From positions 1,612,001-1,676,000 of the forward strand of contig OY253668.1 of the NCBI GenBank assembly GCA_958009085.1: 64,000 nt of DNA. The letters are read 5' to 3'. Made by a program: the position numbers and the translations under genes. The notes under the pieces are model-generated. The model searched no databases. It saw only the letters and a program-made list of their open reading frames with translations, and was not told where the DNA came from. The stretch is from Protoeuglena noctilucae. Lineage: Eukaryota. Shown here one piece after another: positions 1 to 64,000 of the stretch (the first letter of the stretch is position 1; each line of letters opens with the position of its first letter).

Positions 1-2220
1 TCCGCGCCTTCATGCTCGCAGTGACCGTGAAGGAAGACGTGTTGACCGCCTTGAACACGTCGCTCTCCGCTCTCTTCTCGAATTCCAGCCGCTCTCTGCA
101 TGCAGTCACGAGGTGGGTCACAGGAATGCGCGTGCTGACAGCGCCGTTGCCATCAAGCCCAAATCCATATCGTGCTTGCCTGAGGTTGAAGGCCGCGTGG
201 AGGACGTCGGCACCGAGCCGCTTGGCCAGCTTGGGCATATCCACCTCAAAGAGGAAGAAGCAGCGGTTTGCAGCGTGGTCGGACGTCCGCGGCAGCGTAA
301 ACAACTGGACGTAGCCGCCGGCCATCATCCGGTAGAGTACCTCCCTCGCCTCCTTGAGAGGAATCATGGCTGAGTCAGCCACAGTTTTCTGCTCTGCACG
401 AGATCGAGGTCAAGATGCCGGTCGATATGCTCGCAATGACGCTCTGTCCCCACAGCGCCGGGGACCGGGGACAGTCCCCCCCACGTCGCATGACGCTGCC
501 TCACCGAGGGCGCCCCGGTAGTTGAGGATGCGGAAGATGCGCAGTCCGGCCTGGCCGAACCGCCGCAGAATGGTGCCATCCAGCTCGTACATCCGAACCC
601 AGTCCACCAGCCGTGAGATGTTGGCGTAGTACGTCGTGCCCCCCGCCCTGGTTGCACAACAGCATAAGACCGACATCGGCACAAACACCGTCTCATACCT
701 GGTGATGCCGCCGGGCGCAAGCAACAGCGAGCGGCAGAGACAGGCGTCCGCATGCCCCGGGTCCGGCACTCACACATCGCCCCCCCGCCCCACGTGGTCC
801 CGCATGTCCATCGTCATCTTGTTGAGCTCTTCCCCGACCGTCTCGGCCGTCCCCTCGGGCGCCTCGCCCCTTCTCTCCATGCTCCGGCACGCCTCCCTGC
901 ATGGGAGGCCACAGGATGAGAGGCCGCTGAGCGAGGGCTGCACGATCGAGCAGGAACGACGACGTCCTCGCGGGCGTGGGGATGAATGCCACGCGACGCA
1001 CCGTATGACAGTCAGCGGCAGGTTCGCCGTCGTGTGCTTGCGCAGGTTGTCCTCTCGATTGCTGAAGCGGTCCACGGTCAGCAGGGCGGCCACCGCGTTG
1101 GCCTCCGCGTCCCCGATATGCTGCCGCGCGGCGGCAACCAGCGTCTCGTCGCGCATGATCCTGCGCACCGGGGCGGACCCCAACATCTGAGCCCTGGGTG
1201 CCGTGCACCTGCCCAGCCCGCCGCGGACCATGCCACCCTCCCCAGCCGCCGCTCCGCGCCGCGTCCGAGGTCCCATGCACCTCACCGGTTGAACTCGTCG
1301 ACATTGACACGCCAATGCACCACTTGCGGGCGCACGTCCGGGCTCTGTCCCACCGCCACGACCGCCTCCAAGCTGTCCCCCGCCGGCCTCTTGGAACCGG
1401 CCATTCGAGCGCCCTTGTCCGCGACCCCGTCCGCACCGTCCACGGACGCAAACCTCTCTCGCTCGTAGTCGACCAGTGCCTTGCGGTGGCCCGCCTCCAT
1501 CGGGTCCGCGATGACGTTGACGGTGCGCGAGCGCTTGGTGGGCACCGAGGCCGGGTGGGGCGGGATGGCGACGTCCGGCAACGTGCAGGGCGGGACGCGC
1601 TCCACCAAGCGGCTCGCCAACAGGCTCTGGAAGGCATCCAGGCACATGCGACGGCGCGCATCGGTGCGGGACCGCAGCAGCGAGGGGTCCGCGGCCTCCT
1701 CCTCCTCCTCCTGCGCCGTCCTGATGGCGTTCGCGACCGTCGCGATGAGGGTGCCGTGCGGGAGGCGCCCGTTCATCATCAGCGCCTCCACGAGGGCCTC
1801 CGCGGCTGGGCCGAACCGCTCCAGGGCGATGAGGAGGAACCTGGGCCACCGGATGGTCAGTCGAAGCCGGTCCCCCAAGCCGCGATACACGAACCATTGC
1901 TGGACGCCCTTGGAAGTCTCCTCGGAGTGCTGGAGCGCCTCCACGAAGTTGTGATGGATCAGCACGGCGAGGGAAAGCTTGCACTGCTGTCCGGTGAGCC
2001 CTGCGCTGGGTCTCGGCGGCTCGCGCGTCAGAGCTCGCCACATTGTACAGTTACATGCGGGCGCTCGGTCTGTTCAGGCCGCGAACTCGCCAGACTCGCG
2101 AACGATGTCCTCCAGTCGTGACGTGCCGCCCATCAGGACCGTCCGGGCGACCTTGGCCACCATTGGCCCGAACAGCTCATCCGCGATGGACACCACAAGC
2201 CTCAGGGCGTTCGGCTCCAT
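1..2220 (-). CDS. RPC3: RNA polymerase III subunit RPC3/C82 (multi-exon, 3' end runs off window start)
   Basis: Spliced translation MEPNALRLVVSIADELFGPMVAKV...LAVLIHHNFV...WPRFL...LMMNGRL...WRVNVDEFNR...RIFRIL...LEQKTVADSAMIPLKEAREVLYRM...FFLFEVD matches the POLR3C/RPC62 pattern. First intron 2001-2090 is GC-AG. Confidence 0.88.
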
Positions 2221-3152
2221 GGCCCTGGCCCGGGCCCGGGCACGTCAGCCCCGCAAAGCGCGGTGAAGGCCCTCCCAGCCACAGTCTCGACTTTCCGCTC
2301 GGCCACCGCGGCTCCTTCGTTTGTGTTTATCCTATGAAGCGCGTAGACTTGCCAATCGCGGGTCAGGATTCGACACAAGGCTATTACAGAGTGTGAGCCT
2401 CACAGGGAGTCCCGATATGCATGCACAGACAAAGGCCTGTTCAGATGTTTGTCTCGTGCATGGTCTTGCGACGGCAGGGGAGGCGGGAACGGGTTTCTCC
2501 GCCTTGGCTCCGTCTGACACGCCCCCGCCTCTGGCGCCCTGCTGCGGCCCAAGTCCCCGCTGGGAAGCTGGCGCCCTCTATGCCGATGCTCGCAAGCCGC
2601 GGAATCCCGAGCTGCGTTGCATCCCCCCGACCTGCAGCCTGTGCGTGGTGAGGCCCTTGCCACACCGTCGCTCATCGCAGAGGTGACACATCGCATCGCG
2701 CGGGTACCTGCGCGGCGGTGTTGCAGCGGTTACTGGATGGTGGCCCAACTGCGCGGTGGCGCTTTCCAGGGTATGCACATCTGGGATGCGCGGGTGTGGC
2801 GATCCTCCGCGCACGGTGTCGACCCGACGCCAACCCACCCCGGCCACTTTCGTGAGGTTTTCCCCTCGATCATTCCCGGCGTGGGCTGGACCGCGGTGCG
2901 AGCATCCCCGGTTCGCGCGGGCGATCTGCTGGGTTGCAGCCACCGCCCCCCCGCGTGGGGGTGCGCGGCGGTTTTGCGCCGGATTGGCAGCGCCTTGCAC
3001 ATGCTCGTCGTTGCAGCCATACATCGCGCCCCAGCCAGGGTCGAACGGCGCGGCTGCCGCGACAGGAATCCCCCTGTTTTGCATGCGTGGCCCGACTTTT
3101 TCGTCCGCGGGGCCGTCTTCATCGAAGCTTTCCAATCATAGTCGCAGATCCT

Positions 3153-5505
3153 ATGCTGAACCGAGCTTCCCCATCCGCAGGCTCCATCTGCGGGTCGCTG
3201 GCGTCTCGTCTCGAGATGAACGCAGCCGTGGGCGTCCGGGCGCACTGCGCCGCTGGCCCCGAGTCCCGCGCATGCAGCAGGAGGTTGTGGAGAGTGGGTT
3301 CCGTGCACTGCGCTCCGCGCAGCCCCGTGCGCACGCGAGCCGCCCAGGGTGAGTGCCACAGCCGAGACGCCATGCTTCGTGTGACCCAGGGCAGCTTATG
3401 ATGACCCGCCGCTCGCGATGCCGTCGCGCAGACGAAATCCTGGCCCAGAGTGCCTTCGACAAGCTCTGCCTGGACGGGGAGAGGCACTACTCGACCGTGT
3501 CAGGTCAGGCTGCGCTCGGCATCACGGCATGCAAGGCAGCGCCATTTGCTGGGGTGGACTGGATCAAGCATCCATGCGCTGGCTTGGAATGCTGCCCACC
3601 CCGTCGCCGGTCTCGACAGTGGCTGCCCCGTCTGTCTCTGCGCAGTGCACGGTGGCGAGCGGGGTGGCCGTCCCCGTGTGTCTGACTCGCTGACGACGCC
3701 CATCGTCCAGACGTCGACCTACTCGTTCAAGAACACTGCGGAGCTGATCGCGTACCAGGAGGGCAAGTACGGGTCGTTCGAATACGGCCGGTATGGGAAC
3801 CCGACCACGAAGGTGAGCCTGTTCACTCATGCGGACCCTGGCATGCCCACTCCCTTGCCGAACGCCGCCAGCTGGGCGGTGGTGAGCAAGGCACACTTTC
3901 TCAGCCTCTCAGCTGCCAACGCAAATAGCCCCATTTCTTGGGCTAGGGCGGTCCCAGCGCGGCTCGGCAGTGCGCATCGCTTGCTTGCGGTCCACAGGCG
4001 GCGGAGGAGAAGCTGCACGTCATGGAGGGCGCGGAGGACTGTCTCATTTCTGCCTCCGGCATGTGCTCCGCGACGACCATGCTCCTGGCCCTCGTGCCCC
4101 CTGGGGGCCACATCGTGACCACCACGGACTGCTATCGCCGCACGCGCCAGTTCATCCAGACGCTCCTGCCCAAGATGGGGATCTCGGCATCTGTCATCGA
4201 CCCTTCCGACCTCAACGGCCTGCAGGCGAGGAGGCCTGGGGCGGCGGCGCTGCTGGTTGGCCCAAGCTAGCCGCGAGTGTCCCTCTTGTGCCGAGCCTTG
4301 CGCCTGCACCTCCGTCTCCCGCAGTCGGCGCTGGACAACCACAACGTGACCCTCTTTTTCTCCGAGTCCCCGACGAACCCCTACCTTCGCTGCGTCGACG
4401 TGCCGCGCATTGCGGAGCTCTGCCACGCCAAGGGTGCCATCGTGGTCATCGACTCCACTTTCGCCACGCCCATCAACCAGCAGGCGAGACCCCCTCACGC
4501 TCTGTCGCACTCGGTTCTGCCCAGCTGCGCTTGCGGCCGTCTCGCTGACCGCCGCCCTACTGTCGAACGTGCATGGGGAACCACCGCCCACGCAGGCGCT
4601 TGCCCTGGGTGCGGACCTGGTGCTGCACTCGGCGACCAAGTACCTCGCGGGCCACAACGACGTGCTCGCGGGGGCCATCGCGGGCAAGGCGGACATCGTG
4701 CGGTCGGTCCGTGCACTCCACAACGTGCTCGGCGGGGTCATTGGTGAGCACTGCGCCCGCGTCGGGATGCCAAGCCGCCTCCATGGCATCCCGTTGACAT
4801 CCTGGATGCACCTGCGCGTGTTTGCAGACCCCCACGCCTCCTACTTGGTGCTCCGCGGCATGAAGACGCTCGGACTGCGGGTGGAGAAGCACAACAGGAG
4901 CGCCATGGAGATCGCGACGCGCCTCGAGGCCCACCCCCGCATCGCCAAGGTCCACTACCCGGGCCTGGCCAGCCACCCCGACCACGCCATCGCCAAGGCA
5001 AGAGTCTGGCGTTGGCACAGCGAGCCCGTTTGATGCGGCCCCAAAGATAGCGAGTTTCAGCCCCAAGCGCCGTAGGACTGTTAGCGTGCTGAGCCTGTCC
5101 CGTCCCATCCCGCTTGCAGGCTCAGATGTCCGGCTACGGCGGCGTCATTTCATTCGAGGTGGACGGCGGACTGGAGGAGACGGCGGCCTTCATCGACAAC
5201 TGCCGGCTGCCCTACATCGCGCCCTCGCTGGGCGGAGTCGAGTCGCTGATCGAGCAGCCCGCTGTCATCTCCTACTGGGACCAGGGCCCGGAGGTGAGAA
5301 GGTGGATTGGGCGCATGCGACGGGGCGCGCGGCCTGCTTTCTGCCGGCAGCGGCCGCCGGATCCCCGGCTCGTGCTGCGTGCGTGCAGAAGCGCCGCGAG
5401 CTGGGCATCAAGGACAACCTCGTGCGCTTCTCGTGCGGCATTGAGGACGTGGAGGACATCTGGGCCGACATGGAGCAGGCCCTCCACGCCGTCTTCAAGC
5501 ACTAG
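3153..5505 (+). CDS. CGS1: Cystathionine gamma-synthase, plastid-targeted (Cys/Met metabolism PLP enzyme), 9 exons
   Basis: Transit-peptide-like exon 1, then VHGGER...LTTPIVQTSTYSF...EYGRYGNPTT, SASGMCS, FFSESPTNP, IDSTFATPINQ, HSATKYLAGHNDV (PLP lysine), YIAPSLGGVESL, LVRFSCGIED. Stop TAG at 5503-5505. Confidence 0.93.
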
Positions 5506-5602
5506 TAGGGCGGCGCGATGTGCGGCAACGCCGTGTCTTCGTCCCATTGAACCACTGGGCCGGTTTCTGTTTCAACGTGCGCATGTTGGGAGACCGACAC
5601 GG

Positions 5603-6686
5603 TCAGCTCGACTTGGCGGTCTGGAGCTTGCGGAGGGCGGCCATGGCGCGCTCCACGTGCGCCTCCACGTCAAGCTGGGAGTTGAAAACCAACACCACCT
5701 TGCCCTCCTTGGAAATGACGTAGGTCTGGCGGCCTGGGAGGAAGCCGAACATGTCCGAGGGGACACCGAAGCCCTTGCGCAGCGCGTTGGCCTCGTCCGC
5801 CAGAATGCTGCGGGCGAGGTCAATACCTCCTCGAATGAAGCGCACCCCGCACCGCACACGCGACCGCCAAGAGCTGTGTCTGCTGTGCCGTTGCGACCAC
5901 GTTGTACTCACGTGAATGGCAGGCTGTGCTTGCTCGCGAACGCCTCCTGTGCCTGCACCGTGTCGCCCGAGATGCCTACGACCTCCGCGCCCAGGCTTTG
6001 GAAGGCCTGGTACTCGTCCCGGAATTTGCAAGCCTCCTTCGTGCACCCGGGCGTCTCAGCCTGCACACAGGACAGCATTCGCAACCGTCTCGCCTCCCCA
6101 CGCACGGCCTGCCTTCCAAAACCTCCCTACAGCCCTAGCCCGCCATACCTTTGGGTAAAAGAAGACCACGAGGGGCTTCTTCCCCTGGAACTCGCTCAGC
6201 GACGTCATGCCGCCCTTGCTGTTCTTGAGCTTCCTGAAGTAGTCGGGGTAGTCCGTCAAGCGATCCCCCTCGCTCAGGGCCGCGCGGACCGCCACCGAGC
6301 GAACGGATGGACGGCTGGCCTGGACCGGAGCAGGCAGGCGCCTGAAGCTGCCGATGCGGGACGCGACAGGCCGCACTGCGGGAGAGCGAACCAATTAACG
6401 GAGCTGTGCCCGGTGCAGGGAGGCATACGGACGACTACCACCCAGCCCTGCGCAGGGCGGCATGCGGGCGACAAACGCACAGCCTGCCAATTTTCCTGGT
6501 CCGGATGAAAAGCCACGACGATGGCCCCCACAAGATGTCGTTATGCCTGATGTCGGTCAGAATGGCAGTAACCGACTGGAAAGCGCATGTGGGATGCCCC
6601 ATGGCTTCCAAAACGCGGTCCTCGAGGGGCGGCGGAGCCCGGTGCGTGTGCTCACCCGCAGGCCGCGCCATCATCGCGGACGCCAT
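5603..6686 (-). CDS. PRXQ: Peroxiredoxin Q (BCP-type), chloroplast
   Basis: Transit peptide MASAMMARPA|VRPVASR...VRA, then VVFFYPK|AETPGCTKEACKFRD (CxxxxC PrxQ motif), GISGD, LPGRQTYVI. Confidence 0.93.
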
Positions 6687-7408
6687 CGTTGAGTCCCAAG
6701 GATAAAGAGACTGTGTAATAACACGAAAACCTTGCTAGGAAGACTGCTCATGGATGCATCCTCCCATTGGCGAAGTCAGGGGCGCCCACGACGCAGCCAG
6801 ATCTCCGCCTGCCAGAGAAAGCGCCGAGCTCACGAAAGGCGCCACTGACATGCATCCTTGGTTAACAGCCGCGCTCTTTTCGTGTGTATTCACCCTCGGC
6901 TCCTGGCGACCTCGCCTATTGCGTAGACTGCGACGGGGGGCATGGCACAGTATGTGGCCTGCAGGCCCGCGCCGGCCAGGTGACCCCTGGGCGCGCAAGC
7001 GCTTGTGGTGCAAGGATAGCTCCGCGCCGAGTGGATGGCGCGGATGGGCTGGATGGCCCGCGATTGGCCCGCTGCCTTGGTATCAGCCATGCCCCCATCC
7101 ACACCCCTGCCCAGCTCGAACTGTCTGTGCTGACAATTGTGTTTATGGCTTATCGAAAACCCCTTCCCTCGGCGCTCACGGTGGGCTGGGTCGTCTCGAC
7201 CCGTGCCCACCCCGCCCCTGCTCGCCTAGCCTTGGCATGCATCGGCCTTTACTCTCTCATGACCGTGTGGTCCCGCGTCGGCGCCGATGGGCGACGGCGC
7301 GGGGCTGCGGGTTGCCAGGCCTCACGTCCCGTGGTGCACGGTTCCCGACGCTTTTGCTGCGCCGATGCCGCGGTGCCCGGTGCCCGGACGTGCCCCTGCG
7401 CCGTACGA

Positions 7409-8560
7409 ATGCGCGTGGGTGCTTGCCTTGCCGTTACTCGGGGCGGGGCGCCTCGGACCGGACACCGCCCCGCGGTCCTTCATCTGTCGCAAGCCTGCTC
7501 GAGGGCCCCCGGTCTGGCATCGCGCACCTTCGCCCGTATCGCATTCGGTTCCCGCAGGTTGGAGGTTGGCAGGGCTGCCCGCCGGGGGACGGCGCTGATC
7601 GCGCGCGCGAGCCCCGCGAAGCCGTCCCTGCCTCCCACCGTGTCCGAGACGAAGGCCAAGTTCTTAAAAGCCTACAGCAAGCCCGTCAACCCCATCAGCT
7701 CGGCCATCGTCAACGAGCTGCTCGTCCAGCAGCACCTGTGGCGCTACCAGAAGCGCTACCAGTACGACGAGGTGTTTGCGGTGGGCGTGTGCTCCATCTT
7801 CGACCAGGTCCTCGAGGAGCTCCCGGAGTCCGAGCAGAACGCCCTGTTCAAGGCCTACGTGACGGTGAGGCGCGCCGGGGCCAGGCGCCCGCGCGACCTG
7901 CCCTCCCCGCACGACGCCAGCTCGCTGAAATCTGGGTGCAGCGCCGCGCGAGCGCCCCCCGACGCCCGATCCGCCTGTCTGCAGGCGCTCAACGAGGATC
8001 CCGCCAAGTACCGGGCGGACGCCAAGCGCATGGAGGCCTGGGCGTCCGAGCTGGCGAATGCCTCGGGGGTCCAGCCCGATGCGTCGGGCGATGAGGGGCA
8101 GAAGACCCTGGGGAAGATCGCCGAGCGCATCCGCGCAGGGGATTTCTACTACACCCGCTTCTTCGCCATCGGCCTCTTCCGGCTCCTCGAGGTGCGGAGG
8201 GCTCTCTACTGTCCCTAGCGGGTTGTGCAAAGATGGCCAGCGAAATCATGAGCTATGCCACCCTTGCTTTTGACCCATCCAGAGACTTTTTGATGGCTCC
8301 TTTCCTTCCCTGTGATGCAGCTCGCGGGCGCCTCGTCTCCCGAGGCGCTCAAGTCGACGGTGGCGTCGATGGGCGTGGACTCGGCAGCCGTCACGCGTGA
8401 CCTCAACCAGTACAAGAGCATCCTATCCAAGCTGAGCCAGGCCAAGGAGATGATGAAGGAGTTCCTGGAGCGCGAGCGCCGCAAGACGGAGGAGCGACGG
8501 GCGGAGAAGGCGAAGAAGGAGAGCGACGCGGGGTCCAAGAAGGAGGAGGTCAACGCATAA
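7409..8560 (+). CDS. THF1: Thylakoid formation 1 / Psb29 (start uncertain; 7145 also possible)
   Basis: PPTVSETKAKFLKAYSKP...ELLVQQHLWRY...DPAKYRADA...FYYTRFFAIGLFRLLE...RDLNQYKSILSKLSQAKEMMKEFLERERRK, preceded by an Arg/Ala-rich transit-like segment. Confidence 0.92.
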
Positions 8561-8878
8561 AGGGACTGGGAATGAGAGATAGGGGAGGGGAGCGTGGAGG
8601 GCGACGGCGCCACGAACGAGGAGGTGGGGAGGGTCGCAGGGCGGGGGGCGCGACGGGGCAGCCTCTGGGCCGCCTTGCGACATGTGGACGGGGGTGATGG
8701 AATTTGATGCAAGGCCCTGTCGACACCAGTTGCATGGAGGTCGTCCATGCGATGATGTGCATCTTGTGGGGGTGAACAACCCGAGGCAGCCGATTTCTAG
8801 GGCTGACATGAGGGTGAGTATGACCTGCCCTCGCTTGAATCAAAAGGGAGATCACTGCATTCACGAGCGTCGCCTATG

Positions 8879-10805
8879 CTACCCCTGCCCCTCTCCAGGT
8901 CCCTCTAGCGGCTCGTGGCCCAACCGCCACAGCACGAGGGCGTTGACGGTCCATGGCTGGCCCGGCAAGGCGTCCACAGTCTCCCGCAGGGAGTCACTCC
9001 CAGACTCGTCGCCGGATGACCCCGTATCTCGAGCACTCCCGCTCGTCCCCTGTGCCTCCCCATCGACGTCCCCCGCCCCTCTTGTCCCCAAACCCATTGG
9101 GTACCTCCGCATCCCGGAGGCCGTTGCTACCAGGGGCAGCCATGGGTGGATGGAGACCCCGTTGACCGTATCCTTCGCCACGCTGCAAGCAGCACGCCGG
9201 GAGCAAGTTAGATACTCGCGTGCCGGGGAGAGGGTGGAACTGCGTGCAATCCAACGCCCTCCCTTGCCGCTGCGATGGTGGGACCAGGCGCCCGGACGCG
9301 GCAGCCTCGCCTGCAGCAAGCGACCTCGCTCCCATCCCGCAGGTCAAACCCGCGAAGGCACCCGTCCTCCCCGCCCGTCACGAGGTGCCGCCCGGCCGGC
9401 TCAATGTCAAACTCCATACGCTGGTTGGTGCGTGGGGTGACGCGCTGCAGCACGTACAGACTCTGCCCGGCGCGGACGTCCCAGCAACGCATCTCCGCAT
9501 CCGCGCGGGCACCCGTGTACAAGTAGTGGCCCTCTCTGCCGAACAGCACCTGCGTCACGCCGCCCTTGTGACCCTCCAGCACGACCTCTGCGGGCGCCAC
9601 CCCAGACGAGCTGCACCTGTGCGTCGACTGTGTGCAATCACAGCGCACCGCGCGATGGAAGACAGGAATGGCCCCGGCTGAGTGAGTCAGCCACTCACCG
9701 GCCTTGCCAGTCCTTGCATCCACCACCGCCGCAAGGCCTCCGTAGGTGCCGATGGCGACCACCCCTGGGTCGACCGGCGTGACCCCAATCGTCGATACGA
9801 TCCCCGGGACGCCTCCCCCGTGTTTCCGCCTGTACATCACCCAAGCCTCGCAGCTCCCTCCGGGTCGTTCGACGTCAAAGACACGCACCTCGTGCTTGAG
9901 CCCCGCCATCACGCGGGTGCCACAGGCGCTGCGGGCCGACAGAGCGCTGATGATGGTTTCGAGCATCTATCGCCACTGCTGTCCGCACACGTCACGACGC
10001 GTGACGTACCTGAACCCCACCGAGTAGGCGGCAGTGGGGCTGTCCGTCCGGTCATGGGCCCGGTAAGACGCGCGCAGGTGGCCCGTGACGGCATCCCACA
10101 GGTGCACGGGCAGGCCCCGCGCCGTGGATGCGAGGCAGCACGTGGCCGGGTCGTGCGGGGTCATCCCGGGGTACCACGCGTAGGAGTAAATGGTTTCTCC
10201 CTCCGCTGCGGGGTAACGACGGCTTGTTGCTTGAGATTGGTATGTTGCTCGCCCGGAAGAGCGTGGGGCATGTGGCACAGCACATCACCCGTTCCACGCA
10301 CCGATGGTCAGCGCTGCAGACATGTGCCTCGGCGCGGGGCTGTGCGCATCGGGTCCTGCCTGGTCCTCCGCGCCGTCAGCTGCGTGCATGCCACGCAAGG
10401 CTACACCTTCAGAAAGCCGGCTTGAGGGCTGGCTCAGCTGCTCGTGCGCGCCATGGAGCTACTCGCCTGGGCTCAGGGCGTCCTCCGGCAGGTCGTACAA
10501 CCGGATGGCCCCGTCATCCGCTGCGGCTGCCAGGCAAGCGCCATCCGGCGACCACTGGCAGCCCTTCAGGAAGTTCGACTGGGGCGTGCGAAGCGTGAAC
10601 TGCGGGAGCGCGCGCATGGCGGGCGATGTGCTGGCTGTGGGCCTACCAGCGGGCCCCTCCCGAGCGCCTCTACGTCACAGCAAATCCGGAAAGCCTCTCT
10701 CCCGCCCCGTCTCACCAGGTCTCCGTCAGGGCCGCGGAAGTCCTGCCAAGCCGCCCCTATCGCCCGCGGCAGCGAGTCCAGCCGCAGGACTTTCCACCCC
10801 GACAT
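8879..10805 (-). CDS. WRAP53: Telomerase Cajal body protein 1 (WRAP53/TCAB1) WD40 protein
   Basis: NFLKGCQWSPDG, EGETIYSYAWYP, PVHLWDAVTGHLRASYRA, GHKGGVTQV..YLYTGAR, TNQRMEFDI, DTVNGVSIHP..ATASGMR are family-typical motifs. Two GC-AG introns. Confidence 0.9.
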
Positions 10806-11346
10806 GGCCTCATCGCTTGCGCAGCGCACTGAGACGAGCTCGGGCATCGGAAAGCGTATTTCTAGACCTGCCTTGGGATTACCCTTGCAAGAGCGGCGTC
10901 CACCGCTCTCGAGGGCCTGGCCGTCCCCGCGCGCCCTCCATTCTCTGATCTGGGACGCTGATGTCACCGGGACCCACGTCCCGCCGCGGCCGACCTCCTT
11001 GTGCTGCGGAAAGCGCCTACCGTCGCATCGCCGCACACGACGCGCGGGGAGACAGCTCGACACCGCTTTGGCACTTGACGTTTTCAGCGGAGCCAGGTGC
11101 GGCCGTCGACAGTGCGCATGGCTCCTTCCCGGCGACCCTCGAGCGGTGGAGTCCCCCGCCGCGGAGGGAAGCCTTCCGGGCCCGTTTTGGTGTAGACGAA
11201 GCGCGTGGCTTGCAACCGGGACCTTCTTCGGCCTCCCTGCAGGCGGGGTGTGGTGCCGAAGTTCTCTCCCCTTCTCCGGGCGCTAATCGAGCCCTCTGCG
11301 CGGTCCCCCTCGCCCGGGCATCGGTGCTATCCGTTCGTTGGGAAGA

Positions 11347-14300
11347 ATGATATCCGTTCGCCCGCTGGAGAGGGCGTCGGCCGGCCAGCCGGGCGCGTCG
11401 ATGCCGGTCCAGGGACTCCCCAACAAGCCAGGGCGTCATCGTCGCGACGGCCCCCCTCGGGGGACTCGGCTGCCGGCAGGTGAGGCGATGAAGGCTCGAA
11501 GCTTCACTCGCGCCTCGCAGCGCCCGCCAGGGGCCAGCGCGGTGCGGGAGGTCGGGCTTTGTGGGGCGCATGCGCGTTGGGCCCCGCCCTGGTCGGCGAG
11601 GCCGTCTCAGCGCTTTCCAACCGTCGCGATTTCTTTTTCTGTCTTTTGTTGCGCGATGGCGGGCGCGGCGGTGCGCGGCGGGCGCTGTCGTGGGCGATGA
11701 TGACCCCGTCATCGTGGGGCTCCCGCGGAGCATCGCCCGCGACCAGCGACGCCGGCGCCGGAATGAGCCGCCCGCCCCCTCCGACCGCCGCAGTACCATC
11801 CTGGGACAAGCTGGCCGACGCCACGGAGGTCTGGCGCGCGCGGGCCGCGGCGCCAGCAGGGCCAAGTGCAGCGCCTCCCGCTGGGCGGTTTGCCGGCGAG
11901 CGCCCGCCGTCGCCGCCCCGAGGATCGCACACGCGGCGCGCGGCGCATCATCCGTCCGCTCCAGCGACCTCGCACATCGCGATGGCCGGCCGCGATCCGG
12001 CCTACTCCCACCCGGGGGTGGCCCCGGAAGATGGGGCGGTGGTGTCCAAGCCGCTCCCCGTGCAGTCCGCCAAGTCGTCTCCTGCGCGGCGCCCAGGCGC
12101 TGAGGGTCAGTGCCGCGTCTGCTTCAACCTGCAGTACCAAGTGCAGTGGGGGCAGAGGGTCCGGGTCATCGGTGGCCCGGCGGCGCTGGGCGGGTGGGAC
12201 CCCCACGGCGGCCTCGACATGCACTGGGCTCCCGGCGACAACTGGACCGTGGAGGCCAAGGTGAAGGGGCTTTCTCGGTGGCGTGCGTCCGCGAGCCCGC
12301 GGATAATGCAGACGGGTCGCAGGCGTGACTTCACTTCACGTCACGCAGATTGCTCAGCGCTTGCCGCCTGGTGCCCGCAGCTGCCTGCCGGGGGCGTGGT
12401 GGAGTACAAGTACTTAGTGATCAACGAGAAGTCGGGCCAACCGACCGCGTGGATGTCGGGGAACAACTGCGTGCTGGCCATTCGCGCCACCGAGACGGAG
12501 GTCGAGGTCTTTGACAACTGGGACGGCGCTCCGGGGGCCATGGTCGTGTCCGGCACGCAGCGGACGACGCGGGAGGACCGTCTGGAGAAGTGGGCCAACG
12601 AGATGGCGGACGCGTTCTTAGAGCAGCGCGCAGAGATCCGACGCAGCCGCGTGGAGTTGGCGTCGACTCAGGCGAGTGGTGGCTTGGGCTCCCCTTTGTC
12701 AAACGCGCGGCTGTGCTTGCTCGCACATCGCGACTCTCCACGCTTGCGCTCGAGGAGGAGCCCCGGCGCGGCCTGTCGCGCAGCACAGGGTTTCCACACT
12801 GGGTCGAGCGATGGTGTCCCTCGCTGCATCACGCCAGCCTTTTTGGACCTTGTAAAAGCGCGATTTCCTCATGTTTGGTCCCTCTTTCTTCGCTCGTTGC
12901 AGGAGGAGCTGCGGCGCGCGCAGATGGAGATGGCCCAGATGAAGTCGGAGCTGGCGCTCGAGCGCGGGCTTCGCGAGGCTGCGGACCGCAACCTGGCGAC
13001 GTTACGGTTGCAGTACGAGGACCTCCAAACGTCGATGGAGATGGTGGTGTCGCGGCAGGACGGGTCCGTGGCGGCGGCGCGGGAGGTGTTGGCCGAGATG
13101 GAGGACATGGACGCTGCGCCCTCCGGTGGGGCGGGCGACCTGGTGGGCCTGATGCGCGAGATGGAGGAGGAGGAGGAGGAGGAGGAGGAGGAGGAGGAGA
13201 TGATGGTAGCAAGGGTCGTTGCTGACGCTGAAGAGGTTGCGTACGAGGGCAGCATCGATGACAGGGCGGTGGAGCTGTTGGAGTCTCGCGCATCGTGGGA
13301 GAAGCGGGCGCGGGAAGAGCAAGCGAGGGAGGAGCAAGCGAGGGAGGAGCAAGCGAGGGAGGAGCAAGCCCGAGAGGAGCAAGCCCGAGAGGAGCAAGCA
13401 AGGGCGGAGCGTGCGCGGGAGGAGTCGGTGGTGGCGCCGGTGGCGGTGCCGGTGCCTGCTGCGGGAGGTCGCGGCGGGGTGGCTCGCCCTGGGCGGGCCG
13501 AGGAGGAGGCTGGCGCGGGTGGGGCGTGGGGCGCTGGCATCCGTGCGGGCGCCATGAGCATCCTCGCGCGGCTCAAGAAGGCCAACGAGGCGATGAAGCG
13601 AGACTCGCCTCTTGACGACGAGGACGACTTCGGCGGTCCAGTCGGGACTGCCGGGGTGGCTCCGAAGGGTGTCGGGAGCACCTACGGGGCAGCCGCAGCG
13701 CGCACCGACCTGGCTGGCAAGTCGGATGTCGGTGCGGAGGCGGAGTTGGGCAGCGAGGCGGAGGTGGGCAGGGAGGACGAGGCGGCGATGGAGCCTCTGG
13801 TGACGGCGGAGCAGGGGTCTGAGGCAGACGAGGCCGCGCCTGAGGCCGGGGCGCGGGAGAGCGACGAGTGGGACGAGGCGGCGGAGGCCTTCATGACGGA
13901 CGTGCTGGAGGTGTACGCGGAGGCGGCGGACGATGACCAGGGCGGCGAGGGTGACCCGTACGTCGATGACGAGTCGGCGGGTCGCAAGGGCGATGCCGAG
14001 CTGGTGACTTCGGGATCGACGCAGCCCCTCGGTGAAGAGGAAGAGGAGGAGCTGCTCTGGGAACGGAGCCTGGGTTCTGCGGGGCAGCGGTCCGGGGCGC
14101 CGCACGAGGGCGACGGGGGGGGTGCGCCGGTGCGGCCGGGGGGTGGTGCCGTGGGTGGGCCCCGCCACGAGGACCGCGGAATGGTGGAGTCTGCGGTGCG
14201 GGCGGAGGCGTGGACGTCGAGGGGGGGGACTGGGGCCGGGGCTGACGCCGCGTGGGTGGAGCAAAGGGCGGCTGGCGGGGCGGGGCAATGGCGCGCGGAG

Positions 14301-15410
14301 GCAAGGGGCAGCAGCGAGGGTGCCGCCACGTTCGGCAGGCCCGCTGATTCCGGTAGCTGGGCGAGTGGCGTGCGGGACAGCGGGGTGGCCCAGCCGGCCC
14401 ATGCACCGTCCACCCGCGCGGAGTCGTCCGAGGGACTGGGGATGCCCCGCGGAGGCCCGGTGGGTCACAGCGCCGCGCCGGGGTCGCGCGACGGCACCGG
14501 TATGCACGGCGGCGGCGGCACGGTCGGGGGTTGGCCCGTTATCTCAGCCAACCCCGCCGGTCCGTCCTCCCCTTTGGTCAGCAAGATGACGGGGCTGGGC
14601 GGTGGCTCCCGCGCGGCGCCCACCCGGCCGCAAGCGGTGGCGGCTGCCGCGGCGGTCTTTGCTCCGCAACAGGTGGCAACGGAGACGGCCACCCTCCCCA
14701 GGCCGGCGGCGGTGGGGCTGCAAGCACCTCCGACAGGCCGGGTGGACCCGCCGGCTGCAGCGACCGAGGCGAAGCTGCTGCCCAAGACCTATGGCACTCA
14801 CAGCGTACCAGCAGCCCTGTCGGCAGCTGCCACCCTCCCTGCCGGGGCTTCGGTGGCGAGCACTCCGCAGGCGGCGGCGTCGACCAAGGCCCGTCAAGCA
14901 GCGCCCAAGGCGTCGACCGACGCGAGCGCCCAGCCTCGGGCTACGGCGCACGGCGCGCATGTGTCGGGCGGCGCCACGGCTTCTACGGTCGGCTCTCCCA
15001 CCACACCCACGAGAGCGCCGGCCCCGGCACCGCAAGTCGGGCAAGCGCAGCCGAGCTGGCCGGCCCGGCCGGGGCACGCGCCCCCTTCTCAGCCGGTCGT
15101 CTCGTCGTCCTCGGCGCCTTCCGCAGATAAGGGCAGCGCCAGCCAGCGTCGGCCCCTGCCGGCGACCCCCGCTCCATCTGCGGGCAGCCGACCGGCGCAG
15201 GCAGCACCTGCGGCCCAGCCGCGCGACCCTCAGCCGCGTGCCACGGGCCGGCCGGCGCCGGGCAGCCGCGCTGCAGCCCTGGAGAGGCTTTTGTCGGCAG
15301 CCAAGGACAAGCCCTTGAGGCGGGATGGGGGCGGGGTTGCGGACTTTGTCGGGGGGGTGTGGGAGGGGACGATGGGCGGCAAGCCGCGTGTGAACGGGCC
15401 GCTGTCGTAG
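11347..15410 (+). CDS. CBM20 starch-binding domain protein with coiled coil and long acidic then Ala/Pro-rich low-complexity tail
   Basis: CRVCFNLQYQVQWGQRVRVIGG..LGGWD..MHWAPGDNWT|LPAGGVVEYKYLV..W.SGNN is a CBM20. A heptad region follows. Start inferred from a phase-compatible upstream exon (intron 11480-11793). Confidence 0.8.
13164..13199 (+). repeat. (GAG)12 coding microsatellite (poly-Glu)
   Basis: Twelve perfect GAG codons seen directly. Confidence 0.95.
13314..13403 (+). repeat. 15-bp coding tandem repeat x6, (EEQAR)6
   Basis: GA(A/G)GAGCAAGCN(A/C)G(G/A) units repeated six times. Confidence 0.95.
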
Positions 15411-15954
15411 GGCGTCGTAGGGAGGGCAGAGAGACTGGCAGGGATGGGAGAGCTGGCAGGGATGGGAGAGCATGCTATGGGTCAGTGGGCCCTGGAGAGA
15501 CTGGTTTAGGACTTGTTTGGTCCCGTGTGGTTTGTTAGGGTCATTAGACTGTGTTACTGCCATGACTGGGCTGCGAGGAGTGCCGTGCAGCGGCCTGTTG
15601 CAATTCGCTTTTTGGCAGCGCCGCGAGTCGGCCATTGTCCGGCCTCCTGAGCAGCTTGCAAGCGTCTCCGTTTCCACTTTCCTCTTCTCTTTGCTTTGCT
15701 CCATTGCGTAGGCGCTTTGGATGCCGCGTTGCGACCCTGCACCGCACGTGACGCTCACCCGTGGGTGTCTTGGCAAGGGTCTTGAGCACTCCATGTGTCG
15801 ACGCACCTTTTGAACACGCCCTCGCTCAGAAACGCCCCGGCAATCGCTTTAAATCGTCACGGCCGGCCAGCCAGCCAGCCACGCAGGTCTGTGCGGCTCA
15901 CGTGCCGAAATGGGAAGCTGCAGTGGGCAGCTGCCATTGCCCTGCCATAGCCTG

Positions 15955-18900
15955 TCATGCCGCCCCTCGTGACAGCGCGGCCTTCCCGAGGAACAGATCG
16001 TACTGCAGCTGCCTGCCCGAGTCCTGGACGACGTTCTGGAAACGCCGCTGCACCGACAGCGCCATGTTGCCCAGTGAAGCTGTGACCTTGCCCTGGGGCT
16101 TGGTCCCGGCCAACAGGCCCAGGATCCCAGAGTGCATAGCGCGCGAACCCGTGTAGAACATGGCCTGCAAGTCGCCGTTGACCAGGAAGAGCTCGGCCAG
16201 GGCCGCTAGGATGTCCTGGCGAACCAACCGACGCACGCCAGCGACGCTCATCGCGTCTGGTGGCTCCTCGGGCCCAGGGCCCTGTGGGAGGAGGGACACG
16301 AGGTTGTGGTGAATACAGTGGACGCGGCAAATCTTAGGGTGCGCTTGCTTGCCAGAGGCTTGGAATGGAAGCTCGCATGCGCACGAGCCACTCGCCTCGT
16401 CGGCGCTGGCGGCCACGGGAGGCAACCAGCTCGTCGTCCGGGTGTTGTGGTCGATGTAAAAGGTCCGGCCAGTCGCGGGGTCCACGCGCGCCTCCCAGCC
16501 CTCCGGAAGGGCCCCCGGAGTAGCCCGGGCTGGGCTCCCGTTCCGACCCTGCGCCTGTGCTGGCGTCACTTGGGCCCCCCCGGCCGCCCCCAGAACGCTG
16601 CCAAACACCCCACGCAACCGTGCGTTCACCGACATAGGCGCCCCGTCCGCCCCTGGCCCCTGCCCCACCGCAGGCGAGCTGACGGACTTGTGCATGAAAC
16701 CCCGACCCTGCTGCGCACGGGAGGGACTCACGATGCATAGGCTGTATGTCATGCGACGCCAGCCATGGCTGCACTGGCGCAGGTGAGGCGACTGCTGCGC
16801 TACCTTGTCGCAGGCATGTCATAATGCGATGGGCATTGAGCACAAAACTGGGTGGCTTGGAATGAACTCCACTCGCCCGACAAGTGGTGCCGACAAGGGG
16901 CGCCTCACCTCCGGTGCTTTGACCTCGAGCCCCAGAGCGCCAGCCATCCACTGCAGCACCATGACGGAGCAGAAGTAGCTGGCGACGTTGGTGCGGTCCA
17001 AGGAGTCGGCGCAGTTGAACCGCACCAGCTGCAAACGACGGGTTGGACTTAAGATTCGTACGTTGCGTTGATTGGGTATCAGACAGAAACCCATGTCACG
17101 AGGGTGGCTAAGTCTTCTTCTCCCGAATGGACGACGGCATCGTTCGGCATGCCAGATACCCACGCCCCTAGGCCCCCGGCCGCTCACCTCCGCTTGCGCG
17201 CGGCTGAGCGACACGGCGCTCCCGTGCACGACACCGCAGCAGAAGCCCCCGCCCTGCAGCGTGGGCTGCACCAGGTGCCAGAACGCCTCCACGGCCGGCT
17301 CCTCGCCAATTGCCCGCACCGCCCCGTGCCAGTCAAAATCCGCCAGCCGCACCGGCACCCCGTGCGCGCGTGCCATCGACACTGCCGTCTGGAAGTGCTC
17401 CGTCAGCACCAGCTCGCTCTTGCCCGGAGCGCTCCGCAGCAAGTTGACGCAAGTGACGGGGCGCCGCCCCAACGCGGCAGGCGGCAGCCCGACGCTCGAC
17501 ACCCCGCCATCGCTGCCATCCTGCGGCACGTCCAGTCCCCACACGGCACCCCTCGCACCACCCGCTTGCGCACCGTTGCCCGCCACTCCACCCGCGCTGC
17601 TCTGCGACCCGGGCGCGCTCGGCACCGCAGCTGCGAGGTCCGCCAGGCCCAACAGCCCTGAGTCTGGCGCGGGGGCCTCTAGGGCGCTGGCGGGTGCGGA
17701 CCCTCTCCCGCCCCGGTCTGCCTCCGCCCCTCCCCCGCCACCGTCATCGTCCAGGCCAAGCAAGTCGCCCATGACGGGCTGCGAGTGCGGGCCCGAAACC
17801 GTGGCCAGAGGACTCCGGGGAGGGTTCGTGGCCGTGGCAGGGCGGGGCCCCTCCACTGACGCTGCAGGGCTCGGGGATGCGGCGCCCCGGGCGCTCGTGG
17901 CCGCCGCCCCCGTTAACGTGTTGGCCGAGATGCGCTCGAGATACTCCAGAGATCGGTCATACGGCCGCGTGGAGATGACGATCTCGGCCTCGCCCACCTT
18001 GTTCTGCGGTGTCGCAGGACGCATCGCAGTTAGTGGTGGGCGGTAGGTGCTATAAGAAGCGGGCTTGTAAAGCAATGAGCGCAACAGTTCGTGACTGCTG
18101 GGGGGCTTCGGCTGCGCTTCCAGCAGGGTTTGCGCCTCGCCTTGATCTCCGTGGACCAATGGATGGGGACCGTGCCTCGTCGCCAGAGCCACGAGGACCA
18201 CTTGCAGGGAGAGCCCTTGGTAGCGAGGACGAGCTCGCATTCCACCTCGTTGCCCGGCTGGCCCCGCTGGTCCAGGCCCCGGGCGTTGTACCGCGTGCCG
18301 GCATTCCATTGCGAGCGACGGGACAGGAGGACCAGGCTGCGGGCGACGGGCGGGCGAGGGCGTCGGCGACATTCGATAGCATCGCTACCGGGTTCTCCGA
18401 CGGCGCCTGTGGTGGCAGCTGCAACGGTGCTGTCGTGCACACTCGGTCGGCGCTCGCCTGAAGGCCCTGCCGCCGGCGTCCAGAAGGTCCTGCTGCGACG
18501 CGAGGCCTTGTATGAGGACAGGGCATGCGCGGTCCCGAACGCCCACACGGTGCAGGGGGGCGGTGAGGTAGGCGTTCCACCAAAACTCCGGCGAGGGTTT
18601 GGAGTCGAGGAGCGAGCCGGGCAGGCCCCGCGTGAGGTCCGCCGTGAGGCAGTAGTAGTGGCCGCCCTGCACGGGGAATTCCTGCAGGAGCTGCACCCGC
18701 CGCGGGTCGACCTGGTCGGCCGGTGGACCCGTGACAGCGCCCGGGCCTCCTGCCAGCAGAGTGACCCACTGGGACTCCGCGACCGTCAGGACCTGGTGGC
18801 CGCCGGGGAGTTCCGCGGTCGTAGAGACGCGCGTGGCGAGGAGGACGGACGCGAAGCCCGGGCCGTGAATCCAGCCGAGCAGGGCCACGCCCGTCGCGAC

Positions 18901-19401
18901 CTCCGAAGGCGCGCCCATCGAGCTCAGGAACGCAAAGGCCTGGTCCTCGTTGGAGAAAACGTGCTTCCCGCGCGCATCCTCGCGGAACTGCGGCGCCCCG
19001 GTCTGCGGGAAGGGAGCCGCACGGGGCTGATGTGCGTGACACGGCGCCGAGCCTCGCTGCGCGGCCGCCGAGGAGCGCGCGAGACGTGAGACGCAATCGG
19101 CAGCGAAGTTACATCCTAATCCATCGAATGTCAGCCACAGAATCACCTGCAGATCGGCGCTGATCAGGAACACGGCATCCCTAGCCAGCGAGGTCACGAG
19201 CACGAAAAGGTACCCCTGGCCGCCCTGCGGACGCGAGGGGGGCTTGCAGAACCTGGCATTGGATACCAAACAAGCTCATCCATGCCATGACTTCCTCCAC
19301 GGTCCTTCAGAGCGAGCCGGTGGGCTCCAGTGCCATGCAAAATCAGCCCGGCTCCTCACCCCGCCCTTGCCCCCGATGCCAACGACCCGGACCCCACTCA
19401 T
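15955..19401 (-). CDS. SAC9: SAC9-like phosphoinositide phosphatase with WW domain
   Basis: EFWWNAYL, LVLLSRRS..AGTRYNARGL..PGNEVECE, WRRGTVPIHW, catalytic RFNCADSLDRTN, WW domain LPEGWEARVDPATGRTFYIDHNTRTTSWLPP, YTGSRAMHS. Three GC-AG introns. Confidence 0.9.
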
Positions 19402-19773
19402 GACCACGGCAAGCGTTTCCCAGAAGCGGCGACCCCTCCGGTGACTCTGGCGCGCCGCGCCCTCGCTCTCCACCCAACCAGCGCAGCGTCCACGCTGCAG
19501 ACCGCAGGGAAAGGCACGCGGACACGGCCTCTTGCTCTTGAGTCAACGGTGTGCAGGATATCCAGCCCATCATGCGAATTCGACCTGGAAATGCTTTGGA
19601 CTGGCAACCATGATGCCAGACCTCACCACGCAGTCCCCCTCAAGCACATCAGGGCCACGCGAGAACGACAGAAGATATAAGCGGTGGGGGTCTGCTGGCT
19701 GGTAGGGCTATCCACTGCTGCTGCTGCTGCTCGGTTTGGCACCACGCGACAAATCTACCGGCCGTGAGCCACG

Positions 19774-20379
19774 ATGTTTGCCTGCGCCCCGGCGTTGATC
19801 ACTGCGCCATCGCGCGTGCAGAGCCACAGCCATCGCGCCCCTCAATTTCGCCGAATGACCGTGGTTCGCGCTGAGAGGTGAGCGCAACGCCCATGTGGCC
19901 CGAGCTTCACATCAGGACCCGATGATGCGCTGCGGATGACCGGCAGACACAGCTCTTAAGGCGTGTTCTTCGAGCGTGTTTCGGCGAACGGGCTGGATGG
20001 CCACACATGCATCCCTGCACTCCATCCATCCACCCGCGCAGCTCCCCCGCGGCTGGCCAGGCCGAGTCGGATCCGACGGTGTGCAAAACGTGCGGGGCAA
20101 AGCTTGCCGAGGCGCCGAAGGGCTGTGATGGCCAGGCGAGTTGCAGGCCAGCCTGTCCAGAGCTCTCTTTGCGCCCCTCCCCTTCAACCTCCATCTTCTC
20201 CCGTTCTTTCGCAGGGCCGGGTTGCGGGGGGCATGGGCGCGTTCGTGGATTGGTGGCCCATCAAGGCCTACCGAGAATGCCCGGCGCTGACGGCATCCGG
20301 CCGGTCCTACTCGCGCAAGGGGCAGATCACCGACGAGATGCTGTTCGGCAGGAACGAGGGCGGCAAAACGAAGTTCTGA
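19774..20379 (+). CDS. Small uncharacterised plastid-targeted Cys-containing protein (CxxC..CDG..WWPIKAYRxCP), 3 exons
   Basis: MFACAPAL...VVRAE transit peptide | ...VCKTCGAKLAEAPKGCDGQ | GRVAGGMGAFVDWWPIKAYRECPALTASGRSYSRKGQ. Not present as a single ORF in the supplied track. Confidence 0.8.
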
Positions 20380-20403
20380 CAACCCAGACCGCGATACTCT
20401 TCT

Positions 20404-21715
20404 TTACTCGCCCTTGAGCAGGTGCAGCAGCCTTGAAGAGACCGCCTCGCGTCCCCGCCCGTCCCCTTTCGCGGGCCGCTGCCCATGCGTGCGCATCCTC
20501 TTGGCGCCTTCCCCGGCGCTCTCCTTGCTGGCCGCCGCCTGCGCGCGCAAGGAACGGAGCACGCGCTCGCCCAGGGCAGTTCGCGAAGCCATGGCGTGCA
20601 AACTGCTGCAGCAGGCCTGCACAGCTCTGGCACCTGAGTGCTCTCCTTGCCCTCCCCGGTAGCCCCGCTCTCCTCAGCTGCTTTGCGCTTCTTCGCCCTC
20701 CGCTCCTCCATCGCCTTGACCGCCTTGCTGCGAGAGCAAGCAGGTCCCGTCGGGTTGTGATTCATAGCGACGCACACTATGCTTTTGGGCCACAAAGTCA
20801 TGGCCTCGGTATCCAGCCAAAACATTCTCAATCTCCAGCCGCATACCCACCTCTGTGCCACTTGCTGAAGGTAGAAATCGCGCTCTCGCTTGGCCTGGGA
20901 GATCTCAATCGCCATCTTCTGCTCCCGGACCTTGCGCTTGTACATGGCCTCCTCCGTCAGGTAGTCCCACTTGAACTTGGGCAGGTACTGAGGGCCGAGA
21001 GGGGCGCTTGGTGTGTGTGAAGCGGACAGGAGCGCCTACGACATCCTGCCGCCTCCTGCCACCGCGCGCTGGACGCAGCCACGCCGCACCTTTATCGACC
21101 AGAGGTCAGAGTAGTGGGAACTGCGCTTTTTGCCGCCCATGGGCTGGTTGTTGAGCATCGCGGCGACGTCCTTCGCCACGGTCTTGTCCAGGAACTCGAC
21201 CCAGCCCTCGCTGCAGCGACGCCGGGCAGCGGCACGGCGTGACGGCGGGAGGCAGGGGCGCAAGACGTCCTCGTCAACATCCGCAGCTGGCTTTCTCACC
21301 TGAACTGCGGCCCGGAGCTCTTCTTCGCAGCCTTCTTCCGCGGGTCCTCCTCCTGAGGCGCGAGATACACGCGCCCAATCTCCCCGTACGGCTCCAACAA
21401 CGACCGAAGCTTCCGCGGCTTCATTTTCGGCGGAATGCGCGAGATATACACGACGCCCTTGCGCTTCTCCTTCTCCTTGAGCTTCAGCAGCTTCTGCACG
21501 CCAAGCGGCGGTCGGAGCGGCCGTTGAAGTCGCGTGCGACGGAACAATATCACTTGGGAGTCATCATAGCTCAGCTGCACCCGCGCGAGAGTTCCCCACG
21601 CCAACCACACCTCTCGCATCCGCCCGAAGCCCTCCGTAGACGCCGAAGCGTCCGCGTGTGACGCGCCCTGCTCGCCAGGGTCGCGCCCGTCGTCCCTCGC
21701 AGAGTCTGACGACAT
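20404..21715 (-). CDS. ESF2: Pre-rRNA processing protein ESF2/ABT1 (RRM)
   Basis: GVVYISRIPP.MKP.KLR, IGRVYLAP, EGWVEF, LNNQPMGGKKRS..DLWSIKYLPKFKWDYLTE, EISQAKRERDFY. Confidence 0.93.
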
Positions 21716-22021
21716 GACGCGAGCCGTTGAAAGGAGGAGATGCTCAGAGAAGCATACACTGAAGGCGGACAGACTTCCACAATCCAATGGCAGCGCCGCT
21801 GCCCGCAAATTTGGAATGGTACGTACGCGGCGAAGACGCGGTTGTCATGACGGACACGATGGCTGGCAGGAAACGCAGGCACTGGCACCGGCGTCGGTGG
21901 GGCAGAGGGGGCCATGGGACCTGGAAGGAGGAATGCCAAGCAGACTTGTCTGCCTCGCCCGGAATCAGCGCGCGTGGCAGCTGGGGAGGGCGAATGACTG
22001 GTTAATTGAAGCCCTTGTCGC

Positions 22022-23082
22022 TCACGGGCCACATGCCTTGCTGAGGATGCGGTAGTCGACGGTGGAGCTGGGGTCACAGAGACGCGGGTCTGCGACGACA
22101 GACAGTCCGGTATGTACAATACCCAAGCCATGAACTGCCCCGCGACCATCGAAGAAATCTGTCCCGGCGCACCTGTCCTGTCGGGGACGTACCCCCTCGC
22201 AGCATAGAAGCGCCCCGCCGCCTCGTTGCTCAAATGCACCGTCAGCACCACGCGATCCATGCTGCTCTGTTTCGCCAGCTCCTCGCACGCGTCCATCATC
22301 GCCTTCCCCAGACCCTTGCCACGTGCCCCTGCCGCCACCTACGGGAGCGGTTGCGCGGGAGCTCCGGCCCCATCCCAGGCCCGCTTTCCTAAAGCGGGTG
22401 CCGCGAAAGCATGAGGTGCCTCGCCTGGATCTCGTACACGTACAGGACGGGGTCGTTGTCGTCCTCCAGGAATCGATACTGAACGAATCCTAGCAAGGCT
22501 GGGACAGACGAACCCTCCCCAAGCTCCGCGGCAGTCCCGGCGCCCTGCCGCAGGATAATGTACCGAGCGTCCTTGTGCGCCATCTCCTTCTCTTTCTGTT
22601 GCTTCTCGTCCTCCCATCTCCCGGGATAGTGCTGCGTGCAAGCAGGAAGGCCCGTCTCATCGCAAAGGGGGCACTTCCTTTGCTCGACCCGAGGGCTGCG
22701 TCGCCGGCTCCCAACGCCGGCAGCTCACATATGACGGATGCAAGCGGAGACAACGGGCGCCTCACCTCGGCCATGTTGGCTTCGAGCAGAGCCATGATCT
22801 GTTGGCAGCAGTCCTGCGACAGCTGCTTCGGGTCTCCGACCCAGGTGACCTCCAAGCCCTGGAAACTGCAGGTGGATAGCAGCGACATGGTTGGTTGCAT
22901 CTGGGATAGCACCGTGCATCGCCAGTCGCTCGCGGCGGGCAGAGTGAGCGTACGCACGCGGCAGGCACCGCCAGCGCGGCGACGAGCCCCTGGCAATCCT
23001 CGTAGGCCTTCCCGACTAGAAATTTCGCTCGCTTTAGCCGAATGCGATCGGCATCCCCCGGGCGCCGGCGCGCCTTCGCCAT
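22022..23082 (-). CDS. NAA40: N-alpha-acetyltransferase 40 (NatD, GNAT)
   Basis: LLEANM..HY..W..K.KEM..DARYII, GFVQYRF..VLYVYEIQV..RGKGLGK.MM, VLTVHLSNEAA.RFY, YRILSK. Confidence 0.88.
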
Positions 23083-23531
23083 GGCGCCCCGGGGCGGAGC
23101 GGCCACACCCCTACGATGCAAGCGAGCGATGCACAGAGGGTATAGGCCGGCTGCCGCATCCATAGTTACAGCGCTGTCGTGGCTAAATGGCCTTTTCGCC
23201 AAAGATGATGACGCGCAGGGACTCGGCTGGCGTCGTACTGGGGGCTGCCCTGCCGGTGCCGTAACTTCAAATCGCTGCGCCCGCGCTGGGATAAACGACA
23301 CGCTGACTTTTTGGGCATCATAAGAGCGTGCATCTGACCCCTGCTTCCTCGCACCCTGCTTTCGGCATCCTGCGCTTGGTCCTGCGCGTGCTTGCCCGGT
23401 CCCCGGCGCCCGACGCCTGCCTGTGAAACATACTTGTGCGCTTTCAGCGACCCGTGAAGTGCAAGCCCAGGCCGGGCGGGGGGCGCAGGCGGGCGGAGTT
23501 GCACAGGGGGGATTGAGAGGGCCGGCGAGCG

Positions 23532-26404
23532 ATGCCGCGGGAAATCATCACCCTGCAGGCGAGCGAAGAGTGAATGTGCTCTGCGGAGCATGCCATGTGG
23601 GTGGAGCGGCCCGAAGGAAAGGCGCCCTCGCGCGCGGAGAGGCGCTGCGAGCGGGAGCGACAGGTCGGCCCCAGGGTCGCCGACCGCGATTGGCAGAGGC
23701 CCGGTCTCGCTTCCGATAGAGTCTTCTCTGAACGCGTAAGTCGTCTGCGCCAGCGCAGGTTGGCCAGTGCGGCAACCAGGTCGGGGCGGAGTTTTGGAGG
23801 AAACTGTGCGCTGAGCACGGCATCAGCAAGGACGGCATCCTCGAGGAGTTTGCCACGCAGGTGAGCCCCGCGATCGGATTTTCGATCTGCTATCTTGTAC
23901 CTGTGATGGTGTGCTGCCCGCACGCGCATCGCTCCTGCGCCCCTCGCGCAGGGCGGCGACCGCAAGGATGTCTTCTTCTACCAAGCGGACGACGAGCACT
24001 ACGTGCCTCGCTCGCTGCTCCTCGACCTCGAGCCGCGCGTGATCAACTCGATCCAGTCGTCGGACATCCGCAACCTCTTCAACCACGAGAACATTTACCT
24101 GTCAAACCACGGCGGGGGCGCGGGCAACAACTGGGCGGAGGGATTTACGCAGGGCGAGTCCGTGCAGGAGGAGATCCTCGACATGATCGATCGGGAGGTC
24201 GACGGTTCGGATTCCCTCGAGGGTTTCGTCATGGTGCACTCCATCGCGGGTGGCACAGGTGGGCGCAGTAATGCAACCGCAGTGTGACATGGAAGGGGTG
24301 CAGTCGAAGCCCGTCGTGAGCCAAACCACGGCTTTTATGAAAACTTATCGTACTGCAACCTCTTGCAACTCTGCACATCGCAGGCTCGGGCCTGGGTTCC
24401 TACTTGCTGGAGACGCTCAACGACCGCTACCCCAAGAAGCTCATCCAGACATACTCGGTGTTCCCCAACCAGCACGACACCTCGGACGTGGTCGTGCAGC
24501 CTTACAACTCGCTCCTGACCCTCAAGGTGACGCCTGCTGACGCGGCATTTGTGGCGCACGGCACAGCCGGCGGCGGCACTACATATATCTGTGGCTCGGT
24601 GCCGGCCTCGCACCCCTCAAATCAAACCTCCGCACCTCGCATCGTGCTGCTGCTTGCCGGGACCGTCCCTGCTTCCACCAAGTGCCACCCCCGCCACCGC
24701 AGCGCCTGGCCCTCAACGCGGACGCGGTGGCGGTGCTGGACAACACGGCCCTCAACCGCATCGCCGTGGAGCGCCTGCACATCGAGAACCCCTCCTTCGC
24801 GCAAGTCAACTCCCTGGTGTCCACCGTCATGGCCGCCTCCACCACCACCCTGGTGAGGGCGGGGCCGCGGCAGCGAACATTGGCTGGTCGCATTGGTAAG
24901 GTGTTGCATAACTGGTTGTCACGCATGGAGAGAAGAAAAGAGTCACAGGAGCTTTGCCACGCCGGTGACCTGCGTTTGCCAGAATGCGCTCCCACCCTTG
25001 CCTGAAACCAGGCACCGAACCCCGTCCCTCGCAGCGGTACCCCGGGTACATGAACAACGACTTGGTGGGTCTCGTGGCCGGCCTGGTTCCGGTGCCCAAG
25101 TGCCACTTCCTGATGACCGGGTACACCCCGCTGACGATCGAGGGGGAGCGCGAGGCGGGGCCCATCAGCACCGTGCGCAAGACGTCCGTCCTGGATGTGA
25201 TGAGGTGAGATGGGATGAGGCGCGGCGAGTGTACAGGGTGGCTGCCACGCGGCTGGGCTTAGCCCACGCGGAACCTCGCCCATCTCACCTGTCATCACCT
25301 CGCCCTGACCCCAGGCGCCTCCTGCACGACAAAAACATCATGGTCTCTCGCATGGCCAAGAACCGAGCCAGCGCCACTGCCAAGTACCTCTCGATCCTCA
25401 ACGTCATCCAGGGGGAGGTGGAGCCCTCCCAGGTGCACCGGTCCCTTGAGCGCATCCGGTGAGGGCGGGGCGGGTTGCAGTGGGGCAAGTGTGATGCGTG
25501 CAGTGGGGCAAGCACGGTTTGCATGCAGTGGCGGTGGGGTTGGGTGCGATGCGTACAAGAGGTGGCCCACCAGCACCATGTCACGATAGTCCTGGTACTA
25601 CTGTGTCCCCAGCACCGTGTGACCAGCACCTTGACCCTCTCCCTGCCTTCTTTGGTGCAGGGAGCGCAAGCTGGCTTCCTTCATCGAGTGGGGTCCTGCA
25701 TCCATCCAGGTCGCCCTGTCCAAGAAATCCCCGTACGTCAAGACCAGCCACCGCGTGTCGGGTCTCATGCTCGCCAACCACACCTCCATCCGCCACCTCT
25801 TCAGCCACACCGTCCAGCAGTACGACAAGCTGGTGAGGGACTCTTGGGATCCCGTGGGAGGTCAAGCCTACTGGCTGACGACCCCCGATGCTTCGCATGG
25901 ACTAAACAGTGGCAATGGCGGCGCGGGGTGTGGTGTGAATTGACGATGGCGGGGTGGGTGTGAAGTGGGGGTCGCTCGTCTGAAGCGGTGGCTTAGGTCC
26001 TCCCCCACGCATATCGTGCTGCGCAGGTCAGCCGCAAGGCATTCCTCGACAGGTACAAGGGGATCGAGGCGTTTGCTGCGGGGGGCCGTGACATCGGTGA
26101 GATGGGATGGGGGATGGGACATGGGATTGATGGATGAGATCACACAGGAGATGGTTCATTGTGGTTAAGGGAGCCACGTGCGGCACTGCGCCTTTTCGCA
26201 ACCCCGCGTCGCTGCCGAGGTTCGAACGCGTGACTCCGCCCTTCCGCTCCCCGACGTGTGAACATCGCGCTTTTGCTCGCAGAGATCGAGATGGAGGATG
26301 CCAGGGAGGTGGTGCAGGGCATCGCGGACGAGTACGCGGCGTGCGAGCAGCCAGACTACCTGGAAAGGAGCGCCAGGGCCGCGTCCCGGCCCGGCATGCT
26401 TTGA
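23532..26404 (+). CDS. TUBG: Gamma-tubulin, 10 exons
   Basis: [100 protein letters not shown]. Confidence 0.98.
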
Positions 26405-26746
26405 GGTACTCTGCTGGTCCAAAGTGCTGTGAGGTGCTATGTTTTACCACGTGTGCTGCGAGATGCTCTGTTGATCAAGTGTGCTGCGGAGTGCTTTCGC
26501 CACAAGGGCAGGGAGCTTGCCATGGTTGAGCGACGCCGGCAGAGCCGTAGAGCGCAGTTGCTGGGCGCATGCCTGCATTTGAAATCCCGACTCATTTGGC
26601 TCGCGGGGTACATGCCGGTACCAGCTAACCATCCACGTTCAAGCATCACCGTCACTCGCTAGGTGCTACGCTGTGCATCGATCAATCACACGTCTTGCTA
26701 TCCGAAAGAACACGCAGACGAGGCTCGTCTCATCCCACTCGCTCGG

Positions 26747-29700
26747 TCACAGCGACGGAGAGGACGGTTCCCCGTCGCTGTCAGAAACCTCCAGGGCGAC
26801 ACCCATGCCGTCCTCTGCCTCCCTTTCCACTTGCACACGCCCCGCCCCTGGGCCGCTCCGCCCGATTGCCCCGGCGCCCGTGCCTGCGTCCGGCGTCGGG
26901 TTGCTCCCTACCGACGAAGAGTCGACTCCAGGGGACGTGCTGTGACCCTCCGGCGTCCCGCCTGGGGAAACGTGCTCGGTGCCGCCCCTCGCGGCCCTCG
27001 CGCGGACCTCCAGGTCCCGCAAGGAGGCGATCATCTCCGGGGTGAGGCCCAGAGGGTACGACCGGGATGCGGGTGCGTTTTCCACGGTCAGTGGGGCTGG
27101 GGAGATCAACGCGGATGGAGGGCCCGTCGGGGTCACGGGTGGGGATGGCCCAACGGGGGTGCGGAGGGGAGGGATGCCTCGCGACAGCGCTGAGTCTTGC
27201 GAGACGTCTAGCGAGGCTTTCCTCGGCGCCTGCGGGTGAGAGGGACACGTGCCGTGCATTGGGAAGCTGCATGTGAGGCAGGTGGTGTGTGTGAGCATAA
27301 TGCTGGCACCGGTTGAAAAGCAAGTCTGTCAGAGAGGTAGGCAGGTGCGACCCGGTGCCATGAATGCGACACAAGGAGACGCCGTGCGCGCTCGCCAAGC
27401 CCCTCTATGCCCTCGCATCTCGCCGTCTCACCGTGTCTGCCTGGCGTGGCGCCTGGGGAAGGGACGACCCCGCAGCCGGGACCCACAGCCGCGCTCCCTC
27501 GCGGCTCTCGTCGCCGTCGGGCTCCAGCAGCGCCTCGGGGGGCAGATGCGCGGGAGAGCGGCCCCGAGACACGGGACGCCCACGGACGTCGCCCTCCCTC
27601 GCCACGGGGGCTGCCGGGACAGGGCTGGTCGCGAGCGAGGGCGCGCGGGGCGCCCGTCCAACTGCCAGCGCGCGCGGGAGCTCCGAACCCGCCAGCCCCG
27701 GCCGCAGCTCGCCCATCGCATCTGCCGCGTGGCCCATCGCACCGTCGCCGTCCCGCGGCTCGTCGTCCGCGCTGCTCCGCTGCGCCTGGAACCCCGGGAA
27801 GTCCGGGCCAGCGTCCATCCCCGCAGTGACTGCCTCCCGACCCTCAAACTCGGCCGCGGCAGACGCCCGCTCCCCGCTCGCCCCGCGCTCCACGTCGTCC
27901 AGCAGTGCGGCGGGGGGCAGCGTCACGCTCGCCTCCCCCCGGCGACGCGCGCCCCGGTTCCCGCCACCCTCGACCTCCCCGCGACGCTCAAGGCTCGACA
28001 CCGCCTCTTGCAGCTCCCGCAACTTCGCCTCGAGTTGGCCAAACCCCACACCCTCCGCGTCGCTCGCCTCCTCCTCCCGCCCCATCGCAGCGTCCTCACC
28101 CCGCCCGCTTCCCTCCCCTGGCCCCGCCAGCAGGTGGTCAGCCCCAGGGCCCTCCGCGTCCCACTCCCCCGTGCCGCCCCACCCGTGTGCGTCCGAGCCC
28201 AATCCGTCTCTGAAGGAGGGCATGCGCGGCCGGCGGTGCCCCGCCCCGCCGTCCTCCGCCTCGCCTTCCGTCGCGCCAGGCCCCGCGAGCAGCCCAGCCT
28301 CAGCCAGGCTCGCGGCCGCCCACGCCGACTCCGCATCGACGTCCGCGTCGGTCTCTGGCTTCAGCCCGAGCGGCCGGGAGGGAACCACGGCGACCTTGAC
28401 CACCCCGACGCGACCTTGTGCGAAGTCCAGGAGCTGGTACCACCCGCTGAGCCTGGCCAGGCCCAGGTAGAGCGAACGGAGGTCGATCGCCGCACAGCCC
28501 CACAGCACCGGCGAGGTGTTCGCAAAGCCGGGCCCCGAAGCACCCGCCCCTTGCGCGTGCGCGGAAACGATCCAGACTTTGAGCAGCGCGGTCGTCAGGG
28601 CCGCGTCCGCCACCAGAGCCCGTCGCTCGGCCGGCGTCGCGGCGGGGCGGACAGGGAAGTGCTGCGTGTAGTGCCACTCCACGCGCGCCGTGCCCTGGCC
28701 GTCCCCGGCGGCGTCCGCCTCCGCCGCCACCCGCACCGCCTGGGTCAGCGTTTGCTCCTCCCCGGCACCCCACTCCATGGTCACATACGCACGCACGGTG
28801 CCAGACCCAAAGCCCTCCCCAGCGGGTTCGGCCGCTGACAACGTGGCCCCTCGCTGCCCGATCTCGAAGGCGCTCGGGGTGTGTAGGGCTCCCCTAGCCA
28901 AACGGGCGAGGCGCGGCAGGGGCAATCCCCGCGCGCCCTCCACCGTGACCCCCACCATCACCGCATCGTCGTCCACCCACGCCGCAGAAAGCGGCGCCGG
29001 GAACGTCGACGGCACGATTGCCCCGGCGGGGTACGCTCCCCTTGCCACCAGCTGCGAGTGGCCAGGCGCTGCGTCTGGCGCCGTGGGGGCGGACTCTGCC
29101 CTGTGCGTTGTTGCGCCCGCACTTTCCCGGATCGGTGCCGGTGACCCCGTATCAGGGCCCCGATCCCGCGAAGTGCCGTGCGCCGCGTCCCGGCCTCGAC
29201 CAGGGCTGCCCGTCTCGCCCTGGCTCGTGGCCCTGCCATCCACGACGCCCCTCTGCCCAGCCACACCCGCACCCTCTCCCGCGACCCGTTCGTCGCTCAC
29301 CGCACCGTCGCGCATGAACGCGGCGACGGCGTCTTGACCACCGCTCTTAGGCACGTCGCTACTCACGCCTCCTCTTACCCTCTCCTCATGTCTGTCCTCG
29401 TACCCCTCATCATTGCCCCGGCCTCCCTCCGCGCCCTCATCCACACCCTCGTCCACCTCGTCATCTCCCGCATCTTCCTCCTTGGGCATCTCCAGCAGCA
29501 CCTTGACGCGCAGCTTGGCAGCGCCCAGGAAGCGGCTGTCGGGCTGGACGAGGTAGAAGGTCCCAGACAGCCACCGCCCGCGCCCGGTGGACAGCGACGT
29601 CTCGTGGGCGCCCTGGGTGACCTGCGGTGGGTGCACAGGGAGGTGACGCTTCTTCTGAGGCGGTGAGGGTAGGCGAGGCGACGTGAGCCGTGCGTGTTCA

Positions 29701-32700
29701 TGCGCACGACGGGTGCAGTCAAGACGGTGAGGTCAGGAACACGACGGAGTGAGTGAAGTACATCAGCTCAAGCCTGGTCTAAGCGCACGAGTCCACACAG
29801 GAACTCTCACCAGGGGCAAGAGGTCCACCTCTGCGTAGCCAACGTCCGTGACTTTCCCGGGATGGTTGGCGCGGGGCGGGTCCTGACGTTTCACGCGGAT
29901 GACCAGAGGGGAAGACGAGAGACGGTCGGGGAGGTCCGGAGTCAGCGTGAGTTTGACGGTGCCCGTGTGGCGAATCGGGACCTGGGTGAGAGAGGCGGTC
30001 AGAGACGGCTCACTGACTGGCTGTGATGGGCGTGTGGCAGGTGCTGCTGACCTGACCCTAACCTCATCACCACCTGCAGCTCCCGCTCCTCGCCCACATC
30101 ACACACACGCACCTGCAAACACACCCTAACACCCACACCCACCGTCAGCTCCCGCTCACCTTCCACGGCGCGCCCGCTGCCACGGGGGCCACGGGTCCCC
30201 GGGGTGCCGACCGCTCCTCCACCTTTGAGAGCGGGGCCTCCCACTGGGCCCAGTACGCGGCCGCACGGGGCCTCTCCACCTCCAGGTCTTCGTTGAGAGG
30301 CAGGGAAAGCTGCTCCACAAAGACATGCAGGCGGGCACGTGGAGTGGGGTGCGGGAGCGCGGGCGGGGCTCCCTCGGGCGGCGCGACCGCAAGCGAGGTC
30401 CGGGCGTCGAGCGGCGGCATGAGGAGGCAGCCGGAGAGGTCGGGGTCTTTCGAGAGGAAAGGGGCCAGGGCAGACACGAGGCGGCGGTGGAGCTCGGCGC
30501 GCGGGAGGACGCTGCCGGCCGCGATGCGCTCTCTCGCGTCCAGGTCCGGGTCCGACAGATCAATGCTCTCGTCGGGACCCTCGAGGCCCACGGGGTCCAA
30601 GGAGAGGCTCAGCTGCACTGCGCCCGCGTGTTCGCCCCGCCGGGACCGCAGATGCACCCAGGCACGGTCCACGCCGCCCGGGCGGGCCAGCAGGGCAGCG
30701 AGCGGCAGCGTCGCTGCGCCCAGGAAGACCTCCCGGGGCGGCGCGGGTCCCGGGGGATCGCCGTTGCTGCGGTCGGCCAAAGGCGGCGTGCGGGGGCAGT
30801 GGTGCCACAGCTCAACACGGGCCTCTGAGGAGGCCAGGGCGCGCGCGAGGGGCTCGTCGAGGACGAGGGGCACGTCCCTGGCGTAGTCCCACTCTGGGCA
30901 GAAGGCGTGGGCCTGGAAGGGCGTGCGGAGGGGCGGGATGCGGAGGTCCAAGTCGTCGCGGTCTGGGAAGAGCTGCGGGTGGTAAGCGAGGGGCCAGTGT
31001 TGTGAGGTCGTGGGCAGTCGAGATGAGGAGTGAGAGGGCAGCGTCGTGCATGTGTGGGCAAGGCGGGGTGGGGGAGCGAGAGCGCAACGTCCCGCATGGG
31101 CGGTTGGGGTGCGGAAGCAACGAGACGAGTAAGAGTGTTTTCCGCAGTTAAGTCAACAAGAACCTCTCCCGCTCACCTGGACGCGCGCGTAGGCGTGGGG
31201 CCCCAACTGCGATGCGCGTCCCATGACCTGCGTGGCTTTGCTCCCCAGCCACAGCTCCGCCTCCTTCGCCGCCGCCTGCAGCCCGCACGCCCGGTGCACC
31301 GCCACCGACAGCACCGCCCGCACCGTCCGCGGCGCCATGCCGGGGCCGTGGCCGCCCTCACCAACACCCACCGCCGACACGCGCCTACCCCGCCCCACCC
31401 CCGCACCTTCCCCGCCGCTCTCCTCCCAATCGTCGACCACTCCGCTACCCCCCCACGAGTCCTCCGACCCCCGCCCTCCCAGCGACAATTCCCTCTCCAC
31501 CGCAGCCCCAGCACGCCCCCGGCCCTCGTCCACTCCCCCAGCGTCGCCCCGAACTGGGACTGCCTCGTAGGAAACGTCCACTCGCAGGACGGGGCTCCGG
31601 CCCAACGTTCGCGCCACAAAGGCCTCGGGACCCTTGGGGTTGAGGGATAAGGGGAGATGGTATGACCGGGAGACGCGCCTGGGCCCACTGGGATCGTTCG
31701 TATTTGAACCTGCTGTCCGTGTCAACTCCACCAGGTCCTCGATCGGCAACTGCGGTGGGAAGCAGGTATTGCTTGAGAATTGCGGAGAGCGACTGGAGCA
31801 GGCCAGCAGCTTGGCGGGCGTACAAGACACATAGCACACGCAGGCATCCACAACGCACGATAGATCCGACAACGCACAAGTCACCTCGGCGGAACCCAGC
31901 ATGGTGTCGTGCCCGTTGATCCATCGGCTCCAGACCTGGAACCCCAGCGCCCCGCCGCCCTCCGCGTCCCGCCCGGCCAGCTCCGCCAGGTGAGCCCCCA
32001 GCGACTCCACTGCCGGAAGCACCACCGCATGCCGTGCGTGCGCACCGATCTGCATGCGGTCCGCGCAGGGCGCCGTCCGCGTGAACAGCGCCTCCGCCTC
32101 CCCCGGGAACGCGTAGCGGACGTAGCGGCCCGTGGGGTGCCGCCGCCGACGAGCGTCGAAGTGCTGCGGGGCCGGCAGCCGCGACGCCCCAGCCACCACC
32201 ACGTCGAAAACGTGCTGGTAGTCGGAGGCGGGCTCCTCTTCCGGCAGCGCCTCCCACGCCGCGGGCGCCAGCGACGCCTCGGCAGCCACGCCAGCGTCCT
32301 CGCCCCGGCCGTCAGACGCGGGTGCAGCCGCGGGGGCAGTCGGCGCCACCGTCACACGCAGCGAAACCTCCCCCGTCGCATCCCCGCGGCCCAGGACGTC
32401 CCGGACAGGGAACGTCCCGGCGCACACGGTCGCGGGGCCCTTCAGCCAATCGGCGGGTGGCACGTCGCCCGTGGCGGCACCCGGCGGGGGCGACAGTCCC
32501 GGCAGCAGTGGCGCCCGCGCCAGGCCCACCAGCCGCGCGCCGCCGCGCCCCTCGCCGCGCGCGTCCAGCTCCCTCACCCAGATCTCCAGGCCCAGGCTGG
32601 ACGCCTGCCCCAGGGCCTGTGCCGACACCCCCACGGCTTCCAAGAGAGCGGCTGGCACTCCCCCGGCCGACTCCGCAACCGGCTCTGCGTCCGATCCTAC

Positions 32701-35700
32701 CGATTCCGAGACAGCTCCGGGGCCCGGCAGCGGCCCCGAGAAGAGCGGCAGCTCCGCCAGGGGTTGCGGGGACCGGAAACCCTTAAGAAGCCCGTACACG
32801 TACGCCTCCGGGCGGCCGCTGGCGCCGGCGGGTGCGCGCGCGTCCCTCCCTGTCTGCGCCGCGCCGGGGCGCTCCTCGGGCCCGGTGCCACCCCGCAGCT
32901 TCCTCGCGGCCTCGGTCAGTACGTGACCTGACACCCGCGCCACGCAGACACGCAGCGACAGCCCGGGGACCTCTGGCAGGGCCGCGCCCGGGACGGCACC
33001 CTCGCGCGCCCGCGGCGGTGACGCTGGCCCGCTCTTAGCCCCCGCCTCGCCCTGCAATGCCCCCGGCTTGTCTGCCCCTGTCGTTATCCCCGCCTCTCGC
33101 TTTGCTTGCTTCGGATCTCCCCCAGCCCTGTCCCCAGGACGCGCGGCCTTCTTCCCTGGGCCGCCCGCACCCCGCTGCCCCCTTGCGCCCCGCCGCGCTC
33201 CCTGCCGCGCTCCCCGCCCCGTGGATGACTCGTCACTGCTCGAATCCCCTGGGCCACGCACGGGCCTCTGGAAGAAGACCTCCCGTAGAATGGCGTCCTC
33301 TGCCACCATCTCCGCATCCTCGCCCTCCTCCGAGTCCCACGCGCCGTCGCCGTCTGGGCCACCGCGGTCGCTGCTCACCGCCAGGCTGCCGTCGTCAGAA
33401 ACCCGCCCGTTGGGGCGCCGGTTCGCAGGCGCGGCGTCCGCATCGCGAGGGTTCGTGGACTCCGGGCTCGGCGCGAAGTCTGAGGGATCGAAGGCCCCCG
33501 CACGCAGCCCGGCAGCCGCGGCGGGGAAGTGTGGAGGCACGACGGGGGTCGCAAGTCTGAGGCCGGCGAACGGCGAGGGTTGCGCGGCTGGGTCCGGATA
33601 TGGCGTGCTCGGTGCCAGGGACGCGTCCATCGCACGGCGGAGGGCCTGCGGACAGAGGAACAGGGATGGGTGGTTGGTGTGCGGTGGAGTTGCGCGCATG
33701 CAGGCCATGCAGCGGCCTAAACCGGGCAACCCTCGCACCTCTGCACGTGCGATGATGTCCTGCAGCGGGTTAGCGCCCCCAGAGTGGACTGGCTGGACGG
33801 TGTCCGCCTCTTGCACCGGCCCCGGCCTCCCAGGCGCTGGCGATGCTTGCGCAGGGCCTGGGACAGGAGCAGGTTCATTGGCCGCGACCCTGACACTCTC
33901 CGGCACCCTCTCGCCACCTCCGGTCCTCGCACCGGCCCCTGCCTCCTCGCTGGGCCTGACACGCCTCGGTGCCGCTCCACCCGCACCCCTCGTCACACCG
34001 GCGGCCTCAGCCGTGGCCCCTCCGGGGCTCAACCCCACGCGCCGCGACAGCGGCTCTCCCGTCGCTTCCGATGTCACTGCGGCGTCTGATCCCGGGGAAC
34101 CCCCTCCGTCAGCCCATGCATCGGCAGCCCCCCCAGGCGACCTGTCCGGCAGCGCGATCGCCTCCTCTGCCCCCGCCGTCCCTGCCACGTCGTCCGCCGT
34201 CTGCGTCATGGCCTCCGCCGACGCCCGCAGGACGCCCCCGCGACCCATGCGCTCCATGCGCCGCACCGTCGCAGATGACACTTTGCGCGCCGGGGCAGGA
34301 GATGTCCCTGCACTGCCCGGGTCACCCAGGGACGCCCGCACGCCCGCCGCGTCCGCCTTGTCGCCCCCCTCGCCGCTCTCCGCGCCCTCGGGCAGCTCCG
34401 CGTTCGAGAGGAGGAATGTCACTGCGGGACGAGACAGGGCGGTGCCGGCGGGTGTGTTTGATTGTGCAACTGGCGCCCCCACGCCACCAGAGCATCGCCG
34501 CGCTGCATGCCCTCACTCGTCTCTCGTAGCTGCTCGTATGTCACGGCTTCGGTCGCCCCGCCCATCCGAGCGTCGATAGCAGCCAACAGGCACCGCAGTG
34601 CGTGCGGGGCAGCAGTGGGGGCCACCGAGGCCAGGAGCCAGGCAATCGCGTCCAGCGGCACGGCGCCGCCGCGGTTCCACGCCATTTCCCGGAAGCCGTT
34701 GCGGAGGTCGAGGCTCCGGCGCCCCATCTCGACCAACAGCGGCGTGGCACGGCCCGCCAGGGCGCCCCACTTGCCCGAGGCGGCCCACATGCCTGCGCGA
34801 CACGAACAAAAACATCTGTATGGCCCAGACATGCTACCAATTACGGCAGTGCGCCCCAGAGAGCCCCGCACAGCCCTGCAGTGCATAGCGCAGGTGCCTG
34901 GGTGCGTGTGGCCGGCATATCTCACATGCGTCGGATGCGAGTGCGCACTCGTCGCGGACGAAATCCATGGGCAGGCCCTGCTCGGGGTTCCCAGGCGCAG
35001 AGGCGCTGGCCCCCGGCAGGGCGACGATGAGCATGGCGACGTCCCATGCAGACTTGGACGGGGCTTCCGGGAGCAGGCGCTTGAAGAGCCGGGGAGCGCC
35101 GCGAGCCTGGATGCTCTGCGTATGAGCAGCGGGTTCGAGTCAGCAAAGCTGTGCCGCATGGTTGACATGACGATCGGGCTGCCTGACGCATGCAGCGCAC
35201 CTGGGGCGCCACCCGCGCCTTGGACCGATCCGCCGCCACCTCCATGAACATCTCCCGCACTATCTGCGAGCCGAGCACCACGACAGGGGCGACTGAGTGG
35301 CCCAGCGACCCATGCACCAATGCGCCTCACTTTCCGCGTTTGCGTCCTCTCGCTTGTGGCCACGAGCGTGCTTGCGATCGCAGGCGTCCGCGAGCGCTCA
35401 CCTCCGGCTCCGCGGCGAAGGCCTGGTGGATGGCCACCACGGTGCGGGCAGCCTCCGTCATGCCCTGTGTCAGGCGTGCCAGACGAGCGGCGTCGTCCTG
35501 GGAGAGGCGCAGGTGGGCGTCCGGGAGGTGGGAGTACCTGCGACGCGGAGATGACGCAGTGAGCGAGGCAGAAGCCCGCGAGGGCGCAGCAGCAACAGCG
35601 CCGCGCTCGCCTGTGGGAGGCGTGGGTCGGGGACGCCTGGGCCGCGGTCGTCGAGACCGTCGAGACGTCGGCGATGACCGGCGGCACCCGCGCCCTCGGC

Positions 35701-36644
35701 GAGGCCCGCGCGACGGCCTGGCGCAGAGCAGCGTCTCCCTGGCTGAGGTGTTCGTTGAGTTCGAAACTTGAGACCACCGCATCGTCATACGCCACCACGA
35801 CGGTCATCTCCACTGCGGGCCAGGCGACAGAGCGGCAGATGAAGGGAGTCTGAGAAGATGCAGGAAGCACCCAGACGTGACACGTGCAAACGGTGTGCCT
35901 GGAGAGCCCCTGAGGTCGCATGACGTACCGGTGCCAGCGGGGCGGCCTTGGTCCGTGAAGGCCGTGAAGGTGCCTTGGAGCGGAGCCACGGCCCCGAGTC
36001 CGTTGGTTTCGATCGGGAGCGTGCCGATGCGGGCGCCCGACGACGCGTCGAACAACTCCAGCACCTGCGCAGAGGTGCTCAAGAACCACAGTGGTGGTGA
36101 TGGTGGTGGCGGTCTATACGGCCTCTGCCATTCAGAGACGGCGCGAGACTTTTGTGCATCGGACCTTCCGCAATGCTCGCGCGCTCACCATGCGCTCCAT
36201 GTCCTTCAGATACCTCGCAAAGTTCTGGGGCCCGCAGCGCACGTCGAAACGCACGGCATCGGCCGTAGAAGACGAGAAGTGCAGCTCCGTGGACCCCGCG
36301 CCCCTCTCGCCCCACCACTTGACGCGCGCAATGATGTCGCTGCGCGAGCGGAAGGGCCGGCGCGTCGATTGGGGCTGTGGTTTTCGCGGTCATGGCGCGA
36401 TGGGGCAGGTGCACCCGGGCGCCGGCCATCCGCGCGGCTAGTCCTCCCATCCTGAATGCCTTCCGAGTGCTAATCACATGCACGCGGAATCGCCCTGAAA
36501 CGCGCGTGCCTTGAGCGGCAATCCACACCTGGGCCCACCCCTCCGCTCGCTCGCGAAGTTCCCGAGCGCCAGGGTGAGGGATCCCCGGACCAGGCCTCCC
36601 ACGTCCGGCGGAAGCGACAGGGTAGATATCCTCGGCACCACCAT
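26747..36644 (-). CDS. C2CD3: C2CD3-like multi-C2-domain centriolar protein (about 10 kb, many exons; 3' end approximate)
   Basis: N-terminal LPPDVGG..RVKWWGE..FDVRCGPQNFARYLKDM..SSFELNEHL, internal VAVHRACGLQAAA..AFCPEW..LGAATLPLAALL and LSGWYQLLDF..GVVKVAVVP resemble C2CD3 C2 modules. Phase-compatible splices join the separate ORFs. Confidence 0.78.
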
Positions 36645-37119
36645 CTTCCCCAGAGACAGCCACGTGCTTGCCGGGAGGCACACTCACGCCCACCCTTCCG
36701 CCACGACCCTGCCCGCGCGAGAAGCGCTGAAGCTTATGTCAGAGGAGCGGGAGCGTTTCCACAAGACCTCATATCGCTACAGAGAGTCTCGCTCGGGCCA
36801 AGGATATGTGCGCGCGACGGGCACGGGAGCGAGATTTAAACCAAGACGTAGCGCCAGCTCGCTCCACGGTCGCGAGCCCCGGGCCCCGGCCGCGCCTTCG
36901 GCCACACAAGCACGTCGCCATCCAGCTGCCGGACTGCGATTGAGAGAACCCTTTGCCGGCCAACCTGACTGGAGCGCCAGTCCGAGGAGGGTCCCCGGGG
37001 TTTCTGCGCCGCGCATGCGCATGGGCGGGACAGTCCTACGCCGCTTTCCTCTGGCAATTGGAACGCCATCACGGGGCTGGGGCGTGCCACCGCGGCAGAA
37101 TCCGGAGCCTGGGGCTGCC

Positions 37120-37865
37120 ATGGCCACCAAGCTGCTCGTCAGCGCTGGGTTCGGGGGGGTGGGGGTTGCTATCTTGACGATGGCGTTCGTGGGCTACCCG
37201 CGCGTCTCTCGGTCGCTCGGGGAGGGGTGCGTGCGTGATGCGCTTGCGTAGCGGGCCCCCGCGGCGCGGCGGAGCTGCGTCGGGACAGCCTGCGGCTCCG
37301 AGGGCATGCGTTGGTTTTGCAGAGCCACGAGCCTGCAAATGGAAGCGTCCAACCGCGCCCTGATGCCCCTTGTCGCAGTGCTGCGGCGGACTCCATCAAA
37401 ACGTCGGACACGGCGCGCAAGCAGGCGGAGCTCCATTACCAAAAGCAAATCCAGCGTCTGGAGCAGGAGTACGGCGAGGGGAAGATGTCCACTGTGGAGG
37501 TGAGGCGCGATGGCGACCGCAGCCAAGGCGCTGGCTGATTCGCAGCTCCCTGCGAGGGCTGACGAGAAACCGCCCTTGCGAACTCCTGCAGAGGGCTTTA
37601 GCGAAGGACCGGCGCTACTATGTGTCGGGTGGCGTGCAGACCACGGTGGACAAGATCCAGTCCAGGTGCGGAGCTGACTATGCCTCTTTCAGTGCCTTTG
37701 TCTCGCGTTGGAGTGCGAGGCTTTCAAGCCATGCTCATGGTCTTTGCATTGCCAAAGTGCATCAGCCCTCAAGCTAGCTTCTGCTCCCTCACCACGCTCC
37801 CGACCGTCGCTGCTTGCAGTGCAATAGCCGCCCTGGACAAGTCCCTGCACCCCGAACGGGCTTGA
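37120..37865 (+). CDS. Small hypothetical protein with N-terminal hydrophobic (TM/signal) segment, 4 exons
   Basis: MATKLLVSAGFGGVGVAILTMAFVGYP..|AAADSIKTS..QKQIQRLEQEYGEGKMSTVE|RALAKDRRYY..|SAIAALDKSLHPERA*, joined by phase-compatible GT-AG introns. Confidence 0.6.
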
Positions 37866-38116
37866 CGTCTTCAACTCAAACAGCGCATATGCGCCGACTC
37901 TTTCCACCGCTTGCTGCCAATGTACGGCGCAGGCGATTGCTGGCACGCAGCAGAGCTGCTTGCCCTCCGCGCGTGAAACGAACGAAAGAACGAGAGCGGG
38001 CAACAGGGCAAAACACGCATGTGTTGCAACATGACGCTTGCCGCAGCTCCAGGCACGGCCTGGCCCCTCGCATGGCCCGGCAGCGAGCGACGGGGTCGTC
38101 AAGGTCGCAACGGCCG

Positions 38117-40735
38117 CTACTTCAAGCCCAGAGACCTTGGCTTGGTGTTGGACTTGTGCCTCGCGTGACCCTTGAGCGTCGGCGCTCCCTGGTCCGGGCG
38201 TCCCCAGATGAGCAGGCTGCCGCCGTGGCACAGGCTGGCGACACCCAACGGTATGACGGCCACCGCAGCCGCAGGGTGGCTGTGCGCTAGGTGGACAGCC
38301 AGGGGCAGGAGCATGGTCATGTCCCGGTGCGACGTGGTCGGCTGTATGACCCCGTCGCCCGCGCAGCCCTGCGCCGGTCCGACCCCTGGGGTGCTTGGTG
38401 GTGGTGGCGGGACGGCGCTCGCTAGTACCTGCGTCGAAAAGCGACGCCGCAATCTTCATCACAGCCAGCATCTGCCAGCGCAGCGCGAGACGGCGAGACG
38501 CGTGCGCGTCACTGCGATCGACTGCACAAGGCGCCTCGATGCAACAGCCACAGCACAACCGGATACTGGTACTGCCAGGACCCACCTCGTCGATAGCCAA
38601 GTCCCACATGGCGACGTTGCCGTCGTGGCCGACGCTGACGACGCGGTACACGTTGCCGAGCAGGTCCGTGGGTCCCCGGGCCGAGAGCGAGCATAGCCGG
38701 CCATCAAACGCGATTCCCGCCACCCACGACCTGCGGCGTCAGTCGCGTGGCACTTGCAATCGCAAAGTTTCGAGTTCTATATAAGCAATTGCGCAACTCT
38801 GTGCCATAAATCTCAATAAATGTTGACACTCGCCTGTGCCCCTCGCCCCAACACATGACCGACTGGTGTACCGCGCTCGCCATGGCCACCAGGTCGTCCT
38901 GGCCGCCCGCCGCGATAATCTTCGAGTCCGGGCTCCACGCGAGCGCCAAGACGGAACCGAAATAACTCGTGAAGCCCCACTTCAGGCGCATCTTGGGGAG
39001 CTCCAGGATGGCGACGGTGCCGTCGGAATACCCGCACGCCAGGAGATCCCCCGAGGGTGACAGCGCGCTGCACGTGACGCTAGGGGCCGGGCTACGGGAC
39101 GATGCAGCTCCTCCCCACGTGCCCGTGACCATGCCGAGGATGCCTGTCGCCGAGGACGCCGTCTTGTACGATGCCCCGCCGTCCGATGCGAACGGCGAGT
39201 CGACCACGGTGCGACTGCGGTGGGGGGCGGCGAGGGTGGCAGTCACAGAACAGGCTGGGGCCAGAACGGGGAGCGAGGGCCGCGAGGGGGGTCACGGCAG
39301 CTTGCGAGCACGCGGCTCGTGGGGCGCTTCATGAGTGCTCACGTGTGCGCCTTTGGGGACTGTGCGGGAGCTTGGCTAGGGCTTGGGGGGTGCGGCGGAA
39401 GGTGGATGACTTGCTTGATTAAAGGCGGGAGGCGGTTGGCGGAACCCACGACGGAGAAGGGCATAGAGCCGGCGCCGTTGACGCGGCGGGCGCCGAAACT
39501 CGGCTTGCAGAAGGAGTCCAACTGCAGTCGAAAGCGAGGCGATGCTTAAAATTGTAAAAAGCTAAAGCGAGGGTGGACGAACGCATCCCATGGCGCTGCA
39601 GCGCCACGCGGTGCGATGACGTGGGATGCCATGAGCCCACCCTCACCTGGCTGCCCGCTGCATCGACCTGGTAGATGGCTACCGTGCCGTTGGCGAAGAT
39701 AGACATGGCCTGCGAGGCGCTCTGGAGGCCCGGGACGAAGCTGCAGCTGACAACTGCGGGCAAGGCGGTGGCTGAACGTGCTGAGCGCTGGAAGCGGGAA
39801 TCTTCGTTCGGGAGCGCACCGGCGACGGTCCGCAGTCTCACCAGGAGCGTCCTCTTTCATCTCCTCAGGTCTGCTGAGCACCGTTACGTTGCTGGGCTTC
39901 ATTCCGGCCGCCATGCAGTTCGCCAGAAAGTCTAGGGCCACCGTGTCGCCGTTCGAGAGGCCGACGAGCACCGAGACGCCTGCGCCCAGCTCAAGACGGA
40001 TAGAGGTCGCGTATGGGGCTATCTTCTTTGGGTGGCAAACCCACCCAAAGGCTGGTAGCACAACTCGCATCGAGGGGACAGGGCTGACGAGGAGCAGGCT
40101 GGGCGTCGCAAGCAAGGGCACTCACCCATCGGTCCTTCGTCGCATGCGTCCAAGGCAGTCACATGGCATGGTGCGAACGATAGCGTCTTGAGTAACCCGC
40201 CACCGTTGTCCTCCGGCAAGGCGTACACGAACTCGCCGTGCGAAACCAGAATGACCGAAAAGCGCTGGGCGGATCCGGACCCCTGCGGATGATGTATGTG
40301 TAGACGCGGCTGGAAATCAAAGGTACGCGCGCCTATCGACTCGATAGGGACGCAAGCGGGCCAGGCCGTGACCGCACCTCCAGAGTCGATGGCGTGCCGA
40401 CGTTCCCATCGCCGACGGCCCTTAGAGCCACCTCCGCCTCCGCATGTATGGAGTTACTCGTTGCGCTGCTCCTCCGAAATCCGGCGTTCGACCCCTTCCG
40501 GCCCAGTGCACGCGCCTTGTCCCCCGCGAGGCTCAACACGCACACGCTGTGCGCATCACGTCGATGATAGTGCATGAAGCGAGCAAGACGCATGTGCCAA
40601 TGCAGATGCGGGCGCGCGACAGCGCGCGACTCGTCACCTGGGCCGCTGTTCGCTGTCGTACTGGAAGACTGAACGAGCGTTCAGCAGTTCCCACCACCCC
40701 TCCCACGTCCGAAACCCCGGCACCCCTGCCTTCAT
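38117..40735 (-). CDS. WDR20: WDR20/DMWD/CreC-family WD40 protein
   Basis: FRTWEGWWELL (compare FTTREGLYKL), FTSYFGSVLALAWSPDSKIIAAGGQDDLV, GEGHR|SWVAGIAFD, YRVVSVGHDG..MWDL, LLIWGRP. Confidence 0.85.
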
Positions 40736-41078
40736 TGGGACGTCCCGCGTCCTCCGCACTATCCGTCCCCGGCGCAGGCCCAGCCAGGCGGTGGCCCACC
40801 TCTTCGCCCTACGCCATAGGCTCCTGCTGCCCAGCGTAATACCTTCTCCGCGTAGCCCGTCAGCACAGGTGTTTACGGGTAAGACTGAGTACTGTCACAG
40901 TGACCTCTTGAGCATCAAGTACGCCAGGACGGGCTGGCGTGAAACTGGCGCACGTTCACGCGCTCATCCTGAGCGAAATGACGCCGGCCTCGCCGGCACC
41001 CACTTGAGTTGGGGCAGGTAGATGCTGTCTGGCCCCTATCCGCATCGGGGATTCCCAGCGCGACAACATTCATGAGCC

Positions 41079-43846
41079 ATGGACCCCGAGAGGCTCGCCA
41101 GCATGAACCCCGACGGGGGAAGGGATGAGCCTTTGCTCGATCAGATTGCTGCCGCTGCTGCTGCGGAGCCAGGCTCCATTAGGCTCGCGGTGCTCCAGGC
41201 GAGTCGTGCCGGATGCCGGCAGCAAGCCAGACGATGAGGCGCCTGGCTGCGAGCCGCGTTGATTGTCTCCGATCTGAAGACTGAGAAGATCTCACTTCCC
41301 TGGCGTGCCCTTTGTGACTGTGAGCGCTGCTCTGTCCGTCCCTGCAGTCCGGAGACACGTCCATCCCCAGGCCCGAGGAGGGTCACCTGGTGGTCTTCCA
41401 GTGCTCTCACACGGAGCTTCTGAAGAACTCTGATCCGTTCAAGCTCGCCGCGGACGGCCCGGACGCTCCGGGGGACGCGCAGATCGCAGTGCTGGGGCAT
41501 GAGGAGACGCGCTTGGTGGGTTTTGCGAGCCGGCTGTCCCCGATGCGCGCCGCTTTGTCCCTAACTTATTTTGCGTATGCAAGCTCCAACTGTGTGCCTC
41601 GCGCCTGGACCCCGCAGCCTCTCGCCGTCGTCGCTGGGCTGTTTGCGATGCACCCGGGGGGCACGTGCGCCGTGGCTGCCTCGGTCCCTCACTCCTACGT
41701 CACCAAGCGGCCCTTTCACGAGCCCCCTCGCAACGCCACCCCTCGCATCTTCCACATCACGCTCCTCGCGTCATACCCGGATGCCGCATGCCTGCGATCC
41801 ACGGCTGCAGCTCGGGACGACGACGACGACATGGGCTCAGCAGTGCAGCGGGAGGGGTCCGCGGAGACTTCCCGCGGTGAGACTGCGCGGCGTCAGCGGA
41901 TGAGCAAGCGAGAGATGCCACGCCGGGATGCTGGAACGACACGCCGTGCAACATGCCGTGTCATCGCAGGTGGCTGGCAGCCGCTGCACGTCCCTCGGGT
42001 TGCGGCCAAGGTTGCGCTGCCGCCCGACAGCAATTCGACCGATCAGACGCTGGCGGGGTATTGGGTCGCGCTCCAACTCGAGGCGCGGGCGCTTGGTGCA
42101 CCGCCTTCCCTGGACCAGGCGAGCAGCGTGGATGCCGGCATCAAGCCGTGGGGGAGTTTCTTGCGTCGCCATGAATGTACAGTTGGATGACTGAAAGAAC
42201 TTCTGACGTTGGTGCTGCGCCCAGGGCCCGGTTGTGGCGGTGGGCTCAGGCGCAGCGTTGGGCTTCGAGGCGCTAACGAGGGCACAGGAGCTGGCCAGCT
42301 TGTGGGGCGCAGACTGGCCTGACAGGGTCGGCGCAGCGGCCAGCGCGCTGCACGCAGCGGCGTCCTCCCAGGTGTGCGGGATGCAGGGGATTGCGATGCT
42401 CATGGTGTTGCTCACCGCGTCCGTTGCGTGTCAGACGACTGCTAGATAGGCCAAGACCTAAAAGATGGCTTTTGAGAGAGACCCTTGCTGGCGTATGCAG
42501 GGCGCGGTCGGGTTCTCACTCGGGGACATGCCAGCGAGCCAGCCGCCCGCGCTGGTCGAGCTGGTGGAGACGATGCAAGAGGGCGAGAGCGCATTGCTCT
42601 TCTGCGACCGCGGCGACGTGCAGAGCATGGCGCAGGCGGGGCTGCTGACTGAGGTGGCCGTGGGCGGGCAAGGAGCGGCGGGCGCGTGGGCTGCTGTGCA
42701 AGTGCGCTTGGCGAGCGTGCTGCAGCGCAGGGACCTGGGCGGGGGCGCCATCAAAGTCCGCCTGAGCCGCGGGCGCGGGGACTTCCCTATGGACTGCCCG
42801 ATCCAGGACTGCCGGGTGCTCCTGCGCGGCTTGGGTCGCGCGGCGGCGTCGGGCGCCGTGTTCTGGGACTCGCGTAACCAGGCGGGCGCTGGGGAGGACG
42901 GCGCCGTGGCGTTGGATCTGGGCGAGGGTACGGCCCCGGACGGCCTCGAGCGCGCCGTGCGGCTGATGCTGCCCGGGGAGGTGGCGCTGGTGCAGGTGCC
43001 GGCCGGGACTTCCGACAGCGGGTGCGAGTGGGGCGCGGGGCCGCCGGGGGAGGCGTGGGAGTACGTGGTGGAGCTGGTGGGGTTCGACGCGCTGCCGCGA
43101 TTGGACGAGATGACGGCGAGGGAGCTGCTGGCCCATGTGGCGGCGACCAAGCAGGGGGGCTCGCGGGTGTTCGCGCGGGGGCGTGTGGACCTGGCGGAGA
43201 CGCGGTACAAGCGTGCGCTGGAGATCACAAAGCAGCTGCTGATGGGGCTCGACCCGGAGGAGGACGGCGTGGAGCGGTCTGAGGTGGTGGAGGTCTCACA
43301 GACGTGCCTGCTAAACCTCGCCTCCTGCGCGCTGACGACGGGGGAGAACGCCAAGGCTGTGGTGAGGGGCAAGCAGCTGCGGGGCCCGGCAGGGATCGGC
43401 CGTGCAGGTGCAGTCGTGGGGAGGGGGCCCGCGCGACGTGGGCGGGTAGCTGCGCGCGCAGGACTGGTGTCGACGAGCGATCGAGGAGGACGAGCATTGC
43501 GCCAAGGCGTTCCTGCGGATGGCTAAGGCGAAGATGGGCATCGCAGACCTGGATGGGGCGGCGTCGGACCTTGCCAGCGCGCGAGAGGCTCTCGCGGGGC
43601 TGGCTGCAGCTGGTGATGAGCGCATACTTAGGGATTCGCGGCAGCTACTGGCCGGCCCATGCCAGCTCAGCTCGAGCGACCCAGCGCTTATGTTACGGCG
43701 ACGCAGGGCGTCTGTCGAGCGTGGCCGCGGTGCCCGAGTCGGACATCGCCGCTGCGGAAGCCAAGGTCAAGCGGATGGTCGCGGAGGGTAAACGAAAAGA
43801 GAAGGCGGCGTTTGGGGGTCTCTTCGCGGGCAAGGGCGGGCTCTAG
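41079..43846 (+). CDS. PAS1: Multi-FKBP/TPR peptidyl-prolyl isomerase, PASTICCINO1-like (divergent)
   Basis: GRGDFPMDCPIQDC is PAS1-like. LGEGTAPDGLERAVRLMLPGEVALV and WEYVVELVGFD are FKBP-like, followed by TPRs (KQGGSRVF, LLNLASC, AKAFLR) and KEKAAFGGLF. Confidence 0.78.
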
Positions 43847-43937
43847 GCACGTTCACGAGTCTGTCTACGTTGTCTGTTCCCCCGGGCGGGCTCTGCACGG
43901 CGATGCCTCCGCGGTTGTGAAGACGGATACGGGAGCG

Positions 43938-46811
43938 ATGGTTAGCGGCTTTCGTTCGATGGACGTGGAGGCGGCCAATGGCGAGGAGGAGCCCCTGCGC
44001 GGCGGTGAACCGCCTTCGCAAGCGCCTGGGACGTCGACGCTGTTCAGAGGTCGGAAACAACGTTGGCGATGGTCCTGGGATTGGCACTGGGTCGTTTTCG
44101 CAACGACGCTCGCTGGGGCGCTAACTGGGGCAATCATCATTGGTCTGTATGCCGCCCCCCCGGCCAACCGTCATCACCGCGCGCTGCCGAACGTGATAAT
44201 CGACCCCTTCGTCGCGCGCGACTGGCGCGGTCGCCCTCGATCGGTGCGGGGGACGCGCGGCGTGGTCGCGTCCGACGCGGGCGCGTGCTCTGCGCTTGGG
44301 GCGTCCGTCCTGGACCTGGGCGGCAACGCCATTGACGCAGCGGTCGCTACGACGATTTGCGAGGGCGTCGTCAACCCTTCGGCCTCCGGCATTGGTGGCG
44401 GGTGCTTCCTTTTGTACCGGTGCGCACGGTGGCCCCCGCGTCGTGCTTGCTCGCTTCGTGGCGCCGCTCTGGACGCAAGCACGATCCTTGGCATGCACGC
44501 AGGGGTGCGGACGGGACCGCCGAGGTCATCAACGCCCGGGAGTACGCGCCGGCGTCTGCCAGCGTCGACATGTACGCAAAGCACAAAGAGCAGCAGCAGC
44601 GGGGCGGCAAGGCCGTGGCCGTCCCCCTCGAACTGCTCGGGCTGCGGCGCGCGTGGGAGCGACACGGGAAGCTGCCCTGGAAGTCTCTTCTCGAGCCCTC
44701 CATTCGGTGAGCGCCTTGCATTGACCTTGCTGTGTGCATATGCCTGCCTGTGCACAGGTGCCGGGCTCCCATCCGGCTCGACCTCGCTGTCGCAGGCTGG
44801 CCGAGCAGGGGTTCCCTGCGCACGTGTGGCTGGCGGTCAACGTGGAGTTGTTTTACCAAGACATCGCCGCGGACCCGGCCTTTGCAGAGGTGTGGGGGGG
44901 GCCTAGGGAACGCGCGCTGGCACCAGCAGGACACGCTCCCTTCTCCTCTGTTCGCCACGTCACGACCGTTGATGGCCTTCTAAGTACCAACACCTTGCAC
45001 CGTCATGTCTCTTGGCTATCATGAACACCAACCGTCATCGTGTCTCTCCCTTGCGCAGGCGTTCCTGGTCCAAGACGCGGACGGCACGCGCCGCCCTCCG
45101 CACGTGGGCGAGCACTGCTGCAAGCGCCCGGCCCTCGCCGCGACCCTGCGCGCGGTGGCTGACCAAGGCCCGGACGTGCTTTACCGAGGCCCGATGGCTG
45201 CCACTTTGGTGGACGAGCTGAACGCTCACGGGGGCGCCTTCACGCTCGACGACCTGCGGCAGGCGGAGGTGGAGGTCGTGGAACCAGTCAAGACCGAGGT
45301 GTTCGGGATGACCTACCTGGGGGTGGGCCCGCCCTCGAGCGGGGGTGCTGCGGTGAGAGTGCGCGGTCGGCCATGCTACCCACGCCCTGTTCCAGTGCGG
45401 CTCCAGCCCAGCGACGCTCCAGGCATTTTCACCACACACAGTGACCGGGTTTGACCCACCTGACATCCGGCGCCCACCTCTGCGCAGGTGGCGACGATCC
45501 TGCAGATCATGGCGGGATATGCACAGCCCGTGAGCTCCCAGGGCCCGCTGGAGGCGCACCGTCTGACCGAGGCGTTCAAGCACGCCTTCGCAGCACGCAC
45601 CTACCTCGGCGACCCCGGCTGGGGCGGGCGCACGTTCAAATACAGCCCTCGCGCGGACGTGGAGGCCGTCCTGACAGACATGCTGTCGTCAGAGTATGCA
45701 GACACCCTGCGTGCCGCCATTAACGACAACACGACGCTTCCCACGAAAGACTACGGCGGCAAGTGGGCCCCTGACTTTGCCGTGAGAGAGGACCACGGCA
45801 CCACTGGGCTGGCGGTCGTCAGTGAGGACAGCGACGCTGTGGCGGTGAGGCGGACGGGGTGGGGGTGGGGGTAGCAGTGTGGTTGGGGGTGGGAGTGAGG
45901 GTAGCAGTGTGGGTGGGGGTGGGGACATCGGTCAGGGTATCGAAGGGTCTTTGGGTCATTGTCCGGTCACAGAGGGTACCCTGACATGCCCTCGCGTGGC
46001 CTGCGACCCTCCATCGATGCTCCCGACCCAGCGTCGCCGCACTTCTCGCCTGTCGCAGGTCACGTCGACCATCAACACCCCCTTCGGCGCCTTCCTCATG
46101 TCTCCCAGCACCGGCATTATCTTCAACAATGAGATGGACGACTTCTCGACGCCCGACGCGGCTTCGGCATTCGACCTCGCACCCCACCCCGCCAACTTCA
46201 TTGAGCCGGGCAAGCGGCCCCTCAGCTCCATGTCGCCATCCATCGTCGTCGACGCCTCGGGGGTCCGCGCCGTCGCGAGCGCCAGCGGCGGGCCGCGCAT
46301 CATCACGGCCGTCGCGCAGACTTTGTTGCGGCTGCTGGGGGACGGCGCGGCACCCCTGGCGGCAGTGGCGGGGCCCCGCATGCACCACCAGTTGGAGCCC
46401 AACCGCGCGGAGCTGGAGTCGCTGCACCTCAAGGCCCGGGCCTCGCAGCTGGGCATCGACGTGGCGGCCATCGAAGCGTGGCGCGTCCCCGAGGCCGCGG
46501 TGGTCGCCGCCACGCTCGGCACGTCCTACGACTGGTGGGCGGCCGCACGGGGGTACCCAGATGCGGACGGCGATGGGCTGCCGGTCGGGGTTGCGCGTGG
46601 GCAGGCGGGGGTGATTGCGGTGCCTGGCAAGGTGGCTGGGACGCTGTCGTCGCGGGGTCACAACGTGGCTCCGGGAGAGATGATGGGGGTCTGCCAGCTG
46701 ATCGCGGTGGATTTGGAGACGGGGATCCGCGTGGCGGTGTCGGACCCAAGGAAAGACGGGGCACCTGCCGCGCAGGGCGAGGGCGGGAAGCAGAGAGCGG
46801 GCCAGGCCTAG
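43938..46811 (+). CDS. GGT: Gamma-glutamyl transpeptidase (glutathione hydrolase) with N-terminal TM anchor
   Basis: GGNAIDAAVAT..GVVNPSASGIGGG, INAREYAP, EAFKHAFA.R..LGDP, DHGTT (autoproteolytic Thr), TSTINTPFG, NNEMDDFS, PGKRPLSSMSP, GGPRI, SDPRKDG. Confidence 0.95.
45868..45924 (+). repeat. About 30-bp imperfect tandem duplication in a GGT intron
   Basis: gggtagcagtgtgg(t/g)tgggggtggg occurs twice in a row. Confidence 0.8.
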
Positions 46812-47085
46812 TCGGGGCTTGTACGGGCTGTGCAGAGTGAGGGCGGGGAGCAGGGGGGGGGAAGCAGAGGGCGGGGAGCAGAGGGCGGGCTAGAATTAGA
46901 GGCTGTCGATGCATGTTGAGCGGGCGAGGGCCCGCTTGATGGGGTTTTTCCCTGAATGTGGCAACACCAGAGCGTCAGTCACCCTGACTGATGGAGTTGA
47001 GGGACATCCATTGAATACGTTTGAAAGGGAAGGAACCAAAAAACAGCAAAGTCACGAGAGTCACGAGTCACCAGGAAGAGTGCAC

Positions 47086-50000
47086 TTATGCTGGCGAAGT
47101 GTGTGTCGGTTGGGGTTGCGCGACCGCACCGGCACCGCTCGCGTCGCTTCCCTGCCTCTGCCCCTCGGTCGCAGCGTTGCACTCCGGTCCCCTGCCGGCG
47201 CTGTTCACCCACAGCACGAGCTCCTGCTGGCAGCGCTTTTGGACGCGTGTGGTCGAGATGGAAAGCTGGGACTGCGGGGCATCTGCGTGGAGGAGCATAG
47301 ATGAAAGGCGGTATTGAAACTGGCTGCGATGCAAAAGACCCGACTCAACCACTAAAGCATGACATGACGTGGGATAGCGCTGCTGCGTAAGGGTTTAGGC
47401 AATTCGCTCTCACCGTTCGCCAGCTGCTGGGTGTAAAGGAAGGCGTCGGCAGTCACACGCTGGGCCAGGCGATCTGCGTCGGCCCCATATGCCAATCTGC
47501 AGCGATCGTGAAGGGATGAATTGTGACGATCTCACTGGTTGGCCCCAAAGTCGCCAGTCAAGGCTGCAGTTGCCGAGAGCCCAGCTACCACTAGGCGGGT
47601 GTGATGTATGAGACGTGGCATATGTGGAATGCTAGACCCCCAGCGCACCTCAAATCGGGCGGCAGAGCCCCGGAGACGTACGCCTGCACCGTGATGTGGA
47701 CGTCCTGGTAATCGTATTTGCCATCACCGTTCAGATCCTGCCCAGACGCCCCCACAGCAGCCGACAGGATACCTTGTGCCATTGCTGCCGACGCCTCAGC
47801 GATGTCTGCCTGTTGCTGCGCCGTGAGGCCGACGGGGCGGCCCCTCGGCATCCCCGCCAGAGCTCTGCGTCCGCCTGCGCCGCTGGGAGTGCCAGCACTG
47901 CCCGCAGCAGAACTGCCTCCCGTCGCAGTAGTGCTGCCGCCTGTCGCAGTGCTGCTGCCGCCCGCTGCAGTGTTGCTGCCGCCCGTAGCAGCGTCCCCAC
48001 CGCTCCTCGCAGTGTCACCGCCGCTCCTCGCAGTGCCGCCGTCCCTACTCTCAGTAGGGTCGCTGCCACTTGCAGAGCCCCCATCCCCGCCATCCTGGGT
48101 GGCACCGGAGTTCCCACACCTCGGTGGCTGTGCGGGCGGGACGGGCAGAATGCTGCTTAACAGGTCTTGCAGCTGCTGCTGGCTCAAGGGCACAGGCGTC
48201 GACGTTGCAGATGTGCCTCCGTTGTTAAGACCACCCGTGGGGACTTGCGAATGGCTGCCGTGCTTCCCAGCTTCCGACACCGATGCGGTGGCGTAAGCGC
48301 CCGTCATCTGACCCTTGGTCTGGCCAGCGGCTGGGGTGGCACTCGGGTCGGTGGAAAGGTCGACCACAGCGGCGGCCGTGGCCGTGCCTGTGGTCAAAGG
48401 GACGGGGACCCTTGGTGCATGGCATGCATGGATGTCTTCTGCACGACCGTCTGACCGCCAAAGGTGACATAGAGATGATAAATGCAAACGTGCTAGAGCC
48501 GCTGCATGCGTCACACCTGCCATAGGTGTGGCAGGGCCCAGCTGGATCACGGGCCTAGCCACCAAGGCATCGACCGGAGACACGGGCGGTGCCACGCTGT
48601 CGGACTTCATGGTGAAGGTGGTCCCCTGCGCTTGGTTCACCGCTTGGGCCTGGAGCTGCCCCGCAGTGCCGAACAGCTGCACCATCGCCCCCGACAGTTG
48701 GCCCGTCACGTCGGTGCTGGCTGCGGGAGAGGGCCAGGGTAGCTGCCAGTTGCTAGTGAGGACGCGAAGCTATGCGAGTCTGCCAGTATCGGCAGATAGC
48801 GAGCAGAGCAGCCAGGGTTGCAGTGCGAGACGGCATGCAGCTGTGTGTGCCTCACTGTAGGCCCTTGCTCCCAGTGCCGACACGAACACGCAGCACCCTC
48901 CACTCACCGTTCGCGAGGTCCTGGTGGACGTTGATGATGTCGCTGGCCACGTGGGCGCTGTGCTGCTGGAGTTGGGTCATTAGGGATGCGATGGTGGCCG
49001 TCAGCTCGCTCCTCCGAGACGCATCCGAGGGAGCGGCAGCGGATGGCGCCTGCGACAATGGTAACAACTTAAAGTGCTCGTGCACCCCTTCTCATGCAGT
49101 GGCACCCAACGCGCGCATCGACCGACAGCCCGGCACTTGAGCTGCAGGCGCAGTCCCTACTTGCTGGTTCGCTGGCACTGGTTTAAACCCCGCGCCTGTG
49201 AAGGTCCAGTTGGTCGTCTGCTGCAGGGATCGGCCGTTGCCAGCACCCCTGTCACCGCTCGCGGCCGATGACGCGAATGGGAGGCTCCCAATGCCGCGCA
49301 TGGGGTGCGCGAATCCCCCGGCCATTCCCAGCCTGAACGGCCGCATTGCCTGGCCTCCCGCGCGCAGGCTGCGGGGTGTCACGGGGCCAACCCCCGCCGC
49401 CTCGCTGCCCGCCGCGCCTGCCGCCATGCGCTGGCTGACCAGCCTGGCCATCTCTGGCATGTGGCTCCCGCTGCTGTCGTACGCGACCGTGGCAGCGCTT
49501 TCCATCGCTGACTCGATCTTGACGAGCTCGGCCGGCAAGTCCGCATCCAGGGCCGCGAAAGGGTTGCCAGAGTTGTCCTGGGACAGTCGACGTGCGCCCT
49601 TCCCCAGGGCTGACGCCAGCATCGCACCCGCACCGGGGTTGCTGCGACGGGGCGTACACAGGTGACGTGGGGGCTTGGGCAAAGCCAAGCGAGCTCTGAG
49701 CCCAGATCTAGTCTCTAGACTCGCACCCAGGCTGCCCTGGATTCGCAGCTAGGCTGCCGGGTACCTGCTGTGTGTCGTGTGAGCTGCCTCATCCAATCGC
49801 AGCCTCACCCGGTCGATGCCCTGGGCGACGGTGTCGGGGGGCTCGACGTGGGTGGCGGCGTGCCAGATGCAGTCAGGCTGGCCGCTGCGGCACGCAGGCG
49901 ATCCAAAAGGGGCGTCGACGCGCTCCCCCCTGCGGCCGGCGGTGCTTGCGTGGAGGCCGGGGCAGCGGTAGCCTTGGAGGTGCTGCAAGCATGGGGGTAG

Positions 50001-53000
50001 GTATGAAGCATGGGTATGACGCGTCTGAACCTTGTTCTCAGCAGAGAGACCGTTCGTCATGAACAGCCTCGCAAGCAGCTGTCGTGCTCTTACTCGGTCA
50101 TGTCACACCAGGATCGGTCAATGACATAAAATCGTACCTGACCAACTGCAGCAGCTCCTGCCTCGCTGCCACCAGCTGCTGCCAGGTCGCCGCCGCCGCG
50201 TCGAGGTCTGCAGAGAGCTGCTGCGAGTCTGCCATCAGCGAGGTGAAGGGCCCTTGGTTGCTCAGTGCCTGGGCGCCCATCATGGCCATGGCCACTGAAA
50301 CCGGGTTGAGAGCCTGCGAGGGTAAGGACGGGAGGGACCGAAATAACGTGCTGCGGAGCCCGGCACGCTCCCGCAGTGCGCGCACCTTCTTTCGCAGTTG
50401 CCCAGAGGTTCAGCATGCCGTCCAATCCCCGACATTCGACGGTACAATATCACACAGTGATAGGCGATGAGCACCCTCACGTGCCCGTACGCCGCCGTGC
50501 TGGCTTGGATGGCTGTCTGAGCCAGCGCCTGCGCCAGCGTGGCCGGGCTCGCTGTCGTCGCAGCACTCGATCCCCCCGCAGTCGTGGTGTCGGACATGCT
50601 CTGGACGGACATGGTGGTGGCGGAGGCAGCCACCGGGTCGGACTTCAGTGCTGAAGGGGCTGGCATAGACATGCCGCCCTCCGTCACAATCGAGACCTGC
50701 TGCCCCGAACTGGCGGCGGCGAGGAGGCTCAAATCGGCCAACGCGGGGTCCTGCAGGAACTCCTGCAGGCTCAGCTTGCCGTCGCCGTCCACGTCGTTGG
50801 CTGCAACAGCCGCCTGGATCTGCGGCATGGTCAAATTCAGTCCCTCGTTCTTCGCTGCCAGGTACAGCTCCTGCGCGGACACTGCGGGAAGGGACCCACG
50901 GGGGCTGAAGTATTAGTTGGCGCATGGGTTGGTGGTGGCGTAATGAGCGATAAGAGGTGCGACGGCTGGGCGAGGCGCAAGGGCTCAGGCATGGGACATG
51001 GCAGGCGTGGAGTCGAGTAGGATATGTGGCTGGAAGGGTTACGTCATCACTCCCCTTCTCCGTCCTCATCCATGTCCAGGGCATAGAAGCGCTGCTGCAG
51101 GCCAGCCACGTCTTGGGGGCTCAGCACAACCTCAATGGCACCCGTGGGCTCAAACGACAGCTTGGATGCTGGCCTGACGGGCGCCTGTGGCTTCTGCCCC
51201 GAGAGGGACGCCATGGCCTGCGATCAAGTAAGAGCAGGACATGTTCGGGCCAAGGAATGACCGAAGTCGACTAAGCGAGGCGACACAACGCGAATGAGAC
51301 CGACATGCGCCTACAGTGCGAGTGGAAAGGTGGCTAGGTAGGCCTAGCGCAGATACGAGCCAGCTCGCACCTGTTGCATCCAGGCCGTCACGTCCGTGGT
51401 CGAGATGGTGGTCCCTGTAGGTCCGCTGCTGGTGGCCTGGACCTGCGATGTGCTAGCGGTCTGTGGCGCACCGGACATGTTGGCGATGGAGGCGGATACG
51501 GGCGCAGAGGAGGCGGCAGACTGGCCCTGCGTGCTGCCAGCCGATGAGGCAGCCGCTTGCGTAGACAGCGACTGCGTCTGAACCGTGGCGGGCGTGGCGA
51601 CGACGGGGTCCGACTTGAGGGTGGCGGAGGCCGTGGCCGTGGCCGGCGGGGTGCCGATGGACGACATGAGGAGGTTGGCCTCGTCTTGCATGAGCGTCTG
51701 CATGTACGCCTGCACCGCCGACTGCGCGGCCGCCTGCTGGGCCGCCTGTCCGCTCGCGGGCGCCGTCGAGTTGGTCATGGCTTTGAGCCACGTCTGGAAT
51801 GCAGCTGACGCCGCCTGGTCCAGCGCAGTCTGCTGCGCCGCGGGGTAGCCAGTGGCCGGCGTCGTCACTGGGTCGCTCTTCTGCAGGTTGCTGGCCGCCC
51901 ACTGTTGCATGACCTGGTTTAAGGGGCTGGCGTTCGCCCCCGATGCCGCGGCTCCGGACGCCAGGTACTGAGCGATGGCCGACGCGACTTGCGGGTTGAG
52001 GGTAGGTGCCGCGCCTGCCGACGCCCCGGCTGCTTGGCTGGCGTACTTGCTGATGGCGGACATGACGAGCTGCTGGGCCAGAGGGGACGACAGGGCCGGT
52101 GCGCCGGGCACGGCGCCTCCCCCCGCAGATGCCGTCATCTGGTTCGCGATGGCTGCGGCAATTTGCCCCTGGCCCAACGCTCCCGTCCCTGCGGCGCCCG
52201 TCAGTGCACTCGCCGCGCCCCCGGAGGTCAGCCACTGCTGGAGAGCCAGCTGAGCCGCGGCGCTGGGGTTTGCCCCGGTGGCAACGGAACTGGCGCCCGT
52301 ACTAGTGCCCGCCTGGGCTCCCAGACGTGCCTGCAGCCACTCGCTGGCGAGCACCTGCGCCAGCGAGGGCGCCGGCGCTGTGGACGCAGCGCTCCCGGCC
52401 TGCTGCGCCGCCTGGGTCATGGCCGCGGGTGCCATCGTCTGCTGGAGAGAGCGGGGCCGGGAAGGCCTGCCACCCGCGCCCATGAGGCGGGCCTGAGGAG
52501 CCAAGCCACGGAGCTTACGCGACCCCTGTGGCTGCCCGGCGGATGAGGCAGGCCCAGACGCAGGGGTGACCCCGGGAGTGGTTGCGCCGGCACTTGGCTG
52601 CGGCGTGGAGGGGCCGCCCAGGGCCGCAATGCGCACGCGCACGGCATCCCGGGCAGCCAGGTGGTCCCTGCGTGCAGAGGGGTCACATAACATTTGGATA
52701 TCCACACCAGGCGCCTGGTTTTAGTCCAGCTCCCCGGTGCGACCGGCGCCAGGTGCTGCGACAAGGCTGGGAGCGCGCATGCGAAGTGTTGTGCCAGGGC
52801 CAGCCTCACTTGAGTCGCTGGTCGATCAGGTCAACCAGAGTTTGTGCGTCGGATTCCGCGGGCAGCCCCCGCTGCTGCAGATACGAGCTGAGGTTGGACG
52901 TGTGGCCTGACAAGACGTCACCCACCACCCCGCGGATGTCGCCCGGCGCCTGCGGGACGGGGAGACTTAGAACTGAAAACGACCGTGACCCGTTTGACGA

Positions 53001-53387
53001 GTGGAGCACGGTTTCGCGGACGCCCTGAGCCCACCTGGTCCCCCGTCTGGGGAGCGGGCGTGGGCACGAGCTGCTGCAGGTGCTCCTGCACCTTCCCAAG
53101 CATGTCGAGGAGGCTGAGGCTCGTGTCCGCGCTGCCACCGCTTGCCGGCGTGCCGTCGGATTGCACCTGCGCTTCGGGAGAGCGCAGATGGGCCGCCGCG
53201 ACCGTCAGCAGCGGGCTGCCCCTGAACTCGCCGCGTCCCTCACCGCTGCGAGCCCCCTGACCCTGTCGGCGTTGCCGACAGACCCCATTTCTTGTTCATC
53301 GCGCAGTGCTGTCCCTGCGGTCGCGAAAGCGACGCCCACCGCGAGGGCGAGGGCAGCCAGCGTCGCGAGGCGCCCTGCGACGCGCAT
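47086..53387 (-). CDS. Large secreted Ala/Ser/Thr/Gln/Gly-rich protein with EF-hands (3' end uncertain, about 47086-47600)
   Basis: Signal peptide MRVAGRLATLAALALAVGVAFATA. EF-hand pair DMDEDGEVSAQE / DVDGDGKLSLQE, further DLNGDGKYDYQD loop, long low-complexity exons. Confidence 0.72.
47895..48045 (-). repeat. Degenerate 21-bp coding repeats (GGxTARS / TGGSS/T units)
   Basis: GGTARSGGDTARSGGDAATGGSNTAAGGSSTATGGSTTATGGSSAAG seen in the translation. Confidence 0.75.
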
Positions 53388-54253
53388 CGCAGCGCAGCGG
53401 GGCCTCGGGCTTGCCCGGCGGAGCAGGCGGTCAGAGACGGAATGAAACGTGGTTGCGTGCGCGCAGAGCGACCTCGGGCGCCCTCAGAACGGCGCTGTGG
53501 GATGCGTGGCGGATGCAACGACTTCAAGCCGCGCCTTCGTCCAGGCGCAAGGGGAAAAGCCAAGAGAACAGCGCCGAGACTACCATGCACACAGGACGCC
53601 AGCGCGAGAGAGCGGCAATTTGTTCGGCGCGCGCGAGGAAAGTGCGCTGCCCACCCTCGTCTGATCCGCCTCGCTCATCACCCTTGACGGCCGATCCTTC
53701 ATAGCCTCTTTCGGTATGATATTTGTCCACCATCGCTGCCAAAGCGACGTGTTGAGCGGTTTCGCTCGTGTCAGAAAGGTCGGGCGGAGGACATTGCCAC
53801 CGTCTGCACCACCGTTAGTGACAATGATGCACGTCTTGCCTCTCGCCGCTGGGTCGGCAGCTCTTTCTCTCTCCACCCATCCACACTTGTCTCTCGCGCT
53901 GCGCGCCGTCTGCGGGGTGGCACAGGGCGCGAATGTCTCGACGATAACCCCCCGTATCTGTGCATTCCTCGGGCGCCGGCAGGCGAGCCGACGCGGCGCT
54001 GATTCGCGCCGTCACGGGTGGGCACCGCGAAGGTGCGGAGCAAACAGAACGTGGGACGTAGCCACTACAGTTTGCAATGCACGCGCGACCGGGGCTACGA
54101 ACTTCTTTGGGGCAACTGGATAGGCCCCTGGCTCCCAGGCCCGTCGACCGGGCGCGTGGGCCGGGTCGTGTCACCCGATGCGGTTCGCTGCGCGCCGCTT
54201 CCCGCAATCGCTCCGGCCCCTCGTCGCTCGCAGAGCCGCGTGCATGCGTTCCA

Positions 54254-57200
54254 ATGGAAGGCATCGACCATGAGGCGGGGCCTGGGAGCGGGTGAGGGTC
54301 GCTTGCCACGGCATGCGACGCTTTGGGAGCATTGCGAACGCCGCGTCTGCGCGAGATCCCGCGCGCACGCGCGGAAGTGATCGAGGGCGTGCATTCCTCT
54401 GCGTCTGCGCGTGGCCCCGTCCCCGCTGGGCCCCGCGAAACTCGCCACACCCTCGTGACGCAGGGCGCTGCCCCGCGCCAAGACCTCCGCGCGCGTGGAG
54501 GGGCCGGGCCCGGGGCCAGGGGAGCGCGAGGACAGCCTGGAGCTGCACGTCGGCGAGGTCACGTCCTTGAAGATGGAGGCGAAGCGCGCCTCGCTCATGG
54601 TGCGTCCCTTGTGAGCCAACCTTGTATCGCGCGCGTGGCCGCCTCGCCGCCAGCGACGCCCGATATCTGGCGCGCAGGATGCTCTCTATGGCGTCATGTA
54701 CACGCTGCTCAAGGAGAAGAAGGAGCAGAGCTGGAAACTGGAAATGCTCGACGTGGCCATCCACTTTGTCCAGCTCTACCTCCTCGTCTACTCCCAGACG
54801 GCAAGTCGGGCAGGGCGCGAGCCTGTCTTCCATAGTTTGTTCCTATCGTGCCTTGCGACTGCGCCCAACCTTCCGGCTTGCCGCCGGTGGCGACGCGCAG
54901 CGTCTCTTCGCAGCTCCTCGCTGACTGTTGAGCGCTCCCCTCCCGCAGTTCCACTGGGACTGGGGTCTCCAGGACAGCCACAGGAGCGAGAGCGTCATTC
55001 ACGGCGTCGAGCTGGCGGAGATCGTCAACCTCCTTGAGGCGCTGGGCTACCAGTCCTTCCTCGTCGTGTACTGGGTCCTATTCTCGGCCCTGGCCCTGGT
55101 GAGACGCCAAGAATCACTTTGTACTTGCGTTTTCACCTGCAGCGGCCGCACGCCCGCGGCAGCGACACCTGCTGACGTCCTCTCGACCCTCCCCCAATTG
55201 CAGTCCCTCATCTGCGCCTGGGTCGCTCAGAACTTTAAGACCGGCAAGTTCCCCTTCATCTGGCCCATCAAGCTGGCGCGCGTGTTCGTCGGCTTCTTCT
55301 TCAAGACGCTGGACATCACGTCGCTTTCGTGAGTCCCGCGCAGCACGTGGCTGCCGAGCTTCGTGTCCCCGCACCCTTCCTGCCCGCGACTGCCACAAGC
55401 CCGTCGGTCATCCGTGCGCCCCTCCCCGCCCGCAGCGTCTTCATCATGGCGCTCAGCTGCCAGATCCACCCGCCACCCGGCGAGCCCTCGCACAACCGCA
55501 TTTACCCGGACAAGCGGTGCGACCGCGCCCCGCACCTCTTCATCCTGGTCTTCGCCGTGCCCTTCGCGGCCCTCACCATCACCATCGGCTGGCTGCTGGC
55601 CGCGGGGACCACCGAGATGGACCCTCTCAACCGCGAGCTCATGGCCGTGCCCTTCCCGGAGGCCTCGACCAAGATCTTCGTCGCGGTGACGGGCATCGAC
55701 GTCCTCAGCGTGTTCCTGCGGGGACACGGCCGCACGTTCGGCGTCACCACGGCGCTCCTGTCCGGCTACATCCTGTACGTCCTGCTGCGATGGATCCCCT
55801 ACTACACGCGATGGGTCAACCGCCTCATGGTGAGGCGCAGAAGAATCGCCGACTCCTCCGCAGCGACCCGCACCGCGAGGAGGGCGCCCTGCGCCTGGGC
55901 TGTCGTGGCAGCTCCTCCGCCGTCGCGACCGTCGTTTCTCAAATCAGCCGGCCCATCGCTGCGCACCAGGCATTGTTACGAGTATCTTTCATGACTCAGT
56001 CGCCCTCACCTCCGCAGTGTGCCATGTACACGGGCCTCTTCTTCGCCGCCCTCTGCCTCACGGCGCTCGAGACCGTCCCCGGCGCCCATCACGTCCGGCA
56101 GGCGTCCATCGCGGGCGTGTTCGGTGAGACGCACCTGCAACCGCGCTCACAGTTTCGCCCGCAGCAAAGTCACAAAGCTGCACACCGTCTCAGGCCATCC
56201 CCGCCTGACTTGCGTGTTACTGTTCGCCCTCCCAGGTGTGCCTCCGGCCATCCTCCTCGGCTGGACGGTCATGTCGGCGCGGCAGTGGATCCCGGCGCAG
56301 AAGGCGGCCGCGGTGCTGCAGGCCTCGCAGCCGACGGCAGGGACGGCGTCACAAAGGGACGTGAGGCCGTCGCCCGGCTCGGTGACGTTCGGCAACGCGA
56401 GGGCGTCCATCACGCTGGCCCACCGCACGCGGCGCAAGAGCGGCGACGTGCCCTTCGCGCGCTCCCGCGCGGGGAGCATCGACGCGCGCGCCGGCCCCCA
56501 GCCCTTCGCCCGGTCTCGTGTCGGGAGAATCGACGCCAGGGCGCCGGTGCCGCGGGCCCTCATGGCGGGGCCCAGCAAGGGCGCGCGCGCTAAGGGCAAT
56601 GAGGACGACATCAACGACTTTGATCTGCCGCCCGCCCGGCCCCGGCACGGCGCACTGAGCTCGCACGCGCCGGAGGTGTCGGTGCGGTACAAGGAGTCGA
56701 ACGACGAGGTGGAGCACAGCAGGGGCCACGGGGCGCGGGACCCGACGGCGACGCTGCGCAAGTGGGCGTCCGCGGCGGTGGTGGCGGGCGGCCGCCGGTC
56801 GTCCGTGCTGCTGCGCGCGCTGTTCCAGAACGAGCGCGCCAGCGCGGCGCACACGAGCACCGCGGAGCCCACGAGCAAGCGGGTGGTCTTTGCGTCGGCG
56901 GCGGAGGTGGAGATCGCGGCGCGGGTCATGCGCGAGCGCGACGTCCACGGCAACCTCAAGGAGAGCAACCTGATGGCGGCGCAGCGGCTGCTGGCGATGG
57001 GCCTGCGTCAGTTCCCGGACAGCCCGCAGCTGCAGCTCTTCGTGAGCCACTTCTTCCTGCACGTGGGCAAGAACCACCAGAAGTCGAGCGCGCAGCTCCA
57101 GCGGGCCCGGCAGCTCCCCATGTCCCTCGGCCTGAGGTTCCAGGTCTTTTGTCGCGACCGCGAGGCGATGCAGGCCGGCGCGGACAGCGGGCTGGGGGCC

Positions 57201-60200
57201 GAGGGGGCCATGGACTTGGTGACGTACGTCGAGTTTCAGAACAACTTCCAGGCGGCGCAGCGGAGCCACACCCAGGCGCTGCGGGCGACGCGGGAGGTGA
57301 GGGCGTGGGGATGGCGGGGTGGAGGGCTGCGCTTGGTGCGGGTACTGGGCGCCCTCGCATGCATGCGGCAGCGTCTCGCTCGCGCGGCTGACATGGCACA
57401 GCGCAGGCGACTGGGTCTGACGTGTGGGTCGTGCGTCTTCTGACACCGCAGTTCTGGCGCGGCCTGCTCCGGACGGACATCAGCTTCGAGTCCCTGACGA
57501 GCTCGGCGTCGCGCATCTCCGAATTGGCGCTCGCGGCGGCCCAGGTCTTCCGAACGATGCTCCGGCAGCACCCCAGCAACGTCAAGCTGCTTCGCGCGCA
57601 CGGGCGCTTTGTGAGCGAGGTGGCCAACGACCCTTGGCGAGCCACGCAGGAGTTTGAGAAGGCCGACCGCATCGAGGATCGGCAGGCGGAGGTGAGGGCG
57701 GCATGGGTGGGCAGGGGCAGGGGCAGGGGCGGTGAGGGTGGTGGGGGTGCAGAGGTGAAGGGGAGGAAAGGGGTGCGGTGGGGTGGGGTGCCAGGAACAT
57801 GGGGTGGAAAGGGTTTTTTGAGGTGCAGAGGGACGCAACGGATGGGCCTGTGAGCTACTTTGTATCAACACTCGACATCCCGTCGCACCGCGCCCCTGTG
57901 CACCACTGAAAGCCCTACCTATGCCCCCGCACGCAGGCCCGTCGCGTGAAGCTCTTGACGGAGGTGGCGAACGCGAGCAAGAACCCGCTGGACGCCGCGA
58001 ACGCCGAGGGAGAGCCCGGGACGCAGCACACGCACCACACGGCCGCCACTCTGTCGGGTCACGGTGGGGCGGGGTCCAAGTCGGTGGTGGACACGATTGG
58101 GCTGGACGAAAACGTGAACGACAACAAGGACGCGGTGATCGTCATCACCGAAACGGGCATCGTGCTTATGACCAATCGCCTCTTCAACAAAATGTTCCGG
58201 TGAGTAGCGGGGCATGAAGGGCAGTTGGTGCATGATGACAAGTTGCCAGGATGAAGATGACGCTCGTGCGCTGCCACCCTTCGCGCATCTGCTGCTGCCG
58301 CCCATTGCTCCGATAGACGAGCCACACGTGCCGTCGCACCCTTGCTTTGGCAAGCGAGCGACACGCGCCCCACGTGCACACGCAGGTACAAGACGGGAGA
58401 GTTGGAGGGCGTGAACGTCTCGGCGCTCATGCCGGCGCCCTTTTCGCAGCAGCACAACGGGTACCTGCGCCAGTACATGTCGTCGCAGCAGGCCCGGCTC
58501 TCCAAACGCTCCCGGGAGGTGGTGGCGCTCGACAAGTCCCGAGGCCTCTTCCCGATCAAGATCCGCGTCACGCCGCTGCCCCAGCCCGGCGGCGGCTGCC
58601 ACTTCATCGGCGTCATCCACAAGCTGGAGGAGCAGGACCTCAGCAAGGGCGAGCTCTGGCTCACCCAGACCGGGGCCGTGCTGTGCTGTTCCCCGGGGTT
58701 CGAGCGGCAGTTCGGGTGGACGTCTGCCGATCTCGCTGGCAAGGGCGTCGAGTTCATTGCAGCCGGCGAGGGCGGCGCGGCCAAGGTGAGACTCGCGCCC
58801 TGGTGGGGGGCGGTGGGTGGGTGAGGAACATAGTGCAGGTGCGTTGGGCACGCCGCAGCAGTACTGGGTGTGCTTGCCGCCCTCTCAGCTGGAAATCGGG
58901 CTGCCGTAACGCGCATTCACTCTGTTTCATGTGCCCTGGTCGCGGCAGGCGACTCGCCTTGGTTGCCGAATCATGTGTGGGTGACATTGTGGGACGATGC
59001 GCATCCATCACAGCGTCCCCTCGCATCCCGCGCGCAGGCCGAGGTGTGGGGTTTGGAGGTGGCCCGGGCGGTGTCCTCCGTGACGCAGGCCTTGGAGCTG
59101 GGGACCGAGGACGAGCATGCGTCCGTGGAGGACTACGAGGGTTCGTTCGAGGCCGTGCTTCGGCACAAGTGGTCCCGGCAGTCGCTGCACGTGCAGTGCG
59201 CCGTGCGGCTGGCGGGCACGGAGACGACGCCCGTGGTGGTGGTCACGGTGGAGATTGACGATGTCGACTGCAGCGCGTGCCTGGCCAGCAACCTCGATGG
59301 CCAGCTCAAGTACGCATCGGCCGGCGCTGAGAAGCTCCTGGGTTACGTCCCGGGGACGATGCTGTCGAAGAGCATGACCGTGGAGCAGATCATCCCGGGC
59401 CCGGGGGGCCACCTGCACGCGGCGTTGGTGCGTGGGTTCTTCCTGAAGGGGGAGTCGGTCCCGCCGGACGTGCCCTGCGCCCACGGCCACATCGTGTCTC
59501 TGCGGTCCAAGAAGGGCTCGCTGGTGCCCGTGCGCATGCGATGGAAGGCGCACCGGGCGGGGAGCGAGGTGCGCGGAGGTGGCGGGGGCAGGCGGGTCTT
59601 GTTGCTGGGGTGTCGCGGGGTGTGTATTCGTACCATTGGCATTGCAGCCATTTGCTTGGTGCGAGGGACCCTCGCTGCTTCACCTGCCGCCTCGTCTAAC
59701 TCCTGACGATAAGCACGCCCTTCTTGCTACCCTTGTAATGCATCGCTACCCCATGTCGTGCGTCCTGCAGACGACAATCGTGACGACGTTGATGCCGGTC
59801 CAGCGCGAGTCTCTCAAGCATCCCTGGGGCATCAGCGACCGCGGGGCCTTCCCGGATCGTCAGATTTGCCTCCGCTTGCTGGTCGCTGCGGACGGGACCA
59901 TCGCTGCAGCCACGGACGGGTTTGGGTTCTCGGCCAAGGGCCGCACGGGTGAGCGGCGCGGGGATGATGGCAAGATACGCGTGGGTGCAATCGTGCTTCG
60001 CTGCTTGACTGCTTCGCGTTTTGTGGATGGCCATGCCTGGGCTGACACAGTTGGGCTTTGGCTGCCCAACCCCCGCGTGCCAGTGACTGCTGTGCCGGTC
60101 GGGAGCTGCAGAGCGAGTCAATCCGGCACGATCAGATTTGTCACGCTCTCCACGCGCTCGCCCGCAGGTTCTGTCTTCGGCATCAATGGTGATGACCTCG

Positions 60201-63200
60201 TGGGCAAGACAGCGGACGCAGTGGTGTCGATGATGGACGCGGTCGTCGGCAGCGCACGCCAGTACAACTCACAGGCGAGAAATGGGGCCACTGTAGATGG
60301 ACCATGGTGCAGGGTCGGATGGACTGCACAGCACAGCACGCACCGTCTTCCACAGCATGATCCGACCGATCCCGCCCGCGCCACCCCCGCAGGTCACGTC
60401 GCAGGAGATCCTGGCATCGTTCCTGCCACGCCTGGCCCAAAAGCACCTGGACATGGGGTGCGCATCGTACCGAACAGGCGTGACGTGCCCTCACCCCAAG
60501 GAGCGGGGCGCCACCGTCACAGTTCCCGGCCGCCTCGTCGTGGTTCCCGCGGACGTTTACGGCATCGACACGTGGGCGCTGGTGGACGCCGGGGTCCTGT
60601 CCGCGCGGCAGGGCAAGGACGCGCGACGGGGCCGGATGTACGTCGTCGAGTGCTGGAGCGCCAACTGGCTCACGGGGGAAGTCAGTATGAACCCCGACCG
60701 CACAATCTACAAGATGGACCACCACTTGGCGCTGCTCACGGGCAAGACGGACGCGGACCTGGTCGGCAAGCGGCTGGACGACCTGTTTAGCCCACCCGAG
60801 GCGCTCGCACGTGCCGTGCCGGACCTCAAGGCCGGGGCGGAGCGCGTGGGGCTGCCGCTGGCGCATTTCGACAGCAGCGAGTGCGCGAGCAGCCTGTCGG
60901 TGCAGCAGGCTCACCGTGGCCGGCCGGGCCTGCACGCGCTCGTGCGCGGGGTGTTTGAGGAGGCCGACAAGCCCATGCACGCCCTGCGGCGCGTAGAGAT
61001 GCTCGCGCTGCTGAGCGACGAGATGATCAAGGCCGAGGAGGCGGCGATCGCGGCGGGGCAGAAGTCCCCCAGGAGCAGCACGGGCGCGGGGTCGGTGAGA
61101 GTGCGCGCGAGTGACGGGTACGCACGGTCTCACGCGGGATCGATCAAGGGCTCCGTGAAGGGCTCTGTTATGGGGTCGTTCAAGGGGTCAGTGATGGGTT
61201 CGGTCAAGGTCAGCGGCAGCGACGGGGCGCAGGCGCTCGGGGGTGCGGAGGGGCGGCCGGGACACAAGCGGCATCACAGCACTGACCGGAGCAGGGCCGG
61301 AAGCCGCGCGGGCAGTGTGGCGGGGCGCTCGGTGGGCAGCGGCGGCGGCGAGGAGGCGCCGTCCCGGGCGGCGAGCGTGGCGGGGCGCAATCGGCGGGAG
61401 TCACATGGCGGGGTGGCTGGGGACGCTGCGAGGGTGCGGCGCGGGTCGCACGCGGGCGTCCCGGCGACGACGTCCGCGGCCGTCGAGTCCCGCCCGCGCA
61501 CGCGGCGCGAGTCGCGCGGTGGCATGTCGACGGGGCATGGCGCGCGCGTGCCAGAGCCCAGTTTCGGGGGCAGCTCTGTGGGGAGCATCAGCCGCGACAA
61601 CAGCGGCCGGGACAGGGTCCATGGGCAGGGCGAAGCCAGCGAGCGAGGGCCGGGCAAGGAGCGCCGCCCGCACATCCCTTCCATTGAGCGAGGCTCCGGC
61701 AAAGAGCGCCGCCCTCCCGTGCCCCACCCGCGGCTGCCGGCCTCGAGCGTCGCCGCCAGCGACGACTCCGGGCCGCGTCCGGAGGTCCGCGGCGCGCAGC
61801 TGCGGGGTGCGCTGGAGCGGGTGGCGCAGTCCCGGGGAGCGCCGGACGAGCGTGGGGTGGAATCCGACGCGTCGCAGCACCGAGGACCCCATTCTAGCGG
61901 TCGCCTTCGGGTCGACTCGGACGCGAGCGGCATCTTCCCCGCCTCGCGCCAGAGCTCTGAGTCGGGAATGCAGCGGCCGTCCAACAGCACGGACTTCTTC
62001 AATCCCGAGTCCTCGCTGCGAGGGACGGCCCACCGGGGCGGCCCGCGGGAGCCCAAGCGCCGGGTCTTTGGGGCCGGGTTCCGGTCATTTCGACGATTGA
62101 CGAGGACAACGTCAGCCGCGCCAAGTGGCAGGGGCAGCTGCTGCCAGCGCCGGAGGTGCTGATGGCGTCGGGCGGGGAGGGTGTCACGTCAGGCGACAGC
62201 GCAGTGGTGACGAGCGGGGGCGGGGAGGCGGCGGGGCCTGCGGGCGAGGGTGGCGGGGAGGAGGAGCGGGAGCGGGCGCGGCTGATGCTCAAGGCAACGC
62301 TGTCGCAGCGCGGCATCCTGAAGCGCAAGGTGTCGTTCCGGGGTGGGAGGGGCTTCGGTCTGGAGGCGCCTTCGGAGGATGCGGGGGACGCGGACGGTGC
62401 ACACGCGGCGTGGTGGTCACGGGTGCGGGGCGGTGGCTCCGGGAGCGAGAACAGCGACGGGGCCGCGACGGAGGTGACGGCTGTGGCCGAGGAGGATGAC
62501 GAGGATGACGAGGATGAGGACTATTCGTCATCGGAGGGAGACGACGACGACGACGATGATTATGCGCGGAGCATCATGGGGGCTCGGTCGGACGTGGGGA
62601 CGCTCTTCACCCGGGGCCGCAAGAATGAGAGCCTGAGCGACAGGTCGGACAAGGGCGGGCGGGGCAAGCGCAAGGGCGCGGCGCTGGACACGCTGCGAGC
62701 CGAGCGCTACCAGCGCCTGCGCAAGCTGCTGGTGGCGGCCCAGATGGCGACGCTGGGCATGGCCCTGCGCCAGCGCACGAACATGATCGTGGCCGCGGCT
62801 TTGGCGGTGCAGGGCGCTGTCTTCGGGGCGCTCACTGCCGGGTGAGTGGGACGCGGGTGAAGACTGGGGCCACTGGCCAGGCACTGCCCAATGCATGGCC
62901 CAATGCACCACGGTGGGGTTCACGAGGGCACCCCTCAATGGCTCACCTCCGTACGCCTCTCAACCCCCGCAGTCTCATGATGGGCCGTGCCAAGTTCACG
63001 ACTGCCGCAGAGTCAGGGGCTGCGTCTGGGTACTCTGCCGCCATCGCTGCGGAGACGAATCGCATCACCACGTTCCACGAGCCCACCGGATGGGGCAAGG
63101 TGGGTGGCAGATGCGTGCTTCTATCATGCCGTGTCATCTGCATTCCCGAGGCAGGGTTAGACGCTGAGAAGGGTGTGGGAGGCAGCCAGACCTCGCTGGC

Positions 63201-64000
63201 GCATTGCTGCAGCGTTCGCGGGTGCGTTCCTGCACTGAACCACCGAACCCACGTCCGGGCTGTGTCCCATTTTCTTGCAGGTCCTTTACAGCACGGAGGT
63301 TCCGCGGTCGCTGCTGTCTGTGTACACGGCAGACCTGCAGACGTACGCTGCCGAGGCGCGGCAGCTGCGCCTGGGCGCGATGGCGCCTCCGTCGGACGCG
63401 GGGGACCTGGTGGCTGTCACGTACTACGACTACGCGGACCCGGACGTTGCGAGTGCCGTGAAGAGCGGCATCACGGCGCGGCAGCCCGTCTACTCGGCCA
63501 TCGACGCGCTGGTGCAGAGCGCGACGGTGGTGTTCGAGCCCCAGGCCACGGCTGCGTCTGAGGCCGTGGCAGGGACGGCCGTGGAGACCAATGCCTGGGG
63601 CGTGTGGGGCGGCATCAAGGCCGCCGCAGTGCGGGACCAGGACGCGGCCGCGGGGCTGCTCCGGGCGCTCACGCACGCGCTGCTCGTCGTGGCGCTCGTC
63701 GAGGGCCTCGTGCTGGCCCCCGCCTGTGCGGCCGCGCTCTGACTCACCGTCTCGCAGCTCAACCGGGCACGCTCGCGGCTGTTCCAGCTGTTCCTCTCCG
63801 TGCCCCGCGCCGTCGTCGCCGCCCTCGCGACGCGCGAGGTCGCCACCGCCGAGCGCGCCACGGTGGTTGAGTCCCCTGCGGATGCGGCCGACATCGAGGG
63901 GCTTCACCTCACGGCAGCGGAGCGCAAGGGCGCCGAGGAGGTCAACCGCAACAGCAAGGAGTACCTCGCGTCGCTCTCGCTGGGCGGGGGCGCCAAACGG
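54254..64000 (+). CDS. Tiny macrocysts protein B/C (tmcB-like) multi-TM, TPR-like, multi-PAS protein (runs off window end; two apparent reading-frame lesions)
   Basis: ALYGVMYTLLKE, FPFIWPIKLAR, several TM helices, MDLVTYVEFQNNF..A.RSH, FWRGLL, LRAHGRFVSEVANDPW, PAS domain DAVIVITETG..LEGVNVSALMPAPFSQQHNGYL, RAERYQRLRKLL, RLFQLFLSVP. Confidence 0.85.

Follow-up and report, generated by a model that had tools for sequence, protein, structure and literature searches.

Gene content and evidence for the GC-AG introns

The window analysed here, a 64-kb stretch of DNA from Protoeuglena noctilucae, has a G+C content of 67.4%, and each of its 4-kb bins falls at 64–72%, in the range (about 65% or more) of the GC-rich algae with abundant GC-AG introns described in PMC3033335. 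Coding GC3 reaches 84.7% and the introns have 64% G+C. The genes look viridiplant, as judged from Pfam matches (Syja_N, Tubulin and GNAT acetyltransferase), from a PASTICCINO1-like protein whose best named matches are those of land plants, and from predicted translations read by eye, some of which we take to be THF1, PrxQ and CBM20-like proteins. Intron density is high, with 37 RNA joints in 19.8 kb and about 100–140 introns in coding sequence across the 64 kb. No Rfam family and no snRNA gene was detected inside the window.

A first-pass annotation had delimited 19 introns with GC donors. We found that, on its assigned strand, every one of these intervals opens with GC and closes with AG as stated; 13 of the 19 are independently supported, and none is contradicted. 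The motif counts given there were also reproduced: GCGAG opens 17 introns and GCAAG the other two (4998 and 54801), and exonic AG precedes 17, the exceptions being 2001–2090 (TG) and 54801–54948 (CG). The shortest intron has 73 nt and the longest 231 nt.

Contigs from four marine metatranscriptome runs (two studies) were aligned to positions 4100–23900. Sampled in natural populations rather than from the assembled strain, this RNA shows the donor base of the transcribing cells indirectly. The alignment yielded 37 joints, of which 15 are listed. Six of the 15 listed joints coincide exactly with claimed introns, with GC..AG as the sole placement within the alignment slack and no GT..AG placement, and the other nine are GT-AG; six further claimed introns of positions 4100–23900 lie outside the 15 listed joints. 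Three of the six lie in a Cys/Met-metabolism PLP enzyme gene and are joined in contigs X1, X2 and X5, namely 4226–4324 (+; cag/GCGAGG, 99 nt; the slash marks the exon-intron boundary), whose removal leaves the frame open, 4484–4595 (+; cag/GCGAGA, 112 nt) and 4998–5119 (+; aag/GCAAGA, 122 nt). The others are 12672–12902 (+; cag/GCGAGT, 231 nt) in a CBM20-like gene and 16282–16395 (-; gag/GCGAGT...ACAG, 114 nt) in a SAC-domain gene, both joined in X1 and X2, and 20136–20214 (+; cag/GCGAGT, 79 nt) in a small gene, joined in X1, X2 and X5. Two further introns, 41199–41347 (+; cag/GCGAGT, 149 nt) and 42119–42224 (+; cag/GCGAGC...CCAG, 106 nt) of the PASTICCINO1-like FKBP/TPR gene, are crossed by P0001, a 646-aa ORF from a 4,346-nt JGI contig that matches the spliced product over both junctions with 100% identity. 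Eight of the 19 introns, six by joints and two through P0001, are thus removed from mRNA exactly at GC...AG.

Five more are supported by the continuity of a Pfam profile or of homologues. In an RPC82/RPC3-like gene, intron 2001–2090 (-; ctg/GCGAGT...GCAG, 90 nt) separates positions 2–36 of the HTH_9 profile in the upstream exon from positions 39–61 in the downstream exon, and its retention would bring in an in-frame stop (model delta 5.1). Intron 18337–18457 (-; cag/GCGAGC, 121 nt), in the same SAC-domain gene as 16282–16395, divides the Syja_N profile into positions 3–139 upstream and 158–222 downstream; moreover, one piece of contig X1 stops precisely at 18458, leaving 383 letters of the record to be placed, which is consistent with this intron. 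The gamma-tubulin gene is interrupted after codon 9 by 23559–23758 (+; cag/GCGAGC, 200 nt), retention of which would shift the frame; the Tubulin profile begins at its position 7 in exon 2, and the 9-aa exon 1, MPREIITLQ, directly precedes it. Where 9183–9310 (-; cag/GCGAGG, 128 nt; model delta 3.5) is removed from a WD40 gene, the alignment of the spliced protein with an intron-free ORF of related metagenome contigs (L001–L003) runs ungapped through the junction, at residue ~335. The junction of 60275–60392 (+; cag/GCGAGA, 118 nt), at residue 1308 of the product of a large PAS-like gene, is covered by seven homologues (P0017–P0023), ungapped in six, and retention would cause a frameshift. A separate entry in the public protein collection, P0016, is an unspliced ORF whose first 31 residues derive from the 60275–60392 intron.

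For the remaining six the evidence is the gene model. Intron 10380–10466 (-; cag/GCGAGT, 87 nt) belongs to the WD40 gene of 9183–9310, in a part where the relative is very divergent; retention would introduce an in-frame stop, and no alternative was found (delta 12.9). Retention of 18004–18140 (-; aag/GCGAGG, 137 nt; delta 9.1), a further intron of the SAC-domain gene, or of 22339–22424 (-; cag/GCGAGG...GTAG, 86 nt; delta 14.1), in a GNAT acetyltransferase gene, would produce a frameshift and a stop; the exon downstream of the latter corresponds to positions 70–116 of the Acetyltransf_1 profile, and the upstream exon has no profile match. Frameshifts would likewise follow from retaining 35538–35610 (-; cag/GCGAGC, 73 nt; delta 7.8) in a large low-complexity gene, 38731–38833 (-; cag/GCGAGT, 103 nt; delta 4.6) in a WD40 gene, and 54801–54948 (+; acg/GCAAGT, 148 nt; delta 5.9), whose donor context is weaker than that of any other intron in the set (donor score 2.4).

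Share of GC-AG among the introns of the window

With GC donors allowed, the gene finder called 42 GC introns among 140 (30%), including 23 weaker GC donors beyond the 19. This raw share is inflated and its weak GC calls are unreliable, since decoy donors were also chosen when all four dinucleotides were allowed (GG 18, GA 8). Three weak GC calls (41525–41617, 6376–6915 and 7411–7557) were wrong, being contradicted by RNA or by P0001. At a donor-context score of at least 5, the counts were GC 16, GT 13, GG 2 and GA 1. Among introns verified at the RNA level, 8 of 22 are GC, a proportion biased upward by the choice of a stretch and a gene rich in claims. A share of about 15–20% in the window is plausible, the 19 supported or claimed GC introns standing against a total of some 100–140. 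The earlier figure of about 15%, obtained as 19 of a manual total of 110–120 introns, is compatible with this range. When the gene finder was run with GT donors only, each GC intron was either shifted to a GT intron or kept unspliced; gene finders restricted to GT donors will therefore mis-model about one intron in six in this window.

Donor context and its possible causes

We found that the GC donors fit the CAG/G.GAGT consensus far better than the GT donors, with a mean match of 6.00 versus 4.61 of 7 positions (Mann-Whitney p = 5.6e-8) and 10.1 versus 5.4 bits of information outside +1/+2. The -1 G, the +4 A and the +5 G are present in all 19 GC donors, the -2 A in 89% and the -3 C in 79%; among the stable GT donors, the corresponding frequencies are 93% (-1 G), 67% (+4 A), 91% (+5 G), 51% (-2 A) and 45% (-3 C). 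In the RNA-verified set, the full AG/G.[GA]AG context occurs in six of six GC donors versus one of nine GT donors (Fisher p = 0.0014). Ascertainment may account for part of the tightness of the consensus in these 19, GCGAG being easier to spot by eye. It had been suggested that stronger exonic pairing with U1 compensates for the +2 change; the stronger match bears this out, but its restriction to the exon does not hold, as shown by the invariant +4 A and +5 G. Within the AG/G_GAG context, C matches T in frequency at +2, with 18 GC and 17 GT among the predicted donors, or GC 15, GT 16, GG 2 and GA 1 with decoys allowed.

The introns themselves are probably of the U2 type, their dependence on the major spliceosome being read from motifs: neither a U12-like donor (G/A-TATCCT; (A/G)TATCCTT) nor a TCCTTRAY branch box was found in any of the 19 GC or 87 GT introns, and several introns have CTRAY branch-like motifs close to their 3' ends.

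We consider it probable that these are ordinary U2-type introns, making up some 15–20% of those in this window from a GC-rich (67%) marine green alga, in which GC bias has changed T to C at +2 and strong donor contexts have tolerated the change. A persistent AT-to-GC substitution bias, whether mutation bias or GC-biased gene conversion, would turn the +2 T into C. The resulting C would be nearly neutral only if the remaining U1 pairs (-3 to -1 and +3 to +6) held the helix despite the C.A mismatch. Since near-neutrality would be confined to a strong U1 helix, GC donors would accumulate where sites are strongest and be purged at others. The standard spliceosome would suffice for this, with no alteration required. 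The window would then illustrate the rule that C at +2 is tolerated only where the other donor positions are at consensus.

GC pressure is a plausible driver, given the 67% G+C of the window, its 85% GC3 and the correlations published for algae (PMC3033335; PMC4028052). However, G+C content alone would be insufficient, since according to PMC3033335 its correlation with the GC-AG share is weak outside the top species and Micromonas RCC299, at 64% G+C, has 2.7% GC-AG introns. The window bears on this puzzle, namely that the GC-AG share cannot be predicted from G+C alone, without solving it.

A different account, which we regard as unlikely though not negligible, is that the spliceosome of this lineage has changed (in U1 snRNA or its modification, U1-C, the U6 ACAGAGA box or Prp8) and reads +2 loosely, the high share being an effect of the machinery. 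Such a change would fit the parity of C and T at +2 within the most favourable context, and also the tenfold difference in GC-AG share that separates two Micromonas species with similar G+C, for which the authors propose base modification or U1 snRNP proteins (PMC3033335). Nevertheless, the GC donors of the window still need a near-perfect context, as a standard U1 would demand, and the U1 5' ends of the algae examined are canonical, those putatively assigned in Aureococcus and two Micromonas species being identical to the consensus according to PMC3033335. That the frequency of GC donors implies an altered recognition machinery is not supported. It is similarly improbable that +2 is effectively free (T or C) in an optimal context through loss of discrimination by an early spliceosome component (U1 modification, U1-C or U6/Prp8 contacts). 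If discrimination at +2 had indeed been lost, this intron-rich green alga would offer a naturally occurring case in which to study the reading of +2; the loss would also help to explain the tenfold difference between sister species of equal G+C.

It is very improbable that the introns are an artefact of reading, in which chance copies of GCGAG near frame breaks were taken for donors and the real donors are GT sites close by. Such copies do abound in DNA of 67% G+C (400 GCGAG on both strands of the window), the gene finder took decoy GG or GA donors 26 times when allowed, and three of its weak GC calls failed. However, all six claims that the listed RNA joints could address were exact, none with a GT placement, and seven more have independent support, which refutes the artefact for 13 of the 19. 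In addition, against order-2 Markov simulations AGGCGAG is enriched (30 observed vs 18.8 +/- 3.6 expected), as is AGGTGAG (23 vs 9.4 +/- 2.8), but the decoy heptamers AGGGGAG (16 vs 15.4) and AGGAGAG (8 vs 9.9) are not, and allowing GC raised the model score by 243 versus 77 for the GG and 55 for the GA decoy.

Descent from a mobile introner family carrying its own GC donor, which would explain the consensus by common ancestry, has still less in its favour. Micromonas pusilla, with its 22% of GC-AG introns, does harbour introner elements. However, when the 140 predicted introns were compared all against all by blastn (same strand, word size 9, E <= 1e-3), no match between different introns appeared, and the full intron sequences inspected, varied in length, have nothing in common beyond the splice signals; an introner origin is therefore rejected at the sensitivity used. 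Finally, a U12-type identity, as substrates of the minor spliceosome that happen to have GC-AG termini, has nothing to speak for it beyond the non-GT start; it is scarcely credible and is rejected on the absence of U12 donor and branch motifs and the fit of the donors to the U1-type consensus.

Comparison with known systems

In animals and plants, GC-AG introns make up about 1% of introns, are of the U2 type, keep the AG acceptor, and follow the consensus at the remaining donor positions more closely than GT introns do. Those of the window resemble them in type, acceptor and compensating donor consensus, but are 10–20 times more frequent and have G instead of A at +3 (GCGAG rather than GCAAG), following the alga's own GT consensus, GTGAG.

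The frequency had been called exceptional in the first-pass annotation; however, abundant GC-AG introns are already on record for GC-rich algae, with published shares of 8–56% (PMC3033335; PMC4028052), and the phenomenon is not new. Iwata and Gotoh (2011; PMC3033335) give 39.6% for Aureococcus anophagefferens, 22.2% for Micromonas pusilla and 7.7% for Chlorella sp., the three most GC-rich of 61 genomes. Like the window, these have a high G+C content (66–70% versus 67%) and a GC-AG share far above 1%; two of the three are green algae, and those authors, too, credit G+C content. M. pusilla differs in having 0.91 introns per gene (PMC13213038, Table 1), whereas the window is intron-rich.

In Emiliania (Gephyrocapsa) huxleyi, about 56% (56–60%) of introns are reported as GC-AG (Feldmesser et al. 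2014; PMC4028052). This is likewise a GC-rich (65%) marine alga with GC donors confirmed by transcripts and by RT-PCR (nine junctions) and with the AG acceptor kept, and genomic G+C is credited by its authors as well. In contrast, it is a haptophyte, unlike the viridiplant-looking genes of the window, and GC donors form its majority, whereas in the window they are a minority confined to the strongest contexts.

Among the figures cited here, the nearest to the window is the predicted share of about 14–17% in the pelagophytes Aureococcus and Pelagomonas, ascribed to high G+C (bioRxiv 10.1101/2024.10.30.620910), although these are intron-poor stramenopiles (0.14–0.92 introns per gene) and the figures come from gene models. 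On the evidence of the window, an intron-rich green alga would join these few GC-rich algae in which GC-AG introns abound.

Evidence for GC-AG introns in the window

Frequent GC-AG introns are confirmed in the window. All 19 introns to which the first-pass annotation had assigned GC donors have GC at the 5' end and AG at the 3' end on the strand given for them, 17 beginning with GCGAG and 2 with GCAAG. Exonic AG precedes 17 of the 19, the exceptions being 2001–2090 (after TG) and 54801–54948 (after CG). Thirteen are independently supported and none is contradicted; for the remaining six (starting at 10380, 18004, 22339, 35538, 38731 and 54801) the gene model described below is the sole basis.

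In a search of public runs, marine metatranscriptomes contained 0.2–0.49 of the words sampled from 4200–13900, as expected if only exons are present, and four runs under one organism label, whose kind is not on record, contained 0.98–0.99. Contigs from four RNA runs of two studies, which derive from natural populations rather than the assembled strain and in which minor isoforms are invisible, were placed on 4100–23900, a stretch selected because 12 of the 19 introns fall there. This gave 37 joints, 15 of which were listed. Once placement slack was resolved, 6 of these 15 coincided exactly with proposed GC-AG introns (4226–4324, 4484–4595, 4998–5119, 12672–12902, 16282–16395(-) and 20136–20214), GC..AG being the only canonical placement at each and a GT..AG placement being absent; the other 9 were GT-AG. 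With its three GC introns removed, the first gene reads as an open frame encoding a Cys/Met-metabolism PLP enzyme. The introns starting at 9183, 10380, 18004, 18337, 22339 and 23559 lie inside the RNA-covered stretch and outside the 15 listed of 37 joints, which neither support nor refute them. One contig piece breaks off precisely at 18458 while 383 letters of its record lack a placement, a pattern that fits 18337–18457(-).

Other features of this stretch were recorded from the same contigs and frames. At 5389–5911, single metatranscriptome contigs pass from the plus-strand PLP-enzyme gene into a spliced minus-strand PrxQ-like gene, and the presence of both joint orientations in one record indicates that these convergent genes overlap or abut at their 3' ends. 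Positions 8851 and 20449 carry loose poly(A) ends. A tandem in-frame repeat, (AREEQ)n, at 13153–13212(+) beside a poly-Glu run in a CBM20-like gene was flagged as a repeat, where reads were seemingly cut. A stop-free frame of 1,308 codons at 11484–15410(+) covers the RNA-verified introns 12261–12380 and 12672–12902, both with lengths that are multiples of 3 and the latter without a stop; in such a G+C range, exon structure cannot be read from open frames.

A public 646-aa ORF on a 4,346-nt JGI contig (P0001) was 100% identical to a single-exon query from the PASTICCINO1-like gene, and it matches the spliced model save for an absent N-terminus and a difference of three amino acids. It reads across both 41199–41347 and 42119–42224. 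Since retaining either intron would introduce both a frameshift and a stop, the P0001 contig is inferred to be cDNA-like. A Pfam scan of single exons showed profiles continuing over three further junctions: HTH_9 over 2001–2090 (profile positions 2–36, then 39–61), Syja_N over 18337–18457 (3–139, then 158–222) and Tubulin over 23559–23758, where the profile begins at position 7 in exon 2, following a 9-aa exon 1.

For 9183–9310, the spliced WD40 protein aligned ungapped over the junction with the single uninterrupted orthologue ORF in three metagenome contigs of a relative (L001–L003, G+C 74%); the metagenome scan with the WD40 exon found relatives only, at no more than 58% identity, and no cDNA of the source organism. 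This orthologue (L001:1289–2131, L002:7514–8356 and L003:9461–10303) is one unbroken ORF where the window has five introns (residues 97–342), indicating that the relative is much poorer in introns in this gene. The same relatives were uninformative on 10380–10466, as the sequence around its junction is variable and rich in gaps.

Seven homologues (P0017 to P0023) align over the junction of 60275–60392, six of them ungapped. The best match in the representative search, the 621-aa public protein P0016, is identical to an unspliced stop-to-stop genomic ORF at 60297–62162(+) and is uninformative on splicing. Intron 60275–60392 encodes the first 31 residues of P0016, making it a case of intron-derived residues in protein databases for Protoeuglena noctilucae.

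Searches for longer proteins homologous to exons 17188–18003(-) and 18460–19002(-) gave no match. PDB searches with four exons resolved no junction: a 65-aa SAC exon matched residues 203–265 of yeast Sac1, its neighbouring exon gave only chance matches to a plant-virus coat protein, and the exon upstream of 22339–22424 gave none.

Gene prediction, decoy donors and the share of GC-AG introns

Introns were predicted with a self-trained, two-strand dynamic programming gene finder, which models coding sequence as three-periodic at order 2 and scores donors and acceptors by weight matrices that mask the +2 position. Given the choice of GT and GC donors, it predicted 140 CDS introns (98 GT and 42 GC), recovering all 19 proposed GC introns and 13 of the 15 listed RNA joints. 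The two RNA-supported GT-AG introns that it missed, 6376–6655(-) (280 nt) and 6980–7557(+) (578 nt), probably lie in the 5' UTR, or are the first introns, of a divergent pair of PrxQ-like and THF1-like genes that apparently have a short promoter region in common. Gene boundaries in the models are unreliable, and the intron calls cited here were checked separately; at 20404–23082(-) a GNAT acetyltransferase is probably fused with an RRM/ABT1-like protein, and at 53502–64000(+) a multi-pass membrane protein is probably fused with a PAS-like protein.

When all four G[N] donors were allowed, the finder chose 88 GT, 38 GC, 18 GG and 8 GA donors, and when GT was paired with a single decoy it picked 28 GG or 20 GA. 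This selection of decoys indicates that weak non-GT donors are over-called and that the raw GC share of 30% is inflated. The 23 GC calls beyond the original 19 were therefore not counted, given that the decoy runs pick 18–28 GG and 8–20 GA. Among the weak calls, 6376–6915 and 7411–7557 are contradicted by RNA joints and 41525–41617 by P0001, the three-residue difference from which shows this call to be wrong, the real intron being 41516–41617 with a GT donor.

The signal for GC nevertheless exceeds that for the decoys. From a model score of 3336 with GT only, the gain was +243 with GC as compared with +77 for GG and +55 for GA. At a donor-context score of at least 5 there were 16 GC, 13 GT, 2 GG and 1 GA donors, and at a score of at least 4 there were 20, 34, 5 and 1, respectively; the 19 introns are essentially this high-scoring GC set. 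Each of them was favoured over the next-best local model by 2.5–14.1 nats, a range also covered by RNA-verified introns. Counts made with no gene model agree: AGGCGAG (30 copies vs 18.8 +/- 3.6 expected) and AGGTGAG (23 vs 9.4 +/- 2.8) are enriched, whereas the decoy heptamers AGGGGAG (16 vs 15.4) and AGGAGAG (8 vs 9.9) are not.

An earlier estimate was that about 15% of 110–120 introns in the window are GC-AG; 19 of 110–120 is 16–17%, and a rough decoy subtraction (38-18 GC, 88-8 GT) gives about 20%. At the RNA level GC accounts for 8 of 22 verified introns, a proportion biased upward because the stretch and the gene were chosen as claim-rich. The main practical value of this result lies in annotation, as gene finders restricted to GT would mis-model about one-sixth of the introns.

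Donor context and splicing

The GC donors (n = 19) differ from the stable GT donors (n = 87) on both sides of the splice site, with C at -3 in 79% versus 45%, A at -2 in 89% versus 51%, G at -1 in 100% versus 93%, G at +3 in 89% versus 95%, A at +4 in 100% versus 67% and G at +5 in 100% versus 91%. Excluding +1/+2, they carry 10.1 bits of information as compared with 5.4 bits, and the mean match to CAG|G.GAGT over 7 positions is 6.00 for GC and 4.61 for GT (p = 5.6e-8). Since consensus-like sites may have been easier to find by eye, the comparison was repeated with the listed RNA joints only, where the full AG|G.[GA]AG context was present in 6 of 6 GC and 1 of 9 GT donors (Fisher p = 0.0014). 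Among all predicted donors, 18 GC and 17 GT lie within AG|G_GAG, as against 24 GC, mostly unreliable, and 81 GT outside it.

Beyond the donor, the two classes are alike in polypyrimidine content upstream of the acceptor (0.646 for GC, 0.643 for GT introns) and in intron G+C content (0.646 and 0.640), with median lengths of 114 nt for GC and 129 nt for GT. When the 140 predicted introns were compared with one another by blastn, no two different introns matched, and at this sensitivity they are not a mobile introner family. No U12-type donor or branch box was found in any of the 19, and the best reading is that they would be removed by standard U2-type splicing.

C at +2 produces a C.A mismatch in the helix between the U1 5' end and the 5' splice site. 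Our data show that this C is tolerated only with -3 to -1 and +3 to +5 all pairing. The compensation by stronger exonic U1 pairing proposed in the first-pass annotation is thus real, and it also reaches into the intron, +4 A and +5 G being found in all GC donors. Of the accompanying proposal, relaxed recognition at +2 under GC pressure, the pressure is plausible, and a change in the machinery is neither demonstrated nor needed. With G+C at 67.4% in the window (64–72% in each 4-kb bin) and GC3 at 85%, GC donors may stem from T>C changes driven by a lasting AT>GC bias in substitution, as published correlations suggest.

The host and other GC-AG-rich algae

The host looks viridiplant and intron-rich. 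Single exons gave Pfam matches to Syja_N, Tubulin and GNAT acetyltransferase, the best named PASTICCINO1 matches were from land plants, and THF1-, PrxQ- and CBM20-like proteins were recognised by eye in the predicted translations. No Rfam family or tRNA was found within the 64-kb window.

Abundant GC-AG introns are not new as a phenomenon. The survey by Iwata and Gotoh (2011, PMC3033335) gives GC-AG shares of 39.6% (Aureococcus), 22.2% (Micromonas pusilla), 7.7% (Chlorella sp.) and 2.7% (Micromonas RCC299) and regards where such introns came from as an enigma. It describes a putative U1 5' end identical to the consensus in Aureococcus and in both Micromonas, so that an inspection of the U1 5' end, suggested earlier for the present case, has already proved negative in related cases. 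Other work reports GC-AG at 56% of 241 curated junctions in E. huxleyi, backed by RT-PCR and ascribed to 65% G+C (Feldmesser et al. 2014, PMC4028052), and shares of about 14–17% for strains of Aureococcus and about 14% for Pelagomonas (2024 preprint, 10.1101/2024.10.30.620910). No report of nuclear GC-AG frequency was found for prasinophytes besides Micromonas or for a taxon that matches the window, which is weak evidence that none exists, as part of the literature search covered the best 25–30 of hundreds to thousands of matches; the word 'splice' is absent from the main text of the genome paper on a GC-rich (69.8%) marine picoalga (PMC7455551) and of a study of mutation in that species (PMC11884799).

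The pelagophytes, as portrayed in the preprint (10.1101/2024.10.30.620910), do not match the viridiplant-looking, intron-rich character of the window. Micromonas is intron-poor (PMC13213038, Table 1), as are the prasinophyte genomes in that table and in PMC12301720, unlike the window, which brings a green alga rich in introns to the question why G+C content alone fails to predict the GC-AG share.

Follow-up and report, generated by a model that had tools for sequence, protein, structure and literature searches.

A 173-nt segment that splits an EF-hand loop in a minus-strand gene is probably a genuine spliceosomal-type intron that now has a GG donor and is mostly or wholly retained, with the protein truncated at 627 aa. 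The main coordinates are given in Table 1; all refer to the window, i.e. the whole 64-kb stretch of DNA that was analysed. The initial annotation of this DNA had described a GG...AG segment within the EF-hand loop and the letters match its quotation exactly, the minus strand reading ...GAC ATG GAT GAG GAC GGA GAA G/GGGAGTGATGACG...CCCTTCCCGCAG/TG TCC GCG CAG GAG (slashes mark the boundaries). The split lies in phase 1 between residues 7 and 8 of the loop. As had been noted there as well, reading through the segment soon meets a stop: the text continues GGG GAG TGA TGA, with the stop codons at 51049-51044.

Table 1. Features in and around the candidate intron (window positions; a slash marks an exon-intron boundary).
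Feature	Position	Strand	Remarks
Host gene	47086..53387	minus	RNA-supported joints and ORF reading; three 5' introns predicted only
Upstream neighbour intron, GT-AG	51218..51370	minus	153 nt; removed in RNA
EF-hand 1 loop, first seven codons (DMDEDGE) and base 1 of codon 8	51055..51076	minus	
Candidate intron, GG...AG, phase 1	50882..51054	minus	173 nt, window 51054-50882
Donor dinucleotide GG	51053..51054	minus	+2 is 51053; context AAG/GGGAGT
Alternative GT-AG intron	50905..51050	minus	146 nt, GGGA/GTGATG...CTTCAG/C, in frame
Tandem in-frame TGA TGA	51044..51049	minus	ends the upstream ORF if the segment is retained
CTAAT, candidate branch-point motif	50912..50916	minus	putative role
Acceptor AG	50882..50883	minus	context CCCTTCCCGCAG/T; CCCTTCCCGCAG is 50893-50882
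EF-hand 1 loop, remainder	50868..50881	minus	(G)TG TCC GCG CAG GAG, VSAQE if joined to 51055
EF-hand 2 loop DVDGDGKLSLQE	50760..50795	minus	uninterrupted
Downstream neighbour intron, GT-AG	50314..50480	minus	167 nt; removed in RNA

Reading frames were numbered in the transcript assembled from the seven confirmed joints of the gene. Frame 0 has at least 506 open codons up to the TGA at 51049-51047, and frame 2 at least 785, which begin only past the TAA at 50915-50913. Since the two ORFs do not overlap, frameshifting is excluded as a way to join them and only the removal of a length of 2 mod 3 does so. An intron is hence required to join the two long ORFs of this one transcript. In the joined frame GC3 is 0.76-0.84 in both flanking exons, which argues that the downstream ORF is coding now or was so recently. 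The downstream exons keep a strong third-position GC bias in a single consistent frame over six spliced junctions, and the downstream ORF (865 codons) is intact over 9 further exons with its codon periodicity preserved. Within the segment itself codon-position bias is absent (0.58-0.65 in every frame). Its GC content is 0.61, compared to 0.52-0.63 in the 7 confirmed introns, and its length falls into the range of 91-202 nt spanned by 16 reference introns. Together with the need for an intron of 2 mod 3, intron-like GC and length bear out the initial annotation in calling the segment an intron.

The splice signals were compared with the same 16 introns, comprising the 7 RNA-confirmed introns of the host gene and 9 introns of a gamma-tubulin gene at ~23.5-26.4 kb. 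The latter were placed by reading ORF pieces and sequence, the gamma-tubulin match being formal for exon 23907-24284 only. In this set the donor shows G at -1 in 14/16, T at +2 in 15/16 and C in the remaining one, G at +3 in 14/16, A at +4 in 11/16 and G at +5 in 15/16; the acceptor is CAG in all 16 introns, extended to GCAG in 14. AAG/GGGAGT agrees with the consensus of local donors at -1, +1, +3, +4 and +5, and the only mismatch is at +2, just as had been claimed. The candidate acceptor CCGCAG likewise fits, and the 3' end carries AG preceded by a pyrimidine-rich tract (CCCTTCCCGCAG) as in U2-type introns. The segment thus resembles local U2-type introns in size, composition and donor consensus outside +2; where these start with GT or GC, it has GG at 51054-51053. 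The motif CTAAT includes the final frame-2 stop (TAA at 50915-50913), and its second A lies 31 nt before the AG at 50882 and 8 nt before the AG at 50905. From its position it could act as branch site for either acceptor. The window as a whole is GC-rich (0.63-0.74 per 2 kb) and contains intron-rich eukaryotic genes.

Other classes of intervening sequence were considered and rejected. Compared with the U12 motifs, which we take to be RTATCCTT at the donor and TCCTTAAC at the branch site, the donor reads GGGAGTGA, and TCCTTAAC is not seen in the segment. Group I/II, bulge-helix-bulge and IRE1-type introns are disfavoured by the predicted fold: the segment folds worse than shuffled sequences, its minimum free energy being -47.4 kcal/mol where shuffles average -57.6 kcal/mol (z = +2.2). 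The Rfam search with the segment returned 0 matches at E <= 1, and no structured RNA or snoRNA was found in it. An origin from an introner or another repeat was dismissed as there is no second copy within the window, where the best other matches are 25-31 nt long with ~84% identity.

The EF-hands were used to locate the boundaries of the intron. Scanning all six frames of the window with a PS00018-type pattern yields one loop only, which is EF-hand 2 (50795-50760). When 51055 is linked to 50881, another such loop arises, placed exactly 36 residues ahead of the EF-hand 2 loop. As the pattern occurs just once in the six frames of the window, a second loop at the right spacing is not due to chance. 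We enumerated all combinations of GT, GC, GG, GA or AT starts from 51157 to 51047 with AG ends from 50912 to ~50780 and kept those pairs that preserve the frame without a stop codon, resulting in 169 junctions (23 GT, 32 GC, 34 GG, 61 GA, 19 AT). Two PS00018-type loops are obtained with 2 of the 169, both at the canonical 36-residue spacing. One is the GG junction 51054/50882, giving DMDEDGEVSAQE, and the other the GA junction 51048/50882, giving DEDGEGELSAQE. The initial annotation had stated that only the GG donor produces the loop; this donor does rebuild the 12-residue loop, but the GA junction does so too. The latter is implausible, its donor T/GATGAC fitting nothing. Scored with a profile made ad hoc from 38 EF-hand loops in three unrelated database proteins, EF-hand 1 obtains 10.0 bits for the GG-AG product, 3.3 for the GT-AG alternative, 4.1 for the GA junction and 5.0 for the retained form. 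The GG-AG product reads DMDEDGEVSAQELY across the junction. Pfam matches of the downstream exon alone are weak and stay below the gathering cut-offs, with 20.8 bits for EF-hand_7 (cut-off 30) and 18.1 bits for EF-hand_1 (cut-off 25.4). Judged by the protein sequence, the GG/AG boundaries are those that rebuild a canonical EF-hand pair. Such a restoration can place the historical boundaries of an intron correctly without proving that it is removed at present. The pair resembles a calmodulin-like two-loop module in having two 12-residue D-x-D-x-D-G loops, 36 residues apart and flanked by helices; it differs in sitting inside a low-complexity protein of 1,490 aa for which the searches detected no orthologues.

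Whether the segment is spliced was evaluated with RNA contigs from 3 runs, representing 2 environmental samples of 1 study. In the contigs X1 (3,446 nt, depth 35.5) and X3 (3,292 nt, depth 13.6) the region 50480-51216 is one continuous piece with 0 differences to the window, and the short contig X2 (508 nt) is continuous over 50700-51207, again with 0 differences. The segment is consequently kept in the contigs of 3/3 runs, although absence from mature mRNA would be expected of an intron. The very same X1 and X3 contigs have the seven other covered introns of the host gene, all GT-AG, spliced out (7/7). No joint was found inside 50480-51216 in the contigs of the 3 runs, including 51055/50881, the GG...AG junction by which cDNA or RNA-seq would define a functional GG-AG intron. 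Moreover X1 contains 0.77 of the sampled words of 50300-51700, as expected from the loss of just the two adjacent introns, which make up 320 of the 1,401 nt. In these samples the main form is the retained one. Contigs reflect the dominant path only, and an assembler would drop a spliced form present at a minor share; since rare variants are concealed in this way, a minor or conditional spliced form may exist. The initial annotation had proposed a working GG-AG intron and a cDNA check across 50881/51055. The contigs, which keep the segment in 3/3 runs while 7 GT-AG introns are removed, speak against the former, and as far as they tell the junction is not used.

We therefore favour the reading given at the outset, i.e. 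an intron with a crippled donor. The ancestral donor would have been AAG/GTGAGT, and the simplest change leading to the present one would be T-to-G at +2; orthologues that might display the ancestral GT were not found. U1-type recognition may persist at the remaining positions of the site, while the +2 base required for efficient catalysis would now be wrong, which is the presumed mechanism of failure. Owing to the wrong +2 base, the intron would stay in most or all mature transcripts. Translation of the retained form would then stop at the TGA TGA that follows the first two intron codons, and the 1,490-aa protein would be replaced by a product of 627 aa with half an EF-hand. The intact, codon-biased downstream ORF suggests either that the change is recent or that the full-length protein is still in use thanks to a minor share of spliced transcripts. 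The second option would be a weakened version of the working intron proposed in the initial annotation.

Some observations run counter to a crippled intron. The intact and periodic ORF of 865 codons fits continued translation, and hence some splicing, at least as well as a recent decay of the gene. The RNA stems from one study with 2 samples, and splicing might be confined to other conditions. Furthermore the donor is unusually near to the consensus at its other positions, and compensated non-canonical donors tend to match the consensus closely elsewhere.

The strongest alternative is a working GG-AG intron cleaved between 51055 and 51054 and between 50882 and 50881, perhaps inefficiently or conditionally, and giving the 1,490-aa protein with its EF-hand pair intact. 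We regard this as possible but unlikely; the retained form seen in the contigs would then be an unproductive or default fraction. In its favour, the boundaries restore the canonical loop together with the 36-residue spacing, donor (-1, +1, +3, +4, +5) and acceptor (CCGCAG) follow the consensus, the downstream ORF is unbroken and shows coding periodicity, C at +2 is tolerated in this organism in 1/16 reference introns, and minor isoforms are invisible in contigs. The junction is nevertheless found in 0 contigs of 3/3 RNA runs, in which 7/7 other covered introns are spliced, a database protein spanning it was not found, and a T-to-G change at +2 generally kills normal splicing in human genetics. 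Precedents come from human genes, in which GG-AG and GA-AG junctions are documented (PMC4176328). Somewhat more doubtful still is a regulated version, in which the GG donor would be used inefficiently or conditionally, with retention as the default, and GG-AG splicing would switch from the 627-aa product to a calcium-binding protein of 1,490 aa. If true, this would represent a natural functional +2 G donor, found in a GC-rich alga with a spliceosome that takes C at +2 as well.

It is improbable that instead the canonical GT-AG intron 51050-50905 is really used and that EF-hand 1 is degenerate with a 9-residue insertion. This intron preserves the frame and offers both GT and AG. The CTAAT located 8 nt before its AG is in line with several reference introns that seem to have branch-like YTNAC motifs 6-15 nt before AG. 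The initial annotation had discarded the nearest GT for shifting the frame; this holds with the acceptor at 50882, whereas 51050 combined with the AG at 50906-50905 stays in frame. No RNA contig, however, contains the joint. T at +5 of the donor GTGATG and T at -4 of the acceptor both occur in 0/16 reference introns. The loop pattern is lost (DMDEDGEGDPRGSLPAVSAQE, nine residues inserted) and the spacing rises from 36 to 45, leaving EF-hand 1 with the 3.3 bits mentioned above against 10.0 bits for GG-AG.

Even less probable is that the protein truly ends at the stop, in which case the exons beyond it would form either a 3' UTR, long and spliced, or another cistron with an internal start. The in-frame TGA TGA is indeed part of the dominant transcript. 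Still, the strong third-position GC bias of the downstream exons, kept in a single frame over six spliced junctions, is at odds with such a 3' UTR or cistron. The downstream ORF opens inside an EF-hand loop, has its first ATG (near 50826) beyond helix F of EF-hand 1 and lacks a separate signal peptide.

Finally, a base-calling or assembly error hiding a true GTGAGT or GCGAGT donor in the short G run GAAGGGGAG is hardly credible, as the window is matched with 0 differences at the site by a DNA contig (X8, depth 153) and by the RNA contigs of three runs. X8 was assembled separately and is identical over 48300-53500, though it may itself be the source of the window; the RNA contigs, which cover 51053 with 0 differing letters, belong to another study. 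At 51053, where a check of reads had been advised, the contigs thus show G throughout, in DNA and in RNA. The GG at the donor is genuine and no base-calling error.

The host gene was assembled from the joints supported by RNA, namely 7 introns which are all GT-AG, and from the reading of ORFs. The three 5' introns are purely predicted, as 52650-53500 lies outside the RNA contigs. From the start codon through DMDEDGE there are 625 codons, and the product has 1,490 aa with the segment removed and 627 aa with the segment kept. Its N-terminus is hydrophobic and predicted to be signal-peptide-like, and the protein is probably secreted. Most of it consists of low-complexity sequence rich in Ala, Ser, Thr and Gln, and its middle part carries a single EF-hand pair. 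Past two stop codons TGTAA poly(A) signals were absent, which is uninformative here.

The C-terminal 865 aa are identical with P0001 (865 aa), the only database protein from this transcript, which is derived from a 3,449-nt contig and begins with VSAQ. This N-terminus corresponds to the first possible start codon past the last frame-2 stop, as expected of a gene call on the retained form. P0001 probably comes from the same RNA data and hence provides no independent support. A search for database proteins across the 51055/50881 junction found none; the 54-aa part of the upstream exon gave no match to proteins of 96-2,000 aa, which is weak evidence. Among representative proteins, P0001 matches only the same-species fragments P0003-P0006, which are genomic read-through calls, and the generic EF-hand proteins P0007 and P0008. 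Relatives of P0001 were not found among metagenome contigs, a 22-nt exon-end probe had 0 matches in the same contigs, and the Atlas search gave no usable match. As judged from these comparisons the host protein is lineage-specific. Gene callers would either split this gene or force a non-canonical intron into it, and according to the RNA neither corresponds to the main transcript.

A donor-site variant with intron retention is of an already known kind. The case shares with human +2 donor-loss alleles one wrong +2 base in a strong donor, an intron that is kept and a prompt in-frame stop. In contrast to these alleles, a wild organism carries it as its reference state, it is observed in environmental RNA as well, and the ancestral GT is a presumed one. 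In human genetics +2 T-to-G variants usually abolish normal splicing, and to our knowledge T-to-C is the only change at +2 that keeps activity. We know of no lineage in which G at +2 constitutes a recognised donor class. For +2 T-to-C variants, ~15-18% keep some normal splicing (PMC8375439).

The closest functional counterparts are documented non-canonical introns of U2 type (PMC4176328), with a testis-specific GG-AG junction in human CPSF3 and GA-AG junctions in human FGFR genes. They share with the segment a U2-like consensus around a non-GT donor as well as a GT close by, which in the segment lies 4 nt further on at 51050 and could aid recognition. Those introns are defined by cDNA junctions (PMC4176328), whereas the segment has no junction in the RNA contigs.

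GC-AG introns resemble the segment by a relaxed +2 position with good consensus elsewhere, yet they form a minority class in which C at +2 is tolerated, while the candidate has G. What the window provides is a clean natural case of G at +2 within a site that follows the consensus elsewhere, in an organism with some GC donors. The relaxation from GT to GC had been said to extend across the window; one GC donor is indeed present in gamma-tubulin intron 1 (CAG/GCGAGC), and with 1/16 reference introns the relaxation is modest.

Reading of the sequence places a GC-AG intron (CAG/GCGAGC ... CGCAG/GTT) between the residues MPREIITLQ and VGQCGNQ as the first intron of a gamma-tubulin gene; the other eight introns are all GT-AG by the same reading. 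The formal match is limited to a single exon (23907-24284), which reaches an E value of 2.4e-25 against Pfam Tubulin and of 1.9e-51 against a PDB gamma-tubulin. The Pfam-matched ORFs surrounding the focal gene, all of exon size, are ordinary eukaryotic housekeeping genes.

Features of the window and their coordinates
Feature	Position	Strand	Remark
Gamma-tubulin gene	23534-26404	+	nine introns, placed by reading
ORF	45464-46808	+	gamma-glutamyltranspeptidase
ORF	3947-4267	+	Cys/Met-metabolism PLP enzyme
ORF	18388-19275	-	SacI homology domain
ORF	42462-43523	+	FKBP
459-codon open frame	51120-49252	-	transcript frame 1, wrong frame
Imperfect 21-nt tandem repeats	47903-48055	-	within focal-gene coding exon
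Third EF-like loop, 12 residues, DLNGDGKYDYQD	47702-47737	-	close to focal protein's C-terminus

The 459-codon frame spans the retained segment (the unspliced GG...AG candidate intron) together with several focal-gene exons. Long ORFs hence arise easily by chance at the GC content of the window, and ORF length taken alone is therefore weak evidence here.

The third EF-like loop of the focal protein is without a partner loop and does not satisfy the EF-hand pattern PS00018, the mismatch being Y at position 8. The tandem repeats match each other by 77-87% and encode heptad-like units rich in Gly/Ser/Thr/Ala (GGDTARS / GGSSTAT). P0003, a database fragment of the focal protein called from genomic DNA, differs from the window product in at least one residue at about 47960 on the minus strand (NTAEGGSS vs NTAAGGSS, respectively). 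Thus, a slightly different strain is present in public data.
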